64,000 bases of DNA from Phycisphaerae bacterium (GCA_963675745.2 CAXXWX010000026.1:768001-832000), one strand, 5' to 3'. Shown: positions 1 through 64,000, counted from the stretch's first letter. Made by a program: numbers and translations. Notes: a model not told the origin generated them from the sequence alone.

Positions 1-1
1 T

Positions 2-367
2 GACCAGATCAGCATGGCGGCAGCGTGTGCGTGCGGCCTCATCGATCATGACGCGGCCGAAGCTCGCGCCCTGCACACGGTCTTCGGCGCGCGCACGCCG
101 GAGTTGCCGATCATGGCGATCAAGGGTGGGATCGGCAACAACGGTGCCGGCAGCGGCGCCGTCGATTTCATCGCCGCCGTCCTCGCACTCCACAACCGCA
201 CGATCCCCGGTGCGATCAACAGCGGCAACGCCGACCCGGCGTGCAACCTGAACGTCGTCGCGCCAGGGCCGACTGACGCGAACATTGACGCGGCGGTATC
301 CGCGTCTTACGCACTCGGCGGCGGCCAGAACGCGGCTTTGGTAATCAAACGCTACGCAGCGCAGTGA
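2..367 (+). CDS. C-terminal part of a ketosynthase-like protein (FabF/chain-length-factor-like), truncated by the window edge
   Basis: The KS C-terminal pattern (D..EA.AL...FG, IKGGIG..GAGSG, TIP..IN, S.A.GG.NAALV) is present. The usual AHGTGT reads ACACG and K..IGH reads KGGIGN. Confidence 0.75.
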   Translation, partial: DQISMAAACACGLIDHDAAEARALHTVFGARTPELPIMAIKGGIGNNGAGSGAVDFIAAVLALHNRTIPGAINSGNADPACNLNVVAPGPTDANIDAAVSASYALGGGQNAALVIKRYAAQ

Positions 368-393
368 CACGCGGGAGAAGCGGACACCAGGCG

Positions 394-1689
394 ATGAAAA
401 GACGAGTGGTCATCACGGGCATGGGTTGGATCACGCCGCTCGGCTGCGACGTCGAAGCGGTCTGGCAGCGCCTGTTGAAAGGCGACAGCGGCATTCTGCC
501 CACGACGATCTTTGACGCCACCACATTTCCGACCACGTTTGCCGCGGAAGTGAAGGATTTCGATCTGAAGCACTTCCTCGGGGAGCGTTACGCCGACCAC
601 CAGACTTGCAGCCGCAATGCCGGATTCGCGCTGGCGGCGGCGGAGCTCGCCTGGCAACACGCCGGACTGAACGGCGCCCCCGGCGTCGATCCGGAGATGG
701 TGGGTGTTTATCTCGGATCGGGTGAGGGGCCCATCGATTTTGACAACTTCGCGGCGGCGGCGCTGGCGGGCTGGGACGGCGCCGAGCGCAAGCTGGACGC
801 CGCGCGCTGGGCCGAGGCCGGTTATGAGCGTCTCGATGCGGTGAAGGAGTTTGAGCAGGATCCGAACTGTGCCGCCGGCCATCTGGCCTGCCGCTTCAAT
901 GCGCAGGGTCCGAACCTGAACACGCTGACGGCTTGCGCCGCCAGCACGCAGGCGCTCGGCGAGGCCAGCCGGCTGATTCGGCGCGGCGACGCGGATGTGA
1001 TGATCTCGGGTGGGGCGCACAGCATGATTCACCCGCTGGGCGTCACGGGTTTCAATCGTCTGACCGCGCTGTCCACGCGCAATGATGATTGCACGACGTC
1101 TTCGCGGCCGTTCGACAGCACGCGCGACGGCTTTGTGCTCGGCGAAGGCTCGGGCATTCTGATCCTCGAGGAATACGAGGTCGCCCGGAGACGTGGAGCG
1201 CGAATCCTGGCCGAGATTACCGGGTTTGGCTCGACCGCCGACGCCTTCCGTGTAACTGATATGCACGATGAGGGTCGCGGAGCGGTCGGCGCGATGAGCG
1301 CTGCACTGGCGGACGCCGGCGTTGAGCCCGCGGATATCGACTACATCTCGGCCCACGGCACGGGCACCGAGGAAAACGACAAGATCGAATCAAAAGCCAT
1401 ACAAACGCTGTTCGGCGAGCGCGCGTCGCAGGTTCCGGTGAGCAGCGTCAAGAGCATGTTCGGCCACTTGATCGCGGGCGCGGGGGCCGTCGAGCTGATC
1501 ACGTGCGTGCTCGCGCTGCGCGACGGCGTCATCCCGCCGACCATGAACTACACGCATCCCGATCCCAACTGCACGCTCGACTACGTCCCCAACAAACCCC
1601 GCAAGGCACAGCTTAAGACCGTGTTGTCAAACAGCTTCGGCTTCGGCGGTCAAAACGACACCATTGTCGTCAAGGCGATTGACCAGTAG
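394..1689 (+). CDS. fabF: Beta-ketoacyl-ACP synthase II
   Basis: RRVVITGMG start; catalytic Cys (TACAAS), His (SAHGTGT) and His (KSMFGHLIAGAG); SNSFGFGG at the end. ATG 394 chosen as start. Confidence 0.9.
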   Translation: MKRRVVITGMGWITPLGCDVEAVWQRLLKGDSGILPTTIFDATTFPTTFAAEVKDFDLKHFLGERYADHQTCSRNAGFALAAAELAWQHAGLNGAPGVDPEMVGVYLGSGEGPIDFDNFAAAALAGWDGAERKLDAARWAEAGYERLDAVKEFEQDPNCAAGHLACRFNAQGPNLNTLTACAASTQALGEASRLIRRGDADVMISGGAHSMIHPLGVTGFNRLTALSTRNDDCTTSSRPFDSTRDGFVLGEGSGILILEEYEVARRRGARILAEITGFGSTADAFRVTDMHDEGRGAVGAMSAALADAGVEPADIDYISAHGTGTEENDKIESKAIQTLFGERASQVPVSSVKSMFGHLIAGAGAVELITCVLALRDGVIPPTMNYTHPDPNCTLDYVPNKPRKAQLKTVLSNSFGFGGQNDTIVVKAIDQ

Positions 1690-1743
1690 CGCCGAGCCAC
1701 TGCGCCCGACCGTCGCCGCCGTCGTTCCACGGCCAACGAGGCC

Positions 1744-1778
1744 GGGTGCCATGCCGACGGCTGTTCGCGTCGGCATGT
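1744..1778 (+). repeat. REP-like palindromic element (family A), copy 1
   Basis: GGGTGCCATGCCGACG-GCTGTTCG-CGTCGGCATGT has a 10-bp perfect stem. It is the exact 35-nt reverse complement of 32472..32506 and lies between convergent genes. Confidence 0.75.
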
Positions 1779-1799
1779 CCTTCGGTGTGGCTGCGGCAG

Positions 1800-4049
1800 T
1801 CAGTGTGTTAAGGCGTATAGCACTATGTTGGCGGCGAGGCGTTGGGCGTCGGTGGGTTCCAGGCCGCGGCAACCGAAGGCGGCTTGGGCACTTGTCCCGC
1901 AGAGATACGCGTAAGGGCTGTAGACCAGCGCCAGACGCCCGTCCAGAGTGAGTCCCCACAGTTCGGGCATATCCAGACCCGGTTGCTCGCTGAGTGCGGC
2001 GGCGTTGTAGCGCACGTGGCTCACATCGAAACCCGGCCGGCCTTGAATGATCGCATGGTCCACCGGCAAACGCGCGAGCTGTGCGTTCGGGAACGTCTCG
2101 GCGATCATCGCGCGGAATGCCTCATCGAAGGACTCCCAGCCGCAACACGCGTCGGCCATTAAGAAACCCGCCCCGCCTGAGATGGCCGGCCAATGCCGTA
2201 CGCGTTCCTCCGGCGATAGAGTGAACCCCGAACAGCCGGTCATGTAGAGGATGGGACTGGTGGCGAGCTCTTCGCTGGTCAGGCGCAACTGCCGATAGCG
2301 CGAGACGACGTCGAGCTTAAGCTCGTCGCGCAGGAACTCCGCCAGGCCGACCGGCGCCAGCGGATAGGGCCGCCAATCGCCGTCGTATACGATCTGCGTG
2401 AGTCGCAACGCGTCGCCGGGTGGCGTGCCGGGGTCGTCCGGCTGGTCGGCTTCGGGCATGACCAGTGCATCGAGCCGATCGCGCAACGGTCGCCGACCCA
2501 GGGCGTGCGCCGCGATATTCGCGCCGAGTTGCAGCGCCTTCTCGCTCAACGCGGGCTTGGTGGTCATTTCCCACAGCGCGCCGATGTTCGCCGGCGAGAA
2601 AAACACAGCAGTTCGGCAGCCAACGTCGATGCCGCGCAGCTCGGCGGGCTCAAGGTCAAACTCAAGGTGATAAACCGGATGGGCCGGGCCCAGCTCGCGT
2701 AGCGGATACTCCGGGAATGTCGCGCTGGCGAATTGCTCGAATCCCTGCACAAACGCACGCCGCCGGCAGCACGCGTCGAAGAAAATCGTGCCGCCCTGCT
2801 CGACGTATTCGCGCAGTTTCTCACGTTGGCGCGCGGACCATTTGGGAAACTGATGCCCCTCGACATACAGCAGGGGCGCTTCGAGCCACTCGCTCAACGG
2901 CGCCTCGAACGGTATCGACTGAGAGGCGGTTGCTTTCCCGAACCGGTCGCCAACGAAGCCAACCAGGCCGGCCACGTCATAACGATCCAGGTTCCACTGC
3001 TGGTCGTCCGACCACTTGAGTTTCTGTACGAGCAGGGGCTTGCGCCCCTTGGCCAGGAACATCACGGCGAAGCAGGTGTTGTGGAAGTCGCCGGTCCACG
3101 TGCCGTCGGCGCGCTGGTGGCTCACCAGGTACGCCGCGCCTTCGCGGTACCAGTCATGCCCGCCGAAGTAACGCTCGCCGGAGAAGATCCCGGTGCGTTC
3201 GACTGCCAACAGCCAGTAGTACACCCAGTTATCGTCGCCGCCCGGGTGGTGGTCGGCCCTGAACGCGCGGGACAGCCACTCCATGCCCTCGGCCATAGGC
3301 CGGCTGTAGCGATACTCGCCGCAGTGCGTCACGACACCGTTGGAGTAGTTGCGACCCATGCGCGCCGCGGCTCGTTCACCGACGATGTGCAGATTGGTGA
3401 CATTGGCCGCGGTGGCGGCACCGAAACTGCTGCCGCGCGCCCGATAGCTCCACCCGCCGTCGGATTGCTGCGTGTCGAGAACGGCTTTGCGGATGTCGCG
3501 CCACACGCCCCGCGGGATCTCCGCACCGGCTTCGGCGGCGGCGTGCAACCCGAGTAGTGCGAACTGCGTGTTCGAGTGGTCGAAGTTGCAGTTCGCCGCG
3601 CTCGCGCCGTATGACCACAGGCCGCTCGGGCAGCGCGTGAGCAGCAGCCAGTCGGCGGCGGCGTCGATCTCAGCGCGGTATCGATCGGGATCCGCGGCCG
3701 CCGCCAGCGCCATCAGCTTGAGCCCGACAACATATGTCCGCTCATTTGGCACAGCGCGTACGCGTTCGAGTGCGGCGGCGAGTAGCGGCGACTTGGGTGA
3801 CTCGCCGGCCTCGAGCAGCGCCAGACTCGCCAGGCAAGTGTAACCGCCGGTGTACCGGCGATATTCAGGCCATGAACCATCGGCGCGACACCGCTGCTTG
3901 ATCGCAATCACGCCTTCCTCAAGAGCCCGATTCACTTCGGCACTGGTCACGTCGGCGCGACCGGTTGCGGGCGTACCGGCCGCGACGCCAGCGATCAACC
4001 CGACGACCACAACCAACCACGACCCGCGGTTTCGCGTGCATCGAACCAT
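1800..4049 (-). CDS. Secreted protein with prenyltransferase/squalene-cyclase-type repeats plus two DUF4159-like domains
   Basis: Signal peptide; QW-type repeats (QQSDGGWSY, HQRADGTW) and DHSNTQFALLGL; two LxxYxxxGG.(F/L)..DACC domains ending in ANIxxxAL. Confidence 0.75.
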   Translation of the reverse strand: MVRCTRNRGSWLVVVVGLIAGVAAGTPATGRADVTSAEVNRALEEGVIAIKQRCRADGSWPEYRRYTGGYTCLASLALLEAGESPKSPLLAAALERVRAVPNERTYVVGLKLMALAAAADPDRYRAEIDAAADWLLLTRCPSGLWSYGASAANCNFDHSNTQFALLGLHAAAEAGAEIPRGVWRDIRKAVLDTQQSDGGWSYRARGSSFGAATAANVTNLHIVGERAAARMGRNYSNGVVTHCGEYRYSRPMAEGMEWLSRAFRADHHPGGDDNWVYYWLLAVERTGIFSGERYFGGHDWYREGAAYLVSHQRADGTWTGDFHNTCFAVMFLAKGRKPLLVQKLKWSDDQQWNLDRYDVAGLVGFVGDRFGKATASQSIPFEAPLSEWLEAPLLYVEGHQFPKWSARQREKLREYVEQGGTIFFDACCRRRAFVQGFEQFASATFPEYPLRELGPAHPVYHLEFDLEPAELRGIDVGCRTAVFFSPANIGALWEMTTKPALSEKALQLGANIAAHALGRRPLRDRLDALVMPEADQPDDPGTPPGDALRLTQIVYDGDWRPYPLAPVGLAEFLRDELKLDVVSRYRQLRLTSEELATSPILYMTGCSGFTLSPEERVRHWPAISGGAGFLMADACCGWESFDEAFRAMIAETFPNAQLARLPVDHAIIQGRPGFDVSHVRYNAAALSEQPGLDMPELWGLTLDGRLALVYSPYAYLCGTSAQAAFGCRGLEPTDAQRLAANIVLYALTH

Positions 4050-4056
4050 CGGGCAC

Positions 4057-4064
4057 AGTATAGC
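4057..4064 (-). promoter_or_regulatory. Sigma70 -10 box (GC-TATACT) 7 nt upstream of ATG 4049
   Basis: Minus strand reads GCTATACTGTGCCCGATG, with no Shine-Dalgarno. Confidence 0.55.
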
Positions 4065-4078
4065 GGCGACAGCCCGGC

Positions 4079-4128
4079 GGCAGGTCTCGCTTCGCTCAAC
4101 CTACCCTACTATGCTCGACCTACCCTAC
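4079..4128 (-). repeat. GTAG-type REP-like element (family B) plus a truncated second copy
   Basis: Minus strand GTAG-GGTAGGT-TGA-GCGAAGC-GAG-ACCTGCC (4079..4109) forms a stem with an inner GC-GAA-GC hairpin. A partial copy, GTAGGGTAGGTCGAGC, lies at 4113..4128. Confidence 0.6.
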
Positions 4129-4133
4129 GCGGC

Positions 4134-4168
4134 TGTTCCCCGTTCCCCGTTCCCTGTTCCCCGCTCCC
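4134..4168 (+). repeat. Heptamer tandem repeat (YGTTCCC) x5
   Basis: tgttccc cgttccc cgttccc tgttccc cgctccc. Confidence 0.8.
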
Positions 4169-4199
4169 GGCCCCGCACCTCGTCAGGCGCCCGCCGCGG

Positions 4200-4208
4200 T
4201 GCTATAGT
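4200..4208 (+). promoter_or_regulatory. Extended -10 promoter (TG-C-TATAGT) 7 nt upstream of the prmC ATG
   Basis: TGCTATAGTGCGACTTATG, with no Shine-Dalgarno. Confidence 0.6.
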
Positions 4209-4215
4209 GCGACTT

Positions 4216-5133
4216 ATGGCGGCGTCAGCCAGTGAATCTGAGCCCTGGACGGTCAAACGGCTGCTTGGCTGGACACAGGAGCACTTCGCGCGTCAGGGCC
4301 TCGAATCGCCGCGCCTGTGCAGCGAGATTCTGCTGGCGCATGCGATGGGCTGCCAACGGCTGATGCTCTTTACGCAGCATGAGCTTGTGCCGGGCAAGGA
4401 TGTGCTGGATGCGTTTCGCGCCAACGTCCAGCAGGCCGCCGAGGGTCGGCCGATAGCACATCTGACCGGCAGCAAGGAGTTCTTCTCACTGTCGTTTGAG
4501 GTCAGTGCCGATGTGCTGATCCCGCGCCCGGAGACCGAGATACTGGTCGAGCGCGTGATCCATCTTGTGCGGCACGGCGGCCAACCCGCTCCGACGATTA
4601 TCGACCTCGGAACCGGCAGCGGCTGCATCGCGATCAGCCTGGCCGCAAACCTGCCCGACGCCAAGGTGATCGCCACGGATATCTCCGAGCAAGCGATCAC
4701 AGTCGCCCGGCGAAACGCCGAACGTCACGGTGTGTCCGACCGCATCGATTTTCTGGTCGGAGACCTACTGGCCCCCTGGGAGCACTCTTCGGGCAGCCGT
4801 CCGGCGGACATCATCGTCAGCAACCCGCCTTATATCGCGGAAACGCAGGTCGACACGCTATCCAGGACGGTGCGCGCGTTTGAGCCACATGCGGCGTTGT
4901 TTGGTGGACGTGACGGTCTGGCGGTGATACGGCGCATATTGGCGGAAGCGCCGCGCTGGATGGTGCCAGGCGGCCATTTGCTGCTGGAGATCGCTTTTGA
5001 CCAGGCGGAACGCGTGCGCGACTTACCGGATGCCGCGCACTGGACCGATCTGGTGACGTACCGCGACGGCGGCGGCCATGAGCGCGTGGTGCATCTCCGC
5101 CGCCGCGCCGATGATCAATCACAAGTAGCGTGA
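4216..5133 (+). CDS. prmC: Peptide chain release factor N(5)-glutamine methyltransferase
   Basis: VLIPRPETE, DLGTGSGCIA and VSNPPYI motifs. Confidence 0.93.
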   Translation: MAASASESEPWTVKRLLGWTQEHFARQGLESPRLCSEILLAHAMGCQRLMLFTQHELVPGKDVLDAFRANVQQAAEGRPIAHLTGSKEFFSLSFEVSADVLIPRPETEILVERVIHLVRHGGQPAPTIIDLGTGSGCIAISLAANLPDAKVIATDISEQAITVARRNAERHGVSDRIDFLVGDLLAPWEHSSGSRPADIIVSNPPYIAETQVDTLSRTVRAFEPHAALFGGRDGLAVIRRILAEAPRWMVPGGHLLLEIAFDQAERVRDLPDAAHWTDLVTYRDGGGHERVVHLRRRADDQSQVA

Positions 5134-5144
5134 AAGGAAGCACG

Positions 5145-6425
5145 ATGTCGCTGCCGTATTTCGAGATTCGCGGGGGCAATCGCCTCAAGGGGGCGGTGCG
5201 TATCAGCGGCGCCAAAAACGCCGCCCTGCCCATCATGGCCGCCTGCATTCTGTGCGAGGGCGAAGTGATCCTGCACGACGTGCCCGAGGTCAGCGACGTG
5301 CGCTTTCTGGGCGACCTGCTGACCAAGCTGGGCGTGGATGTCAGCCGGCAGGCGGACGGTTCGCTGCGCCTCGTGGTGCGCGACGAGATGAACTGCAAAG
5401 CCGAGTACGACATAGTCCGCAAGATGCGCGCCTCGATCTGCGTGCTCGGGCCGCTGCTGGCCAAGCGCGGCCAGGCCCAGGTCTCGATGCCCGGTGGCTG
5501 CCTGATCGGTGATCGACCGGTCAACCTGCACCTCGCCGCCATGCGCAAGCTCGGCGCCGACATCGACCTGATGACCGGCGACATCGCCGCCAAAGCGCGC
5601 AAGCTGAAGGGCACCGAGATGTTTCTCGGGGGGCCGTTCGGATCCACCGTGCTCGGCACGGCCAATGCCATGATGGCGGCCACCCTGGCCGCGGGGCGCA
5701 CCGTGATCGAGATGGCCGCCTGTGAACCCGAGGTCGTCGACCTGGCTGACTTCCTCAACAAGTGCGGCGCGCAAATCAGTGGCCAGGGCACCCCCCGCAT
5801 TACCGTTGAGGGCGTCAAGGAGCTGAAGGGCTGCGAGTATCGGATCATCCCCGACCGCATCGAGGCCGGCACGTTCATGGTCGCCGCGGCCATCACCAAC
5901 GGCGACGTCAAGCTCGAGAATTGTCGACTTGACCACCTGGTGGCGTTCGTCGATCGACTTAACGCGGTTGGTGTGAATGTGGAGCGCAACGGGGAGCTGG
6001 TCGGGGTTACGTCGGCCCGGCGCCTGGAGCCCGTCGACGTAACCACCCAGCCGTTCCCGGGCATGCCGACCGATTTACAGGCCCAGCTCATGGCCCTGTT
6101 GTGCCTCGCGGATGGCAACAGCATTATCACGGAGAAAATCTACCCGGATCGCTACCTGCACGTGCCCGAGCTGAACCGCATGGGCGCCCGGTTGCGGCGC
6201 GAAGGACCAACAGTGATTGTGCAGGGGGTGAAACGGCTGCTCGGAGCGCCGGTGATGGCGTCAGACCTGCGCGCGTCGGCGGCGCTGGTGTTGGCCGGCC
6301 TCTGCGCGCGCGGCACGACACAGGTGAATCGCATATACCACATCGACCGGGGTTATCAGAGAATCGACGAGAAACTCCGCACGCTCGGCGCCGACATCGA
6401 ACGGCTGGAAGGCGGCAAGGAATAG
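5145..6425 (+). CDS. murA: UDP-N-acetylglucosamine 1-carboxyvinyltransferase
   Basis: [44 protein letters not shown] and HIDRGY motifs; AGGAAG before ATG 5145. Confidence 0.96.
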
Positions 6426-6550
6426 CTGAAAAACACGCGCGCCAGCGGCGCAGCGCCACGCCGGCGGAATCGGCCACTCGTTGCGGCGGCCGCGGCGCGG
6501 CACTCACCATTGACACCACCAGGCATGCTTCAACCGCGGGAGCAACTGCG

Positions 6551-7531
6551 ATGACTGCTACACTCATCAAAACGGCCGGCTGGCGCGCCATGTTGCTCGC
6601 CGCAACCCTGACCTCTGCCGCAGCGCTACCGGCCTCGGCCGAGCCCCCACCCGCCGACAAGATAACCGTGGCCGTCAGCATCCTGCCCCAAGCGTATTTC
6701 GTTGAGCGGATCGGCGGCGAAAACGTCGATGTCCTCGTGCTGGTCGGCCCCGGTCAGTCGCCCCATTCCTATGACCCCACACCGCGACAGATTGCCACTC
6801 TGTCCAAGGCCCGCGTGTACTTCCGCATCGGTGTCGAGTTTGAGAGTATCGTCATGCCGCGCGTGCGGCGCATGTTCCCTGATATGCGCGTCATCGATCT
6901 GCGCGCGGGCCTCAAGCTGCGCGACATGACCGAGGAACACGGGCACGACCACGATCACGGGCACAGTCACGATGACGAACACCAACCCGCCGACGAAGAT
7001 GACCACGACGCTGAAGACGGCGACTACTCAGGCAAGGACCCGCACACCTGGCTCAGCCCACTTATGGCCAAGGCCCAGGCGCGGGCAGTCGCCGACGCAC
7101 TGAGCGATCTTGATCCCGCTCACTCCGACGTGTACCAGCGCAGTCTCCAGGCGCTTCAGCGTGATCTCGATGAGCTGCATCGTGAACTCGCCGAGGTGCT
7201 GGCGCCGGTCAAGGGACAAGATGTTCTGGTCTTCCACCCGGCCTACGGATATTTCCTTGATGAATTCGGCTTGAAGCAGGTGCCGGTTGAGATTGCCGGC
7301 AAGGAGCCGACCGCACGGCAATTGGTCGAACTCATCTCGCGGGCTCGGAAGATGCGTGTCAGGGTGATCTTTGTGCAGCCGCAATTCTCGGAAAAATCCG
7401 CAGCCGCGATCGCGGAGGGTATTGACGGCGTGGTTGTACCGCTGGACCCGTTGGCGCGTGACTACCTGGGCAACCTGCGGCAAATGGCGACTAAAATCAA
7501 AGGTGCATTGCGCGAGCAGAAAGCCCCATGA
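6551..7531 (+). CDS. znuA: Zn/Mn ABC transporter substrate-binding protein
   Basis: Signal peptide, SPHSYDPTP, His/Asp-rich loop (EEHGHDHDHGHSHDDEH), DPHTWLSP and FHPAYGYF. Confidence 0.88.
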   Translation: MTATLIKTAGWRAMLLAATLTSAAALPASAEPPPADKITVAVSILPQAYFVERIGGENVDVLVLVGPGQSPHSYDPTPRQIATLSKARVYFRIGVEFESIVMPRVRRMFPDMRVIDLRAGLKLRDMTEEHGHDHDHGHSHDDEHQPADEDDHDAEDGDYSGKDPHTWLSPLMAKAQARAVADALSDLDPAHSDVYQRSLQALQRDLDELHRELAEVLAPVKGQDVLVFHPAYGYFLDEFGLKQVPVEIAGKEPTARQLVELISRARKMRVRVIFVQPQFSEKSAAAIAEGIDGVVVPLDPLARDYLGNLRQMATKIKGALREQKAP

Positions 7532-8271
7532 CCGCGGACACCGTTATCAACATCCAGGGCTTGTCTTTTGCATACAGCGCGGCGCCGGTGCTGGAAAACG
7601 TCAGTTTCCAGATCCGGCGCGGTGACTTCGCGTGCATCGTCGGCCCGAATGGCGGCGGCAAAACCACGTTGCTGAGACTCATGCTTGGCCTGCTGAAGCC
7701 GGCCCAGGGGCAGGTGACCATATTCGGTCAGCCGCCGCACCGGGCACGCCGCCGCATCGGCTATATGCCGCAGCACACACAGCTCGATCCACTGTTTCCC
7801 ATGCGCGTTTACGATGTTGTGCTGATGGGGCGTCTGGGAATTCGGCGCGGATTCGGCCCGTATGGGGCGCAGGATCGCGCCAAGGCCACGGCGGCACTGG
7901 ACGAGGTCGGATTGAACGGGTTTGCCAAGCGCCCCTTCTCGGCGCTCTCGGGGGGCCAGCGACAGCGCGTCTTGATCGCGCGCGCCCTGGCCTGCGATCC
8001 AGACCTGTTGCTGCTTGACGAGCCAACCGCCAACCTCGACCCGGCCGTGCAGGATGACATGACCGGGCTGCTCGGGCGCCTCAGCGAGCGCCTGACCATC
8101 ATCCTCGTCTCGCACGATGTCGGTTTCGTCGTCCGGCATGTTAAGACCGTCGTTTGCGTCAATCGTGAGGTAGTCGTGCACGACGCCGGCAGCCTCACGG
8201 GCGATTCGATCCGCCGGCTTTACGGAGACGAAATGCAGATCGTGCATCATCACCACCAGCACCCGCACTGA
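7528..8271 (+). CDS. znuC: Zn/Mn ABC transporter ATP-binding protein
   Basis: GPNGGGKTT, IGYMPQ, LSGGQRQR, LLLDEPT and SHD motifs; His-rich C-terminus; ATGA overlap with znuA. Confidence 0.9.
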   Translation: MTADTVINIQGLSFAYSAAPVLENVSFQIRRGDFACIVGPNGGGKTTLLRLMLGLLKPAQGQVTIFGQPPHRARRRIGYMPQHTQLDPLFPMRVYDVVLMGRLGIRRGFGPYGAQDRAKATAALDEVGLNGFAKRPFSALSGGQRQRVLIARALACDPDLLLLDEPTANLDPAVQDDMTGLLGRLSERLTIILVSHDVGFVVRHVKTVVCVNREVVVHDAGSLTGDSIRRLYGDEMQIVHHHHQHPH

Positions 8272-8279
8272 GAAACGCC

Positions 8280-9173
8280 GTGCTCGAGTTCTTTCAGGCC
8301 GTTCGTGAGTTTTCGTTCTTACAGGTTGCCCTGCTGGCCGGTGTGCTGGCCAGCGTGGCGTGTGGCGTGGTCGGCAGCTACGTGGTTGTCCGGCGGATCT
8401 CGTTTGTCGCCGGCGGCATCGCGCACTGCGTGCTGGGGGGCATGGGCGCGGCCCGCTATCTGGCGGTCGTCCATGGCTGGGAGATGTACGAGCCGTTTCG
8501 CGGCTGGCAACCCTTGCACCCGCTTTACGGCGCTATTACCGCCGCCCTGCTCGCCGCCGTGATCATCGGCCTGGTGAGCATGCGCGGCGGACAACGCGAA
8601 GACACGGTGATCGGCGCCCTGTGGGCCATCGGCATGGCGACCGGCGTGCTCTTCATCGCCCGCACGCCGGGATACCAGGAAGAGTTGATGAGCTACCTGT
8701 TCGGCAACATTCTGATGGTCGCCCAGCAGGATTTGTGGCTGCTCGCGCTGCTGGACATCGTGATCGTCGGGGTTGGTCTGCTCTTCTATAACCAGCTTCA
8801 GGCCGTGTGCTTTGACGAGGAGTTCGCCCGACTGCGCGGGCTGCGCGTCGAGTTGTACTACATCCTGCTACTGTGTCTCACCGCCCTGACCGTCGTGCTG
8901 CTGATCAGCGTGGTGGGCATTGTCATGGTCATCGCGCTGCTTACGTTGCCGGTGGCGGTCGCCGGCTACTTCTGCCGTACGCTCTGGCAGCTCATGCTCG
9001 TGTCGTCATTGCTGAGCATGGTGTTCACGTCGGCGGGATTGGCGTTGAGCTATGGTCCCGATCTGCCCGCGGGGGCCACAACAATCGTCCTCGCCGGCGC
9101 GGTTTACGTGCTGGTGCTGATCGGCTCACGCGTGGCCCGGTCCTGGACAGCGCGCGTCCAGCGCCATGCGTAA
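8280..9173 (+). CDS. znuB: Zn/Mn ABC transporter permease
   Basis: Hydrophobic; GIAH, SYLFGNIL, FDEEFA and LP.GATIV motifs of ABC-3 permeases. Confidence 0.9.
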   Translation: MLEFFQAVREFSFLQVALLAGVLASVACGVVGSYVVVRRISFVAGGIAHCVLGGMGAARYLAVVHGWEMYEPFRGWQPLHPLYGAITAALLAAVIIGLVSMRGGQREDTVIGALWAIGMATGVLFIARTPGYQEELMSYLFGNILMVAQQDLWLLALLDIVIVGVGLLFYNQLQAVCFDEEFARLRGLRVELYYILLLCLTALTVVLLISVVGIVMVIALLTLPVAVAGYFCRTLWQLMLVSSLLSMVFTSAGLALSYGPDLPAGATTIVLAGAVYVLVLIGSRVARSWTARVQRHA

Positions 9174-9210
9174 CCTCGTGCATACACGTCAAAGCACCTA
9201 CAATCCGCGC

Positions 9211-10329
9211 ATGCATCATAGACGCACGATTCCACTGATCCTCCTGGTCGCGGTCGCGGTCGGCGGCTGCGACCGTCCCCCGCAAAAGCCGCAAACGCAC
9301 AACGGCCCCGTAACGGCCGACCAAAGCCCTGTAACGGCCGGCGCCCCGCCGGCCGCCGATGGTGCGCCACGCTGCGACACGCCAACACCCACCGGACACA
9401 CCGTCAAGCGCGCGCGCGAAGTCATGGGCACCTTCGCCGAGGTGACGGCGATCGCCCCGGACAAGGCGACCGCCGCTTCGGCCGTCGAGATCGCCTATCA
9501 GCGCATCGACGACGTCAACCGGTTGATGAGCGACTACGTTGACGACAGCGAGATCGGCCGGCTAAACCGCCTCGGCGCGGGCGAAGCGCTGGTAGTCTCG
9601 CCCGAGACTTTTCGATGTTTGCAGCGCGCGGCGGAGATCGCGGAGGCCAGCGGCGGGGCGTTTGACGCCACCTGCCGCCCACTGGTGCGGCTCTGGCGCC
9701 GCGCAGGCAAGGTACAACAGCTACCTTCAGCCGAGGACATCCGCGCCACGCTGCGGAAGGTCGGCTGGCAAAAAGTCAGGCTCGATCCAGCCACGCGCCG
9801 CGTGACCCTTGCTACCGAGGGGATGCAATTGGACGTCGGCGGCATCGCCAAGGGCTACGCCCTCGACCTGGCCGCCGAGGCGATGCTCTCCGCCGGCGCA
9901 ACCGGCGTACTGGTCAACATTGGCGGCGATTTGCGCGCGCTGGGCGGTCAGCCAGGAGATACGCCGTGGCGCATCGGCGTCAAGCACCCCTTCCAGACCG
10001 GGTTGTTCGGCAAGCTGGCCTTGAAGGACGGCGCCGTGGCCACGTCGGGGGTGCAACAGAGGTTCGTCGAGATTGACGGGCAACGCTACTCGCACGTGAT
10101 TGACCCGCGCACCGGGCAGCCGGCGGCCGAAGCCCCCAGCGTAACGGTCATCGCTCCTGACGGGATCACCGCCGATGCCTGGGCGACGGCGTTTAGCGTT
10201 CTGCCGGTGGCTGAGGCCCGTGAACTGGCTCAGCGCCTCGATGGTATTGAAGTGATGTGGATCTCAGGCACGGCCGCCGCGCCGATCGTCACACAGACAA
10301 GCGGTTTTGCCGCCTACGTCATCGAGTAG
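9211..10329 (+). CDS. apbE: FAD:protein FMN transferase (lipoprotein)
   Basis: Lipobox VGGC; MGT, SEI.RLN, GAFD.T, LDVGGIAKGYA.D, NIGGD, ATSG, YSHVIDPRTG and ADAWATA motifs. TACAAT lies 6 nt before the ATG. Confidence 0.92.
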   Translation: MHHRRTIPLILLVAVAVGGCDRPPQKPQTHNGPVTADQSPVTAGAPPAADGAPRCDTPTPTGHTVKRAREVMGTFAEVTAIAPDKATAASAVEIAYQRIDDVNRLMSDYVDDSEIGRLNRLGAGEALVVSPETFRCLQRAAEIAEASGGAFDATCRPLVRLWRRAGKVQQLPSAEDIRATLRKVGWQKVRLDPATRRVTLATEGMQLDVGGIAKGYALDLAAEAMLSAGATGVLVNIGGDLRALGGQPGDTPWRIGVKHPFQTGLFGKLALKDGAVATSGVQQRFVEIDGQRYSHVIDPRTGQPAAEAPSVTVIAPDGITADAWATAFSVLPVAEARELAQRLDGIEVMWISGTAAAPIVTQTSGFAAYVIE

Positions 10330-10362
10330 CGTCCGCCGCTACTTGAGATGTAGCGCCACTCG

Positions 10363-12156
10363 TCATGCGTAGCTGTGTACGCTGGCGATATAGAAATTCA
10401 CGAAGAACCAGTTGAAGGCCATCATCACACAGCCGGCGATCGAAAGCCATGCGGTCCACAAGCCTCGGTTGCGCACGACGAAGCGCACGTGCAGCAGAAT
10501 CGCGTACACGAGCCACGTGTTCAGCGCGAAGACTTCCTTTGGATCCCAGCCCCAGGGCCGACCCCACGAGTAGTCGGCCCACCACGCGCCCAGGATAATC
10601 CCGCCGACGAAGAGCAACAGAAAGACCATGTTGAGGATGATCAGATGCGCCCAGTCAAAATCGTTGAGCCACTGAGGCAGTGACTGGTCAGCTTCATCGC
10701 CCGGCGTGGCACCCGCCAGAATCGGACGCTGCTGCACAAACCCCAGCCCCATGCCGAGCCCGCTGCCGTCGTCGAGCCCCGTCCCCGCCTGTCGCTGAAA
10801 CTTGCGCCCGAGCATCACCGCGTAATACCCGATCAGGTAGATCACGGCGATGACGGCCGCCAGGTAGACCAGCGCGTAGGCCGCGATAATCATGACCGTG
10901 TGCAGCCGCAGTTGAATGTCGTCGAGAATGGCCGGGATGGTCCCGAGTTCGGCGCCGGGCAGCACGAAGCTGCCCATGACCAGGCCGAGAAAACCGGTTG
11001 CCGCCGCGGCGACCAGCAGGATGCGTGTCCGCTGGAAGATCTCGATCAAAAGGGCCACCGCGATGCCCATCCACGCCGACGCGACGACCGCCTCGAACAT
11101 GTTCGCGACGGGAATGCGCCCCAGAATGCTCCAGCGCAGCCCCACTCCATAGGCGTGGATCGACAGTGCGACGAGCATCAGCGCAAACGCCGTGCCCCAC
11201 GCCCAACGCCAGCGTGTTACCAGCGCGGGCAGCGCAAACAGCAGCGCCAGAAAGTACACCAGCCACCCCCAGGTGAATTTGCCGAACGAGTAGTACCGCG
11301 CCTCGGCCGCGCGTTGAGCGACGGACGGATACACTCCCGGCCCGGCCAACGTGGGCAGGAAAGCCGCCAGGCGATCCAGGTATTTTTGCGTGCCTGCCGC
11401 ATCACCGCCCAGCCAGGCCTTCTTGAGCAGTTTCCAGTCAACGGTTATGCGCAGCGCGTCGTCGGCGCTGAACTCCGGCATCGGGCTCATCGCGTGCGGC
11501 GAGATGGTGGCCCGCGTCAACCCGAGCTGCGCCATCTGTTCAAGCGTCAGATTGCCTTCGACCTGACCGGCGGTCCCCCACGGCGCGACGTCGTCACCGC
11601 CGGGCTGGGGCACGAAAGTCAGGAATTGGTCGAGACGCTGGGCGATGGCCTGGGCGCCGCGCACGCGGTTCAGCGCGCTGCGCATGATGTTGTGCGTCTC
11701 CATTTCGCGAATCTGCGCATTGAGACGCTCGTCATCGAATTCGCGGGGTGTGAAGTGGCGGCTTTCGAGCAGCTCCGCGCGCCGCTCGGCATCAAGGTGC
11801 CCCGCCAGCCGCATGCGCACGGCTTTCTCGCGGACCTTGATCAGCGGCTCGTCGGCATATGCGTCGCGGTTGAACTCCCATTCGAGCAGAGACGCCACCG
11901 GGCTCAGGCCGGGCAGATGCTCGCGCCCGGTCATCGCGGCGAACGACTCGCGCGCGAACGAATCCAGCGTCTTGTAGCGCCCGCGATCCTGCACCGCGAT
12001 CAAGCTCGCCGCCGACCAGTCGATCTGGTCGTCCAGGGCGGCCGCCCGGCCTGACGGTTCGAGCGGCTCGCTCTTGCCACACGAGACCAGCGGGAGCACC
12101 ACCAGCAATATCCCCAGCCGTGCAAAACGGGTTGTGAATGATGTCCGCGCTATCAC
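10363..12156 (-). CDS. ccsA: Cytochrome c synthase CcsA/ResC (System II) with a large N-terminal periplasmic domain
   Basis: WWD motif WADYSWGRPWGWDPKE, P.ANMFE, His in LRLH, LLHVR and C-terminal HSYA. GTG start overlaps the upstream stop (GTGA). N-terminal LVSC is lipobox-like. Confidence 0.9.
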   Translation of the reverse strand: MIARTSFTTRFARLGILLVVLPLVSCGKSEPLEPSGRAAALDDQIDWSAASLIAVQDRGRYKTLDSFARESFAAMTGREHLPGLSPVASLLEWEFNRDAYADEPLIKVREKAVRMRLAGHLDAERRAELLESRHFTPREFDDERLNAQIREMETHNIMRSALNRVRGAQAIAQRLDQFLTFVPQPGGDDVAPWGTAGQVEGNLTLEQMAQLGLTRATISPHAMSPMPEFSADDALRITVDWKLLKKAWLGGDAAGTQKYLDRLAAFLPTLAGPGVYPSVAQRAAEARYYSFGKFTWGWLVYFLALLFALPALVTRWRWAWGTAFALMLVALSIHAYGVGLRWSILGRIPVANMFEAVVASAWMGIAVALLIEIFQRTRILLVAAAATGFLGLVMGSFVLPGAELGTIPAILDDIQLRLHTVMIIAAYALVYLAAVIAVIYLIGYYAVMLGRKFQRQAGTGLDDGSGLGMGLGFVQQRPILAGATPGDEADQSLPQWLNDFDWAHLIILNMVFLLLFVGGIILGAWWADYSWGRPWGWDPKEVFALNTWLVYAILLHVRFVVRNRGLWTAWLSIAGCVMMAFNWFFVNFYIASVHSYA

Positions 12157-13841
12157 TTCGCAATACCTCGTGATTTCATGCGTCGTAGCATTACCGGCTT
12201 GACATAGAATGCATACAGGCAACCGATCGTGATCAGCACCCACCCGACGCTCATCGGCCAGATGCCCCGCCGGTTACCAACGCCCAGGACCGTGTAACTC
12301 CACCCGTCCTGCGCTGCTCCGCTCTGGTAGAGTGTCCAGCCACCAATCGTGCTGGTCTCGTTTGTGTAGGTCGTATCCGGCCGCGGTGTCGCATCCGGCC
12401 CCTCGGCCACGAGAAAGTCGCTGCGGTAGGACTCAACGCCGCGCATCCCCGGGAAATACGTCACGCTCAGCTTGATCGGTGCGAGTGTGAAGCCCAGGTC
12501 GTGTCGCTGGCGGGAATAGACCAGGCGCCACGGGGCGTCCTCTCCGGGAACATCGACGGTCAGCGCCTGCACATTCACGTCCGTGTAGTGGCTGAAGGGC
12601 AGCCAATGCGTCCGTGTCCAGTCGGCGTGGTCACCACGGCCGGTGAGCTTCAGGCGGATTGCCGAGAGAGCCCGCGCGCTGATGCTCGGCATGCGTCTTT
12701 CGATCGGCTCGATGATCGGCTCACGCTCGATCATGCCATCGGGCCCCACGACCGGCTCGCCGGAGCCATCGACGCGCGCGCCCATCTCGGCGATATACGG
12801 AACATAGCCGGTAATCTGCACGTCGAAGGGCAACCCCGCCGAGTCGACGTTGATCGGCATGCGCCAGCGTTCGAACCACCCCGTCGGGATGGTCAATCCC
12901 ATCAGGCTGAGCGCCGGCGAGCTGCGTTTGGAAGGCACGGGTTCACCACGCGTGTCGCGCAGCACAACCCCCTCGTCGGTGTAGCGCTCGCGGTGAATGG
13001 GCAGGCCGATGATCGGCTTGATGTGTTCGCCGCTGTCGCCGACTTTGCTGACATAGAGCGTGACCTCTTCGCGGTCAAAGAACTGGTCTTTGGTCGAGAA
13101 GGTCAACAGGCCGAGCTCGGCGCCGTTGGCCAGGCGTTGCCACGGCTGCCCATCAGTGAGCGTGACATCGCTGGGGGGATTCTGGCCGATGTGAACGCGG
13201 ACGCGCGCGGTCGCGACGGGAGTGAGTCCGTCGCCCTGGGTGTCCAGCACGGTAACGTGCATCGCGCCGCCCAGCCCCGGAAGAAACCGCGCCCACTCGT
13301 TGCCCGTCTCCGCCAGCAACTGCCCCACGTTCGTGGCTTTTCCGCGCGCCTGGGCACGAATGATAATCTGGGGCGAACGCAGCATCACGTCGCCTTCCAC
13401 CTTTGAGCCGAAGTACCAGCCGGCGCCGAGGATCAGCAGGATCATGCCGATGTGCGTCAGCAACCCGCCGGCATTGACCGCCTTCCAGCGCGAACGGTAA
13501 AACGTGACCAGCAGCATCGATATCAACAGCAGCGCGGATAGCAGTGCGAACAGCCAGTGTCTGAACGCCTGCATCTCGGTGACTTCGACCGCGCCACGCA
13601 CCTGGGGCAGCGCCGACATGATCGACGCGTACGCCAATACAAGAAACAGCAGCGCGATTCCGAACCAGAAGCTCGTGAACAGCCGAATGATTGGGTTGCG
13701 TATGCGTTGCGCGCGAGAGCGCGAGTCGCCGCTTACCGACTCTGATCGCGCGACCGGCTCCACCTCGGGCGGTTTCACCGGCGCGGTGCTCTGACCGGCG
13801 TCGCGCGCCTGTGTTAATTGCTCATGACCGATTGTGCCCAT
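12153..13841 (-). CDS. ccsB: ResB/CcsB-like cytochrome c biogenesis protein
   Basis: Three N-terminal TM helices with LLTHIG (TM histidine), a long periplasmic domain, SYRSD, WTLYQS and a C-terminal TM. Translationally coupled to ccsA; GGAG RBS. Confidence 0.8.
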   Translation of the reverse strand: MGTIGHEQLTQARDAGQSTAPVKPPEVEPVARSESVSGDSRSRAQRIRNPIIRLFTSFWFGIALLFLVLAYASIMSALPQVRGAVEVTEMQAFRHWLFALLSALLLISMLLVTFYRSRWKAVNAGGLLTHIGMILLILGAGWYFGSKVEGDVMLRSPQIIIRAQARGKATNVGQLLAETGNEWARFLPGLGGAMHVTVLDTQGDGLTPVATARVRVHIGQNPPSDVTLTDGQPWQRLANGAELGLLTFSTKDQFFDREEVTLYVSKVGDSGEHIKPIIGLPIHRERYTDEGVVLRDTRGEPVPSKRSSPALSLMGLTIPTGWFERWRMPINVDSAGLPFDVQITGYVPYIAEMGARVDGSGEPVVGPDGMIEREPIIEPIERRMPSISARALSAIRLKLTGRGDHADWTRTHWLPFSHYTDVNVQALTVDVPGEDAPWRLVYSRQRHDLGFTLAPIKLSVTYFPGMRGVESYRSDFLVAEGPDATPRPDTTYTNETSTIGGWTLYQSGAAQDGWSYTVLGVGNRRGIWPMSVGWVLITIGCLYAFYVKPVMLRRMKSRGIAK

Positions 13842-14023
13842 ATGTGCTCCACGCGCCCCGCTTGCGGCCCTGGAATACTCACAATTGCGCCACTATAGCG
13901 GAATGCGCCGTGTGTGACAGCCTCAGACCGGCACTCGGACCGGCCGGGCAATCAGGCCCAGATGTAATCAGGGGATTATACGTGCATCCGGCCGGCCGGC
14001 GCGCCGTCCACGCGCGCCGGTAC

Positions 14024-14070
14024 CAAACAAAGCGGGCCGGCCCGGAGCAATGATGACTTCCGGGCCGGCC
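14024..14070 (-). terminator. Intrinsic terminator after the octaheme cytochrome gene
   Basis: 12-bp stem GGCCGGCCCGGA/TCCGGGCCGGCC followed on the minus strand by CGCTTTGTTTG. Confidence 0.65.
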
Positions 14071-14103
14071 GTTGCTTATTCCACAGGTACTCGCCGTCGA
14101 CGG

Positions 14104-15714
14104 CTAACCGCCAAACGGATCGCCCTCGTATCCCAGGGCCTCAAAGAAGCCCGCCACGCCATGGCACTGCTCGCACTTAAGTGCGTCCGCGCCACTTACG
14201 ACCTCGTGGTTGATCGTCAGGTACGCAACGGTGTTTACGAAGCCATACGTGCCGCTGTAATCCTGGCCGGTGTATGCGGTGCCGTCCTGGATCGCCAGAT
14301 CCCAGTCGTACTTGACCCAATAGGGGTTTTCACCACCCTTGGTGCCGAACAGGTGCGGAACAACGACGCGCTGGTTAACAGTGTCAGCCGGCTGGTCCCC
14401 GATCATCTTCTTGAACGGGTATATCTTGGCGCCCTCGGTCTCGATGGTCGCCGTCGGCCGCGCCAGGACAACCGGGTCCGCGACGGTGCCGGCCTCGGTG
14501 TAAGTGTCGCTGACGCCGACGATCATGCGCTCCCACTTGCCGTCATACCACATGTATGTGGGTCGAACGCTCTTGGCCCAGACAAAGCTCCCCTTCTTCT
14601 TGTCGTAGGTCGCCTTGCCGTAGTCGTCGGTGGGAATCGGGTCGAGATCCTGACCGGCCTCTGACCAGTACCACTCAACCTTGGTCGGCATGCTGCGCGC
14701 GAACGTTGGGATGTGGCAGGTCTGGCACGCTACCGTCGCGCCATGGAAGTTCAGAACCGACGAAAGCAGGGCCGAGGCCGAGTGCGCCGCTTCTCCGTGA
14801 CAGCGGATACATGACGCGTCGCCTCCTCCTTCGGTAACCGAGTGCAGCGGCATGCCGGCGATGCCGTGATTCTCAGTGACGTGGCACTGCTGGCAGGCGA
14901 AGTTCATGCCCTCGGCAGCCATGTGCACGTCCATCGCCTCGGTGGGATCAGTCAGGTCGGAAGACAGGTCGCCATGTTTGACGTTGTCGCCGCCACCGGC
15001 GTAGAAATGGCAACTGCCGCAGTTCTGGCGCTGCGGGGCACCGACGTTGTAGGCCACGTCCTGCAACGCATCGGCCCCGACAACCGTCAGCTCGCCGTCA
15101 ATCATCAGCGCCGGCGGCCCACCGCCACCATCGGCCGTCGGATGCTTCTTGTACGTGTCCGTGGTATCGTGGCACACTAGGCAGTCGACGTTGTCAACGC
15201 TCGCGAAATCGAACGTATCGTCCTTCCAACCATAGCCGGGGTGGCACGCCGTGCAGCGGCCCTCGTTGGAGGGGACCGCGATGCAGAAGTTGTTGATCAG
15301 GTCGGCCTTGCCGTGCACCTCGCCTTCGACGCCGATGATGTTGGCCACCTCGCCCTGCCAGTTCCAGTGTCCGGTCTGGATCAGATCGCGGGCCGAGGCG
15401 GAGTGGCACACCAGGCAACTTTCGCCCACCCCCTGAAAGCCGTCGGGTATGATCTCAGTGAAGATCAACTCGTGTTTTGATTTGGCCGTGCCGTCGGTTC
15501 CATCCGTACCATCGGTGCCGTCTGTGCCGTCGGTACCATCCGTGCCGTCGGTGCCGTCGGTGCCGTCGCCCGGACCCACGTCATTTGGATCGGTGACATC
15601 CCCATCGCCGCCGTCCGTGGGGATACCGTCAATAGCCGGGCAACCGGCGAGATTCGCTGTCACCGCCACACCGAGCGCGGCCAGCATGACAAAACGCGCC
15701 ATCCGTGCTGACAT
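14104..15714 (-). CDS. Octaheme c-type cytochrome, tetrathionate reductase (OTR) family, lipoprotein
   Basis: 8 CxxCH (CLVCH, CTACH, CLVCH, CGSCH, CQQCH, CIRCH, CQTCH, CEQCH); HWNW, GK...INNFCI, GGGDNVKHGDL, DVHM, CQTCHIP and KIYPFK motifs; lipobox LAGC; AGGAG RBS. Confidence 0.88.
   Translation of the reverse strand: MSARMARFVMLAALGVAVTANLAGCPAIDGIPTDGGDGDVTDPNDVGPGDGTDGTDGTDGTDGTDGTDGTDGTDGTAKSKHELIFTEIIPDGFQGVGESCLVCHSASARDLIQTGHWNWQGEVANIIGVEGEVHGKADLINNFCIAVPSNEGRCTACHPGYGWKDDTFDFASVDNVDCLVCHDTTDTYKKHPTADGGGGPPALMIDGELTVVGADALQDVAYNVGAPQRQNCGSCHFYAGGGDNVKHGDLSSDLTDPTEAMDVHMAAEGMNFACQQCHVTENHGIAGMPLHSVTEGGGDASCIRCHGEAAHSASALLSSVLNFHGATVACQTCHIPTFARSMPTKVEWYWSEAGQDLDPIPTDDYGKATYDKKKGSFVWAKSVRPTYMWYDGKWERMIVGVSDTYTEAGTVADPVVLARPTATIETEGAKIYPFKKMIGDQPADTVNQRVVVPHLFGTKGGENPYWVKYDWDLAIQDGTAYTGQDYSGTYGFVNTVAYLTINHEVVSGADALKCEQCHGVAGFFEALGYEGDPFGG
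15487..15567 (-). repeat. Coding 9-nt tandem repeat x9 encoding (Asp-Gly-Thr)9
   Basis: Nine units such as ggtgccgtc/cgtaccatc that vary only at synonymous positions. Confidence 0.9.
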
Positions 15715-15857
15715 TGTCTGTGCTCTCCTGCATAGAGACGGGCGACGGCAGATCCCGCGCACCCGGTTGACCAATGATCCCAAACCACACGACGTCGCGA
15801 CGGCTCGCACCCCCGTGAGAAATTCATGTTGCGCCGCGAAATACACGACCTTTCGAT

Positions 15858-15929
15858 CGGGTATTATCCCCTACCGGCGCGCTTCAGACAATCCCCCCAC
15901 CGGGTAGTTTCTTCCCCTTTAAAGGGGAT
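15858..15929. promoter_or_regulatory. Putative LuxR/NarL-family operator array upstream of the octaheme gene
   Basis: Perfect palindrome TCCCCTTTAAAGGGGA (15913..15928), ATCCCC half-sites at 15866 and 15891, and CGGGTA at 15858 and 15901. Confidence 0.5.
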
Positions 15930-15953
15930 GGAAACCACGGCCTGAATGATGGA

Positions 15954-16601
15954 CTATGCGGGATGATTGCGGGCGGCATAGCTTACCGCTTCGGCCCGCG
16001 AGTTTAGCTGGAGCTTGCGATAGACGCCCTTGAGATGCGAACGCACCGTAGACGGAGAAATGCCCAGTTCCTCACCGATCTCATCGTTGCCCAGCCCGCG
16101 TCCCACCAGACGCAGCACTCGCATTTCCTGCTGCGTAAGGTTCGCCACCGGCTCGGCACGCATCTGCCCGGCCGTCAATGTCAGCAGCCGGTTTGCAACC
16201 TCCTCGGACAACTCGACTTGCACCGCTCGTTCCGCGGTCACATCGCAAAAGAGCAGCGCGCGACCGACCTCGTCGCCATGCCGATCGACGTAGCGCGTCG
16301 CGTTTACTTTCAGCGACAGGTTTTCCGGCCATGTTACTCCGACGTCGGCGAGCACGTTCCCGTTGGTCGCCGCGCTGTCTTGCCAGAACGCCAGAAGCTG
16401 CAAGTCTCGCAGCAGGCCACCCAATTGCCGGCCGAGTGCGTCGGCGGCGCTGGTGCCAAGCACGCGCTCGGCAGCGCGGTTCAGCCAGATGACCCGCTCA
16501 CGGGGATCTGTCAGCACCAACCCAACGCACAAGCCCGAGAGAGCCTGTGTGACGATGCAGTCTTGCAGGCAGTCCTTGTAGTCTTGTTCCAAACGGTGCA
16601 T
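15954..16601 (-). CDS. PAS-domain LuxR-family transcriptional regulator
   Basis: PAS pattern (LTD..ERVIWLN.AAE.VLG) and C-terminal HTH LTQQEMRVL.LV..GLGN.EI..ELGIS.STVRSHL..VYRKL...SR.EAV. Confidence 0.88.
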   Translation of the reverse strand: MHRLEQDYKDCLQDCIVTQALSGLCVGLVLTDPRERVIWLNRAAERVLGTSAADALGRQLGGLLRDLQLLAFWQDSAATNGNVLADVGVTWPENLSLKVNATRYVDRHGDEVGRALLFCDVTAERAVQVELSEEVANRLLTLTAGQMRAEPVANLTQQEMRVLRLVGRGLGNDEIGEELGISPSTVRSHLKGVYRKLQLNSRAEAVSYAARNHPA

Positions 16602-16897
16602 TCGCTACTCCAGGGCACTGCCCCCGGCGGCCGCCAGCCCGCAGCCGGTTCGGCACACCAGGAATGTCCACGACCCGGCATTTCACATTCTAGCCCGATC
16701 AGGTGTCTCGGCACAGACATCAGTCGACGAGCCGCCTGTCAGCAGCGCGGCCCATGCGGAATAGGGCACATGCGAATTGCAATCACGCCGCGCGTCCCTA
16801 GAATGCGGCGAGCTTGGCCGAATGCGGCACCGATCATCAAACGCACACCACCAATACCGGTGGCAACGCCGATAAGAGTAACTGCGCGAGCCCACTC

Positions 16898-19840
16898 ATG
16901 GACATCGACAGAGGTGTGAGACCGACGGGTAGCCGACAACTTGTATCGTTCGCCCTGCTGACCGCGTGGCTGCTGTGCGCACCGCTGGCGGCGCTGGCCC
17001 AGGATCCGGAAAACTGCCTCTCCTGCCACCGTTTCCGTGGTCTGAGTCGGCTTGACACAGACACCGGCGAGCTGCGCCTGTTCTTCTGTAGCGCCGAGTA
17101 TTACATGCACCGCCAGGGCGCGCATGCGCGCCTGCGCTGCACCGATTGTCACGAGCGCTCCGAAGTCCGCGTGATCCCGCACAAGGTCGAGACGCGAGTG
17201 GATTGTACGCGCACGTGCCACATCACGCCCGCCGCCACCGGAACGGCGCTCCAGTTCAGCCATCAACGCGTCGCGGATAGCATTGCGCGCAGCAGTCATG
17301 CGCCGGAGAAACTGGAGGGGCTGTTCGACCCGCCGCTGTTGCACGCCGGCCAATCGCAATGCTTGTATTGCCACGATCAGCCGGTGTTCGGCCTTGCGCA
17401 CGGTGTTCCGGAAGGCTTTCTTGATCACAGCGGCGGAACGCGCTGCGACACCTGTCACCGCGAGGAACTGCCGCTCGAGGTCGAGTACTTTGCCAATCAC
17501 GTAGCGGCGCGCATGAAGCCCGCGCGGTCCATCCGCCAACTCGCCCAGGTCTGCGCCGTCTGTCACAGCGACAAGAAGATCGTGGAGCGGTTTGACGGCC
17601 ATGATGCCGTCGCCAGCTATCTGCACAGCTTCCACGGCAAGGCAAGTCTGCTCGGCAGTCACGACACGGCGACCTGTGTCGCCTGCCACTCGACCGAGGC
17701 GGGCGACCAGCACATGATGCTGCCCGCCGACGATCCCGACTCGTCAATCAACCCGGTGCAACTCCCCGACACGTGCCGGACCACCGAATGTCACCCCGGC
17801 TACCCGCCCGAAATGAGCAACGCGGCGGTTCACCTCGAGCTCGATCCAAACAAACGCACGCCTGAGTGGTACGTTGCGGCATTCTTCATCCTGATGACCG
17901 CGACCGTGATGGCCGTGTTCTTTCTGCTGGTTATCCTCGAACTGCTGAGCGCGGCGCTGCGCCGGTCAGACAGCGAGCACCATCGTCTCGCCAGATTGGC
18001 GGGCATGATCCAGGCACATCCGCAGGGCCGCCGGTTGCTGGAGCGCACCACTGTTCACCAGCGCTACCAACACTGGATCCTGGTAGTCTCCTTCGCGGTG
18101 CTGGTTATCACCGGGATGCCGTTGAAGTTCGCCGAGGCCGAGTGGGCGCACACGCTGGCGTATCTGTGCGGCGGCGTCTCCGTGGCCCGGCTGTTTCACC
18201 GCATCGCCGGCGTGGTGCTGATCGCCATCTTTCTGTATCACATAGTCCACCTGCTGGTTCTGCTCGTGCTCCAGATTCGCGCGGACCGCAAACAGGGCAT
18301 CCGCGTGCCGCTTTGGAAACGCATCGTCTTCTCGCCGATGATGCTGACACCCACAGACGCCGTTCAGTTCATCCAATTGATGGCGCATCTGGTGGGCCTG
18401 CGAAAGCGGCGGCCGGCCTTTGGGCGCTACAATTTCGCCGAGAAGTTTGAATACTGGGCGGTCTTCTGGGGCGTGCCGATCATGGGCCTGAGCGGACTGG
18501 CCTTGTGGGGCATGCCGTGGGTGGTCGAGTGGCTCCCCGGCCGGGTGATGAACTTCGCATTCATCATCCATTCCGACGAGGCCTATCTGGCGTTCATCTA
18601 CATCGCGGCGATTCACCTGTTCTCGGTGATCTTCGCGCCGGCCGTATTCCCCCTCTCGCTCGGCACGCTCACCGGCCAGGCGCCCGCCGCCGAATGGGTC
18701 GAGAATCATCGCGGCCAGTTGGAGGAGATTGCCCGCGAGCTCGATGTCACCCCGCCGAAAGATGCGCACACTCCCGCCGGCGGGATCACACAGGCCGGCG
18801 AGTTGATCAGGAATCTGGCGCTGCGCGTTTACAGCGCCGCACTGGCCGGCGCCTATGCCATTCTCGCCTTTGTCTCGCTGCGTTTTCTGATTCTCATGCT
18901 GATCACGCGCGCGACCGCCCCGGTGGAGATTGTCGATATCCCCAAGCGCCTCGATGCCGACGCCTTTTTCGCCGGCGCGCTGGCACCGATTGAGCACAGC
19001 GCCGACCTCGAACATCGCTCGCGCGGCCCCCTCGCCCACTTCCATCAGGTGCCCCAGTGGTTCGAGCCTGATCCACGCGACACATGCGCGACGTCCGGCT
19101 GTCACACACCCCTGCCACACGGTCAGCGGATAGAAGTGCGGGCGTTCCTAAACATGCACGCAACGTTTGTGGATTGCATGGTGTGCCACGCCGAAGAGCG
19201 GCCGGATACGGCGCGCGGCCGCTGGTTCTCTCTGCCGGATCGCGAGTTGCGCGACACCCCGGCCATCCTGCGCGCGGCTGCCCGTCTCGAAAACCAGACC
19301 CGGGCCGATATCGACGATGCGGCCGGGTTTAACGCGGAGCTTGTTCAACTCTTGCAAGAGGCCCTGCCGGCTTCGGGCAATGACGTGCAATTGCAGGACT
19401 GGCTGCTGCGGCTCGAGACAACCTATCCGGGCAGCAAGGTCTGGTCGCGCCTCATCGACGAACTGCGCGGCAAAATCCAAGCACACGTTCGCGGCGAGTA
19501 CGCGGCAAAGATCGGTCTGTACGTTGGCCAGCGGCGCATTGGCGAGCCCGGCGCCGAGCAGCGCCGCGCCACCGCCGATTTCCTGAACGCACCGGGTGAC
19601 ATGACCGAAGCCCGCCGTCAGGAGTTGCTCGATACGGTCCACACGGGCGTACACTCCGTCGGCGCGATGTGTACGCCGTGTCATTCGCAGGACCCAACCC
19701 TGATCGAGATCAGCAAGCTCGGCTATCCGGAGAGCCGCGTGCGCGCCCTGCGCGACAGCCAGATCATGCGCTCGGTGCTGACGATCGAGGCCGGCCAGCC
19801 GTTCTATCTGCCGCTTGACACGGAGAGTGAGCACGAGTGA
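16898..19840 (+). CDS. Multiheme cytochrome c / FdnI-type cytochrome b fusion (CbcL-like) with an extra C-terminal triheme domain (11 heme-c motifs)
   Basis: Signal peptide, then 8 motifs (6 CxxCH, CTRTCH, CRTTECH). Membrane domain with QHW, FHR, EKFEYWA, IHSDEA...IH. A further TM precedes CATSGCH, CMVCH and CTPCH. Confidence 0.85.
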   Translation: MDIDRGVRPTGSRQLVSFALLTAWLLCAPLAALAQDPENCLSCHRFRGLSRLDTDTGELRLFFCSAEYYMHRQGAHARLRCTDCHERSEVRVIPHKVETRVDCTRTCHITPAATGTALQFSHQRVADSIARSSHAPEKLEGLFDPPLLHAGQSQCLYCHDQPVFGLAHGVPEGFLDHSGGTRCDTCHREELPLEVEYFANHVAARMKPARSIRQLAQVCAVCHSDKKIVERFDGHDAVASYLHSFHGKASLLGSHDTATCVACHSTEAGDQHMMLPADDPDSSINPVQLPDTCRTTECHPGYPPEMSNAAVHLELDPNKRTPEWYVAAFFILMTATVMAVFFLLVILELLSAALRRSDSEHHRLARLAGMIQAHPQGRRLLERTTVHQRYQHWILVVSFAVLVITGMPLKFAEAEWAHTLAYLCGGVSVARLFHRIAGVVLIAIFLYHIVHLLVLLVLQIRADRKQGIRVPLWKRIVFSPMMLTPTDAVQFIQLMAHLVGLRKRRPAFGRYNFAEKFEYWAVFWGVPIMGLSGLALWGMPWVVEWLPGRVMNFAFIIHSDEAYLAFIYIAAIHLFSVIFAPAVFPLSLGTLTGQAPAAEWVENHRGQLEEIARELDVTPPKDAHTPAGGITQAGELIRNLALRVYSAALAGAYAILAFVSLRFLILMLITRATAPVEIVDIPKRLDADAFFAGALAPIEHSADLEHRSRGPLAHFHQVPQWFEPDPRDTCATSGCHTPLPHGQRIEVRAFLNMHATFVDCMVCHAEERPDTARGRWFSLPDRELRDTPAILRAAARLENQTRADIDDAAGFNAELVQLLQEALPASGNDVQLQDWLLRLETTYPGSKVWSRLIDELRGKIQAHVRGEYAAKIGLYVGQRRIGEPGAEQRRATADFLNAPGDMTEARRQELLDTVHTGVHSVGAMCTPCHSQDPTLIEISKLGYPESRVRALRDSQIMRSVLTIEAGQPFYLPLDTESEHE

Positions 19841-21765
19841 ATCGTCACCGGCTGCGTCATCCTGGAGTGTGTGTTATGCGTGTAAACCGGCGCGAACGCG
19901 CCGCCATCGGCAGACTGCTGCCCCAAGCTGCACTGGTGGTGGCACTCTTGCTCGGATCTGCGGCCGTCACCGCGTGGGCGGACGATCCGGACAACTGCCT
20001 GCTCTGCCATCAGTATCGCGGGCTGGGGCGTTACATCCCCGAGAGTGACGCAGTCCACCTGTATTTCACCAGTCCCGACTACCAACACCTGCGTCTCGGG
20101 GCTCACGCGCGCATCGCCTGCACCGACTGCCACGAACGCTCCGAAGTTAACGTGATCCCGCACAAACCGGTGTCACGCGTCGATTGCACGCGGCAGTGTC
20201 ATTTGCACAACATGAGCGGCGTGGCGCGGCGGTACACGCATGCCAACGTCGCCGACGCGCTCCAGCAGAGCATCCACAGCTTTGACACGCTCGCGCAACT
20301 GGAGTTCACCGACGGCCCGCTATTGGGCGCGGGGCAGTCCTATTGTCTGTATTGCCACGACGAACCCCTGTACCGCGACCCGGTCGAGCTGATTCCAACG
20401 CTCGAATATGTCGGCGAACACGTATATCGCCGCTGCTACGGGTGCCACGCCGATCAGGTGCCGACCGACACCGACTTCTACTTGCGTCACGTAACCTCGC
20501 GGTTGCAAAACGCTCGGCCGCCGCTCGAGATGGCCCAGGCCTGCGCGGTGTGCCACAGCGACAAGAAAGTCCGCGAGAAGTACGGGCTTCAGGATGGCGT
20601 GGTCCGCTATGCCAGCACGTACCACGGCAAGGCGGCGCTGCTCGGCTCGCACGATACGGCGAACTGCATCAACTGCCACGCCCGCGAGAGCGAGGACACA
20701 CACCTGATTCGTTCGCAGTACGACGAAGCATCGATCAGCCATCCCGACCACAAGGCCGACTCCTGCCGCTCGGTCAATTGTCATCCGGGCGCCGATCGCA
20801 GCATCGGGCGCGCAGCCGTCCACTTGGACGTGCCGACGCTGACCGGCATAGAGATCGGCCTGGTGATCGCTTTCATCATCTTCACCATGCTGACCTTCGG
20901 CCCGTCGCTGGTGCTCACGCTGCTCGAGCTGTTTCAGGTGGTGATCGGACGCCACGTGGCGGACGAGGAACCCATGCGCCGCCTGACGCTCTCGGTGCTG
21001 CGTCATCCCGAAGGTCGCCGGCGTCTGCGGCGCTTCACACCCAGCCAACGCTGGCAACACTGGCTGCTGGCGCTGCTCTTCGCCCTTTTGGTGATTACCG
21101 GCTTCCCGATGAAGTTTGCCGCCGAGCCGTGGGCGCGGCACGTAATCGACACCATCGGCGGGTTGGCCGTGGCGCGGCACATCCACCACTACTCCGGCGT
21201 GGCCCTGGTCGTCGGGTTCGGCCTGCACTTGCTGACCGCGATTGTGCGCATGCTCGCCGCCGCGCTGCGTGCCGGTTCCGACGGCAAGCGCCAGGGGTTG
21301 ATCAAGGCGTTGATCACGATGCCGATGTTTGTCGGCCCCAAGGATCTCATCAAGGGCGGGCAGCTAATGGCCTACCTGCTCTTCCTGCGCAAGAAGCCGC
21401 CGTCGTTCGGGCGCTTCAGCCTCGACCAGAAGTTTGAATATCTCGGGGTGTTCTGGGGCACGATGCTGCTGGGAGTCACCGGCGCCCTGCTCTGGGACAC
21501 GCAGATCAGTTCGCGATTCGTGAGCGGAAACGTGTTTAACCTGGCGCTGATCGCGCACACGTACGAGGCGTTTTTGGCGGTAATTCACGTGGGCATCCTG
21601 CACATCTGTAACGTGGTCTTCGCGCCGCAGGTCTTCCCGTTCTCGCCCGCGACGCTCACTGGGCAGACGCCCATCACGCGTCTGGCCGAGGTTCACGCCG
21701 ATCTGGTCGTCGATGTGGCCCAAGATCTTGGCATCGAGATCCCGAAGGAGGTGTCCCATGCCTGA
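19837..21765 (+). CDS. Multiheme cytochrome c / cytochrome b fusion (CbcL-like paralog, 8 heme-c motifs)
   Basis: CLLCH, CTDCH, CTRQCH, CLYCH, CYGCH, CAVCH, CINCH and CRSVNCH; QHW, IHH, QKFEYLG, AHTYEA...LH. GTGA overlap with the previous gene. Confidence 0.85.
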   Translation: MNRHRLRHPGVCVMRVNRRERAAIGRLLPQAALVVALLLGSAAVTAWADDPDNCLLCHQYRGLGRYIPESDAVHLYFTSPDYQHLRLGAHARIACTDCHERSEVNVIPHKPVSRVDCTRQCHLHNMSGVARRYTHANVADALQQSIHSFDTLAQLEFTDGPLLGAGQSYCLYCHDEPLYRDPVELIPTLEYVGEHVYRRCYGCHADQVPTDTDFYLRHVTSRLQNARPPLEMAQACAVCHSDKKVREKYGLQDGVVRYASTYHGKAALLGSHDTANCINCHARESEDTHLIRSQYDEASISHPDHKADSCRSVNCHPGADRSIGRAAVHLDVPTLTGIEIGLVIAFIIFTMLTFGPSLVLTLLELFQVVIGRHVADEEPMRRLTLSVLRHPEGRRRLRRFTPSQRWQHWLLALLFALLVITGFPMKFAAEPWARHVIDTIGGLAVARHIHHYSGVALVVGFGLHLLTAIVRMLAAALRAGSDGKRQGLIKALITMPMFVGPKDLIKGGQLMAYLLFLRKKPPSFGRFSLDQKFEYLGVFWGTMLLGVTGALLWDTQISSRFVSGNVFNLALIAHTYEAFLAVIHVGILHICNVVFAPQVFPFSPATLTGQTPITRLAEVHADLVVDVAQDLGIEIPKEVSHA

Positions 21766-22939
21766 TCCCACCGCCCCGCGGGATGATCCCTGGCCGGATG
21801 TCGATCCAGAGCTCGCCGCCGAGCATGAGCAGCGGCGGCACGAACAGCAGAAGCACGACGTTGGTCTGTTACGCCGCGTCTACGCACTGTTGCCGATCAT
21901 CGGGGTGCTATATCTGAGTTACCGGGCGATTGCCTATCTGATCGTGGCACTGCTGGTCGAGGAATACGCGCCGCCGAAGCAGTTCACGCAGATCCCGGCC
22001 CGGCTGACGGCCGAGGTATGGCGTACGGCACCCGACCGCTGGCTGGGTAGCGCGCTGGCCGAGAGCCCGCGTGCCCCGCTTTCGCACTATCACCAGATCG
22101 ACGGCTGGTTCCAGCCGGACGCTGTCAACGACTGCACGCGCGCCGGCTGTCACAGTCTGATGCCACACAGTCGGCACAAGGAAGTCCGCGCCTTTCTCAA
22201 CATGCACGCCACCAGCCTGCACTGCGCCGTGTGCCACCTCGACACACCCGCCAAGCCGCTTCCGTTGGTTTGGTACAACCTGAAGGCCGGCGCGATGACC
22301 GACCCGCCCGCGCTATTGCAGGCCTATGGCTGGCTCGAATCCGACGCCGGCGCACAACTGCTGAGCACCCCGACGGCCGACGGCCAGAAACATCTTGTCC
22401 GACTTCTCGAGCAAGCCGCCGCCCAGGCCGGCGACGATCCGTCGCTTACGCGCATGGCGCAGCTCGTGGCCGGCCCGCGCTACACCAGCCGGCAATTCCT
22501 CACCACGGTCGCCAACGTGCGCGCCAGGCTGCCATCGTTTTTCCGCGGCGAGTATGGCGCGAAACTGACGCTGCGCGACCAGGCCACCGGTCGGCCAATA
22601 CACGGCCACCCAGGCGTGGAGAAGCTTGTGCGCGAGTTCATCGCGCGCGGCGATCAGCTTAATGAGCAGGCGCGCGATGACCTGCTCGGCCGCCTCCACC
22701 CGGCCCGCCGATCCGTCACGCTGCAATGTACCGATTGCCATCGTCAGGAGGGTGGCCTGGTCGATCTCGCCGTGGCCGGCTATCCGCCGCAGCGCATCGC
22801 CACTCTGCAACAAGGTTGGATATTCCGTGCCATCGATCACATCATGGAGGGCAATCCCCTGAATCTGCCCGGTTTTCTGGCGTCGCAGAGTAAGGATTCT
22901 CCAGTTCCGCCATCACCGGAGCCACCCGAGGAGCCGTAG
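21758..22939 (+). CDS. Membrane-anchored triheme cytochrome c, homologous to the C-terminal domain of 16898..19840
   Basis: One TM; CTRAGCH, CAVCH and CTDCH. Shares PL.H(Y/F)HQ, EVRAFLNMHAT, RGEY.AK and GYP..R motifs. GGAGG RBS before ATG 21758. Confidence 0.82.
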   Translation: MPDPTAPRDDPWPDVDPELAAEHEQRRHEQQKHDVGLLRRVYALLPIIGVLYLSYRAIAYLIVALLVEEYAPPKQFTQIPARLTAEVWRTAPDRWLGSALAESPRAPLSHYHQIDGWFQPDAVNDCTRAGCHSLMPHSRHKEVRAFLNMHATSLHCAVCHLDTPAKPLPLVWYNLKAGAMTDPPALLQAYGWLESDAGAQLLSTPTADGQKHLVRLLEQAAAQAGDDPSLTRMAQLVAGPRYTSRQFLTTVANVRARLPSFFRGEYGAKLTLRDQATGRPIHGHPGVEKLVREFIARGDQLNEQARDDLLGRLHPARRSVTLQCTDCHRQEGGLVDLAVAGYPPQRIATLQQGWIFRAIDHIMEGNPLNLPGFLASQSKDSPVPPSPEPPEEP

Positions 22940-25900
22940 TGCCCGTCCACCGCCAGAGCTGCGTAGCGCGCGGAGCTTGCTTGCCCGCCGCCGCCCGGAC
23001 GTCCGGGGCTTCTGCTCCCGGCGGAGTGCTGCTGCGCTTCGCCGCCCTGGCAACTCTCGTGATGCTCGCGCCGGCCGGCGTGGCCCTTGGCGATCAGCCC
23101 TGGCCGCTGATCGGCAAGCCAATCCTCACATTCGAAACTCCGCCGGATGACGCACTCTTCATGCCCACCGCCGTAACGATCGCCCCCGACGGCTCGGTCT
23201 ACGTGGTTGATGGCGTAAACGACCGCGTCGTGCATTTCGACGCCCAGGGCCGGCCGCTCGAGCGCATCAGCGCGGTTGGCACCGCCCAACTCAGCAGCCC
23301 GGTTGGCGCACGTGTGGATGCACAGGGACGGCTTTGGATCGCCGACACCGGAAACCACCGTGTACTTGTCCGAAACCCGGATGGTGCATTGGAGCGCGAG
23401 ATCGTGGTTCCGGCGGCGGTGCTGAAAGAACCTCCCGATTTGACCGATCTGGCCATCAGCCCGGACGGCAAAACGGTGTTCCTGGTCGACAACGACCATC
23501 ACCGGATCATCAGTTATGACCTGGCTGACTCGCGAGTGAGCACGTTCGGCACGCTGGGCGAATCTCTCGGGGAGTTTCACTACCCATTCACCATCGCGCT
23601 CGCACCAGACGGCGAGTTGCTGGTGACCGACGTCATCAACGGGCGCATCCAGCGACTCACCCGTGACGGAGTGCCGACCGGGACCGTCGGCGGATATGGC
23701 GTGGATTACGGCCAGCTTTACCGCCCCAAAAGCACCGCGCTCGACGCCGAGCAGGTCGTGTGGATATCCGATGGGACGCTGGACGTTATCCAGGCGTTCA
23801 GATCAGACGGCCGCCTGGTAGACGTGCTGCGCACTGAGGACGGCGAGCCGCTGCGTCTGGATTCGCCGATGGGGCTCGCGTTTGATCCGGACGGCTATTT
23901 GTACGCTGTTGAGCTGGGCGCCGGCCGCGTGCGGAAGTTCGAGATCCTCCGAGATGCCAGCGCCCCCCCGCCGGTCGTCGTGACCCGCCGCGGCACATCA
24001 ACCATCGGCCCCCAGGCGCGTGGCTGCACAATCTGTCACTTCGAATGGGTGCGGCCGCTGGTGAACGGGCAATCCACGCCACTGGCAGACGTACCGCCGA
24101 ACCCACCCGAGCACCCGTGGGTCAGCCGCGCCGAACAATGCCTGAGCTGCCATGACGGCTCTGTCGGCGACGCGCGCCGCCGCGTCTGGGTCGAGCACGG
24201 ACACCGCGTCGGCATCGAGCCCCCCGACAGCATAACGATCCCCGCAGACATGCCGCTGGCCAACGGGAAGCTCGCCTGCCGCACGTGCCATTCGGCCCAC
24301 AGCTCATCGGAGGAACGAACCACGATCGAGGGAATCGTCTTTCTACGCACCGACGAATCGCCCGCCGAATTGTGCAGCAAGTGCCATACGAGTTTCACGG
24401 GAGACGTTTCGGCCGGCATGCACCCGCTGGTCAAGATGCCATTCGAATTGCCCGCGGACCTGGTACACATCGATAGCCCGGAGACACGTTCGCAAATAAC
24501 GTGCCTCGGCTGCCACACGGGCCACGGCGGCGTCCATGATGACCTGCTCGTGCTCAATCCGAACTCCAACGATCTATGCCTGGCCTGCCATCAGAAGCTC
24601 ACGCCCGATCTCTTTGGCCCCGATGTCGTTGGTCGGCACGGACACGCCGTGCGGCTCACCGCCGAGCAGGTCGCGGTTGCTGGTGAGTTAGGCACGCGGC
24701 GTGGTCCTGGCGACGAGCTACTCTGCACGACGTGCCACGTTTCACATAACGCACCAACCGAACACAACCTCCTCGCATTTGATCTCGCCCAGCGCGACGC
24801 ATGCGCCGAATGTCACGTCGAGCAGAATGGTGTGATCGACTCGCCGCACGACATGCGAACCAGCGAACCCGGTGCGGTGGAAGTCGCCGGCGCGCGCGTT
24901 GAATCTTCCGGCGCCTGCGCCGGCTGCCACACCGCCCATCACGCGGGTATCGAGCCGAATCCCACGATCGACGACCCGCGCGGCCTCTGCATGAACTGCC
25001 ACGCCGCCGGGCGCATGGCTGGTGACAGCACACTCGGCCCCCACAATCACCCTGAAAGCGTGTGTACCGATTGCCACGACCCCCACGCCACCGGGTTTGG
25101 GAACTTCCTCACGGCGCGCCCCAGTGAGCGCTGCATCGAGTGCCACGCCGACTATGCCGGCGTGGTCAGCGGTCCCCATGATGTGTCCAACCGCGCGCCC
25201 GCCTGGCCAGCGAGTTCGGTGCAGGCCGGCGACACCTGCCTGGCCTGTCATCGACCGCACGGTGACGCGGCGCAGGGCATGTTCCGCGCCGGGCTGGCCG
25301 AGGATAAGTCGGGTGTGGACGCCGCCTGTCTCGCCTGTCACGCGGCCGCCACGCCGGGCCACGCCAGCGGCATCGCGCTGCTGCACCCGCGTGAAGTCCG
25401 CGCCCTGCACAGCACGCGCGAATTGCCATTCGCCACAGGAAATGACGGCAAGCCACGCGTCGCCTGCAACACCTGTCATGATCCGCATCGCGCTGACGCC
25501 GACACGTCCCTCCTGCGCGTGCGTGACGACCAGACCCTTGAAGACATGTGCCTCACGTGCCATGCCGAACGCGTCAACGTCCACATGATCGGTCATGCGG
25601 AGGATTCGATGCGCCGCGCCGGCTTCGCGGTCGGCGGGTGCCAGCCCTGCCACCTGACGCATGGCGAGCACGACCAGGTCGAGCCGCACATCATGTGGCC
25701 CAAGGCCCTGTCGCAGTTCGAAGGGGCCGAGAACACGCCAATCGCCGACCACTATTGCGTCTCGTGTCACCGCACGGGCGGGCCGGTGGCCCCGCCGGCG
25801 ATCGCTTCACATCCGGAAGTGGAGATGTTCAACCCCGAGCAGCCAGACTCCCCGGGCTTTCTGCCGTTGTTCAACGAGAACGGCGAGGTCGACCCGGCTG

Positions 25901-26130
25901 GCCACATCTCCTGTCGCACGTGCCACCTGACGCATGGACGCAGTGAGCCGGCCCCGCTCGCCCAGTCACTTGCGGACACGGCCGATCGTGAACGCCGCGC
26001 TCGTGCGTGGCACGTCCGTACGCTGGGACCGGCCAATGTCTGCACGACGTGTCATGGTTTTGACGCGCTGCGCCGTTTCATGTATTTCCATGATGCGACT
26101 CGACGGGGCGGGCCGATCGAGAGCCGCTGA
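22939..26130 (+). CDS. NHL-repeat beta-propeller fused to a 20-heme doubled-CXXCH cytochrome c
   Basis: Signal-like N-terminus; ~6 NHL repeats (P.AV.IAPDG.VYV.D..N.RV etc.); 20 CxxCH, 18 of them in 9 CxxCHxxH...CxxCH pairs. Confidence 0.85.
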   Translation: MPVHRQSCVARGACLPAAARTSGASAPGGVLLRFAALATLVMLAPAGVALGDQPWPLIGKPILTFETPPDDALFMPTAVTIAPDGSVYVVDGVNDRVVHFDAQGRPLERISAVGTAQLSSPVGARVDAQGRLWIADTGNHRVLVRNPDGALEREIVVPAAVLKEPPDLTDLAISPDGKTVFLVDNDHHRIISYDLADSRVSTFGTLGESLGEFHYPFTIALAPDGELLVTDVINGRIQRLTRDGVPTGTVGGYGVDYGQLYRPKSTALDAEQVVWISDGTLDVIQAFRSDGRLVDVLRTEDGEPLRLDSPMGLAFDPDGYLYAVELGAGRVRKFEILRDASAPPPVVVTRRGTSTIGPQARGCTICHFEWVRPLVNGQSTPLADVPPNPPEHPWVSRAEQCLSCHDGSVGDARRRVWVEHGHRVGIEPPDSITIPADMPLANGKLACRTCHSAHSSSEERTTIEGIVFLRTDESPAELCSKCHTSFTGDVSAGMHPLVKMPFELPADLVHIDSPETRSQITCLGCHTGHGGVHDDLLVLNPNSNDLCLACHQKLTPDLFGPDVVGRHGHAVRLTAEQVAVAGELGTRRGPGDELLCTTCHVSHNAPTEHNLLAFDLAQRDACAECHVEQNGVIDSPHDMRTSEPGAVEVAGARVESSGACAGCHTAHHAGIEPNPTIDDPRGLCMNCHAAGRMAGDSTLGPHNHPESVCTDCHDPHATGFGNFLTARPSERCIECHADYAGVVSGPHDVSNRAPAWPASSVQAGDTCLACHRPHGDAAQGMFRAGLAEDKSGVDAACLACHAAATPGHASGIALLHPREVRALHSTRELPFATGNDGKPRVACNTCHDPHRADADTSLLRVRDDQTLEDMCLTCHAERVNVHMIGHAEDSMRRAGFAVGGCQPCHLTHGEHDQVEPHIMWPKALSQFEGAENTPIADHYCVSCHRTGGPVAPPAIASHPEVEMFNPEQPDSPGFLPLFNENGEVDPAGHISCRTCHLTHGRSEPAPLAQSLADTADRERRARAWHVRTLGPANVCTTCHGFDALRRFMYFHDATRRGGPIESR

Positions 26131-26231
26131 AACACGCCCCGGCCACTGCGGGCTCATGGATTCGGCTGTGTTCCCCGCTACAATCTTCAGAAATCGAGAC
26201 AATCCCGCCGAAGCAACGGAGAGCCAGACGA

Positions 26232-26993
26232 ATGCCGTCAAACAACCGCATGCCATTACTTCTTTGCCTGATCGTCGCTGGAGTTGTCGCATTCACAGGG
26301 TGCGACAAGGGTTCGCGCGAGGCGGCGCAGCCGGCCGCATCTTCCGCGGCCGACGACCAGCCCAGCGCCGATGAACTGTCCGACGTCCGCGAACTGGTCC
26401 AGAAAGAGGCTACCGAACGGCGGTCAGCCGCGCCCGGCGCGATGGACGGCATCCCCGCGGGACATCCACCGATCGACCAGCAGACCACCCGGCAGCGGCC
26501 GCCGCGACCGGCCGAGGCGACCGGCATCAAGTACGTCGCCCCGGAGTCATGGACCAAGGAAACGCCGGCTTCCTCGATGCGCGCCGATCAATACAGCTTG
26601 CCACGCGCCGAAGGTGACGAGGAAGACGGTGAGCTGGCGATCTTCAAATTCGCGGCCGGATCAGGCGGCGCCATCGACGCCAATATCTCCCGCTGGCGCA
26701 AGCAGTTCTCCACCGCCGACGGCCAACCATTGCCGGATGACAAAGCGCTCCCCACGAAGACCGAGGTTAACGGCCTCGAGGTCACCTTGATCGACATCGA
26801 CGGACGCTACCAGGCAACCAGCATGATGTTCGGCGGTGCGCCGCCCGCCGCCAAGGACAATTACCGCATGCTCGGCGCGCTGGTTGATACTCCCGTCGGA
26901 TTGTGGGTCTTCAAAGCAGTCGGTCCCGCCGCCACGATGGCCAAACATGAAGAGAGTTTCAGCCAGTTCGTGCAGTCAGTGGAAACCGAGTAA
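26232..26993 (+). CDS. Conserved hypothetical lipoprotein
   Basis: Lipobox FTGC; IPAGHPPI motif; C-terminal domain P.SW...MR..QY, GG.IDANISRWRKQF and W.FKAVGP. TACAAT upstream at about 26179. Confidence 0.75.
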   Translation: MPSNNRMPLLLCLIVAGVVAFTGCDKGSREAAQPAASSAADDQPSADELSDVRELVQKEATERRSAAPGAMDGIPAGHPPIDQQTTRQRPPRPAEATGIKYVAPESWTKETPASSMRADQYSLPRAEGDEEDGELAIFKFAAGSGGAIDANISRWRKQFSTADGQPLPDDKALPTKTEVNGLEVTLIDIDGRYQATSMMFGGAPPAAKDNYRMLGALVDTPVGLWVFKAVGPAATMAKHEESFSQFVQSVETE

Positions 26994-27024
26994 CGCCGGT
27001 GTGTCAGTGAGGCCCAGCGCACCG

Positions 27025-27705
27025 ATGCCGGTCGTCGCAGGTGCCATCTGGATGGTGGCGGCCGTGCTGTGCAGCGGCTGCGCCCAGGTTAACGTCGATC
27101 TAAACGCCTACCTGGCGCGTGACGCATCATTCCCCGAGCCCGAGCGCGGTCAGACCATCGGCGTCGTCGTGGCATCGTCGCGCAACAACGCGCTGCTGGA
27201 GGATGAGGTCGCCGCAAAGGTCACGCGACTACTCGAGCAACAGGGCTATACCGTTGCCGTTGATAAAGAGCCGGACTATGTCCTGACCTGCGAGTTTGCG
27301 GTTGATTCCGGCCGCACCGTGGTCCGGACCGTCCGCCACGACGAGCCCCCCACCGTCTATCGTTCGTACTACCACGGCCCCGGTCGCATCTGTCGCGTGC
27401 GCACGACAACCCTGCCGGGCCGCACGCGTTATTTCACGCAGCGCCGCACCATCTACACACGTAGTCTGCACCTATCGCTGATCCGCGTTAGTGCCGCGCG
27501 TACCGACTCCGGCGAAACGCTCAGCGGGACCACCCTCTGGCAGTGTGACGCTCACAGCCCCGGTCAAAGCGCCGACCTGCGCTGGGTGATCAATCACCTG
27601 TTGCTCGCCGCGTTCGACCACTTCGGCGTCGATACGGGGCGGCGGGTGCATCTCACGCTGCCGTGGGAGGGAGAGCGCGTCATGAACCTGGCGGCCGGTG
27701 ATTGA
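27025..27705 (+). CDS. Hypothetical lipoprotein (DUF4136-like); start uncertain
   Basis: Lipobox CSGC; helix ...LEQQGY, PDYVL..EF.V, then R.LHL.LI...LWQ pattern. Confidence 0.55.
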   Translation: MPVVAGAIWMVAAVLCSGCAQVNVDLNAYLARDASFPEPERGQTIGVVVASSRNNALLEDEVAAKVTRLLEQQGYTVAVDKEPDYVLTCEFAVDSGRTVVRTVRHDEPPTVYRSYYHGPGRICRVRTTTLPGRTRYFTQRRTIYTRSLHLSLIRVSAARTDSGETLSGTTLWQCDAHSPGQSADLRWVINHLLLAAFDHFGVDTGRRVHLTLPWEGERVMNLAAGD

Positions 27706-27717
27706 ATCGCAACGCCA

Positions 27718-28992
27718 TTAATGCTCGTCAACCGTGATCACGTCTGCATCTTCACCGACGCCCAGGTAGCGCATGAGCGGCCCCATCGTCAGGCCCTGGA
27801 CAACCAACGAGAAAAACACGCAGCCAAAGCCGGCCACCAGCAGCGCCGGGCGGTAGTACGCCAGTATGCTTCCCTCGGGCAGTGCGTCCGCCGTCGGTAT
27901 GTGCAACAGTAGCGCGATCGGAATTGATCCGCGCAAACCGCCCCAGAACAGGATGTGCTTCCATGACTTCGGTCGCCGGCGGCCCACCTGGTTCAACCCC
28001 CAGTAGAACGAGTACGCGACCACACCGCGGCCGACCAGCATCGCCAGGATAGCCACCAGGCCGAGTCGCCACGGATCAACGGGAATCGGCCCCTGGATCT
28101 CGCGCAGCTCGAGCCCGATCAGAATGAACAGAAAGGAGTTCACAACGAATTCGAGCGATTCAAAGAACGTGTCGATTGTCTCGCGGGTTTTTGCGCCCAT
28201 CGTGAACTGCCGGCCGAAGTTGCCGATCAACAGCCCCGCCATCACCGTCGCAATCACACCCGAGAAGTGCAGCACCTCCGCCGCCCAGAAGGCCCCATAG
28301 GCCAGGACCAGACACAGGGCGTTTTCGAGCAGATGATCCTCAACACTGCGCAGCAGGGCGAACGTGATCAAACCCGCGACGGCCCCCAGCACCAGGCCGC
28401 CGGTGGAGATCTTCACAAACTCGAGCGCCGCCGACCCGACGCTCAGGTCGCCGCCACGCATGGCCGCTTCCAGCAGGATCGTGAACAGCACAATCCCGGT
28501 GGCATCATTGAATAGCGACTCACCCTCGACCAGGGCACGCAGGTCTTCCGGCGCCCGCGCCTGTTTGAACAGCGCCAATACACTGACCGGATCAGTCGGC
28601 GATATCATCGCCCCGAACAGCATCGCCACCAGAACCGACGATATGCCGGCCTGCCACCAGACCAGGCCCCCCACCAACAGCGTGGAGATGATCACACCCG
28701 GGACGGCGAAACACACGATCGGCGCAAGCTGTTTGAGCAGCCGACTGAGCTCCATGTGCAGCGCCCCCTGAAAGAGCAAGGGCGGCAGGAACACAAAGAA
28801 GATCAACTCGGTGCCGAAGCCCGTCTCCTCCGATTGGGGCCCCAGGTGCAGGACACCGATGCCAAACCCGACCAGCGTCAGAAAAATCGTGTACGGCAGG
28901 CGGGTGAACAACTTCACGACCACCCCGACGGCACAGGCCAGCAGCAACAGGCCTATGTAGACGCCGACGGCATGTTCAATCGCGTGTGGCAT
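27718..28992 (-). CDS. Na+/H+ antiporter, CPA1 (NhaP) family
   Basis: FFVFLPPLLF, ISPTDPVSV, EGESLFNDA, HFSGVIA and WGGLRG motifs; about 12 TM helices. Confidence 0.92.
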   Translation of the reverse strand: MPHAIEHAVGVYIGLLLLACAVGVVVKLFTRLPYTIFLTLVGFGIGVLHLGPQSEETGFGTELIFFVFLPPLLFQGALHMELSRLLKQLAPIVCFAVPGVIISTLLVGGLVWWQAGISSVLVAMLFGAMISPTDPVSVLALFKQARAPEDLRALVEGESLFNDATGIVLFTILLEAAMRGGDLSVGSAALEFVKISTGGLVLGAVAGLITFALLRSVEDHLLENALCLVLAYGAFWAAEVLHFSGVIATVMAGLLIGNFGRQFTMGAKTRETIDTFFESLEFVVNSFLFILIGLELREIQGPIPVDPWRLGLVAILAMLVGRGVVAYSFYWGLNQVGRRRPKSWKHILFWGGLRGSIPIALLLHIPTADALPEGSILAYYRPALLVAGFGCVFFSLVVQGLTMGPLMRYLGVGEDADVITVDEH

Positions 28993-29215
28993 GCGGCGTA
29001 GTGTAGCGGCTTACGCGGATGGATCGAGGGCGGGCGAGCTTCCGCAAAGGGTGGCCGGACGCAAAATCCACCGATTGTCGGCGCCAAATAACGTCGTTGC
29101 AAAACCACACGGCGTCAGGAACCGATATGAACAGCGTCCACGGTGTCGCCTTGAGGTAGTGCGTGGCAGATCGCTTGCCGTGGCGTCCCGCAAAAGTTCG
29201 ATGGGAGATCCTGAT

Positions 29216-30178
29216 ATGCGAACGGTCCTGATCACTGGCGCCGACGGTTTTGCAGGCAGCGTACTATTGGAGCACTTGCGCCAGCAGGGCTATAAGGCGG
29301 TTGCCGGCGTCCGTAACCGCGCACGCAAACTCGCATTGGAACAGCGTTACATCAGGTCGCTCGTCTGCGAGGTGGCTGACGCCATCAACGTCGCGCGCGT
29401 CGTCGCCGCCGTCAAGCCGGACAGCATCGTGCATCTGGCGGGCATGACGCGTGCGTACGAGGCTGAGGTGGATCCACTCGCCGGTTACCAGTCGATCGTA
29501 ACTGGTTGGGCCAACGTGCTGGATGCTGCACGCCGGGTCGTACCACGCGCGCGCATCCTGCTCATCAGTGCCTGCGACGTCTATGGCACATCCGCCACTG
29601 CGGACCGGCCGCTAAGCGAGAGCGACGGAATCTGCCCCGCAACGACCTTTGGCTCGCTGAAAGCCACCGCCGAGTCAATCGCCCATACCTTCCACAAGAA
29701 CCACCATCTCGACATCACGATCGCCAGGCCTTTCCATCACACCGGCCCGTGTCAGTCTGAGCATTTCTTCTTTGGCGCGGTCGCGAAGCGTCTGGCGGCC
29801 TGGGATCCAAGTGTCGATGGCGACCAGCTCGAACTGCCCGACCTGGACTGTCGCCGTGATGTGCTGCACGTCAAGGACGTGGCGGAGGCATACGAGGCAC
29901 TGCTCACAAACGGTCGGCCCAACGAGGTTTACAACGTCTGTGCGAACGCGACCCATACCTGCCGTGAGCTCGTACAGACGATGATCGACGCCAGCGGCGT
30001 ACAGGTGACTCTGCGGGATCAGCCGCCCTCCGACGACGAGAGCTGCGTGCCACCGGTCCTGTGGGGCGACAACCGGAAGATCTGCGAGGAAACCGGCTGG
30101 CAACCCGCCAGCAATGCCAATACGGCCGTCACCGAGCTGATGCGGCACTGCCAATCGCAGGTCGCCGCGCGCACGTAA
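29216..30178 (+). CDS. Extended SDR, NDP-sugar epimerase/dehydratase/reductase family (GMD/RMD-like), atypical active site
   Basis: LITGADGFAG, HLAG, RPFHHTGP, RD..HVKDV and YNVC motifs; YxxxK reads FGSLK. Confidence 0.8.
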   Translation: MRTVLITGADGFAGSVLLEHLRQQGYKAVAGVRNRARKLALEQRYIRSLVCEVADAINVARVVAAVKPDSIVHLAGMTRAYEAEVDPLAGYQSIVTGWANVLDAARRVVPRARILLISACDVYGTSATADRPLSESDGICPATTFGSLKATAESIAHTFHKNHHLDITIARPFHHTGPCQSEHFFFGAVAKRLAAWDPSVDGDQLELPDLDCRRDVLHVKDVAEAYEALLTNGRPNEVYNVCANATHTCRELVQTMIDASGVQVTLRDQPPSDDESCVPPVLWGDNRKICEETGWQPASNANTAVTELMRHCQSQVAART

Positions 30179-30451
30179 CGGGTGCGCCCGGTCCAACAGG
30201 TCTCGCCCCAGGGCGTGACGCCTCCCGAGCCGGCCGCCATAGCCGACACCTCCGCTCCACAATTGCACTGCCACAGCGGCGAGTTATCGGCTCGCACCCG
30301 TAATATCAGCGCGAACGGGGCTTGTCAGCTTTCTCCACCCGCGATATTATGCATGACTCGCGCCCGTCCTCCGGTGATAGGGCGCACTGGTGAACCGTCT
30401 AGCAACCGTCTTTCGGCACCGCTCAACCGCGGCGCCGAATCGGAGATCGCG

Positions 30452-30706
30452 ATGTCTGTAAGGCTTCGGCTGAAACGCATGGGTCGTACGCACAGGTCGT
30501 TCTTTCGCGTAACTGCGATCGACACACGCAGTCCGCGCGACGGACGAGTTCTGGAGGAACTCGGCATTTACGATCCGGCGAACAAGAACGCCGAGCAACA
30601 GGTCGACTTGAACAAAGAGCGGATCGAATATTGGCTGAGCGTTGGCGCCCAGCCGTCCGACACCGTGCGAAACCTGCTCAGGAAAAACGATATTGCCGTC
30701 AAGTAG
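30452..30706 (+). CDS. rpsP: 30S ribosomal protein S16
   Basis: VRLRLKRMG, D.RSPRDG and W..VGAQPSDTV motifs. Confidence 0.97.
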   Translation: MSVRLRLKRMGRTHRSFFRVTAIDTRSPRDGRVLEELGIYDPANKNAEQQVDLNKERIEYWLSVGAQPSDTVRNLLRKNDIAVK

Positions 30707-30740
30707 GACGGGTTGAAGCGGCCCATGGCCAAGAGAAACG

Positions 30741-31520
30741 ATGCGTATCGACGTCCTGACATTGTTCCCGGAGGTATTGCAGCCGTATCTAGCGGCGAGC
30801 ATCCTGGGGCGCGCGCAGGATGCCGGCCACGTTAGCTTCCACCTTCATCAACTCCGCGACTACACCGACGATCAACGCCATTTTACAGTAGACGATCGCC
30901 CGTTCGGCGGCGGCGCCGGCATGGTCCTAATGTGCCAGCCGATCTGTAACGCCGTCGAGGCGATAGAAGCGATGGACTCGCGAACGGCCCTGCGAATTCT
31001 CATGACTCCGCAGGGCCGTCCGTTTAACCAGCCGGCCGCCGCCCGTTTCGCTGGGGCCGAGCGGCTGCTGCTCATTTGCGGGCATTACGAAGGCTACGAT
31101 GAGCGGATCGTCGAGATTCTGCGGCCAATCGAGGTCAGCCTCGGCGATTTCGTGCTCACCGGCGGCGAGGTAGCCGCTCTGGCAGTCATCGACAGCGTTG
31201 TCCGTTTGTTGCCCGGTGTGCTGGGCAACGACGGCGCCACGCAAGACGAGAGCTTCCAGGGCAGCGAACTGGAATACCCGCAATACACCAGGCCACGCGA
31301 GTATCGCGGGCACGCGGTTCCCGAAGTCCTGCTGTCAGGGAACCATGCCGCCATCGATGCGTGGCGCAGACAGCAATCTGAACACCGCACCCGTCAGCGC
31401 CGGCCGGACCTGGCCCGCGATACCCGCTCCGGGTTCGCGACACGCGCGGCCGTTGGGTCGCGCAGCCACGGCGGCTATATGGGCGCAGAGGTGCGGCCCG
31501 CGGCGCAATGCGTCGCTTGA
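30741..31520 (+). CDS. trmD: tRNA (guanine-N1)-methyltransferase
   Basis: LTLFPE, VDDRPFGGGAGMV, CGHYEG.DER, SLGDFVLTGGE and YPQYTRP motifs. Confidence 0.97.
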   Translation: MRIDVLTLFPEVLQPYLAASILGRAQDAGHVSFHLHQLRDYTDDQRHFTVDDRPFGGGAGMVLMCQPICNAVEAIEAMDSRTALRILMTPQGRPFNQPAAARFAGAERLLLICGHYEGYDERIVEILRPIEVSLGDFVLTGGEVAALAVIDSVVRLLPGVLGNDGATQDESFQGSELEYPQYTRPREYRGHAVPEVLLSGNHAAIDAWRRQQSEHRTRQRRPDLARDTRSGFATRAAVGSRSHGGYMGAEVRPAAQCVA

Positions 31521-31544
31521 CGACCCACGAGGGAGAGCCGATCC

Positions 31545-32033
31545 ATGCGTAATCATCTGGTTGATGTTGTCGAAAGCAAATACCGCCGTCCCAATAGCCT
31601 GGACTTCGAGATCGGCGACAACGTGGTGGTGACGATCCGCATCATCGAGGGTGAAAAAGAACGCTTGCAGGACTTCAGCGGCACGGTCATCGCGCGACGT
31701 GGTGGCGGACTGAGCGAGACGTTCACGGTGCGCAAGCTGGTCGGCGACGAGGGCGTGGAACGCATCTTCCCGATCCACTCGCCGAAGGTCACCTCGATCA
31801 AGACGACACGCAGCGGCAAGGTCCGCCGGTGCAAGCTGTACTACCTACGTGATCGCGTCGGCAAGGCTCGCAAGCTGAAAGAACGCCGCATCACGGCCGA
31901 CGCGCGCCGCGCCGCGGCTGAGGCGCGGGCCGCCAAGCAGCGTGCGATCGCCGAGGCGCAGGAGCGCATCACGCGCGCCAAGGCCGAGCGCGCCGCGCAT
32001 ACCGACGCCGAAACCGAGTTGGCCACTACCTAA
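31545..32033 (+). CDS. rplS: 50S ribosomal protein L19 with an Ala/Arg-rich C-terminal tail
   Basis: [25 protein letters not shown] and KVRR.KLYYLR motifs. Confidence 0.97.
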
Positions 32034-32051
32034 GCAGCAGCAGGCGCCGGC

Positions 32052-32426
32052 GTGAGCGACACCCGCCGCGATCTCGGACTCCAAGGCGAGCGCCTGGCCG
32101 AAGCGTTCCTCAAGAACTGTGGGCTGCGCCCCCTCACCCGCCGATACAACACACCCGTTGGCGAGCTCGATCTCGTCATGCGCGATGCTGACACCGTCGT
32201 GTTTGTCGAAGTCAAGACGCTACGCGACGACCGGTTCATAGAGCCCCATGAGCACGTGGGCCGCGCCCAGCAACGTCACCTGATCAAGGCCGCGCGCTGG
32301 CTGCTCGAACGCAAGCACTGGATGGACCGCCCCTGCCGTTTCGACATCGTCGGCGTAGTGCTGCCGGACGTCGGCGAGCCGCGCATCCAGCACTTCCCCG
32401 ACGCCTTCAAGCCCCCACGTTGGTGA
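32052..32426 (+). CDS. yraN: YraN (UPF0102) family putative endonuclease
   Basis: LG..GE..A..FL, GELDLV, VFVEVK, CRFD and H..DAF motifs. Confidence 0.9.
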   Translation: MSDTRRDLGLQGERLAEAFLKNCGLRPLTRRYNTPVGELDLVMRDADTVVFVEVKTLRDDRFIEPHEHVGRAQQRHLIKAARWLLERKHWMDRPCRFDIVGVVLPDVGEPRIQHFPDAFKPPRW

Positions 32427-32549
32427 GCCCCGGCCGCACGTGCCCGACGTCTTGTCGGCCGGAGAAGGAGAACATGCCGACGCGAACAGCCGTCGGCATG
32501 GCACCCAGCGTTACATGGCACCCGGCCTTCAAGCCCCCACGTTGGTGAG
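32403..32549 (+). repeat. 25-bp perfect direct repeat (32403..32427 and 32525..32549) flanking a REP-containing spacer
   Basis: GCCTTCAAGCCCCCACGTTGGTGAG occurs twice. The first copy contains the yraN 3' end and stop codon. Confidence 0.85.
32472..32506 (-). repeat. REP-like palindromic element (family A), copy 2
   Basis: ACATGCCGACGCGAACAGCCGTCGGCATGGCACCC is the reverse complement of 1744..1778. Confidence 0.75.
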
Positions 32550-32581
32550 TTCCGCGTGGCTGCCGGCGATGACCCGTGCGT

Positions 32582-33373
32582 TCAACCGGCCTGCGACCGT
32601 TCTCCGCGGTAGACAACCACGCCGCCGAAATTCAACGCCACACTGGTTACGTTTGTAAAACCGGCGTCGGCCAGCCGGCGCGTCATCTCGGCACGTGTTT
32701 CAAATGTCTCAATTGAACGCGGCAGGTACTGGTACGCGCCACTGCGGTCCCGGCTGATCAGCCGCCCCAGCAGCGGCAGGGCCACGTCGCAGTATTTGCG
32801 ATATCCCCAGCGCAAGAGTCGATTCGCCGGCGGCGCGAATTCCAGAATCACCACGCGGCCGCCGGGCCTGAGTACGCGCCACATCTCGCGCAGCCCGGCC
32901 GGTAAGTCCTGGAAATTGCGCACGCCGAACGCACAAGTCACCACGTCCACCGCCCCATCCGCGATCGGCAGCGCCAGCGCGTCGGCGTGCAGCAGTTCGA
33001 GCGGGATCTTGACGCCGGCGTAAGTGCCCTGATTCAGCATCTCGCGGGCGAAGTCAACACCGATGAGCCTGGCCGGCGCGGGATGTCCGGCGGCCAGCGC
33101 CCGCAGCATGTCACCGGTCCCACAGCAAACATCGAGCACGACGTCACCGGCCCGCACGTCAGCGGCCAAAACGGCGCACCGTCGCCAGCGTGCGTCGCGC
33201 CCGAGGCTGGCTACTGTGTTTACGCGTTCGTACGTTGGCGCGATCGCGTTGAACATGGCCTCGACGCGTGCGGCTTTGGCCGGCTCGCCGTGCGGATCGC
33301 GCAGCGCGCGTTCGTCCCAGGCGCTCGATCGCGCTGAATCGGATGAGGTGGGATATTCTCCGGTTGGGCTCAT
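32582..33373 (-). CDS. ubiE: Demethylmenaquinone/ubiquinone methyltransferase (UbiE/MenG); start uncertain
   Basis: V..MF..IA..YE..N..SLG.D..WR, LDVCCGTGD, AFGVRN, RVLRPGG and Y.YL..SI motifs. Confidence 0.88.
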   Translation of the reverse strand: MSPTGEYPTSSDSARSSAWDERALRDPHGEPAKAARVEAMFNAIAPTYERVNTVASLGRDARWRRCAVLAADVRAGDVVLDVCCGTGDMLRALAAGHPAPARLIGVDFAREMLNQGTYAGVKIPLELLHADALALPIADGAVDVVTCAFGVRNFQDLPAGLREMWRVLRPGGRVVILEFAPPANRLLRWGYRKYCDVALPLLGRLISRDRSGAYQYLPRSIETFETRAEMTRRLADAGFTNVTSVALNFGGVVVYRGERSQAG

Positions 33374-33440
33374 CTTCCCGCTGGTGATCGGGGGCGACGG
33401 ATTGCGGCGGTCACGCGGCGGCTTTCTCGCCGGGCACTGC

Positions 33441-33484
33441 AAAAAACCAGCGGGCGTCGAAAGCCAGTAGCTCGACGCCCGCTG
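33441..33484 (-). terminator. Intrinsic terminator of the 6S RNA
   Basis: 13-bp stem CAGCGGGCGTCGA/TCGACGCCCGCTG followed by GTTTTTT on the minus strand. Confidence 0.8.
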
Positions 33485-33487
33485 TCC

Positions 33488-33699
33488 AAGTGGATTAACC
33501 TCCGCCGATGCCGTTGAGAGCTGGTTTGCTGAAACCCAACTTACAAAGTGGGTGGCTGCTGACGGCCCCGACCCAACGCTCAGTGGCGCCTCCGCCGGGG
33601 GAACGTTTCAGTCAGCCTCCCGCGGGTCAGCGTAACGGTTCCGCAAACTGATAGCTCTCTGGCGAACACCTCAGAGGCTTTTCCCACGGTCGAACGACT
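33488..33699 (-). ncRNA. ssrS: 6S RNA (probable; ends approximate)
   Basis: ~200-nt rod with nested end-to-end pairings (GTGG/CCAC, CCTCTG/CGGAGG, GAGAGCT/AGCTCTC, GTTTGC.GAACC/GGTTTCAGCAAAC) and a central bubble with CACCCAC. It has its own TATACT box at 33706..33711 and a terminator. Confidence 0.75.
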
Positions 33700-33889
33700 C
33701 TACTTAGTATAGCGATTCCTTCGACCGTCCAGCGCTGCGAAATTGAATTCTTCTCGCTGCCCGCGACTTCGAATTTGACGCACTGTGGCACACGATGTGC
33801 TAACCGCAATTCGCTCATGCCGCAAATCGGGCGCTGTCAAAGATGCGGCTCGCCGCAATCGCCACAGGCGCAGGCGCGCACCGCTCGCC

Positions 33890-34459
33890 TTACAAGATCA
33901 TCAGGCGGCGCAGGGGCTGATTGTCCTCCGCCTGATCATCAACGATCCAATGCGTGACCAGGTCGCGGTCCAGATCGATAGTGGCAACCGAATGGACCGT
34001 CGCGCGATGAAGCGCTCCCGGATTGACGAGATGCAGCCCACAGGCCAGTCGCTCCGAGTTGGCCTGATGCGAATGGCCATACAGCACATAGTTGACGCCC
34101 GACACCGCTGCCGGAAGCGCTTCATTCGGATCATCCAACGCATTGATCAACCGCTGAAATGTGGACTCATGGCCGTGCCACACGGCCAGCGTCTTGCCCC
34201 CCAGCTCCACATGCAGCGGAACACCATTTGGCACATGGACCCCGATCGTGGCGGCGTACTGGTGCAACGCGTCGAAATCACCGTCCGTGTTACCCAGCAC
34301 AAACCACGCGGGAAAGCCGGCGAGATGGTCGAGCACGCGCTCGTCGCCGAGATCGCCGCAGTGGATAAACGCTTCGGCCCCGGCACGTTTGAGTACATTC
34401 AGTGCCCGCGCGGTGCGCTCCAGCCGCCCGTGCGTATCGGACAAAACACCAACGATCAC
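33890..34459 (-). CDS. YfcE-family metallophosphoesterase
   Basis: SDTHG, HCGD, GNTD, HG, GHSH and NPG motifs. Confidence 0.9.
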   Translation of the reverse strand: MIVGVLSDTHGRLERTARALNVLKRAGAEAFIHCGDLGDERVLDHLAGFPAWFVLGNTDGDFDALHQYAATIGVHVPNGVPLHVELGGKTLAVWHGHESTFQRLINALDDPNEALPAAVSGVNYVLYGHSHQANSERLACGLHLVNPGALHRATVHSVATIDLDRDLVTHWIVDDQAEDNQPLRRLMIL

Positions 34460-34461
34460 GA

Positions 34462-35757
34462 TCAGGCTCTCAGGTTATCCAGGAATGACTCAAGGTCCTT
34501 GTGCAACCCCATGTTGCTCAGAAGTGTCTCGATCTGCTTGGCGGGTGGCAGGTCATTCAGTTGCCGCCTGAGCATGATTACCTTCGCCAGCGTATCCGGG
34601 TCCAACAGTTTTTCCTCTTTGCGCGTGCCGGACTCCTGCAAATTGACCGCCGGCCACAACCGCATATTGGCCAGTTCGCGATCTAGCCGCAACTCCATGT
34701 TTCCGGTGCCCTTGAATTCTTCGAAAATGAAATCGTCGGCGCGGCTGCCGGTGTCGACCAGCGCCGACGCGATTATAGTCAGCGAGCCGCCATTCTCGAT
34801 GGCGCGTGCGGCGCCGAAGATCTGTTTGGGTTCCTGCAAGGCGCGGATATCAAGGCCGCCGGTCATCGTGCGACCGCTCGAACCGACAGTGTGGTTAAAG
34901 GCCCGGGCCAGGCGTGTAATCGAGTCGAGCAGAATCACGATGTGCTGCCCGCACTCGACGAGGCGCCGGGCACGCTGGATCACCAGGCGCGCTAGGCGTA
35001 CGTGTGACTGGGCGTCGTGATCGTTGCTGGACGCAAAAACCTCGCCACGCACGTTGCGCCGCATTTCGGTGACTTCTTCCGGGCGTTCGTCGACCAACAG
35101 CACCACCATATAAACGTCGGGGTGATTCACGGAGATGCCGTGGGCCATCTGCTGCAACAAGACGGTCTTACCGGTACGCGGCGAGGCCACGAGCAGCCCG
35201 CGCTGCCCGAATCCGATGGGCGTGAACAGGTCGACAATGCGTGTGCTGAGGGGCCCATCGGAGGTTGAGAAACGCAGCGGACGGTGAGGATCAATGGCGA
35301 CGGTCTCTTCCAGCGGAGGTGGCGTCTCCCATTTTTCAGCGGGAATCCCGTTTATCTCGCGCAGTTCGAGGCTGACTGGACCACCGTTGTCCGCCGGGAC
35401 TCCCTCGCCCTGTAGCAGCTCTCCGCCGCGCAACCCGAACCTGGTCACTATCTTCGCCGGGACGAACGGATCGTCGGGCTTGATCGCCAGGTTGGTTTTG
35501 GGCCGGCGCAGGTAACCGTCGCCGTGTTCGCTGAGTTCCAGCACACCGTCCACGGGCCCCAGCGGAATCGGTGGTGCGTTGCGCCGCGCCGGCGCGCCGC
35601 GCGACTCGCGGCGTTGTCCCGCATGGGCCCGACCTGAGGATCGTCCCGTTTGGCGTCCCCCGGGACGCCCGCCGGAGCGTTTGCCGGCCCGTCCGTCGCG
35701 TTGCTTATTCTGGCGTGGTTTCGCGTGTGCTTTGCGTTTTGTCGGACGCCTGTCCAC
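34462..35757 (-). CDS. rho: Transcription termination factor Rho
   Basis: GVLE...G.GYLR, PIGFGQRGL...PRTGKT, DERPEEVTEM, LDSITRLARA and FEEFKGTGNMEL motifs; Arg/Gly-rich N-terminus. Confidence 0.96.
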   Translation of the reverse strand: MDRRPTKRKAHAKPRQNKQRDGRAGKRSGGRPGGRQTGRSSGRAHAGQRRESRGAPARRNAPPIPLGPVDGVLELSEHGDGYLRRPKTNLAIKPDDPFVPAKIVTRFGLRGGELLQGEGVPADNGGPVSLELREINGIPAEKWETPPPLEETVAIDPHRPLRFSTSDGPLSTRIVDLFTPIGFGQRGLLVASPRTGKTVLLQQMAHGISVNHPDVYMVVLLVDERPEEVTEMRRNVRGEVFASSNDHDAQSHVRLARLVIQRARRLVECGQHIVILLDSITRLARAFNHTVGSSGRTMTGGLDIRALQEPKQIFGAARAIENGGSLTIIASALVDTGSRADDFIFEEFKGTGNMELRLDRELANMRLWPAVNLQESGTRKEEKLLDPDTLAKVIMLRRQLNDLPPAKQIETLLSNMGLHKDLESFLDNLRA

Positions 35758-36050
35758 AGCTTCACTCCAGTCCCGCCGCGCGACGGAACCCCCCTCGACG
35801 CGTTCCTGTGTTCATGAAGGAGAGGGTGCGGCCGTTATCCCCTCGGCTGATTCGGCCCATTACCCGACTCACCAAGTATAACGAACTCACTCCCACCCAC
35901 AAAAGCCCATTGCATGAGAAGCGCTCAACATTCCGCCGTCAGTGCATACTCCCGAGCACGTACGGTTCGCTTGTGGCGGCCGACGGTCGTGTTGGCATTT
36001 GCCGCAATGGACGTTCTCCTTTCTGTCACGTCCAACCGCAGCGGCGGACG

Positions 36051-36860
36051 TTACAGATCTCCGGCGGATGCCGTCGGCCCAATCACCTCGTTCTCGAGCA
36101 GGCCGATACCCTCCACCTCGATTTCGATGGTATCGCCATCGCGCAGAAAAACCGGCGGTTGCCGCACAAAACCAACCCCTTCCGGTGTGCCGGTCAGGAT
36201 CACGGTACCCGGCAACAGTGTGAACTGGTGAGAAAGATAGCTGATCAACTCAAACGGCGGGATGATCATCTCCGCCGTGCTGGCCGACTGCATCGATGTA
36301 CCATTCAGCCGGCTGCTGATCGCACAGTTGCCTGGATCGAGCTCATCAGCCGTCACCAGCCATGGCCCCAACGGGCAGAATGTGTCAAACCCCTTGGCGC
36401 GCGCCCACTGCTTGTCGGCGGCCTGGCAATCACGCGCCGTCACATCGTTTGCACAAGTATACCCCAGCACGTGTTCCGACGCTTGCGCCGGCGAAACGCC
36501 ACGCGCGGTCCGGCTGATTACCACGGCCAGCTCAGCTTCAAAATCAACTTGCTCGGGCGCGCTTTCAGGCAGCACGATCGGCACGCGCGGTCCGGTAACG
36601 GCGGTGGTGGGCTTCATGAATACCAGCGGTCTCTCGGGCCGCCGCGCGCCGGTTTCCTTAACATGCGCGGCATAGTTGCGCCCGATCGCGAAGATGTTCG
36701 GCGGCTCTACCGGAGCCAGTAGCTTGGCGGCGGTGACCTCGCGATCCAGCGGCCGCAGTTTGCCAAACAGGTCGCCCGCCAGCGGGCAAAACGTACGTTC
36801 GCCGACCGGCGTGCCATACATGACGCGCCCGTCCGTCGACATAAACCGCGCGATTCTCAT
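36051..36860 (-). CDS. Fumarylacetoacetate hydrolase family protein
   Basis: GRNY..H, F.KP, DFEAELAVVI, NDVTARD, AKGFDTFCPLGP and ILTGTPEGVG motifs. Confidence 0.92.
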   Translation of the reverse strand: MRIARFMSTDGRVMYGTPVGERTFCPLAGDLFGKLRPLDREVTAAKLLAPVEPPNIFAIGRNYAAHVKETGARRPERPLVFMKPTTAVTGPRVPIVLPESAPEQVDFEAELAVVISRTARGVSPAQASEHVLGYTCANDVTARDCQAADKQWARAKGFDTFCPLGPWLVTADELDPGNCAISSRLNGTSMQSASTAEMIIPPFELISYLSHQFTLLPGTVILTGTPEGVGFVRQPPVFLRDGDTIEIEVEGIGLLENEVIGPTASAGDL

Positions 36861-36953
36861 TGGTACTCGAATCTCTCGTCACAAGGGATGCATCGTGGCG
36901 CACGTGTCGGGCGCCCGTGGTTCGCGCGACATACGGACGCGCGGCGGGGTCAA

Positions 36954-37484
36954 TCAATAAAAGACCGTCACGATCAGGTGTGGGTCGGCGTGCTTGCCTT
37001 CCACGACGCCGATGTTTGTCGAGACAAACTTGATCACGATGTTCTCGTGCGCATCGACCCAGGCGTTTATCTGGTCGGTCATGTAGGCCATCGAAGCATC
37101 ATTGAGCTTGGCGTGGAACACGCGGCAGCGCGTCGCGCCCTTACCGTCGGGCAGCAGCACCCGCTGATAGTCTGCCTCCGTGTGCTCCATCTGGTCAAAC
37201 GATATCCCGCCGCCGCCGTATTGCTTGAGATCGGGACCACTCTGATCCCCCCGGCCTGGGACCTCCTGCTCGGGGATGAGCGCCAGCGGCTCTCCGAGCG
37301 GCTCGGGCTCGACGCCGGCATTTGCCACCCCGGCCGCCGCCCGTTTGAGCTCCTGGATGCAAAACGGGCAAAGCAACTGCCCCTCATGCTGGGCGGCTTT
37401 TCCCTGCTCCAGATGCTCAGGGTAGATTGTCGCGCCGCACTTCCCACATTCCTGTGTGGCCTGTTCACTCGTCGCCATGGCCAT
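36954..37484 (-). CDS. Hypothetical protein with an N-terminal CxxC..CxxC zinc ribbon and a conserved-looking C-terminal domain
   Basis: CGKC...CPFC; C-terminal ATRCRVFHAKL...QINAW.D..IKFV; GGAGG RBS. Confidence 0.65.
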   Translation of the reverse strand: MAMATSEQATQECGKCGATIYPEHLEQGKAAQHEGQLLCPFCIQELKRAAAGVANAGVEPEPLGEPLALIPEQEVPGRGDQSGPDLKQYGGGGISFDQMEHTEADYQRVLLPDGKGATRCRVFHAKLNDASMAYMTDQINAWVDAHENIVIKFVSTNIGVVEGKHADPHLIVTVFY

Positions 37485-37793
37485 GCCTCCATGCCGTGGG
37501 GTATCGAACGCGCCCTTGGAGCAGCGTCGCCCGGAAACACCTGTACCGGCCAGGCAAGCCCGCCGTCGGCGTCGGCTGCCGCCCCCCTCCGGGCCGGATC
37601 AACTGGGCCCACGCCCATCGCCAATACTGACCGCGTCCGCTGTGAGCTGCGCCCGCGGTCGGTTTGAAAGATGTGTCAACAACGAGTATAACCGCTGAGG
37701 CAGGGCCACGGCAATAACACCGAGCTCAAACGCAGCCAGCGATCGGGCCCGGATCGCGCGGCGATCGATCATCATTGTGTCACGGAGAGGTCC

Positions 37794-38240
37794 ATGACCC
37801 GCACGTGTTTGTCAGCCGCCGGCGCCGCATTTGTCAGCCTTGTGGTTCTGTGGTCAAGCGGGGGATGCCCATCACAGACGCAGGTGCTGGATCCCGTCAA
37901 TGACGACACCCCCGAGCCCAACTTCGTCAACGTCCGACCGAACACCGCGCCGACCGCGGTAGCCGGAGACGATCAGGTAATTTTCGCCGGAACTGAGCTC
38001 GTACTGGACGCCACCGCCTCCAGTGACCCGGACGGCGATCAACTGGCATACGTCTGGACGCAATTGGATGGCCCGATCGACCTGACAATCTCGAACCCCG
38101 GCGCCGCCATCACGCGTATCGCCACGCCCGAAGACCTCGACACCCCCGTGGTTCTGACCTTTCACGTCACGGTCGTCGATGGTTTCTCCAGCAGCGTCGA
38201 CACGGTCGCCGTGCGCATCAACCCCGCCGTCGAAGAATGA
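37794..38240 (+). CDS. Lipoprotein with a PKD/Ig-like domain
   Basis: Lipobox-like SGGC; APTAVAG.DQ...LDA..SSDPDGD.L.Y.WTQ..GP...F.VTV.DG; GGAGAGG RBS. Confidence 0.75.
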   Translation: MTRTCLSAAGAAFVSLVVLWSSGGCPSQTQVLDPVNDDTPEPNFVNVRPNTAPTAVAGDDQVIFAGTELVLDATASSDPDGDQLAYVWTQLDGPIDLTISNPGAAITRIATPEDLDTPVVLTFHVTVVDGFSSSVDTVAVRINPAVEE

Positions 38241-38374
38241 AACCGGCGTGGGCCCGCTTTCCGAACCACACCATCGGCCCTAACATGGTGTGGGGTGGCT
38301 CGGCCGGTCGAAGCCTCTCCGCGCGGCGGGTGCGTATCGGCCGCAGACGCGCCGGTTATTGAGGGCAATCGAGC

Positions 38375-39859
38375 GTGCATAAGTTCGCGTACATAGATAC
38401 TGGCGACTGCCATCCACCCGAGTCGCTGAGCGGCGCGCATTTACTCGGCGCCGATGGTGTTCCCACGCGTGGGGAGATCGCGCTCGATGGCAACGTAATC
38501 AACTGTGACGCCCGTATCGATGAGCCGCTGGCACTCTCGCTGCTGTGGACCGCCGGCGACTACGGCACCGTGCAACTGGAGACCACCCGTCTGCCCGCGC
38601 GCGACGAGCCCTACCGGCTTCAAGTCGAGCTGGCGCGACGCCGACTCATGCGGATCAGTTGCAAACGCGAAGAGTGGGGCCTGTTCGATTTTCCGGGAAT
38701 GGACGATGTTTCCCGGCAGGTCGACGAGGCCCGCGATCTGTTTATTGCCGCGCTTGAGCAGCGCGATAACGCCAAGGCCGCCGGCGAGGCCGGCGAAGAG
38801 TCGCTGCGCCGCGCCTTGTGGGCCTCGGAACACATGTCGCATTTCCACGCCTCGGTGTTCCTTACGCGCCGCCAGCAGAACCAGGGCTTTGCCCATCAGT
38901 TTCTGGGCACCAACGTACCCGCCGGCCTGCCCGATCCGGGTGTGATCCCGCAACTTGCCGGCAATTTCGACTTCGTCAACATCCCCTTCACCTGGCGCAA
39001 TATCCAGCCCAAGGAACAGGGCGCTCAATACGACGTCATCGACGGTTGGGTCAAGGCCTGCAAGAGCGCCAAACTGGCGCTGCGCGGCGGACCGCTCCTG
39101 GCATTCGGCGTGCAATCACTGCCGGATTGGATGTACATCTGGGAGAACGACTACGACACCGTCTTTGAACTCGCCCGCGAGCACGTTCGCCGCACCGTCA
39201 AGCGTTACGCCAAGGACATCAAGACGTGGGTGGTGGCCAGCGGCCTGCACGCCAGTGACGCGCTGTCGCTCAACTTCGAGCACATGATCGAGTTGACGCG
39301 CATGGCCGCGAGCCTGACCAAGCAGACCTCCGCGCGCAGCCAGGTTATCATCGATCTGACCCAACCCTGGGGCGAATACTTTGCGCGCAATCAACGAACG
39401 GTCCCGCCCATGCTGTATGCCGAGATGGTTGCGCAGGCCGGGATCCCCTTCGACGCTTTCGGACTCCAGTTCCTCTACGGCATTGGCAGCGACGGATATC
39501 ACCTGCGCGACATGCTCCAGATCAGTTCGCTGCTCGACCGCCTGGCCAACCTCGGAAAGCCGCTGCATATCACCAGCGTGTGCGTACCTTCGCAAACCGA
39601 GCCCGGCAACACGATTCTCTGCGGCGGCGAGTGGCATAAGCCCTGGTCAGAGGAGACCCAGGCCGATTGGCTGAATCTGTTTTGCGAAGTCGCCCTCTCC
39701 AAACCGTTCGTGGAGAGTGTGTGCATCCACGGGATCGCGGACGGCCTCGGCAGTACGTTCCCGGCCGGCGGGCTCCTGCGCCAGAATCTCGAGCCCAAGC
39801 CGGCATTTCAACGCCTTGTTGACTTACGCAGACACTTGCGCAGTGAACCCAGCGAATAA
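38375..39859 (+). CDS. GH10-like TIM-barrel protein lacking the catalytic glutamates
   Basis: F.W..IQP..G..YD, LRG.PL, P.W, V.RY, FDA.GLQ, PLHIT, QADW and G.LR..L.PKPA motifs; WDVVNE reads WVVASG and ITE reads ITS. Confidence 0.7.
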   Translation: MHKFAYIDTGDCHPPESLSGAHLLGADGVPTRGEIALDGNVINCDARIDEPLALSLLWTAGDYGTVQLETTRLPARDEPYRLQVELARRRLMRISCKREEWGLFDFPGMDDVSRQVDEARDLFIAALEQRDNAKAAGEAGEESLRRALWASEHMSHFHASVFLTRRQQNQGFAHQFLGTNVPAGLPDPGVIPQLAGNFDFVNIPFTWRNIQPKEQGAQYDVIDGWVKACKSAKLALRGGPLLAFGVQSLPDWMYIWENDYDTVFELAREHVRRTVKRYAKDIKTWVVASGLHASDALSLNFEHMIELTRMAASLTKQTSARSQVIIDLTQPWGEYFARNQRTVPPMLYAEMVAQAGIPFDAFGLQFLYGIGSDGYHLRDMLQISSLLDRLANLGKPLHITSVCVPSQTEPGNTILCGGEWHKPWSEETQADWLNLFCEVALSKPFVESVCIHGIADGLGSTFPAGGLLRQNLEPKPAFQRLVDLRRHLRSEPSE

Positions 39860-40254
39860 TGCCGCCCGATCAAGCTCAGCATCAGCAACGCACGCGCGCG
39901 ATCGTGCGGACGCGGGCCGCGCTCGCTCCCGCGCTCGCCGCCGCCCTGCTGGCCCTTGGCGCTGTGCGCACGCCGCAAGCTGCTCCGCCGGGGACTCAGC
40001 TCTCGCGCGACGATCTGCTGCTGCGTGTCAACCCCAACACCGCCAGCGCCGCCGAACTCCAGCTTCTGCCGGGCGTCGGCGCTACACGTGCCGCGAACAT
40101 CATCGCCTATCGCCAATCCGCGGCATCGGAACCGGCGTTTTCAACCGCTGCTGACCTCGATCATGTTCCCTCAATCGGACCGTTGACGGCGGAACGCCTC
40201 GCCCCGCTGCTGCGCTTCACCGATACTCCGATACGCCGGGAGACCAGCCCATGA
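39859..40254 (+). CDS. ComEA-family helix-hairpin-helix DNA-binding protein
   Basis: TM/signal, then VNPNTASAAEL.LLPGVG..RA.NII.YR...F....DL..V..IG. Confidence 0.85.
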   Translation: MPPDQAQHQQRTRAIVRTRAALAPALAAALLALGAVRTPQAAPPGTQLSRDDLLLRVNPNTASAAELQLLPGVGATRAANIIAYRQSAASEPAFSTAADLDHVPSIGPLTAERLAPLLRFTDTPIRRETSP

Positions 40255-41249
40255 CGCAGTTGCCGGCTCCGTTTGTGTGCGATCCAATCTTCAAAGACAA
40301 GCCGTGGGGCGGTCGCCGCCTTGCCGAGCGGTTTGGCAAATCGCTGCCGCCCGACGTGCCGATCGGCGAGTCCTGGGAGTTGGTCAGTCTGCCGGACAAT
40401 GAATCGCGCGTCAGGCGTGGTCCGCTCGCCGGACAGACGTTGCGCTCGCTCGTTGACCAGTGGGGCACTGATCTGCTCGGCCACGCCAGCCCCGTCGGCG
40501 GCCGTTTTCCACTTCTGATCAAGTTTCTGGATGCGCGGCAACATCTCAGCGTGCAGGTTCACCCCAAACCGCTGCCCGGTGACCAGGCCAACGCGACGCC
40601 CGGCCTGAAACACGAGGCGTGGTACGTGCTCGACGCCGAGCCCGACGCCGCCTTGTTCATCGGGTTGAAGCCCGGCGTCACTGCGGCCGACGTCACGCAG
40701 GCGGCAAACACGCCGGCGTTTGCCGACCTGCTACGGCGCTGGCCGGTGAAGCCCGGCGATTGCTACTACCTCCCCAGCGGCACGGTCCACGCGCTCGGCG
40801 CGGGTATCATGGTCGCCGAGGTCCAAACCCCGTCGGATGTGACGTACCGGTTCTACGACTGGGACCGCATGGGGCTGGACGGAAAGCCGCGCTCACTGCA
40901 CATCGAGGAAGCGTTGGCAAACACGCGATACGGCGTGCCTGATGCGGAGATCGCGCAGCCGCAATGCGCGGCCACTACCGATTTCTGCAACGCGATACGC
41001 CGCACAAGCTGCGAACGCTTCACGATCGACCGCGTCAAGTTCGATCCGGGTGCAGACATGGCCTGCCCGGGGGGCGGCGAGCTAAGGATCTGGATCGCAC
41101 TGCAAGGTGAGCTTGAGCTGTCGCAGGCAGGCGTGACGGAGCGCGTTGCACCGGGTGATGTGGCGGTGTTGCCGGCATCGTGCGCAGACACATGGGTCCG
41201 GGTGGAGAAATCGGTGGAATTTTTGGAAATTCGAATCCCCCATTCGTAA
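40251..41249 (+). CDS. manA: Type I mannose-6-phosphate isomerase (cupin)
   Basis: WGG, GESWE, FPLLIKFLDA..LSVQVHP, K.EAWY, GTVHA and EVQ..SD.TYR..DW motifs. Confidence 0.88.
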   Translation: MTQLPAPFVCDPIFKDKPWGGRRLAERFGKSLPPDVPIGESWELVSLPDNESRVRRGPLAGQTLRSLVDQWGTDLLGHASPVGGRFPLLIKFLDARQHLSVQVHPKPLPGDQANATPGLKHEAWYVLDAEPDAALFIGLKPGVTAADVTQAANTPAFADLLRRWPVKPGDCYYLPSGTVHALGAGIMVAEVQTPSDVTYRFYDWDRMGLDGKPRSLHIEEALANTRYGVPDAEIAQPQCAATTDFCNAIRRTSCERFTIDRVKFDPGADMACPGGGELRIWIALQGELELSQAGVTERVAPGDVAVLPASCADTWVRVEKSVEFLEIRIPHS

Positions 41250-41599
41250 CCAATCTCGGGCCTTGCTGTGGGACTCGGCGGTAACGTACATCTGGCACGA
41301 AAATCTGCGATTTCCTGCGAAAAACTACAATATCTTACATTTGGTCGGCTTTTGCCGGATCAGGGGACACGGGTTCTTGCAGCCCCACACGCATCCGGGT
41401 ATGCTGGCCGCTTCAAGCCACAAGGATTGATCCAACCGGTGGCTTGTCGATATACTCATTAGTAACCGGACGCGCCCGCTGGCGCGCCGCTGATTGGGAA
41501 GTGTTGGGAAGCAGCATATCGTGGTTTTTTGGGACGCTTAGCTCGCCCGACGGGCGTGCGAAGGCAGCGAACTAGGCCATTTCAGAGGTGAACTGAATA

Positions 41600-41914
41600 G
41601 TGGAAAACCTGCAGCGCTTCCGACGCACCGCGAAGGTCAATCCCGTACTGCTCGGCGTTTTGGGAATCTTGGTGGTGGTGTGTGTTATCTACTTTGTCTT
41701 CTTCCGTGGCGAGAAGCTACCGCCACCTGTGGCTGAAGAGCAACGCAAGCCCTGGACGTTTTACCACCATAAGACGGGCGAGACGTTTGAGGTGCCCTAC
41801 GCTGAGGCCAAGGAGCTCAAGCAGGAGGATGGCCTGTATGAGTATCCGCCGGGGTCAGGCAAATTCCTCTATATGAGGCAACGCCCAGGGCAGCCCAAGA
41901 TGCTGAGCCCCTGA
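41600..41914 (+). CDS. Small single-TM exported protein
   Basis: GAGGTG RBS; basic N-terminus and one hydrophobic helix; directly upstream of the prepilin-like gene. Confidence 0.65.
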   Translation: MENLQRFRRTAKVNPVLLGVLGILVVVCVIYFVFFRGEKLPPPVAEEQRKPWTFYHHKTGETFEVPYAEAKELKQEDGLYEYPPGSGKFLYMRQRPGQPKMLSP

Positions 41915-42024
41915 CCAGCCGGGCGATGCTGTGTTGCTGTTTGTATGACTTGGTTTTGTATCAACATGTTTATGATCCCCGGCGCCAGCCGTGCTCTCGG
42001 CGAGCGGGCACAAGGAGTTAAGCC

Positions 42025-43140
42025 ATGCATGAAAGAGAAAAACGAGCTTTTACCCTAATCGAACTTCTGGTTGTGGTGGCCATCATCGCATTGCTCATTT
42101 CGATTCTGCTGCCGAGCCTCTCATCGGCGCGCGAGCAGGGCAAGAAGGCGGTCTGCCTGGCCAACCTGCGCAGCATCGGTCTCGGCACGCACGAGTACGC
42201 CAACGAAGATCCGGCTGAGTTGCTCATGCCGGTCCATCAGATGCAGGTCGCGAACACTTCATTATTCGGCAGTGACTTCGCGGGCACACACTGGGCCTGG
42301 CGCACGGCCAACTGGTTCGTCTTCGGCGGCTCAACCGCAACCGACAAGTTCTTCTGTGCCGATGGAATCGGACCGCTCCTCGGTCAGGACCGCACGCGTT
42401 ACTGGGGCGCCCAGACGCGCCCGTTGAACAAATACCTCTATCCGAACATCACCGAGGATCCCGACGAAGATCGTTACGAGCACAACCTCAAGATGTTCCA
42501 GTGCCCCGGCGATCGCGGCTATCCGGATGGTATGGATGGCGACACCCCGTTGGTCGATGACAGCCCGATCTACAACGCCAAGCGCAAATGTTGGAAGACG
42601 CTCGGCAACAGCTACCGCGCGAGCATGAACGGCAGCTTTATTGGTTCGATTGGTAGCGCCTCATACAAGGGTGCTTTCAGCTACGGACCGTGGGGACACA
42701 AGGTATCTGACCTGGTCAACACGGCGCGCGTCGTGCTGTTCGGCGAGCCGACGTTCTTCAACATGATCGGAAGGGATGACACCGGTGGCGGCGACCTCAA
42801 GGAAGCTGAGCTGCTGCTCGGCTGGCACCGCCAGTTGCTGAAGGACAACCTGGTCTACTGCGACGGGTCGGGACGTACGACGAAGGTCGAGCTTGACGAG
42901 AACGGCGTGGGCATGCTGCCGATCACGCCGCCGGAGCTCGTCGACGAGTACTTCACCGATTACGAGTGCCGCGGCCGCACGTTCCAGCTTGATACATACC
43001 CGACTCCGGGTGCGTTTATCTGGGCGCTCACGCAATCCGACCGCGAGAGCCTCACTCGCGCAAACGCCACCGGCCCCAAGAAATGGCCGTTCGCCCGCTA
43101 CCGCAACAACCTCCAGCCGGTACCGGCCCCTTGGGAGTAA
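42025..43140 (+). CDS. Prepilin-type N-terminal cleavage/methylation protein (DUF1559-like)
   Basis: [30 protein letters not shown]...C..NL; F.CP.D; C-terminal H..N....DG; AGGAG RBS. Confidence 0.88.
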
Positions 43141-43195
43141 GCGGCGTTTGCAGTACCAGCAATACCTGACGGGCATCTGGCTCGTCTGAATCAGC

Positions 43196-43244
43196 AAAAA
43201 GAACGCGGCGTCGGAAAGAAACTCCGACGCCGCGTTTGCTTTAT
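43196..43244. terminator. Probable bidirectional intrinsic terminator
   Basis: 14-bp stem AACGCGGCGTCGGA/TCCGACGCCGCGTT flanked by AAAAA and T-rich tracts, between convergent genes. Confidence 0.75.
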
Positions 43245-43310
43245 CTCTTCCGCGGGCGTGAGGATACTCAGAGACGACTCCGTTGCCCTGCTGCTCGCCA
43301 CCACACCGGC

Positions 43311-43778
43311 TTAGTCGCCGTATAGCCCGCGTTCACACGCGACCGCGAAGCGCTCGGCCTGACCTTTCAGGCGCTCCCATGATTTTCGAATGCGCTTGGC
43401 CTCTTCGGGTGAAATCCTGCCGTCGTCTTCGATACCCTTGCTTATGTCGCTGAGGAGTCTGCCGAAGTCCTCGACCATATGCTGGGTGGAGGTCAGCAGG
43501 CGCTCTTCCTGTTCGCCGGGGGGGATCTTGGGATTGGCGACGAAGAAACCATCGCCGACCTGGCACATCCAGTTTATCAACTCCTGATCGCGCGTCGCTT
43601 CGTACACGGCGCGCAAGCGGTCAAGCGGGTTGCGCGCACCGGACGCGCCGGGATCCTCGTCTGTCGGCGGCTCCTGACACCACTTGTAAACCAGGGCTGT
43701 GCTCAGGTTCAGCTTTGCCGCCAACGCCTTGACGCCGATCTTGTCGGCGGCATCCCGCAGTATGTCCCAAGAGTTCAC
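43311..43778 (-). CDS. Phage CII-like / HTH regulatory protein
   Basis: GTG start after GGAAGG; HTH-like K.LA.KL.LS..LVYKW, NPLDRL, and C-terminal DG.IS.EE..RI. Confidence 0.65.
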   Translation of the reverse strand: MNSWDILRDAADKIGVKALAAKLNLSTALVYKWCQEPPTDEDPGASGARNPLDRLRAVYEATRDQELINWMCQVGDGFFVANPKIPPGEQEERLLTSTQHMVEDFGRLLSDISKGIEDDGRISPEEAKRIRKSWERLKGQAERFAVACERGLYGD

Positions 43779-44065
43779 GTGGCACCTTCCGCAATCCGAC
43801 CTGTGTGGCTGGCGCGGCGGTCCGGCCGCCCGGCAGCCACAACCTCGATGTGCGCCGGATATTCTGCGGGCACGCCATCGCCGCGTCAACGCGAGCCCAC
43901 GCACGTCGCCGGACCCCGCCTCTTCGCGATCCGAATCCTGCCGCCGCCCGCTTTCGCACATATACTCACTGGTAAGAATCGAGTGATTCGAGGACCGCAA
44001 TGACACCGGGGCCCGCGTCGGGCGCAAGCGGACAACGGCCCCATCTTAGATCGAGGAGACCACCA

Positions 44066-44683
44066 ATGGCCTATGAGCTTCCGCCCTTGCCGTATAAGCA
44101 CGAGGCGCTCGAGCCGCACATCGACGCCCTGACGATGCAGATCCACCACGGCAAGCACCATCAGGCATACGTCAGCAAGACCAACGCCGCCCTCGAGGGG
44201 CACGCCGACCTGGCATCCAAGTCCATCATCGAGTTGCTGCGCGACATACAGAGTGCGCCGGACAACATACGCCAGGCACTGATCAACAACGGCGGTGGAC
44301 ATGCCAACCATACGTTGTTCTGGCAGATCATGGGGCCGGCCAACGGCGGGCAGCCTTCCGGTGTGCTGGCCGATGCCATTGCCAGCACATTCGGAAGTCT
44401 TGACAAATTCAAAGAGCTCTTCGGCAACAACGCCGCGAGCAGATTCGGCAGCGGGTGGTCATGGCTGGTGTTGGATGGCGACGGCAAACTCCAGGCCTAT
44501 TCAACCGCCAACCAGGATTCCCCTTACATGCAGAGCCATACTCCCATCCTGGCCCTCGACATCTGGGAGCACGCCTATTACCTCAAGTACCAGAACCGCA
44601 GGCCGGACTACATCGCGGCCTGGTGGAACGTCGTGAACTGGGACAAGGTGGCGGAGCTGCTGCAGACAGGCCTGCGCGGATAG
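44066..44683 (+). CDS. sodA: Superoxide dismutase, Fe/Mn family (Mn-type signature)
   Basis: H..KHH..YV, NGGGH.NH..FW, FGSGW.WL, NQD.P and D.WEHAYY motifs; GAGGAG RBS. Confidence 0.95.
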
Positions 44684-44815
44684 CGCAGGTCGATCCACGC
44701 GCTGGCAATCTGCGCATCGACAGCAGCGTGCCGGCGCAACGACTGTGCGCCGGCGGCCTGCGAGGCGCAGGCCGTTACGGCGCTGGTGCGCCAAACGACG
44801 GCGATAAAGAAGATG

Positions 44816-46951
44816 CTAATTCTCTGATCGTCCGGGTTGTGTTTCCGCGCTGGCGGCGGCGGGCATCGTCGTTGCCGGCGTCAGATCGAACAGCGGCGTG
44901 TCGCTCTGCCGGAGCTCCACCGTCAGGAATCCACGCGGGCCACCCTTGCCGGGCAGATCGTCGCTGTAGACGACGCGCTGCACGAGCTTGCCGATGGCGA
45001 TCCAGCGCCGCAGGATTGCGATTGGATCGACAAACGGCAGCGGGATGCGTTTGATCACGCGGTCGCCGTCGTGTTCGATGATCAGATCGATCCAGCGGGC
45101 ATGGGGACGCATTTTCAACGCGCGTTGCATTTCGCGAATCGGGTGCTCGGTAGCGAAGAACGCCTGGTCGTGCCCGATGATCCGGTCGCCCGGCTCAAGC
45201 AGGCCGCTGGCCGGCACATTGGTGCCCACACTGACGATCCGCAGCCGGTTCTGCTCCGGCTCTTCGGCGACATCGATGCCGAGGCGGAGCTGCGTGCCGC
45301 TGGGTTGATGCGAACGCCACCAGGCTTCGTCAACCACCTTCGGCGCCACGCGCTCCAGATGCCGCAGCCACATGGCCCCCAGATCGGCGGCGGGCCCGGC
45401 CTGGAACACGGCCAGGCTGTCGCTGGCGGCGTTTGGCGGCCGTTTGCTCAGCTTAAACACCTCCGCCAGTTGCGGCGCGTCGCCATGGCGGCTTTCGAGA
45501 ATGCGCGCCAGCCACTCGGCATGCGTCGCCACGATCAGCACGTTGCCGTCCAGCGCCCAACAGATTTGCATTTCGGCAATCGAACCGCCGGTCATCGCCG
45601 CGATCGGCGCGCTGATGTCCCACTGGGCCACATCCACACCCGCGACAGACATCTCTTCGATCGGTGGCACGGTGGGCAAACCGCGCTGAAGCGCCATCAG
45701 CGCGTAGAGTGACGCCGACGTCATGACCAGGTCGGTAACCGCCGAATGGGCGGCGGGGGCGTCGTCGGCGGTAAGTAACAAGGCCACGGCCGGCGCGGGC
45801 GGCGCATCCGCGTTGGACCGCTGATGCACGAAACCCAGGGCCACGCCCGTCGGCGACGCCAGGATCTTCTCGAGCCACACACCCGTCTGTTGGTGCAGCG
45901 TCAGAGCCACTCGCGCCATATGCTGTCGCGGCAGAGCCTCAACAGCCGCACGCAACGCCGCGTAGTCCACGTGCCCCCCCCACGCGGCCAATGTCTGGCG
46001 CGGCAGCGTCTGGATCAAACGCGTCAAATGCGCCGATCGCGGCGCGCCGTGGTTGTCCGCATCGCCGACGGCGCTGAAGTGCAACAATCGCCCCTCGCGA
46101 TGCAGCGCCAGCAAAACGTGTGAGGCGCCGCGCAGCGGGCCGGGCAGATTCGGCAGAACCGGCGATAACCGAGGGACGCTGGCGCGTGTCGTTGGTTGTG
46201 TCGACGATTGAGTCGATGGCGCGCTGGTCGGCGGCAGTAGCACGGGGCGGCGCGCCGCTCCCATGCGCGCGAAAAGCAGCCCGTCAGGATCAGGTGGCAC
46301 GCGCTGCAACAGCTCGCGCAGCGTCACGTCGTCCGCCAGGCTCGCCGGCGGGTCTGGTCCAACCAGCGCCAGCGCGCGCCTGAACATGCCGTCGTGCAAC
46401 CCGGCGTCACCGAATATGAGCGTACCGTCGTGTGACGCCATGCCTACGTTTGTTCCAAGACGATACGCCGGCACCGGCATTTGATCCGAGGTTTCGCCGG
46501 TGATCAGCTTGGCATTCCAGCGCTTCAGGAACTCTGAGCAACTGTCTTCCGTCGCCGGTCGGCACAAAACGACGGCGTCCTGGCTGCGCAGCGGCCCTTC
46601 GCCGACGAAAGCCACACCACCGACGAACAGCGTGCGAATGGCCTCCGCCGGGTCCATGTCGAGAGTGGCCCGGATGTGCTCACGCCACGAGACGGCGTCC
46701 TCCACGCCGGCCGGCTGTCCGGCAACCTCGGCCAGCGCGCTCCAGAGTTGCGGCTCAGTCAGCGCGATCAGCAGGTCTTCACAACGCCGAATCTCGACGA
46801 ACAACCCGGTATCGGCCGGTGCGTAACGCGCCAGCGACGCGTCCGGCGGCGCGTCGGTTGCGGCCGCTCCCGGTAACACACACGCCAGGATCAGCAGGGG
46901 AATAGTCTGCGTGCGGCTTTTGGTCCGCAAGAGAGGGTATCTCGCAGGCAA
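44816..46951 (-). CDS. Exported hypothetical protein with a C-terminal PDZ-like segment
   Basis: Signal-like hydrophobic N-terminus, Pro/Thr linker, LGIDV...RIVSV...PA.G.L.PGD.I; 2 nt downstream of the anti-sigma gene. Confidence 0.6.
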   Translation of the reverse strand: MPARYPLLRTKSRTQTIPLLILACVLPGAAATDAPPDASLARYAPADTGLFVEIRRCEDLLIALTEPQLWSALAEVAGQPAGVEDAVSWREHIRATLDMDPAEAIRTLFVGGVAFVGEGPLRSQDAVVLCRPATEDSCSEFLKRWNAKLITGETSDQMPVPAYRLGTNVGMASHDGTLIFGDAGLHDGMFRRALALVGPDPPASLADDVTLRELLQRVPPDPDGLLFARMGAARRPVLLPPTSAPSTQSSTQPTTRASVPRLSPVLPNLPGPLRGASHVLLALHREGRLLHFSAVGDADNHGAPRSAHLTRLIQTLPRQTLAAWGGHVDYAALRAAVEALPRQHMARVALTLHQQTGVWLEKILASPTGVALGFVHQRSNADAPPAPAVALLLTADDAPAAHSAVTDLVMTSASLYALMALQRGLPTVPPIEEMSVAGVDVAQWDISAPIAAMTGGSIAEMQICWALDGNVLIVATHAEWLARILESRHGDAPQLAEVFKLSKRPPNAASDSLAVFQAGPAADLGAMWLRHLERVAPKVVDEAWWRSHQPSGTQLRLGIDVAEEPEQNRLRIVSVGTNVPASGLLEPGDRIIGHDQAFFATEHPIREMQRALKMRPHARWIDLIIEHDGDRVIKRIPLPFVDPIAILRRWIAIGKLVQRVVYSDDLPGKGGPRGFLTVELRQSDTPLFDLTPATTMPAAASAETQPGRSEN

Positions 46952-46953
46952 GA

Positions 46954-47652
46954 TCAGAGCGAATAAACGTCATCCGTCGAATCGATCGGCGTTTGGTCCG
47001 GTTCGACAACGGCGGGTTGGGGGAACATGGAATTCAGAATACCGGTGGCCGGGGCGAACATCGAGAAATTAACGGTGTTCTCGACATCCTCCGGCAGCAT
47101 GATGTTCAGGTAGCGCACGGTGCCCCAGGTCTCATCAGAAATCGCCCGGCCGCTGGCGCGTGCCCACCTGATCTTGGCCTCCACGTTTTCCGCGATGGCC
47201 TCGAACACCTCGACGTCATCCAGGTTTTTCTCGGCCGCCAGTGTCAGAGGCTGAGCGGGCTGGTTAACCGCGACATCCGGCGCGTCGAGCGCGGCGGGGC
47301 CGACTTCGGTGCTTCCGGGCCGCAGCACGATCGCGAAGAAGAGCACCGCCGCCGCCTGGAGCATCATCGCCGTGGCAAACGCGACGCGAATGGAGAGCGT
47401 CCGCCGGCTCAACGGCTGTCGCCGCTCCACCTTGGCGACGACGCGATCGGTGAAATCCTCGGAGAGTCTGGGGATGTCGCCATCGGAAGCAATCGAGTGC
47501 TCGATGGCCTCCAGCACGGCCAGCCGCTGCTGGCAACGTTGGCACCGCAGCCGATGAGCGTCGACTTCGAGTCGCAGTGCACCGTTTAGCGTCCGATCCA
47601 GATACGCGTCTTGCAGTTGTCTGAATTGCTTGCACGTCATGGTGTCACTCAC
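46954..47652 (-). CDS. Zinc-binding (zf-HC2) transmembrane anti-sigma factor
   Basis: C......AYLD..L.......H...C..C, DF.DRV and one TM; overlaps the ECF sigma stop codon. Confidence 0.85.
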   Translation of the reverse strand: MSDTMTCKQFRQLQDAYLDRTLNGALRLEVDAHRLRCQRCQQRLAVLEAIEHSIASDGDIPRLSEDFTDRVVAKVERRQPLSRRTLSIRVAFATAMMLQAAAVLFFAIVLRPGSTEVGPAALDAPDVAVNQPAQPLTLAAEKNLDDVEVFEAIAENVEAKIRWARASGRAISDETWGTVRYLNIMLPEDVENTVNFSMFAPATGILNSMFPQPAVVEPDQTPIDSTDDVYSL

Positions 47653-48281
47653 GCGTAGTGCGAGTCTGAAAGAAAGCGGATAGCCATCCAGTCATCCACC
47701 AGTTCAGACTGCAACCGCGCTCCCAGCTTCTCGCGGGCTCGATGCAGATGGCTCTTTACCGTAACCGCGGGAATATCGAGAGCTTGACCGATCTCCTGAC
47801 AACTCTGCCCTTCACGATAGAACAACGTAACACACGCCTTTTGCGGCGTCGTCAACTGGTCAACCGCCGACCAGATCACCTCGCGCAGCCGACGAGCTTC
47901 TTCGCTGTTGGCGACGGATTCGGAAACCTCATCGCCGCCGGCGTCGATCCGCGAGTAATCAACATCCGCCGCGATCGGCCGTCGTTTGCGCAGATGGTTG
48001 AGGCACAGCCGGTAGCCGATCGTGAACAGCCACGTGCTGAAGGCATACTTGTTCGAGTAGCTCTCCAGCGATTCAAAAGCCCGCACGAATGCGGATTGGC
48101 ACAAATCCTCGGCCTCGTGGTGGTTTCGGATCATCCGCCAGATGAACGCGAACAGCCGATCCTTGTACAAATCCACGAGCGCACGGAAGGCGTCAGCGCT
48201 GCCGCGCTTTGCGCGTTCTATTAAACGCTGCTCTTCCTCGCGAGGCATTTGGCTCACCCGGTTAATGGGCTCGCGAACCAT
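47649..48281 (-). CDS. ECF RNA polymerase sigma factor
   Basis: AEDL.Q..F, FSTWL..I...C, and region 4 EI...L.IP..TVKS.L.RAR. Confidence 0.92.
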   Translation of the reverse strand: MVREPINRVSQMPREEEQRLIERAKRGSADAFRALVDLYKDRLFAFIWRMIRNHHEAEDLCQSAFVRAFESLESYSNKYAFSTWLFTIGYRLCLNHLRKRRPIAADVDYSRIDAGGDEVSESVANSEEARRLREVIWSAVDQLTTPQKACVTLFYREGQSCQEIGQALDIPAVTVKSHLHRAREKLGARLQSELVDDWMAIRFLSDSHYA

Positions 48282-48358
48282 CGTCCGTCATCATCTTTTA
48301 CCACCCGCGCGGGGTGGAGTTGCAGCAAACCGTTGCCACGTTACAATCTATACGGCTC

Positions 48359-48826
48359 ATGGCGAAAGGTCCACCAGCAACCCCGACGATTCAAAACAAG
48401 AAAGCCCGCTTCAACTTCGAGATTATCGAGAAGCTGGAGGCGGGAATAGCGCTAACTGGTAGTGAAGTCAAGAGTTTGCGCAACGGGAAGGCCTCGCTTG
48501 ACGAAGCGTTCGCCGTCATCCGTGGCAGCGAGGTTTTTCTGCGCGATTGCAACATATCTCCTTATGCACAGGCCGGTTATGCACAGCATGTCCCAACGCG
48601 CGAGCGCAAGCTGCTGCTCCACCGACGAGAGATCGAACGCTGGCAGAAAAAGGTGACCCAGCGCGGACTGACGCTGGTGCCCCTACGCATTTACTTCAGT
48701 GAGCGCGGATTGGCGAAGATCACGATTGCTCTCGGACGTGGGAAGACGCACGCGGACAAACGCTCGGACCTTAAAACGCGCGAACACAGACGTGAAATGG
48801 ACCGCGCCATGCGCCGTGGCCGATAA
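48359..48826 (+). CDS. smpB: SsrA-binding protein
   Basis: NKKARFNF, EAGI.L.GSEVKSLR, RKLLLH..EI, G.TLVP and GK...DKR motifs. Confidence 0.96.
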   Translation: MAKGPPATPTIQNKKARFNFEIIEKLEAGIALTGSEVKSLRNGKASLDEAFAVIRGSEVFLRDCNISPYAQAGYAQHVPTRERKLLLHRREIERWQKKVTQRGLTLVPLRIYFSERGLAKITIALGRGKTHADKRSDLKTREHRREMDRAMRRGR

Positions 48827-49218
48827 CACATTCACCAGAGGCCCAGACAACTCGCGTCGCACGGCTGGACCAATAAACCAGAGCCAAATCGCGCATAGCT
48901 TGCGCGTTTGAGGTAATTCACGCCTAATTTAATTGGGACCACAAATTGCCTATTTTAACATCGCGCGAACCAAAATTGCAAAAGAGACGGAAATGGGGGA
49001 CACAGAGGGCTTCTGACCGCCCATTTTGCGGTTCACAGCACGTTTTTTACCACATCTGGGTGAAACTACTGGGCGATAGATACCCGTAGCAAGACTAACG
49101 TGGTCGCGACAGGCCGCACGTGTGCCGTTTGGCTCTGATCTGTGTGAGAGTCGTGTGCCGACCCCAGTCACGACCACGCAAATGGGTTGGCGGATGTGCT
49201 GTTAGTGAGGTGATGAGT

Positions 49219-49419
49219 ATGTTCCCCACCATGACAATGAGTGCCACGCACGCCAGTGGCGCCCGCGCGGCGCAACAGCGCGCCGACCGGATCGACAGAA
49301 TCAGGCGTGAGATTGCCGCCGGCGTCTATCTGACGCCCGAACGCATCGCGCGAGCCGTTGACGCACTGTTCGACGATCTCACATCAAAGGACAACCGAGC
49401 GCGCAGGCGTGTCGGCTGA
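49219..49419 (+). CDS. Short FlgM-like anti-sigma-28 domain protein
   Basis: R.DRI..IR.EIA.G.Y.T.ERI..AVD.L..DL matches the FlgM C-terminal helices; GAGGTG RBS 6 nt before the ATG. Confidence 0.6.
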   Translation: MFPTMTMSATHASGARAAQQRADRIDRIRREIAAGVYLTPERIARAVDALFDDLTSKDNRARRRVG

Positions 49420-49475
49420 CGGCGGAGACCTGGATCACTCGGCCCGTTGACACTGGGCTGGTCTGAATATCACGT

Positions 49476-49512
49476 GAGGCGGGCACGGCCATCGCACAGC
49501 CGTGCCCGCCTC
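49476..49512. terminator. GC-rich hairpin between convergent genes
   Basis: 14-bp stem GAGGCGGGCACGGC/GCCGTGCCCGCCTC with a weak U-tract. Confidence 0.5.
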
Positions 49513-49537
49513 TGCTCGTATGTACGGCGCAAAGCAC

Positions 49538-52102
49538 TCAGAAGCGGCGCCGGCGTTGTGAGCTCAACCCGGCCAAGCCGATCAGCGTCGCGCTGACCGC
49601 GAATCCCGAGCCAAAGCCGCACGGCGTAACCAGGGGTGGCGCGACCATCGGGTCCGGCATCTCCGGCAAGTTCGGCTCAACCTCATACCACGGTTCCGGT
49701 TCGGGGGCCGGCTGAGGGCCGGGATCCAAAGGCCCGTCTAATACTGGCGTCGGCTCGAGCACCGGCGCCGGCGCCGGCGTCGGCACCGGGTCGGCGATCG
49801 GCTCCGGAGACGGGGCCGGCGTCGACGGCGTCGGCTGCGGGCTCGGGGGAGTCCAGGGATCGGTGACCGGGGCGGGCTCAGGCGTCGGAGCGGGCGCCGG
49901 CGCAGGAGCAGGCTGCGGCTCTGGCTGGGGCTCGGGTGCCGGTTCGGGCTCGGGAGCTGGTTGAGGCGCCGGCTCAGGCTCGGGTTCCGGCTCGGGCTCG
50001 GGATCGGGCTCAGGGGATGGATCGGGCTGGTCTTCGGGCGGCTCCGGGGAAGCCTCGAATGCGATCGTCAGGGTATACGGACTGCCAGCGTCGTCGTGTG
50101 GCAACGCCACGATGTAGCACGTGCCGGCCTCGACGTGCACGCTGACATGCTCATCTGAGGTGTGCTCGGTAGCGGACAATCCGATGCGTATGCGATCCTG
50201 GTCAAGCAGGGCCAGGTTCAAATCGCCGTCCGGGCCGGTGATCGAGACACTGAGCTCGCCGGCCTCGTCGAGTGCCAAGGCAAAGCAGTCGGCGTCCCAA
50301 CCCTTGAGCTCATACTCGCCGAGCTCGATCGGGCTGGCCTCATTGACGGTGTCATTCTCCTCGTAGTCGTCGTCAGCCAGCGGATCGTCGTCCTCCTCGC
50401 CATCCAGCGACAACGTCAACGTGTACGAGCCCGTCTGGGAGTTGTACGGCAAGACGGCGATGTAGGCCCCGGTCGCGGGGATATCGGCCTCGACTGACTC
50501 CTCCGAGCCGACCTCCTCCGAGCGGGCCAGGATAGTCTCCTGGTCTGCGTCGATCAGGTAGAGATCAAGGTCGCCGGCGGGGCCGGATATTTCCACGCTG
50601 GCGTGCACGCCGCCAGTTGCGATCCAGAACACGTCGTTGTCCAGCCCCTGCAACTCGTATGAGCCGGGCGCGAGGATGGCGGCCTGGGCATAGGTGTCGT
50701 TCTCCTCAAAGTCATCGTCGGCCCCGGGGACCTCGGGGTCCGACGCCTCACCGTCTTCGGTAAGCGCCCGCAGTGCGTTAACACGCCCATAGCCGGTCAG
50801 CGTGTCATAGCCGGCGCCGTACAGGTCATCGGCCGTGCCATTGAGCCGCGCACGCACCTGGACGGCGGACATCTCCGGGAAGGCTGACCGTACCAGCGCC
50901 GCGACGCCCGCCGCATACGGACTGGCCATCGAAGTCCCGTCGTAGGTGTCATAGCCGCCCGGCACGGTGCTCACGATTTGCACGCCGGGTGCAACCAGAT
51001 CGATGCCTGACCCGGTGTTGCTGAAGTCCGCCAGCATGTCGTTTTCGTCGCTGGCACCGACGGCCATCACACTGTCGTACGCGGCCGGGTAGTTGAGCTG
51101 GTTCATACCGTCGTTGCCGGTCGCGGCGATGACCAGCACGTCCGCCTCGGCGGCGCGCGTGCAGGCTTCGGCAAGCGCCTGGCTATAGCCCTGAAAGCCC
51201 AAGCTCATGTTGATGATGCGCGCCCCGTTGGCAACCGCATAGTCAACAGCGGATATAGCGGCGGATATCGGTCCATTACCTTCCGCGTCAAGAACCTTCA
51301 ACGGCATGATGCGCACGTCGGCCGTACCGGCGATGCCGCAGCCATTGCCCCGAACGGCGGCGATGATGCCGGCGACATGCGAGCCGTGGCCGCAGTCGTC
51401 GCCCGGGTTGTTGTGGCCTTGAGGGTATTGGGCGGAGGTGATGAAGTTCCATCCAACAAGATCGTCCACGAATCCGTTGTTGTCATTGTCGATGCCGTCC
51501 AGCTCGTCGCCGACGTCCTCAGCGGCGTTGATCCACAGTTGCGGGTAAAGGTCTTCGTGGCCCAGCGCCACGCCGCTATCAATGACAGCCACGATCAGCT
51601 GGCCGTCGCCGGCATGAATCTCCCAGGCCTCGGGCGCGGAAATGATATCCAGGGCGTACTGCTCCCCGGCCCGCGGATCGCCGGTGGTAGCCTGGGCATG
51701 TGCCTCGCCGGCGTCTGTGGCATGGGCGATGAAGTCAGGCTCGACGGCCAGCACGGCGCGCTCACCGGCAAGCGCGGCGATCGCACTAGTAACGCTGACA
51801 CCCTCTTTCAACTCTGCTGAGAACCAGGCCGACCCGACGAATCCTCGCTGCGGCCCGCGCGCCAGCGCCGAAACGGCGCGCATCGTCTGCACGCCGTCCA
51901 AAGCCAATTGGCCGGAGGAAGCGGCGGCCACATTCTGTTCCTGAACTTTGACGAGAACGCGCCCGGGAACGTAGGACCGTCCAGCGGGCCGTTCCTTTGC
52001 GACGGTCACGTTCGAGGCGATGCAGGCGGCGATCAGCATCGCAGCAAGGCGAAACCGGCGGGCATGGTGCAGACGGCCTTCTGAGTGGCGGTACGCGCTC
52101 AT
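49538..52102 (-). CDS. S8 (subtilisin-family) serine protease with two PPC-like domains, a Pro/Glu-rich linker and a C-terminal membrane anchor
   Basis: Catalytic [14 protein letters not shown] and GTSMASP; repeats DDD(F/Y)EENDT...GDL(D/N)L.L; (EP)n/(AP)n stalk; C-terminus PCGFG-hydrophobic-RRRRF; AGGAG RBS. Confidence 0.9.
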
Positions 52103-52294
52103 GGGAGAACTCCTGTGCAGTAGTGTTTCGGCTGATTGGCACACCCCGTGTGCGTCGCTGGTGGGAGTACCCCGTTGGCGCGAAAATCTGCCGCGGCAGT
52201 TTTCGTTTTTATCTTGCGGTCGGGACTGGCGCGTGTGCGGCGCTGCCGGGCGTGGCGCGATCAGGTATGATGGGGGTCAGAGGTCACGTGGGGC

Positions 52295-52870
52295 ATGCGC
52301 GAAACCAGGGCCAGCCTGTTGTTGCGAATCCGCAACCGCCGCGATTCGGTGGCCTGGGGCCAGTTCGATGCGATCTACCGGCCGCTGTTGCATCGTTTCG
52401 CGCTGGCGCGTGGATTGGATGACTCAGAGGCCGAGGACGTCGTACAGCATTGCATGATGGCGCTCACGCGTCACATCGACGGCTTTGACTATGACCCGAG
52501 CAAGGGGCGTTTTAAGGGGTGGTTGTGTACGCTGGCGATGAACCGTATCCGCAACCTTCACAGCCGCCGCCGTGAGCAGCCCGCCGCTTCGCAGGATCTG
52601 AAGCGCGACCAGCAACGCGAGGACTCGCCCGAGGAGCAATTCGAGCAGGTTTGGCTGGACGAGCACCTGCGCCACTGTCTGGAGCAGGTCAAGGAAGAGG
52701 TCGAGCCGACGACATACGCGGCGTTTCAACAGCACGTTGTTCAACAGCGCTCGGTTGCCGAGGTCTGTGCCGCGTTTGGATTGAGCACGAACCGCCTGTA
52801 CAAAATCAAGGCGCGCATGTTGGGAAAGCTGCGCGCGCGGATGAACGAATTGCTGGGGGACGACGGGTAG
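52295..52870 (+). CDS. ECF sigma factor, planctomycete type
   Basis: TR.SLL.R.R...D..AW..F...Y.P, AEDVVQ, YDP..GRF.GWL and Y.IK.R motifs. Confidence 0.88.
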   Translation: MRETRASLLLRIRNRRDSVAWGQFDAIYRPLLHRFALARGLDDSEAEDVVQHCMMALTRHIDGFDYDPSKGRFKGWLCTLAMNRIRNLHSRRREQPAASQDLKRDQQREDSPEEQFEQVWLDEHLRHCLEQVKEEVEPTTYAAFQQHVVQQRSVAEVCAAFGLSTNRLYKIKARMLGKLRARMNELLGDDG

Positions 52871-52938
52871 CCAATAGCCGGTCGACAGGCTGGTTCATCA
52901 CGGAAACGGCATGTCCTGTACAACCGCGTAATCTCTTC

Positions 52939-52992
52939 TTGACATCAGTGTGTAGCTGAGGCAGACTATAATGAGTGAAGATTTACTTATTA
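52939..52992 (+). promoter_or_regulatory. tetR promoter with an overlapping inverted-repeat operator
   Basis: TTGACA at 52939 and TATAAT at 52967; operator TAATGAGTGAA-GA-TTTACTTATTA (52969..52992, 9/11 symmetric). Confidence 0.6.
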
Positions 52993-53002
52993 CAGAGGTT
53001 GC

Positions 53003-53617
53003 ATGATGGCCAGGCCGGTTCAGAAGCGGCAAGACATAGAGCGGGGAGTGGTGGAGGCGGTCGCGGTGAAGGGCCTGCGCGGCACGACGATCCAGGATAT
53101 CGCCGACGCCGCCGGCGTCTCGCCGGGGCTGCTTTACCGCTATTGGAAGAACCGCAATGATCTGGCTGGGGAGGTATATCGCGCACATTTATCGGACATC
53201 CTGGCACGCCTGGCCAAGTGCGCCGCGCCGCACGTGCGGACCATGGATCGGCTGCGCGCCGTCGTGCGAGAGTTCTTTCGCTTCGCCGACGAACAGCCCG
53301 TGATTCTGCGTTTCCTGCTCTTCACGCAGCACGAGCTCGGCGGGGCCGTCCCACAGGACGAAGGTGTGCGCGCGTTCATGCGTGAGTTGATCTACGACGG
53401 CGTCCGCGACGGCAGCTTCCGCCAGATTAATCCGGAGCTCGCGCTCCAATTCGCATTCGGCATCGTCCTCCAACCCACCATCGCCGCGATTTACGGCGAC
53501 ATCCCGCAACCGGTGGCGGATCACTACGACGAAATCATGTCGGCGTTGGAACGCGCGCTGCTGCCGGCGGAGGTGAACACGGCGAACGCGCGTGCGCGCG
53601 AAATCACCTCACCATAG
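53003..53617 (+). CDS. TetR/AcrR family transcriptional regulator
   Basis: KG...TTIQDIA.AAGVS.G.LY.YW.N..DL helix-turn-helix. Confidence 0.9.
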   Translation: MMARPVQKRQDIERGVVEAVAVKGLRGTTIQDIADAAGVSPGLLYRYWKNRNDLAGEVYRAHLSDILARLAKCAAPHVRTMDRLRAVVREFFRFADEQPVILRFLLFTQHELGGAVPQDEGVRAFMRELIYDGVRDGSFRQINPELALQFAFGIVLQPTIAAIYGDIPQPVADHYDEIMSALERALLPAEVNTANARAREITSP

Positions 53618-53687
53618 CACGACTCACACGCCGCACCCACGCTGCGTCACATGGACCGCCGCGCCCGGCATATCTACAATGCGCGGC

Positions 53688-55538
53688 ATGATCGGCCCGC
53701 CCGGTAAACCCGTGTCACTGGATTCGCAGACATTGGCGACGGTCAGCCGGTTTTACGAAGCATTCGCACCGGCTGGGCAAGCGCCGGCCCGGTTCGACCG
53801 CACGTTTCGTAACATCGCCAACGCGCTGTGCAGCACGTTTGACACGTCGCACGTGATTTTGTGGGTGCCGGACCCCGAAGCCGAGGGGGACGAGGCCGTC
53901 GGCGCGGGCGATCGCGGTCGGCTGAATCCGGCGTTCACCACGTTTCCCGCGGAGATGTTTGAGGCAATACCCGACAGTGTCCCGATGACATTGTCGCGCG
54001 TCGGGCGGGCGTTCGCCGAGGGGCGGGCACGTTTCTATCCAGAGCTCGACGCCTGGGCCAGCGCGACCGAATACGACCTGCTGCGCGAACACGGGCTGGC
54101 CGGCATGTGGGCAATCCCGCTGCGTCCCATGGTGCAGCGAATCACCACGCGCGAACTCGATCCGCACAACGTGCTGGCGGTTGCGCTGGCGGGCTTCCCG
54201 GCGAAGTCATGGGTCGCCGAGCTGGCGCCCGAGGCGCTGGGGTTTTTCGGCAGCATCTGCGGCCGCGCGATCGAGCGGGCCCTCTGGGCCGAGCAGGATC
54301 TGGTCAGCCAGAAAGCCTACGAAGCGCTCGATGCCGTCGAGACCGACCGTTTCAAGGCGATGGCGACCGTGGCGGCGGTGATCAAGGACTGCATGCAATT
54401 CGAGGCCTGCACGATCCTGCAAGCCGATGGGCCACAACACGTGTTACGGGTGCTCGGCACGACCGGCCTCGATTCGCGCATCCCGCTGCGCAAGATGTAC
54501 TACAACTATGGTGAAGGCTGCACGGGATGGGTGGCGGAAAACCGCAAGACGCTGGCAACCGAGGATCTGCGATCGTGCCCGTTGCACACCAGGCAGAAAT
54601 ACCCCGACGTCGTGGTGTCAGCCGAGCACCAGCAATACCTGGGCACGCCGATGCTGTCGAACGCGGGCGAGTTGCTCGGCGTTATTCGCTTACGCAACAA
54701 GCTGCCGCCCGATGGGCAAGCCTGGCCGCGCTGCCTGAACCACCTTGATCGCATCCGTGTCGAGCGGGTCGCCAAACTGATCGCACCGCTGATGTCGCTG
54801 TTAATAAAGGAGCGGCAGGTCTCGGGCGTGATGGAGCGCATTCAGCACGACCTGACCATGCCGGCGATGGCCATTCGCGACGGGGCCGGCATGCTGCTGC
54901 GCGAGTCGGACGCGACGATTTGTGGCGACCTGGACCGCGTTCGCCAGAAGCTGGAGGACATCGAATCATTCGGCGAGATTCTGCTACTGAATTCGGAGAT
55001 CATGGGCCTGACACCCGAGGTGGAACTGACGCTAAGGCCGGAGAACGTGCTGCCACTGGGCGGGTTCATTGTAAAGCTGTGCAAGATGCTCGGGCCGGCG
55101 GCGCGGCGGCGCGGGCTCAACGGGATTCTGTATAACCAGGGCAGTTTCATGTCCATTCCCGCCCTGTGGATCGATCCGCGCCTGTTTCAGGTGGCCATGT
55201 ACAACCTGCTGCAAAACGCCTTGAAGTACAGCGCGCGTGACAGCTTGATCACGATCGAGGGAGAGACCACGCGTACCGAAGGGGAGGTCTGGCACCTCAT
55301 CCATGTGAAAAACACGGGCATCGGCATAACCGACGAAGAGGCACCGCACATCTTCGAGCGGCATTGGCGCTCGCCACGGGCCCGCCGGCGCAGTAACACC
55401 GGCCTGGGCATCGGGCTGGCCACGGCCAGCGAAATCATCCGACGGCACGGTGGGCGGCTGGTGCTCACGCACGCCCATGACCCCACGGTGTTTACCATCG
55501 AGCTGCCGGCGCAGCTTGCTACCTGTAAGCCGGCGTGA
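53688..55538 (+). CDS. Cytoplasmic GAF-domain sensor histidine kinase
   Basis: GAF (GEG.TGWV.E...LG.P....GELLGVI), H-box QHDL..P, NLLQNALKYS, NTGIGI, IFE and GLGIGL; no TM. Confidence 0.85.
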   Translation: MIGPPGKPVSLDSQTLATVSRFYEAFAPAGQAPARFDRTFRNIANALCSTFDTSHVILWVPDPEAEGDEAVGAGDRGRLNPAFTTFPAEMFEAIPDSVPMTLSRVGRAFAEGRARFYPELDAWASATEYDLLREHGLAGMWAIPLRPMVQRITTRELDPHNVLAVALAGFPAKSWVAELAPEALGFFGSICGRAIERALWAEQDLVSQKAYEALDAVETDRFKAMATVAAVIKDCMQFEACTILQADGPQHVLRVLGTTGLDSRIPLRKMYYNYGEGCTGWVAENRKTLATEDLRSCPLHTRQKYPDVVVSAEHQQYLGTPMLSNAGELLGVIRLRNKLPPDGQAWPRCLNHLDRIRVERVAKLIAPLMSLLIKERQVSGVMERIQHDLTMPAMAIRDGAGMLLRESDATICGDLDRVRQKLEDIESFGEILLLNSEIMGLTPEVELTLRPENVLPLGGFIVKLCKMLGPAARRRGLNGILYNQGSFMSIPALWIDPRLFQVAMYNLLQNALKYSARDSLITIEGETTRTEGEVWHLIHVKNTGIGITDEEAPHIFERHWRSPRARRRSNTGLGIGLATASEIIRRHGGRLVLTHAHDPTVFTIELPAQLATCKPA

Positions 55539-55553
55539 TAACTTAGCGGAGTT

Positions 55554-56084
55554 ATGCCCGGGCAGACGATCCTACTTGTCGACGACGAACTCGAGATCCT
55601 CTCCGACCACATTCGGAAGTTGGAGGAGGCCGGATTTGCCGTCACCCAGCGCCGCACCACGGATCAGGCCATTGATGATTTCATGAATGACCGCGGCGTG
55701 GCCTACGATCTGGTCATACTGGACATGATGATCCCGCCGCCCGATCGCGAGGAGTATCGGCACTTCTACGACGATTGGGACGGGATGCGCTCCGGCGGCC
55801 GCCTGTTGTACATCCTGCGGCAGAGCCAGCAGAACCCGCACCCGCCGGTGCTGCTGCTGTCCAACCTCAAGGATGACGAGATGCTGACGGAGGCGTGGGA
55901 TCGCTACGCGATATGGTGCGATCGTCACGACCTCGACATGCCGCCGGTCCGCTCGGACGAGGCGATGATCTCCACGCTGAGGAGCCGCTTCGGCACCTGG
56001 GTGCGTGAGAAGCGCCGCACGCCCCCCTGGCATCTACCGAAGGTTGTGCAGGAAATCCTCGCCGACAGTTCTCCAACTAACTAG
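55554..56084 (+). CDS. Single-domain response regulator
   Basis: ILLVDDE, LVILDMM.P, PVLLLS and K...P motifs; no output domain. Confidence 0.8.
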   Translation: MPGQTILLVDDELEILSDHIRKLEEAGFAVTQRRTTDQAIDDFMNDRGVAYDLVILDMMIPPPDREEYRHFYDDWDGMRSGGRLLYILRQSQQNPHPPVLLLSNLKDDEMLTEAWDRYAIWCDRHDLDMPPVRSDEAMISTLRSRFGTWVREKRRTPPWHLPKVVQEILADSSPTN

Positions 56085-56183
56085 GTCAGTGCGCACGTCT
56101 GTCCCGTACCGCCGCCGCCGGCGGTGGTGTGCATTGAGACGCGCTTGCGCTCGGGCCGCGGAATGGCTATAGTGACTGCCACG

Positions 56184-57698
56184 ATGAGCGACCAGAGATC
56201 CGATCGTATTGCCAAGCTGGACAGACTGCGTGCCCTGGAGCCGCCGGTTGATCCGTATGGCGCGCGTTTCACCGACGTCACGTCACACGCTGCGGTTCGC
56301 GCGGCCGCGGAGAAACTCGATATAGCCGAGGGGCAGATTCTCGAACCCGGCACGGGCACGAGCTTCCGAACCGCCGGTCGCGTGGTGCTGCAACGCGCGT
56401 TCGGCAATCTGATTTTCCTCACGGCGCGCGACCTGAGCGGCGATCTCCAGTACGGCCTCAGCAAGAAGCTGGTGGCGGGCAACGGCTTCAAGGTTGCGAA
56501 GCTGCTGGACCTGGGCGATATCGTCGGTGTGGACGGAGTGCTCGGACGTACGAAGACCGGCGAATTGACGCTGTGGGTCAGTGAGTTCACGCTGCTGTCC
56601 AAGTCGCTGCGGCCGCCGCCCGAGAAGTTCAAGGGACTCAAGGACGTCGAAGAGCGCTATCGTCGGCGCTACATAGATCTGGCCAGCAATGCTGAATCGC
56701 GCGAGGTTTTTGTGCGGCGCGCGCAGATCATGGCGCACATTCGCGAGGTGCTTCAACGCCGCGGCTTCCTGGAAGTTGACACGCCGGTGCTCCAGCCGTT
56801 GTACGGCGGGGCCGCCGCGCGGCCGTTTTTGACCCACCACAACACGCTCGACATGCGTCTTTACCTGCGGATCTCGCCGGAGCTGTACTTGAAGCGCTGC
56901 CTGGTGGGCGGCCTGGAGCGGGTTTACGAATTCTCGCGCTGTTTTCGCAACGAAGGTATCAGTGCGCGCCACAATCCCGAATTCACGATGCTCGAGCTCT
57001 ACCAGGCGTACGGTGATTACCACGACATGATGGAAATCACGGAGGAGATCATCGCCGGCGCGGCACGAGAGGTGACCGGCTCGACCAAGATCGCGTTCGG
57101 CGACCGTGAGATTGACTACACCACCCCCTGGCCGCGGCGCAAGTACGCCGACCTGTTCGCCGAGTACGTGGGCTTTCCGCTTTCCGAAATCGCTCAAGCC
57201 CGCGCTCGTGCGCGGGAGCTGAAGATCGAGGAGCACAAGCTGGACGACGCAGTCGTGATCAATGTCCTCTTCGAGCATTACGTCGAGCCGCACCTGATCA
57301 ACCCGACGTTTGTGATCGACTATCCGGCCCCGCTGTGCCCGCTCACCAAACGGCATCCGGACGATGCGAGTGTCGCGCTGCGTTTCGAGGTTTTCATCAA
57401 TCGCATGGAGCTGGGCAACGCCTACAGCGAGTTGAATGATCCGCGCGTGCAGGAGGAGACCTTCAGCAGGCAGCTTCGCGGCGAGGAAGACGAGACGATG
57501 GCGGTCATGGATACTGACTTCATCGAGGCCCTCGAGTACGGCATGCCCCCCGCCGGTGGTCTCGGCCTGGGCGTTGACCGCCTGGTCATGCTTCTTACCG
57601 GCAGCCAGAACATTCGCGACGTGATCCTGTTTCCGCTGCAACGGCCAGAGCAGACACACGACACGTCGCAGTCTGATTCGGATGAGCCGTCGGAGTGA
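56184..57698 (+). CDS. lysS: Lysine--tRNA ligase (class II)
   Basis: RYRRRY.DL, GGA.ARPF.THHN, FRNEGI...HNPEFT, ELGNAYSELNDP and YGMPPAGG.G.G.DRL motifs. Confidence 0.97.
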   Translation: MSDQRSDRIAKLDRLRALEPPVDPYGARFTDVTSHAAVRAAAEKLDIAEGQILEPGTGTSFRTAGRVVLQRAFGNLIFLTARDLSGDLQYGLSKKLVAGNGFKVAKLLDLGDIVGVDGVLGRTKTGELTLWVSEFTLLSKSLRPPPEKFKGLKDVEERYRRRYIDLASNAESREVFVRRAQIMAHIREVLQRRGFLEVDTPVLQPLYGGAAARPFLTHHNTLDMRLYLRISPELYLKRCLVGGLERVYEFSRCFRNEGISARHNPEFTMLELYQAYGDYHDMMEITEEIIAGAAREVTGSTKIAFGDREIDYTTPWPRRKYADLFAEYVGFPLSEIAQARARARELKIEEHKLDDAVVINVLFEHYVEPHLINPTFVIDYPAPLCPLTKRHPDDASVALRFEVFINRMELGNAYSELNDPRVQEETFSRQLRGEEDETMAVMDTDFIEALEYGMPPAGGLGLGVDRLVMLLTGSQNIRDVILFPLQRPEQTHDTSQSDSDEPSE

Positions 57699-57877
57699 CG
57701 CAGTAATAATCGACGGTTGCGCACAGTCACCCCGACGCCGCGCACGCGCTCAGCAGCTTGCGGCAATCAGGGCCAGCCAGTATACCGGCTGGCGACGCGG
57801 GCCACGGAAGACCCGCCGATGCGTGACAGCGATCTCGGGTTCAGCACCCGCGCGCCGCGAGTCGAGACCAACGCGAG

Positions 57878-59488
57878 TTGTACAAGCTCTTTCTCACAAT
57901 CCGGTACTTGCGAAAACGCCGAATCGCGTACTTCGCCATTGTTGCGGTGGCACTGTGCGTGGCCATGGTGCTCACAGTCATGTCGGTCATGCAGGGGTTT
58001 CTGGATAATGTGAAGCTGCGCGCCAGGGGCCTTTTGGGCGACGTGATAGTCGACAATCGCGCGTATAGCGGCTTTCCTCTGTACGAGGAGTTTATCGAGG
58101 AAATCCGCCAGTGGCCGGAAGTGGTCGCCGCCACGCCGGTGATTTACTCCTACGGTCTGATCCGTTTCCCCGACACCGAGCAAAGCGGGACGGTCCGAGT
58201 GGTCGGGTTGCGGCTGGAGGAGGCCTACGAGGTCAATGCCTTCAGATCGAGTCTCTATTACGAAGAGCAATATCCGGGTGCGACTCAGCTTGGTGACGTG
58301 CGCCAGCCGCGCATCGGCGTGAAGTGGGAGGAGTTGCCGGAACAAGGCGGGTGGAAGCCGATTCCATCTCTGCCAGAGCCGTACGCGACGGCGCTGCAAC
58401 AAGCCAGAGCCCGCGGTGTGGTTGACGAGGATGAGGATCCGGACAAGGCGTCCAATCCGCATGATATCGACATTCCGCCCGGGCGGTTCGCCGCCGTACC
58501 GTTCGAGGGTCCGCGCGATACGGAGCCCGACTATGTGGGTGAGCCGCGGCCCGGTCTGATCATCGGGCGTGATATTGTCGCCGAGCGGCTGTCGGATGGG
58601 CGGTATGAGCGTTTCTATGACTGTGGTGAGCGCGTGCACGTCACGCTCTTGCAGGTTTTGCCGAACGGGACGGTCGATCAACCGGTGAAACAGGCGTTTC
58701 GTTACGTTGATGATTCGCGCACGGGGATTTTCGAGATCGACTCGAGACATGTGTATTGCGACTTCGACCTGCTGCAAAAGCTGCTGCTGATGGATGCGGC
58801 CGAACGCGCCGACGGCAGCGGCACGGCGCCGGCCCGCTGTTCGCAGGTTCAGATCAAGCTGGTCCCGAATCTGACCGGCACTCAGCACAAGAGCATCGCC
58901 AGGCGGCTCGAGCAGTGTTATCTGGCGCTCGCGAGCGAACCGCGCTTCGATCTCGACTTCTGGGAGCAGCGGCTCGTCAGCCGTATCACCGCCGTGACCT
59001 GGGAGGAGTCACAGGCTCACATCATCGAGCCGGTCGAGAAAGAGCGCATCCTGGTGACGATTATCCTGGGGGTTATCTCGTGCGTGTCGGGCGTGCTCGT
59101 GTTGTGCATTCTGTACATGATCGTGCTTCAGAAGACGCGCGATATCGGGATCGTCAAGGCCATCGGCGGCTCTTCGATGGGTGTGGCGCTCACGTTCGTC
59201 GGCTACGGCACGGCCATCGGCATCGTGGGAAGCGTTGTCGGCGGCGTCGGGGGATTCTGTTTTGTCACGTACATCAACGAGTTCCAGGCGTTTCTGGTCA
59301 GTTTGAACCCTGCGTGGCAGGTGTGGGACCGCTCCGTGTACTCGTTTGACGAGATTCCGAACCAGGTATCCCCCTGGGACATCGGCACGGTAGTCGTGGC
59401 CGCCGTGGGCCTGTCAATCCTGGGGTCGCTGTTGGCGGCCTGGCGTGCGGGTTCGATGGAGCCGGTGAAGGCGTTGTCCTATGAATAG
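57878..59488 (+). CDS. LolC/E-family ABC transporter permease
   Basis: RYL, N-terminal TM + SVM.GF, large periplasmic loop, K.RDIGI.KA.G, three C-terminal TM, and A..M.PV.AL.YE; TTG start. Confidence 0.88.
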   Translation: MYKLFLTIRYLRKRRIAYFAIVAVALCVAMVLTVMSVMQGFLDNVKLRARGLLGDVIVDNRAYSGFPLYEEFIEEIRQWPEVVAATPVIYSYGLIRFPDTEQSGTVRVVGLRLEEAYEVNAFRSSLYYEEQYPGATQLGDVRQPRIGVKWEELPEQGGWKPIPSLPEPYATALQQARARGVVDEDEDPDKASNPHDIDIPPGRFAAVPFEGPRDTEPDYVGEPRPGLIIGRDIVAERLSDGRYERFYDCGERVHVTLLQVLPNGTVDQPVKQAFRYVDDSRTGIFEIDSRHVYCDFDLLQKLLLMDAAERADGSGTAPARCSQVQIKLVPNLTGTQHKSIARRLEQCYLALASEPRFDLDFWEQRLVSRITAVTWEESQAHIIEPVEKERILVTIILGVISCVSGVLVLCILYMIVLQKTRDIGIVKAIGGSSMGVALTFVGYGTAIGIVGSVVGGVGGFCFVTYINEFQAFLVSLNPAWQVWDRSVYSFDEIPNQVSPWDIGTVVVAAVGLSILGSLLAAWRAGSMEPVKALSYE

Positions 59489-60443
59489 CGCACTGCTGCG
59501 CACTGACGCGCTGAAGAAACACTACCAGATGGGACGCACGCGCCTCGACGTATTGCGCGGCTGTGAGCTCAACGTCCGGGAAGGCGAATTCATCACCATC
59601 ATGGGCAAGTCCGGCAGCGGCAAGAGCACGCTGCTGCACATTCTGGGCGCGCTGGACGTGCCCACCAGCGGTGAGGTCTATTTCAACGGGGCCGCCGTTT
59701 GTCGGCCTGACACGGCGATCGCGAGCCTTGGCGCGTGGTTGGACGGCATAGTTGCGTGGTTCCAGCGCCTGATCATGTTCGTGCTGTTGTGGATACTGCT
59801 GCCGGGATTTGCCCTGTTCATGCTGGCGGCCGTCTTCTTCATCGAGACAATCTCGGCGCACTTGTTCACTATCCTCGGCGTGATTACGGCCGCATTGGCC
59901 CTGCTTCCGCTTTACGTCGGTTTGCTGCTATGCCGTCTGCTGCTGGCGGACTTCGTCGGCCACCGCCGGATCGCCCTGCGCCGCCGCGCGTTTGGGTTTG
60001 TCTTTCAGTTTTATCACCTTCTTCCGGAATTGAACGTGCTCGAGAATGTGCTGCTGCCGCGCATGACAAAGAAGTGGCCCTGGACGTGGCTGTGGGAGCG
60101 CCGCGCCGCGCGGATCGATGCACTGGCGATTCTCAAGCGCGTCGGACTCGGGGGACGGCTGAAGCATCACCCCGGCGAACTCTCCGGGGGCGAGCGGCAA
60201 CGGGTGGCCATCGCCCGCGCCCTGGTTCACCGGCCGCGCGTTCTGCTGGCCGATGAGCCGACCGGCAATCTGGATGCCGAAGCCGGCCGCGGGATCATGG
60301 ATGTGCTCAGCGGTCTCCATGCGGAGGGCCAGACGATTGTGATGGTCACGCACGACCCGGCTTTGGCGAAGTACACGGACCGTGTGCTTCACCTGGAGAA
60401 CGGCCGGCTCCGCGAAGTCCGAGCTGACGCCGATACCGCGTAG
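59481..60443 (+). CDS. lolD: LolD-family ABC ATPase with an internal hydrophobic insertion
   Basis: GKSGSGKSTLL, GFVFQFYHLLPEL..LENV, LSGGERQR, LADEPTGNLD and MVTHD motifs; ~80-aa hydrophobic insert after Walker A. Confidence 0.85.
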   Translation: MNSALLRTDALKKHYQMGRTRLDVLRGCELNVREGEFITIMGKSGSGKSTLLHILGALDVPTSGEVYFNGAAVCRPDTAIASLGAWLDGIVAWFQRLIMFVLLWILLPGFALFMLAAVFFIETISAHLFTILGVITAALALLPLYVGLLLCRLLLADFVGHRRIALRRRAFGFVFQFYHLLPELNVLENVLLPRMTKKWPWTWLWERRAARIDALAILKRVGLGGRLKHHPGELSGGERQRVAIARALVHRPRVLLADEPTGNLDAEAGRGIMDVLSGLHAEGQTIVMVTHDPALAKYTDRVLHLENGRLREVRADADTA

Positions 60444-60458
60444 CAACCGGCGCCGCTC

Positions 60459-62423
60459 TCAGGCCTCCTCGCTCTCGACGGGAATTCGAACAGTGAAGGT
60501 GCTGCCCTTGCCAAGCTCGGAGCGGACTTCGACCTTGCCCTGATGGGCGGCGGTGATGCGTTTGACAATGGCCAACCCCAGGCCGGTGCCGCGTGTTTTG
60601 CGCACGCGTGGGTCAGCGCCGCGTTCGAAGCCGCGGCCGAGGCGGCGAAGCTGGCTCCGCGCCATCCCAATCCCGTGATCCTCGACCTCGATCAGCACCT
60701 CGTTACGCCGGCGCCAGACAGCCACACGCAGGTACTTCCGATCCGACGAATAGCGGTGGGCGTTTTGCAGCAGATTGACGAGCACCTGTTCGAGCGCCGC
60801 CGGATCGGCCGTGATCGTCGGTAAATCCGGGGCGATGTCGAGCTGGCACTCAAAGCCCTCTTCGCGCAATCGGGGTTGAAACAGCGACCAGGCCTGGCGC
60901 ACGATCTGCCCGGGATCACACCGCGACATGTCGTAGTGGCGGCGCCCGGAGGCCAGGCGGCTGAAGTCCAGGATGTTGTCGAGCAGCATCGTCAGACGCT
61001 CACTCTCACGCGCTATCGTCTGATGGTACTCGCGGGCACGTTCGGCGTCGCTGACGCGTCCGGCCTCGAGAGTTTCGGCGGAGAGCCTGATCAGGGCCAA
61101 CGGCGTTTTCAGCTCATGGCTCATGTCCGCCATGAATTGCTGCTGCATCCGCACCAGCTCCCGCCGTCTATTCAGGGCGCGCATCACCAGCCAGATCACC
61201 ACGGCCCAGGCGCCGGTGGTGCCGATGCTGACGCTGACCAGAAAACCCAGTCTGCGCTGGGCTGATTCGCGCAGGCGTGTCAACGTCGCCCGCGACGGCG
61301 TGAGGGCCAAGCCGCCAAAGCACTCCGGCAGCCGGCAGAACAGCTCACCCTCGGCCGCCTCGGCGGGAGAAAGTACGCGCCAGCGCCGCTCGGGGGTTTC
61401 GCGATACCAATAGCGACGAATGACGTTATCGAGCGTGGCCACCAGCACGATCTGCCGATCATCGCGCGTGCGCTGCACAACCGCCAGCATGGCAGCCGCC
61501 TGCGCTGGCTTGAGGGTGGCGAATGCGATCTCCTCAGGCGCGAGCGCGCGGGTCGGTGGAAACGTGCTGAGCAGCGCGGTTTGAATCGCGGGCAGCGCGG
61601 CGCGCACCTCGGCCCGTCGGGCGAGCTGTGTCAACATCTCGTCAAATGGATCAGAAGCGAACGGTCGGCGCGGGATGGCCTCGACTCGGCTTTGTACCAG
61701 GGCGACCTCGGCTGGGCCGAACGCCGCCGTGTGGGCCGCGGCCATGGCATCCAGCAGAAGGCCCAGTTCATGTCGTGCCGCCGGCAGCTCCAGGCGATCC
61801 AGTTGGCAATCTACCACCGCCAGGCGCGCGCCAAATGCGCCGCGCCAGCCCGCCGGATCGGCGTCGAAGATCTCCGCGGCGCGCATGTAATCGCGCGCCG
61901 CCGCTCGCAGCAACCCCAGCTTTCGCGAGTTCGCCGCGGCGGCCAGCAGCGCCGACACGACCACCGGCCCGTCAGCGGTCTCACTGAGCGACTCGTAGTG
62001 CTCGACCGCGGCGGTCGGATCGTGGTCGGCAAACTCCAGCACCTCGCCTTCCTCGAGTTGATCATCGTACACAAGCGGCAGTGGCGCTTCGGTCGGTGTG
62101 CGCGGGTAGAAGTGATATGTCCCGCCACGATCATCGCTCCCGACAAACCACCAGAAGCGCTGCTCGCACGTCCAGGAATCGAGGGCATCCTCACCAATGT
62201 CACGGGCCGCCGTCGCCGCGTACAACCAGTTCTCCAGCTCGAGGCGAAACTCGCGTTCGCGTTCGATGGCGGCGTGCTGGGCCGCCTGTCGCTCGGCATC
62301 GAGTTCGCGCGCTTCGAGTGTGAGTCCCTGCCGCGCTACCGCCGAGACAATCAGCCACGTCAGCGTCAGGCTGATGGTGACGGCCAGGGCCGAGAGCAGT
62401 CGATCGGTGTTCCAACGCGGCAC
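60459..62423 (-). CDS. Membrane sensor histidine kinase
   Basis: Two TM flanking a large periplasmic helical domain; SHELKTPL, NLL.NA, DHGIG, GTGLGL and GKGSTF motifs. Confidence 0.92.
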   Translation of the reverse strand: MPRWNTDRLLSALAVTISLTLTWLIVSAVARQGLTLEARELDAERQAAQHAAIEREREFRLELENWLYAATAARDIGEDALDSWTCEQRFWWFVGSDDRGGTYHFYPRTPTEAPLPLVYDDQLEEGEVLEFADHDPTAAVEHYESLSETADGPVVVSALLAAAANSRKLGLLRAAARDYMRAAEIFDADPAGWRGAFGARLAVVDCQLDRLELPAARHELGLLLDAMAAAHTAAFGPAEVALVQSRVEAIPRRPFASDPFDEMLTQLARRAEVRAALPAIQTALLSTFPPTRALAPEEIAFATLKPAQAAAMLAVVQRTRDDRQIVLVATLDNVIRRYWYRETPERRWRVLSPAEAAEGELFCRLPECFGGLALTPSRATLTRLRESAQRRLGFLVSVSIGTTGAWAVVIWLVMRALNRRRELVRMQQQFMADMSHELKTPLALIRLSAETLEAGRVSDAERAREYHQTIARESERLTMLLDNILDFSRLASGRRHYDMSRCDPGQIVRQAWSLFQPRLREEGFECQLDIAPDLPTITADPAALEQVLVNLLQNAHRYSSDRKYLRVAVWRRRNEVLIEVEDHGIGMARSQLRRLGRGFERGADPRVRKTRGTGLGLAIVKRITAAHQGKVEVRSELGKGSTFTVRIPVESEEA

Positions 62424-62426
62424 AGG

Positions 62427-63977
62427 TCACTCCGGATGATCGGCCGTGGCTGCGTCATCAGCGCCGTGGCGTAGACTGGTTTGCAGCACGCGAGCCGCCC
62501 GCTCGCGCAGCGGCTCGAACCACACCGCCAGATCGATCGGATTGAAAGCGTCCTCGCGGACCAGCGGCAGGTCGGCACCACCCACGCGCAGCGTCAGGAT
62601 CGTCCTGTCGCGCGGGCCGTGCGTACCATGCACGCGCAGCACCTCATCGTGAACTTCGATGCGCAGGCCGAGTTGGGAATACTCTATGCGTTCCGGCAGC
62701 TTGACCCAGCCGGGTAACAAATTGTCGAGGTCCAGTCCGAAGCCCTCGCGCAGCACGGTCTTCAGAAACGCGAACTCGATCCAGCGCGCCTCGCCGTCGG
62801 GCACGTTAACGCGCAGCGTCGCGGCCAGCGACGTCAGGCGGTTGTGCTGGACAGTCAGGTCCTCGATGACGACATCCAGGTCACCGTTCATGCGTCCCCG
62901 GCCGAGCGCCGCGGTAAGCTGCTCTAGTGAATACCCGGTACACTCGCCGGAAGCGACCAGCAGGTCGATGCCCTCGGGCGAGAGGTCGGCCTGCCGGATG
63001 CGGAGTGTCACTGTGCCGCCGCCGCTGGGGTATTGCCACACATCGAGCAGATCATCCGGCGCGATGCCCGCCAGCACGCCGCGAAAACGCAGCCTCACCG
63101 GCCGGTCGTTCTCGACCCGAAACTCGTTGACCTCCAGTTCGGGACAACGCCCCTGCCAGGGCTCATCGAACAAGCCGCCGGTCAACTCGGCGAGCATCAC
63201 GTCGGTGAAGCCGCCGCTGACCACGGTGGTCTGGTCGGTTCCCGATTCGCGGTGGACGAGCGTGCCCTCGAACGTACCCGAGCGAACCTGCGTGTTCAGA
63301 ATCGACTCGAGGCGCATGATTGCCAGCGGCATGGGTGGTACACGCAATTCGAGCATGTCAACCTGCACCCCCTCCGCGCGGGCCGAGAAGGCCGCGTTTA
63401 GAAACACCGGCGTGGGCACCTCGCAGTCGTTGAAAACGCGACAGGCAACGGCGGCGCGGCCGATGCGCTGATTCTCGAAAACCACCCGGCCGCCGGCTTC
63501 GCGCAGGTCAAGGTGAAAATCGCCACGCGACACGTGAAGGCTCATGTTGCTGAAGCGCACCTGGCGCGGCCCGTCGGGTCCAAACCCCGGGCGCAAACCC
63601 TGCTCAAGCACACGCCGATATCCGGGACGCAGCCAGGTCCGCGACGAAATTTCGCAAAACCCGTCGAAAAGGTCTATTTCGTATTCGTCTTCATGGTTAT
63701 CGGGCAGGTAGGCGACCAGAGCCCGCTCGCAGCGGAACGCCTGACCATCGCGGTCCGGCAACCATACGATGACGTCGTCGAATTGCTGCGATCGCCACGA
63801 GCGCGGTACCACGCGGCCAATCTGAGCCGGCAGGCCCAGTGAGTCGCTCAAATGCGCACGGCAGGTCTCCCGATAGCGGTTGCTGCGCCAGTACCAGGCG
63901 TAGCCGCCGGTCCACGACAGCGACGCGAACAGCACCACGATCAGCACCCCCGCCGCAATAATCCGACCCGTTCGCAT
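62427..63977 (-). CDS. Hypothetical membrane-anchored beta-rich protein (possibly AsmA-like)
   Basis: N-terminal TM followed by alternating beta-strand-like sequence; TAGAAT 7 nt before the ATG; 3 nt upstream of the kinase gene. Confidence 0.6.
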   Translation of the reverse strand: MRTGRIIAAGVLIVVLFASLSWTGGYAWYWRSNRYRETCRAHLSDSLGLPAQIGRVVPRSWRSQQFDDVIVWLPDRDGQAFRCERALVAYLPDNHEDEYEIDLFDGFCEISSRTWLRPGYRRVLEQGLRPGFGPDGPRQVRFSNMSLHVSRGDFHLDLREAGGRVVFENQRIGRAAVACRVFNDCEVPTPVFLNAAFSARAEGVQVDMLELRVPPMPLAIMRLESILNTQVRSGTFEGTLVHRESGTDQTTVVSGGFTDVMLAELTGGLFDEPWQGRCPELEVNEFRVENDRPVRLRFRGVLAGIAPDDLLDVWQYPSGGGTVTLRIRQADLSPEGIDLLVASGECTGYSLEQLTAALGRGRMNGDLDVVIEDLTVQHNRLTSLAATLRVNVPDGEARWIEFAFLKTVLREGFGLDLDNLLPGWVKLPERIEYSQLGLRIEVHDEVLRVHGTHGPRDRTILTLRVGGADLPLVREDAFNPIDLAVWFEPLRERAARVLQTSLRHGADDAATADHPE

Positions 63978-64000
63978 AGGCGGGATTCTAACTGTCGGCG

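Follow-up and report, generated by a model that had tools for sequence, protein, structure and literature searches.

CbcL of Geobacter sulfurreducens (GSU0274) carries a six-helix diheme cytochrome b domain and nine c-hemes and reduces the periplasmic cytochrome PpcA, as described in PMC9129911; a search of the PDB sequences returned no experimental structure of a CbcL-type complex. According to PMC6295460, heme numbers in the CbcL/MtoC/MtrH family range from 3 to 23, and two of its members, MtoC and MtrH, come from Fe(II) oxidisers. In other described clusters an NHL propeller is encoded together with large multiheme cytochromes, as in Desulfovibrio ferrophilus (DFE_0451 and DFE_0463; PMC9769857) and in a multiheme cluster of 'Ca. 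Tenderia electrophaga' (UetH and UetI; bioRxiv 10.1101/2022.05.06.490989), both proposed to serve extracellular electron exchange in the same reports. However, D. ferrophilus with neighbouring cytochrome genes deleted still reduced Fe(III) oxide (PMC9769857), so that the role of that system is likewise unproven. Genome surveys portray Phycisphaerae chiefly as organisms that break down complex carbon and denitrify partially (PMC11266412), and matches to CbcL and to D. ferrophilus-type proteins had been reported before in metagenome-assembled genomes (MAGs) of this class by surveys with HMMs. Here we analyse a cytochrome locus within a window of 64,000 nucleotides (the whole stretch of DNA examined), which the initial annotation had assigned to a probable Phycisphaerae genome and regarded as an undescribed combination of genes. 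All named relatives of the locus are Phycisphaerae or Planctomycetota MAGs, in agreement with that assignment. The literature search found no description of the operon as a unit. The cluster is a variation on a known respiratory module rather than a new type of system.

The genes of the locus and of its surroundings are listed in Table 1. A motif count over the five cytochrome genes reproduced the 50 heme-c motifs announced by the initial annotation (8 + 11 + 8 + 3 + 20), made up of 44 CxxCH and 6 Cx3CH/Cx4CH. All six atypical motifs are invariant in 20 diverse relatives of cyt2 and in 29 cyt3 or tail sequences and are therefore very probably genuine heme sites. The four plus-strand cytochrome genes are translationally coupled, and their junctions carry Shine-Dalgarno motifs. 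The TGA of cyt1 shares 4 nt with a GTG, the cyt2 stop overlaps the cyt3 ATG by 8 nt with an AAGGAGG motif upstream, and the TAG of cyt3 shares 1 nt with the GTG of cyt4, with GAGGAG upstream. The stop/start overlaps claimed previously were thus recovered, the first of them depending on the GTG start, since the alternative ATG of cyt2, which is the one called in the database protein, leaves a gap of 35 nt after cyt1.

Table 1. Genes of the cytochrome locus and its neighbours (positions counted from the first letter of the window).
Feature	Position	Strand	Heme-c motifs	Characteristics
apbE	9166..10329	+		PF02424 flavin transferase lipoprotein; last gene of a znuA/ABC/ABC-3 operon
ccsA	10363-12243	-		PF01578
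ccsB (ResB-like)	12153-13841	-		562-aa ORF upstream of ccsA
OTR	14104..15714 (longest ORF to 15846)	-	8 CxxCH (ORF 14104-15846)	octaheme lipoprotein; LAGC lipobox; (GTD)n linker
PAS-LuxR (GerE) regulator	15954..16601	-		upstream of OTR and in tandem with it; reads away from the cytochrome genes
cyt1	16814..19840 (likely start ATG 16898)	+	8 CxxCH + 1 Cx3CH + 2 Cx4CH = 11 (16814-19840)	11 heme-c motifs and diheme cytochrome b in a single chain
cyt2	19837..21765 (database start ATG 19876)	+	6 CxxCH + 1 Cx3CH + 1 Cx4CH = 8 (19837-21765)	periplasmic octaheme c domain, then FdnI/HydC-type diheme cytochrome b
cyt3	21758..22939 (longest ORF from 21713)	+	2 CxxCH + 1 Cx4CH = 3 (ORF 21713-22939)	one TM helix, then periplasmic triheme domain with helical insert
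cyt4	22939..26130	+	20 CxxCH (22939-26130)	signal peptide; NHL beta-propeller of six blades; 20 hemes after the propeller
Lipoprotein	26232..26993	+		lipobox; conserved LPxGHPPI motif; PsbP/DcrB-fold C-terminal domain (modelled)

The core CbcL-like subunit is cyt2. Both cyt1 and cyt2 match PF01292 (Ni_hydr_CYTB) with 45.6 and 51.0 bits, respectively, against a cut-off of 30.1, confirming the two cytochrome b domains noticed earlier. They also match formate-dehydrogenase gamma models with scores under the cut-offs of those models, and the matches of the membrane domain to TIGR01583 and TIGR02125 are both below cut-off. Among 20 diverse homologues, neither the eight heme motifs of cyt2 nor its membrane histidines H408, H450, H574 and H589 show any variation. 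The PF01292 match and the four invariant histidines are shared with the FdnI/HydC subunits of formate dehydrogenase-N and Ni/Fe hydrogenase, whereas the redox partners are here covalently attached c-type heme domains. Eight c-heme motifs precede the first membrane helix in cyt1 as in cyt2, and the hydropathy peaks fit the order periplasm, TM helix, cytoplasm, four TM helices, cytoplasm, TM helix, periplasm, one of the four b-domain helices lying below the hydropathy threshold and being assumed from the FdnI match. On the same hydropathy basis, cyt2 has about five helices, the sixth belonging to cyt3, and cyt1 about six.

Both traits of CbcL/MtoC/MtrH, a c domain N-terminal to the membrane domain and a four-His diheme b, are therefore present, and the CbcL-type c-then-b fusion recognised in the initial annotation agrees with the published descriptions (PMC6295460, PMC9129911). 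Shared with CbcL and its family are a multiheme c domain at the N-terminus, in the periplasm, ahead of a diheme b of the HydC/FdnI type, c-hemes that are probably all bis-His, and a place between the quinone pool and periplasmic multiheme cytochromes. The form of GSU0274 (nine CxxCH, six helices, one chain) is matched by neither cyt2 nor cyt1; compared by description rather than by sequence identity, cyt2 has eight c-hemes, two of them bound by Cx3CH/Cx4CH motifs, instead of nine CxxCH. Given the 3 to 23 hemes of the family, such differences exclude an orthologue in form and are compatible with membership of the family. Two further differences from CbcL are that the sixth helix here brings an extra triheme domain, either separate (cyt3) or as a C-terminal fusion (cyt1), and that the partner is an NHL-propeller 20-heme protein instead of a triheme protein of the PpcA type. 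Supplement file 2 of PMC6295460 lists two homologues from Planctomycetes in 2018 (664 and 709 aa, 11 hemes, 6 helices), whose architecture is different. A 29%-identical representative stands for a cluster that includes a member named from a Deltaproteobacteria MAG, an indirect hint at kinship with GSU0274, MtoC or MtrH.

The constant partner of cyt2 is cyt3, the two genes being neighbours in 26 of 27 distinct related loci. At E <= 1e-10, cyt3 was detected in 118 of the 251 genomes of the same order, including 54 of the 71 of the same family, and in none of 300 genomes from elsewhere in the phylum. The AlphaFold2 (AF2) model of cyt3 has a pLDDT of 77.9. The protein, whose triheme domain has one Cx4CH and two CxxCH, matches no Pfam family, the searches found no solved relative, and the family as yet has no name. 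Sequence comparison indicates that cyt1 is an older fused paralogue, in which cyt2 and cyt3 are joined in one chain: it matches both along their entire length, with 42% identity to cyt2 over its residues 28-662 and 33% to cyt3 over its residues 669-1001, and the cyt3-like part comes directly after the b domain. Other fusions, of about 950-1060 aa, are found repeatedly in the order, and a quick tree groups the fused forms as a separate clade. The existence of the fusion argues that cyt2 and cyt3 make one complex, and with the natural split/fused pair the association of subunits in CbcL-type complexes could readily be tested.

The third member of the operon core, cyt4, is predicted to be a periplasmic or secreted heme wire. 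Its 20 heme motifs and 18 further histidines are all invariant among 40 homologues, and one more histidine is near-invariant; approximately one invariant extra histidine per heme fits bis-His electron-transfer hemes rather than a catalytic site. The association of an NHL propeller with multiheme cytochromes is shared with the DFE and Uet clusters, but the propeller is a separate protein there (in Tenderia beside an outer-membrane barrel), whereas here it forms the N-terminal part of the 20-heme protein, whose gene comes after an inner-membrane module in a locus without a barrel. The cluster also differs from porin-cytochrome conduits (MtrCAB, Pcc) in having no outer-membrane beta-barrel gene, and no such barrel was found among the products encoded between 9166 and 27705. 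The lipoprotein gene follows cyt4 in 8 of the 27 related loci. Profile searches matched its product to no sequence family; its AF2 model (pLDDT 80.7) assigns the PsbP/Mog1/DcrB fold to the C-terminal domain, with 28 Foldseek matches in the PDB at E <= 1e-3, the best being 3lyd (1.4e-6), and with cyanobacterial PsbP (2xb3, 1.2e-5), plant PsbP and DcrB (6e8a, 1.9e-2) also retrieved. Atlas leads pointed to DcrB and PsbP as well (scores 0.87-0.89). This protein is likely an accessory or extrinsic subunit.

The conserved unit consists of cyt2, cyt3 and cyt4 and is smaller than the locus first described. In 20 of the 27 loci cyt4 comes after cyt3, and this order is kept across several families; the core is thus syntenic in relatives, and the objection that its genes might not travel together, raised with the initial annotation, fails. 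Around this core the content varies: the islands of relatives hold extra NapC/NirT-type, MtrC/MtrF-like and NHL cytochromes inside or alongside, 2 loci have cyt4 on the other strand, and in 5 more, with 5-8 kb of downstream sequence, the flanks yielded no cyt4. Such variation could be expected of a cytochrome island lacking a common pathway, in which cyt2/cyt3, cyt4 and OTR would each serve other partners; with stop-start overlaps joining cyt1, cyt2, cyt3 and cyt4 and a gene order retained in most loci and in several families, we consider this explanation very improbable.

The octaheme protein encoded on the opposite strand scores 489.5 bits against TIGR04315 (cut-off 375) and matches OTR of Shewanella oneidensis (PDB 1SP3) over its full length (E 3.8e-114). 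Both have eight CxxCH motifs, and K56 and C64 of 1SP3 correspond in the alignment to K180 and C188, K56 being the ligand of the active-site heme. Unlike the Shewanella enzyme, the OTR of this locus is a lipoprotein and has a long (GTD)n linker, and its gene sits behind that of a PAS-LuxR regulator and beside a quinol-dehydrogenase-like operon. The LuxR-OTR arrangement is repeated in four related loci (L017, L018, L021 and L027), and a fifth, L024, has two such pairs. OTR is present in 42 of the 251 genomes of the order, 28 of which also have cyt3, and the two genes lie within about 13 kb of each other in 16 of these 28. This linkage is far above chance in genomes of 4-5 Mb and, together with the regulator placed between OTR and the operon and the retained lysine aligned with K56, would suit a dedicated chain in which the quinol dehydrogenase and cyt4 feed one periplasmic reductase acting on tetrathionate, nitrite or hydroxylamine. 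We regard such a dedicated role as unlikely, because an OTR match (E <= 1e-60) is lacking from 90 of the 118 genomes with cyt3 and a cyt3 match from 14 of the 42 with OTR, OTR lies on its own strand with its own promoter-like site (a weak consensus match), and a 31-heme relay would far exceed the need of one periplasmic enzyme. The same 90 genomes show that OTR is not the obligate end of the chain, where the initial annotation had placed OTR or an external acceptor; it is an accessory, is frequently linked to the module and is probably a terminal reductase.

We propose that the cyt2-cyt3-cyt4 core probably acts as a CbcL-like inner-membrane quinol:cytochrome c oxidoreductase, transferring electrons from menaquinone to a periplasmic 20-heme hub. 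In this scheme cyt2 and cyt3 would form one complex with six TM helices and both c domains in the periplasm; quinol would be oxidised at the b domain, and electrons would exit through the 8 + 3 c-hemes to cyt4. In genomes with OTR, this lipoprotein, controlled by the PAS-LuxR regulator, would receive them from cyt4; further cytochromes could do so too, among them those of a candidate outer-membrane cluster at another site in the genome. The lipoprotein with the PsbP fold would serve as an accessory subunit. Weighed against this assignment were the eight c-hemes of cyt2 instead of nine and its five helices instead of six, as well as the absence of cyt4 from the flanks of five loci and of a barrel gene from the locus.

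The direction of electron flow is not readable from sequence, and MtoC and MtrH of Fe(II) oxidisers fall in the same family. In the opposite direction, the core would be a redox-loop quinone reductase, through which external or periplasmic donors (Fe(II), reduced humics, or thiosulfate/hydroxylamine via OTR) would reduce cyt4, then the c domains and finally, where the FdnI-like b domain faces the cytoplasm, menaquinone, with energy conserved as in formate dehydrogenase-N. The membrane domain is of the FdnI/HydC type, which reduces quinone in its known complexes, and the heme-copper oxidase and cytochrome bd of the genome could take the electrons. OTR-family enzymes, however, have been characterised as reductases, and the locus has neither a Cyc2 gene nor a porin-cytochrome gene. 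PMC6295460 places CbcL/MtoC/MtrH in Fe(II) oxidisers as well as in Fe(III) reducers, but oxidative EET markers were rare among Phycisphaerae in a lake survey (3 of 139 OTUs; bioRxiv 10.1101/2022.03.26.485925). On balance, we judge the reverse direction improbable.

A broader scheme, which we consider rather unlikely, is put forward tentatively. In this order of uncultured Phycisphaerae, supposed to live on sugars, the CbcL-like b/c protein, an obligate triheme subunit without a known fold and a propeller-tipped 20-heme wire may constitute an as yet undescribed, order-specific three-part redox loop for energy-conserving exchange with minerals, humics or partner cells, in which the tandem fused and split copies would be potential-specific gates like ImcH, CbcL and CbcBA of Geobacter; that the two copies serve different redox windows is a speculation by analogy with that genus. 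If this were true, these widespread bacteria of wastewater, groundwater and sediment would be electroactive. The occurrence of a quinone-linked module of 31 c-hemes in roughly every second genome sampled from the order suggests a respiratory capacity missing from the current picture of the class, and a practical gain would be better annotation, as HMM surveys label the parts separately as 'CbcL' and 'DFE'.

The initial annotation had grouped the cytochromes with ccsB/ccsA, the PAS-LuxR regulator and a lipoprotein, with apbE adjacent. All these genes are present, but ccsBA and apbE are bystanders. CcsA matches PF01578 with 94.1 bits (cut-off 29.9) and TIGR03144 with 142 (cut-off 187.6); the ccsB ORF is ResB-like on weak evidence (Pfam E 0.27; ResB in 30 of 30 Atlas feature hits, top 0.96). 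The locus ccsA is the single match detected to PF01578 in the genome, and ccsBA lies beside the module in 1 to 3 of the 27 related loci, which argues for housekeeping maturation (system II) rather than a dedicated part. The start of apbE overlaps the stop of the ABC-3 permease gene, which places apbE in the adjacent operon for a metal ABC transporter, outside the module. Profile searches found no molybdopterin, Fe-S or hydrogenase subunit genes nearby. The locus had also been called self-contained, a description that does not hold for a genome with at least five further multiheme clusters (at least six in all) and two oxygen reductases; the heme-copper oxidase and cytochrome bd likewise speak against a merely fermentative life within the heterotrophic or fermentative habit ascribed to the lineage. 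A search of the genome, which is 91% complete, with the outer-membrane barrel model PF11854 gave no match. Translated in six frames, stop to stop, with a minimum of 100 aa, the genome has 22 ORFs with at least three CxxCH motifs, and another of its multiheme clusters encodes a 791-aa candidate barrel.

The multiheme cytochrome locus is real and conserved, and cyt2-cyt4, the last three of its four plus-strand cytochrome genes (cyt1-cyt4), are predicted to encode a quinone gate of the CbcL type, which would combine an obligate triheme subunit that has no name with a 20-heme partner fused to a propeller. The initial annotation, which had drawn a chain from menaquinol through cytochromes to an octaheme cytochrome c of the tetrathionate reductase family (OTR), was partly right. 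Its total of 50 heme-c motifs in five genes was recovered on recount (8+11+8+3+20; 44 CxxCH, 6 Cx3CH or Cx4CH), and the six atypical motifs are not due to chance, because none of them varies among 20 diverse homologues of cyt2 or among 29 sequences of cyt3 or the tail. The two cytochrome b domains were also found, with PF01292 scoring above cut-off in cyt1 and in cyt2, and four membrane histidines are invariant in cyt2 and its 20 homologues. The overlapping stop/start junctions reported for the four plus-strand genes are present as well: the cyt1 stop overlaps a GTG, one of two possible starts of cyt2, by 4 nt, the cyt2 stop overlaps the cyt3 ATG at 21758 by 8 nt (AAGGAGG ahead of the ATG), and the TAG of cyt3 shares 1 nt with the GTG of cyt4 (GAGGAG ahead of the GTG). 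The database protein of cyt2 begins at the alternative ATG, and cyt4 is separated from the following lipoprotein gene by 101 nt. No sigma-54 promoter was found 5' of cyt1 on the plus strand (16602-16813, up to 3 mismatches), the whole window having 116 matches, below the shuffle mean of 130. Counts in the sigma-70 and terminator scans were at chance level; three promoter-like sites are positioned upstream of cyt1, OTR and ccsB. Three sequencing runs, all from one study and of DNA or unknown type, are listed as containing window positions 16700-26200, and no RNA run is among them. The spacer between the LuxR gene and cyt1 holds one 12-nt inverted repeat pair (83% complementarity), and none that is convincing.

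Genes of the cytochrome locus and its surroundings, in window positions
Feature	Position	Strand
Unit of znuA-like binding protein, ABC ATPase, ABC-3 permease and apbE	6101-10329	plus
apbE (flavin transferase lipoprotein)	9166-10329	plus
ccsA	10363-12243	minus
ccsB, ResB-like	12153-13841	minus
OTR-family octaheme cytochrome	14104-15846, likely start 15714	minus
PAS-LuxR regulator	15954-16601	minus
cyt1	16814-19840	plus
cyt2	19837-21765 (alternative start ATG 19876)	plus
cyt3	21713 or 21758 to 22939	plus
cyt4	22939-26130	plus
Lipoprotein, PsbP/Mog1/DcrB-fold C-terminal domain	26232-26993	plus
DUF4136-like lipoprotein	27022-27705	
UbiE/MenG-type methyltransferase	32582-33442	

Sequence comparison within the locus indicates that cyt1 corresponds to cyt2 and cyt3 joined in one chain, its residues 28-662 sharing 42% identity with cyt2 and its residues 669-1001 sharing 33% with cyt3. 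The hydropathy profile of cyt1 begins with a signal or anchor and the periplasmic octaheme domain. A single helix leads from there to the cytochrome b helices, which are followed by a final helix at about 679-697, corresponding to the lone helix of cyt3 in the split pair, and by the triheme tail. Of the four helices of the b domain, one lies below the hydropathy threshold and was assumed from the FdnI match. By the classical fusion argument, we infer from cyt1 that the separate cyt2 and cyt3 assemble into a single complex whose c domains both lie in the periplasm. In a quick tree of 41 rows (two window sequences, 20 split forms and 3 fused ones from other loci, and 16 representatives of the wider c+b family), the fused forms group together in a clade of 9 rows (SH-aLRT 99). 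A second clade, of 24 rows (SH-aLRT 95), holds the split forms and also one 954-aa protein. The wider family is large: E <= 1e-3 retrieves 1918 representative clusters, and E <= 1e-30 still retrieves 161. Among PDB sequences, cyt2 had nothing better than E > 0.1, FdnI (1KQF_C) included at 0.13.

The triheme protein cyt3 belongs to no family of Pfam or NCBIfam; the top profile matches are a c7 motif (E 0.003) and a short OTR-like stretch (E 1.5e-4). It has 143 homologues at E <= 0.001, and among the matches listed (120 of 143) these are unnamed or are called hypothetical in Phycisphaerae or Planctomycetota MAGs. The AF2 model of cyt3 (pLDDT 77.9; 87-98 over residues 170-380) gave no Foldseek match in the PDB at E <= 1e-3. 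VIA-align gave generic helical-bundle matches only, the best (Z 7.8) being to a four-helix bundle over residues 198-278, within noise for helical models.

The conservation of this arrangement was assessed by comparing the window proteins with 28 fetched loci representing 27 distinct places (L026 lies on the same contig as L017): 13 surround cyt2 matches in genomes of the same family or order, and 15 are named MAG contigs obtained from a single-protein scan that reached only close relatives, with no Geobacter locus among them. The synteny proposed for checking in the initial annotation was confirmed for the core, cyt2 and cyt3 being adjacent in 26 of the 27 loci (the contig ends in the 27th) and a full-length cyt4 homologue following in 20. 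Of the remaining loci, two lie on contigs that end early, and five lack cyt4 in 5-8 kb of downstream flank. The other genes recur less often, the lipoprotein coming next in 8/27 loci, OTR lying within the flanks in 8, PAS-LuxR in 6 and ccsBA in 1 clearly and 2 more weakly. In two loci (L021:11413-13329 and L036:12019-13854), a gene for a NapC/NirT-type multiheme protein of 611-638 aa separates cyt3 from cyt4 and is read from the other strand; it would add a second type of quinol dehydrogenase to the same island. A cyt3-cyt4 gap of like size occurs in six further loci, gene content having been looked at in L021 and L036. At E <= 1e-10, cyt3 is found in 118 of the 251 genomes of the order (54/71 of the same family) and in none of 300 genomes sampled from elsewhere in the phylum.

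The most likely function of cyt2/cyt3 and their fused paralog cyt1 is that of a CbcL-like gate, which would pass electrons from menaquinol to a periplasmic hub formed by cyt4. In genomes that have it, OTR would act as one of the terminal enzymes, controlled by the PAS-LuxR regulator, and further outlets would be provided by other cytochromes. FdnI-type domains in their known complexes reduce quinone, and a reverse redox loop, in which the same complex would serve as a quinone reductase, retains a small probability for this reason. It retains it also because the CbcL/MtoC/MtrH family, according to its 2018 survey, has members from Fe(II) oxidizers (PMC6295460); we nevertheless consider this direction unlikely. 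For the favored gate, the reference is CbcL (GSU0274) of Geobacter sulfurreducens, described as having nine c-hemes and a six-helix diheme b domain and as reducing PpcA (PMC9129911; PMC6295460). The two Planctomycetes homologues of the 2018 survey have 11 hemes and 6 helices (PMC6295460, supplement file 2), an architecture other than that of cyt1 or cyt2. Matches to CbcL or "DFE" HMMs in Phycisphaerae MAGs are reported in a lake survey (bioRxiv 10.1101/2022.03.26.485925) and in a tunnel-biofilm study, and one of our loci (L035) comes from a MAG with the isolate-name prefix OFTM, as used for the MAGs of the latter. In the part available of a class-wide analysis of Phycisphaerae genomes, the word "multiheme" is absent and only HAO-like octahemes are mentioned (PMC11266412). 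In full-text searches of mainly open-access literature, we found no description of the cyt1-cyt4 operon.

The cyt4 protein combines an export signal, six NHL blades and 20 CxxCH motifs; because these motifs and 18 further histidines are all invariant in 40 homologues, it fits a bis-His electron wire. A catalytic role for the propeller is unlikely, as its invariant residues in these homologues make up the six NHL blade motifs, with no apparent conserved His/Cys metal cluster. Unlike this propeller, fused to a 20-heme chain, those of the Desulfovibrio ferrophilus (PMC9769857) and Tenderia (bioRxiv 10.1101/2022.05.06.490989) clusters are separate genes. The lipoprotein was modeled with AF2 (pLDDT 80.7), and its C-terminal domain has the PsbP/Mog1/DcrB fold (28 Foldseek matches at E <= 1e-3), in agreement with the Atlas lead. 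Many proteins with this fold serve membrane complexes as extrinsic or assembly subunits, and the modeled fold thus suggests an accessory subunit. Its disordered linker carries a conserved LPxGHPPI motif (alignment of homologues A5), which the L036 and L038 homologues each carry in two copies and which could be a metal- or heme-contact motif. A DUF4136-like lipoprotein gene lies directly 3' of it, the pair being found in 1/27 loci (L014 only).

The OTR protein was assigned by score (TIGR04315, 489.5 bits for a cut-off of 375; PDB 1SP3, E 3.8e-114) and keeps a lysine aligned with K56 of 1SP3, which we take to be a heme ligand. From the likely start its sequence shows an LAGC lipobox, and repeated GTD units link the lipid anchor to the enzyme, which would therefore be tethered rather than free in the periplasm. 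At E <= 1e-60, OTR is present in 42/251 genomes of the order, 28 of which also have cyt3 and 14 of which have no cyt3 match. Among these 28, 16 have the two genes on one contig, no more than about 13 kb apart, and 12 have them on different contigs, many of those assemblies being fragmented. No OTR match occurs in 90 of the 118 genomes with cyt3. OTR is thus a frequent and clearly linked accessory and not the obligate end of the chain. In one locus (L024, G025:C14:88135-108134), two successive LuxR-OTR gene pairs adjoin cyt2-cyt3, which suggests that regulator and OTR travel as a unit.

The genes ccsB and ccsA (probable system II cytochrome c maturation) do lie in the cluster, as annotated; they are neighbors and not a dedicated part of it, given their rarity in other loci and the fact that ccsA is the only PF01578 match in this 91%-complete genome. 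As 22 open reading frames of this genome carry at least three CxxCH motifs, ccsBA is a general housekeeping system. Likewise, apbE is adjacent but belongs elsewhere, its start overlapping the stop of the ABC-3 permease behind znuA and the ATPase in a tightly packed unit. An ApbE flavin transferase closing a metal-uptake operon is unusual.

Elsewhere in the genome (G000), the largest cytochrome is a single 1804-aa open frame with 47 heme-c motifs (46 CxxCH) and cytochrome c7/c3-type repeats; it lies on the window's own contig, about 600 kb upstream (C26:165465-170879, L043). An NrfD-fused multiheme protein adjoins a 23-heme cytochrome (C6:156945-161632, L042), a second OTR-like protein has 768 aa and 10 CxxCH (C1:68448-70754, L045), and there is another c+b-like fusion besides cyt1 and cyt2, a 917-aa frame with 7 CxxCH and a sub-threshold cytochrome b match of 27 bits (C2:24071-26824, L041). 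A further cluster (C3:22417-31575, L044) encodes a 12-heme cytochrome, a free NHL propeller (381 aa), a 791-aa protein, and 4-heme, NHL-8-heme and 8-heme proteins. The 791-aa protein has no Pfam match, and its signal-like start and alternating beta-strand-like sequence make it a candidate outer-membrane barrel; the cluster may supply an outer-membrane route absent from the cyt1-cyt4 locus. MtrB/PioB had no match in the genome, which has a heme-copper oxidase and a cytochrome bd. Because of these oxygen reductases and the additional cytochrome clusters, the locus is not self-contained, contrary to the initial annotation, nor is the organism merely fermentative. Finally, the UbiE/MenG-type methyltransferase gene (quinone biosynthesis) is located 6 kb downstream of the locus.
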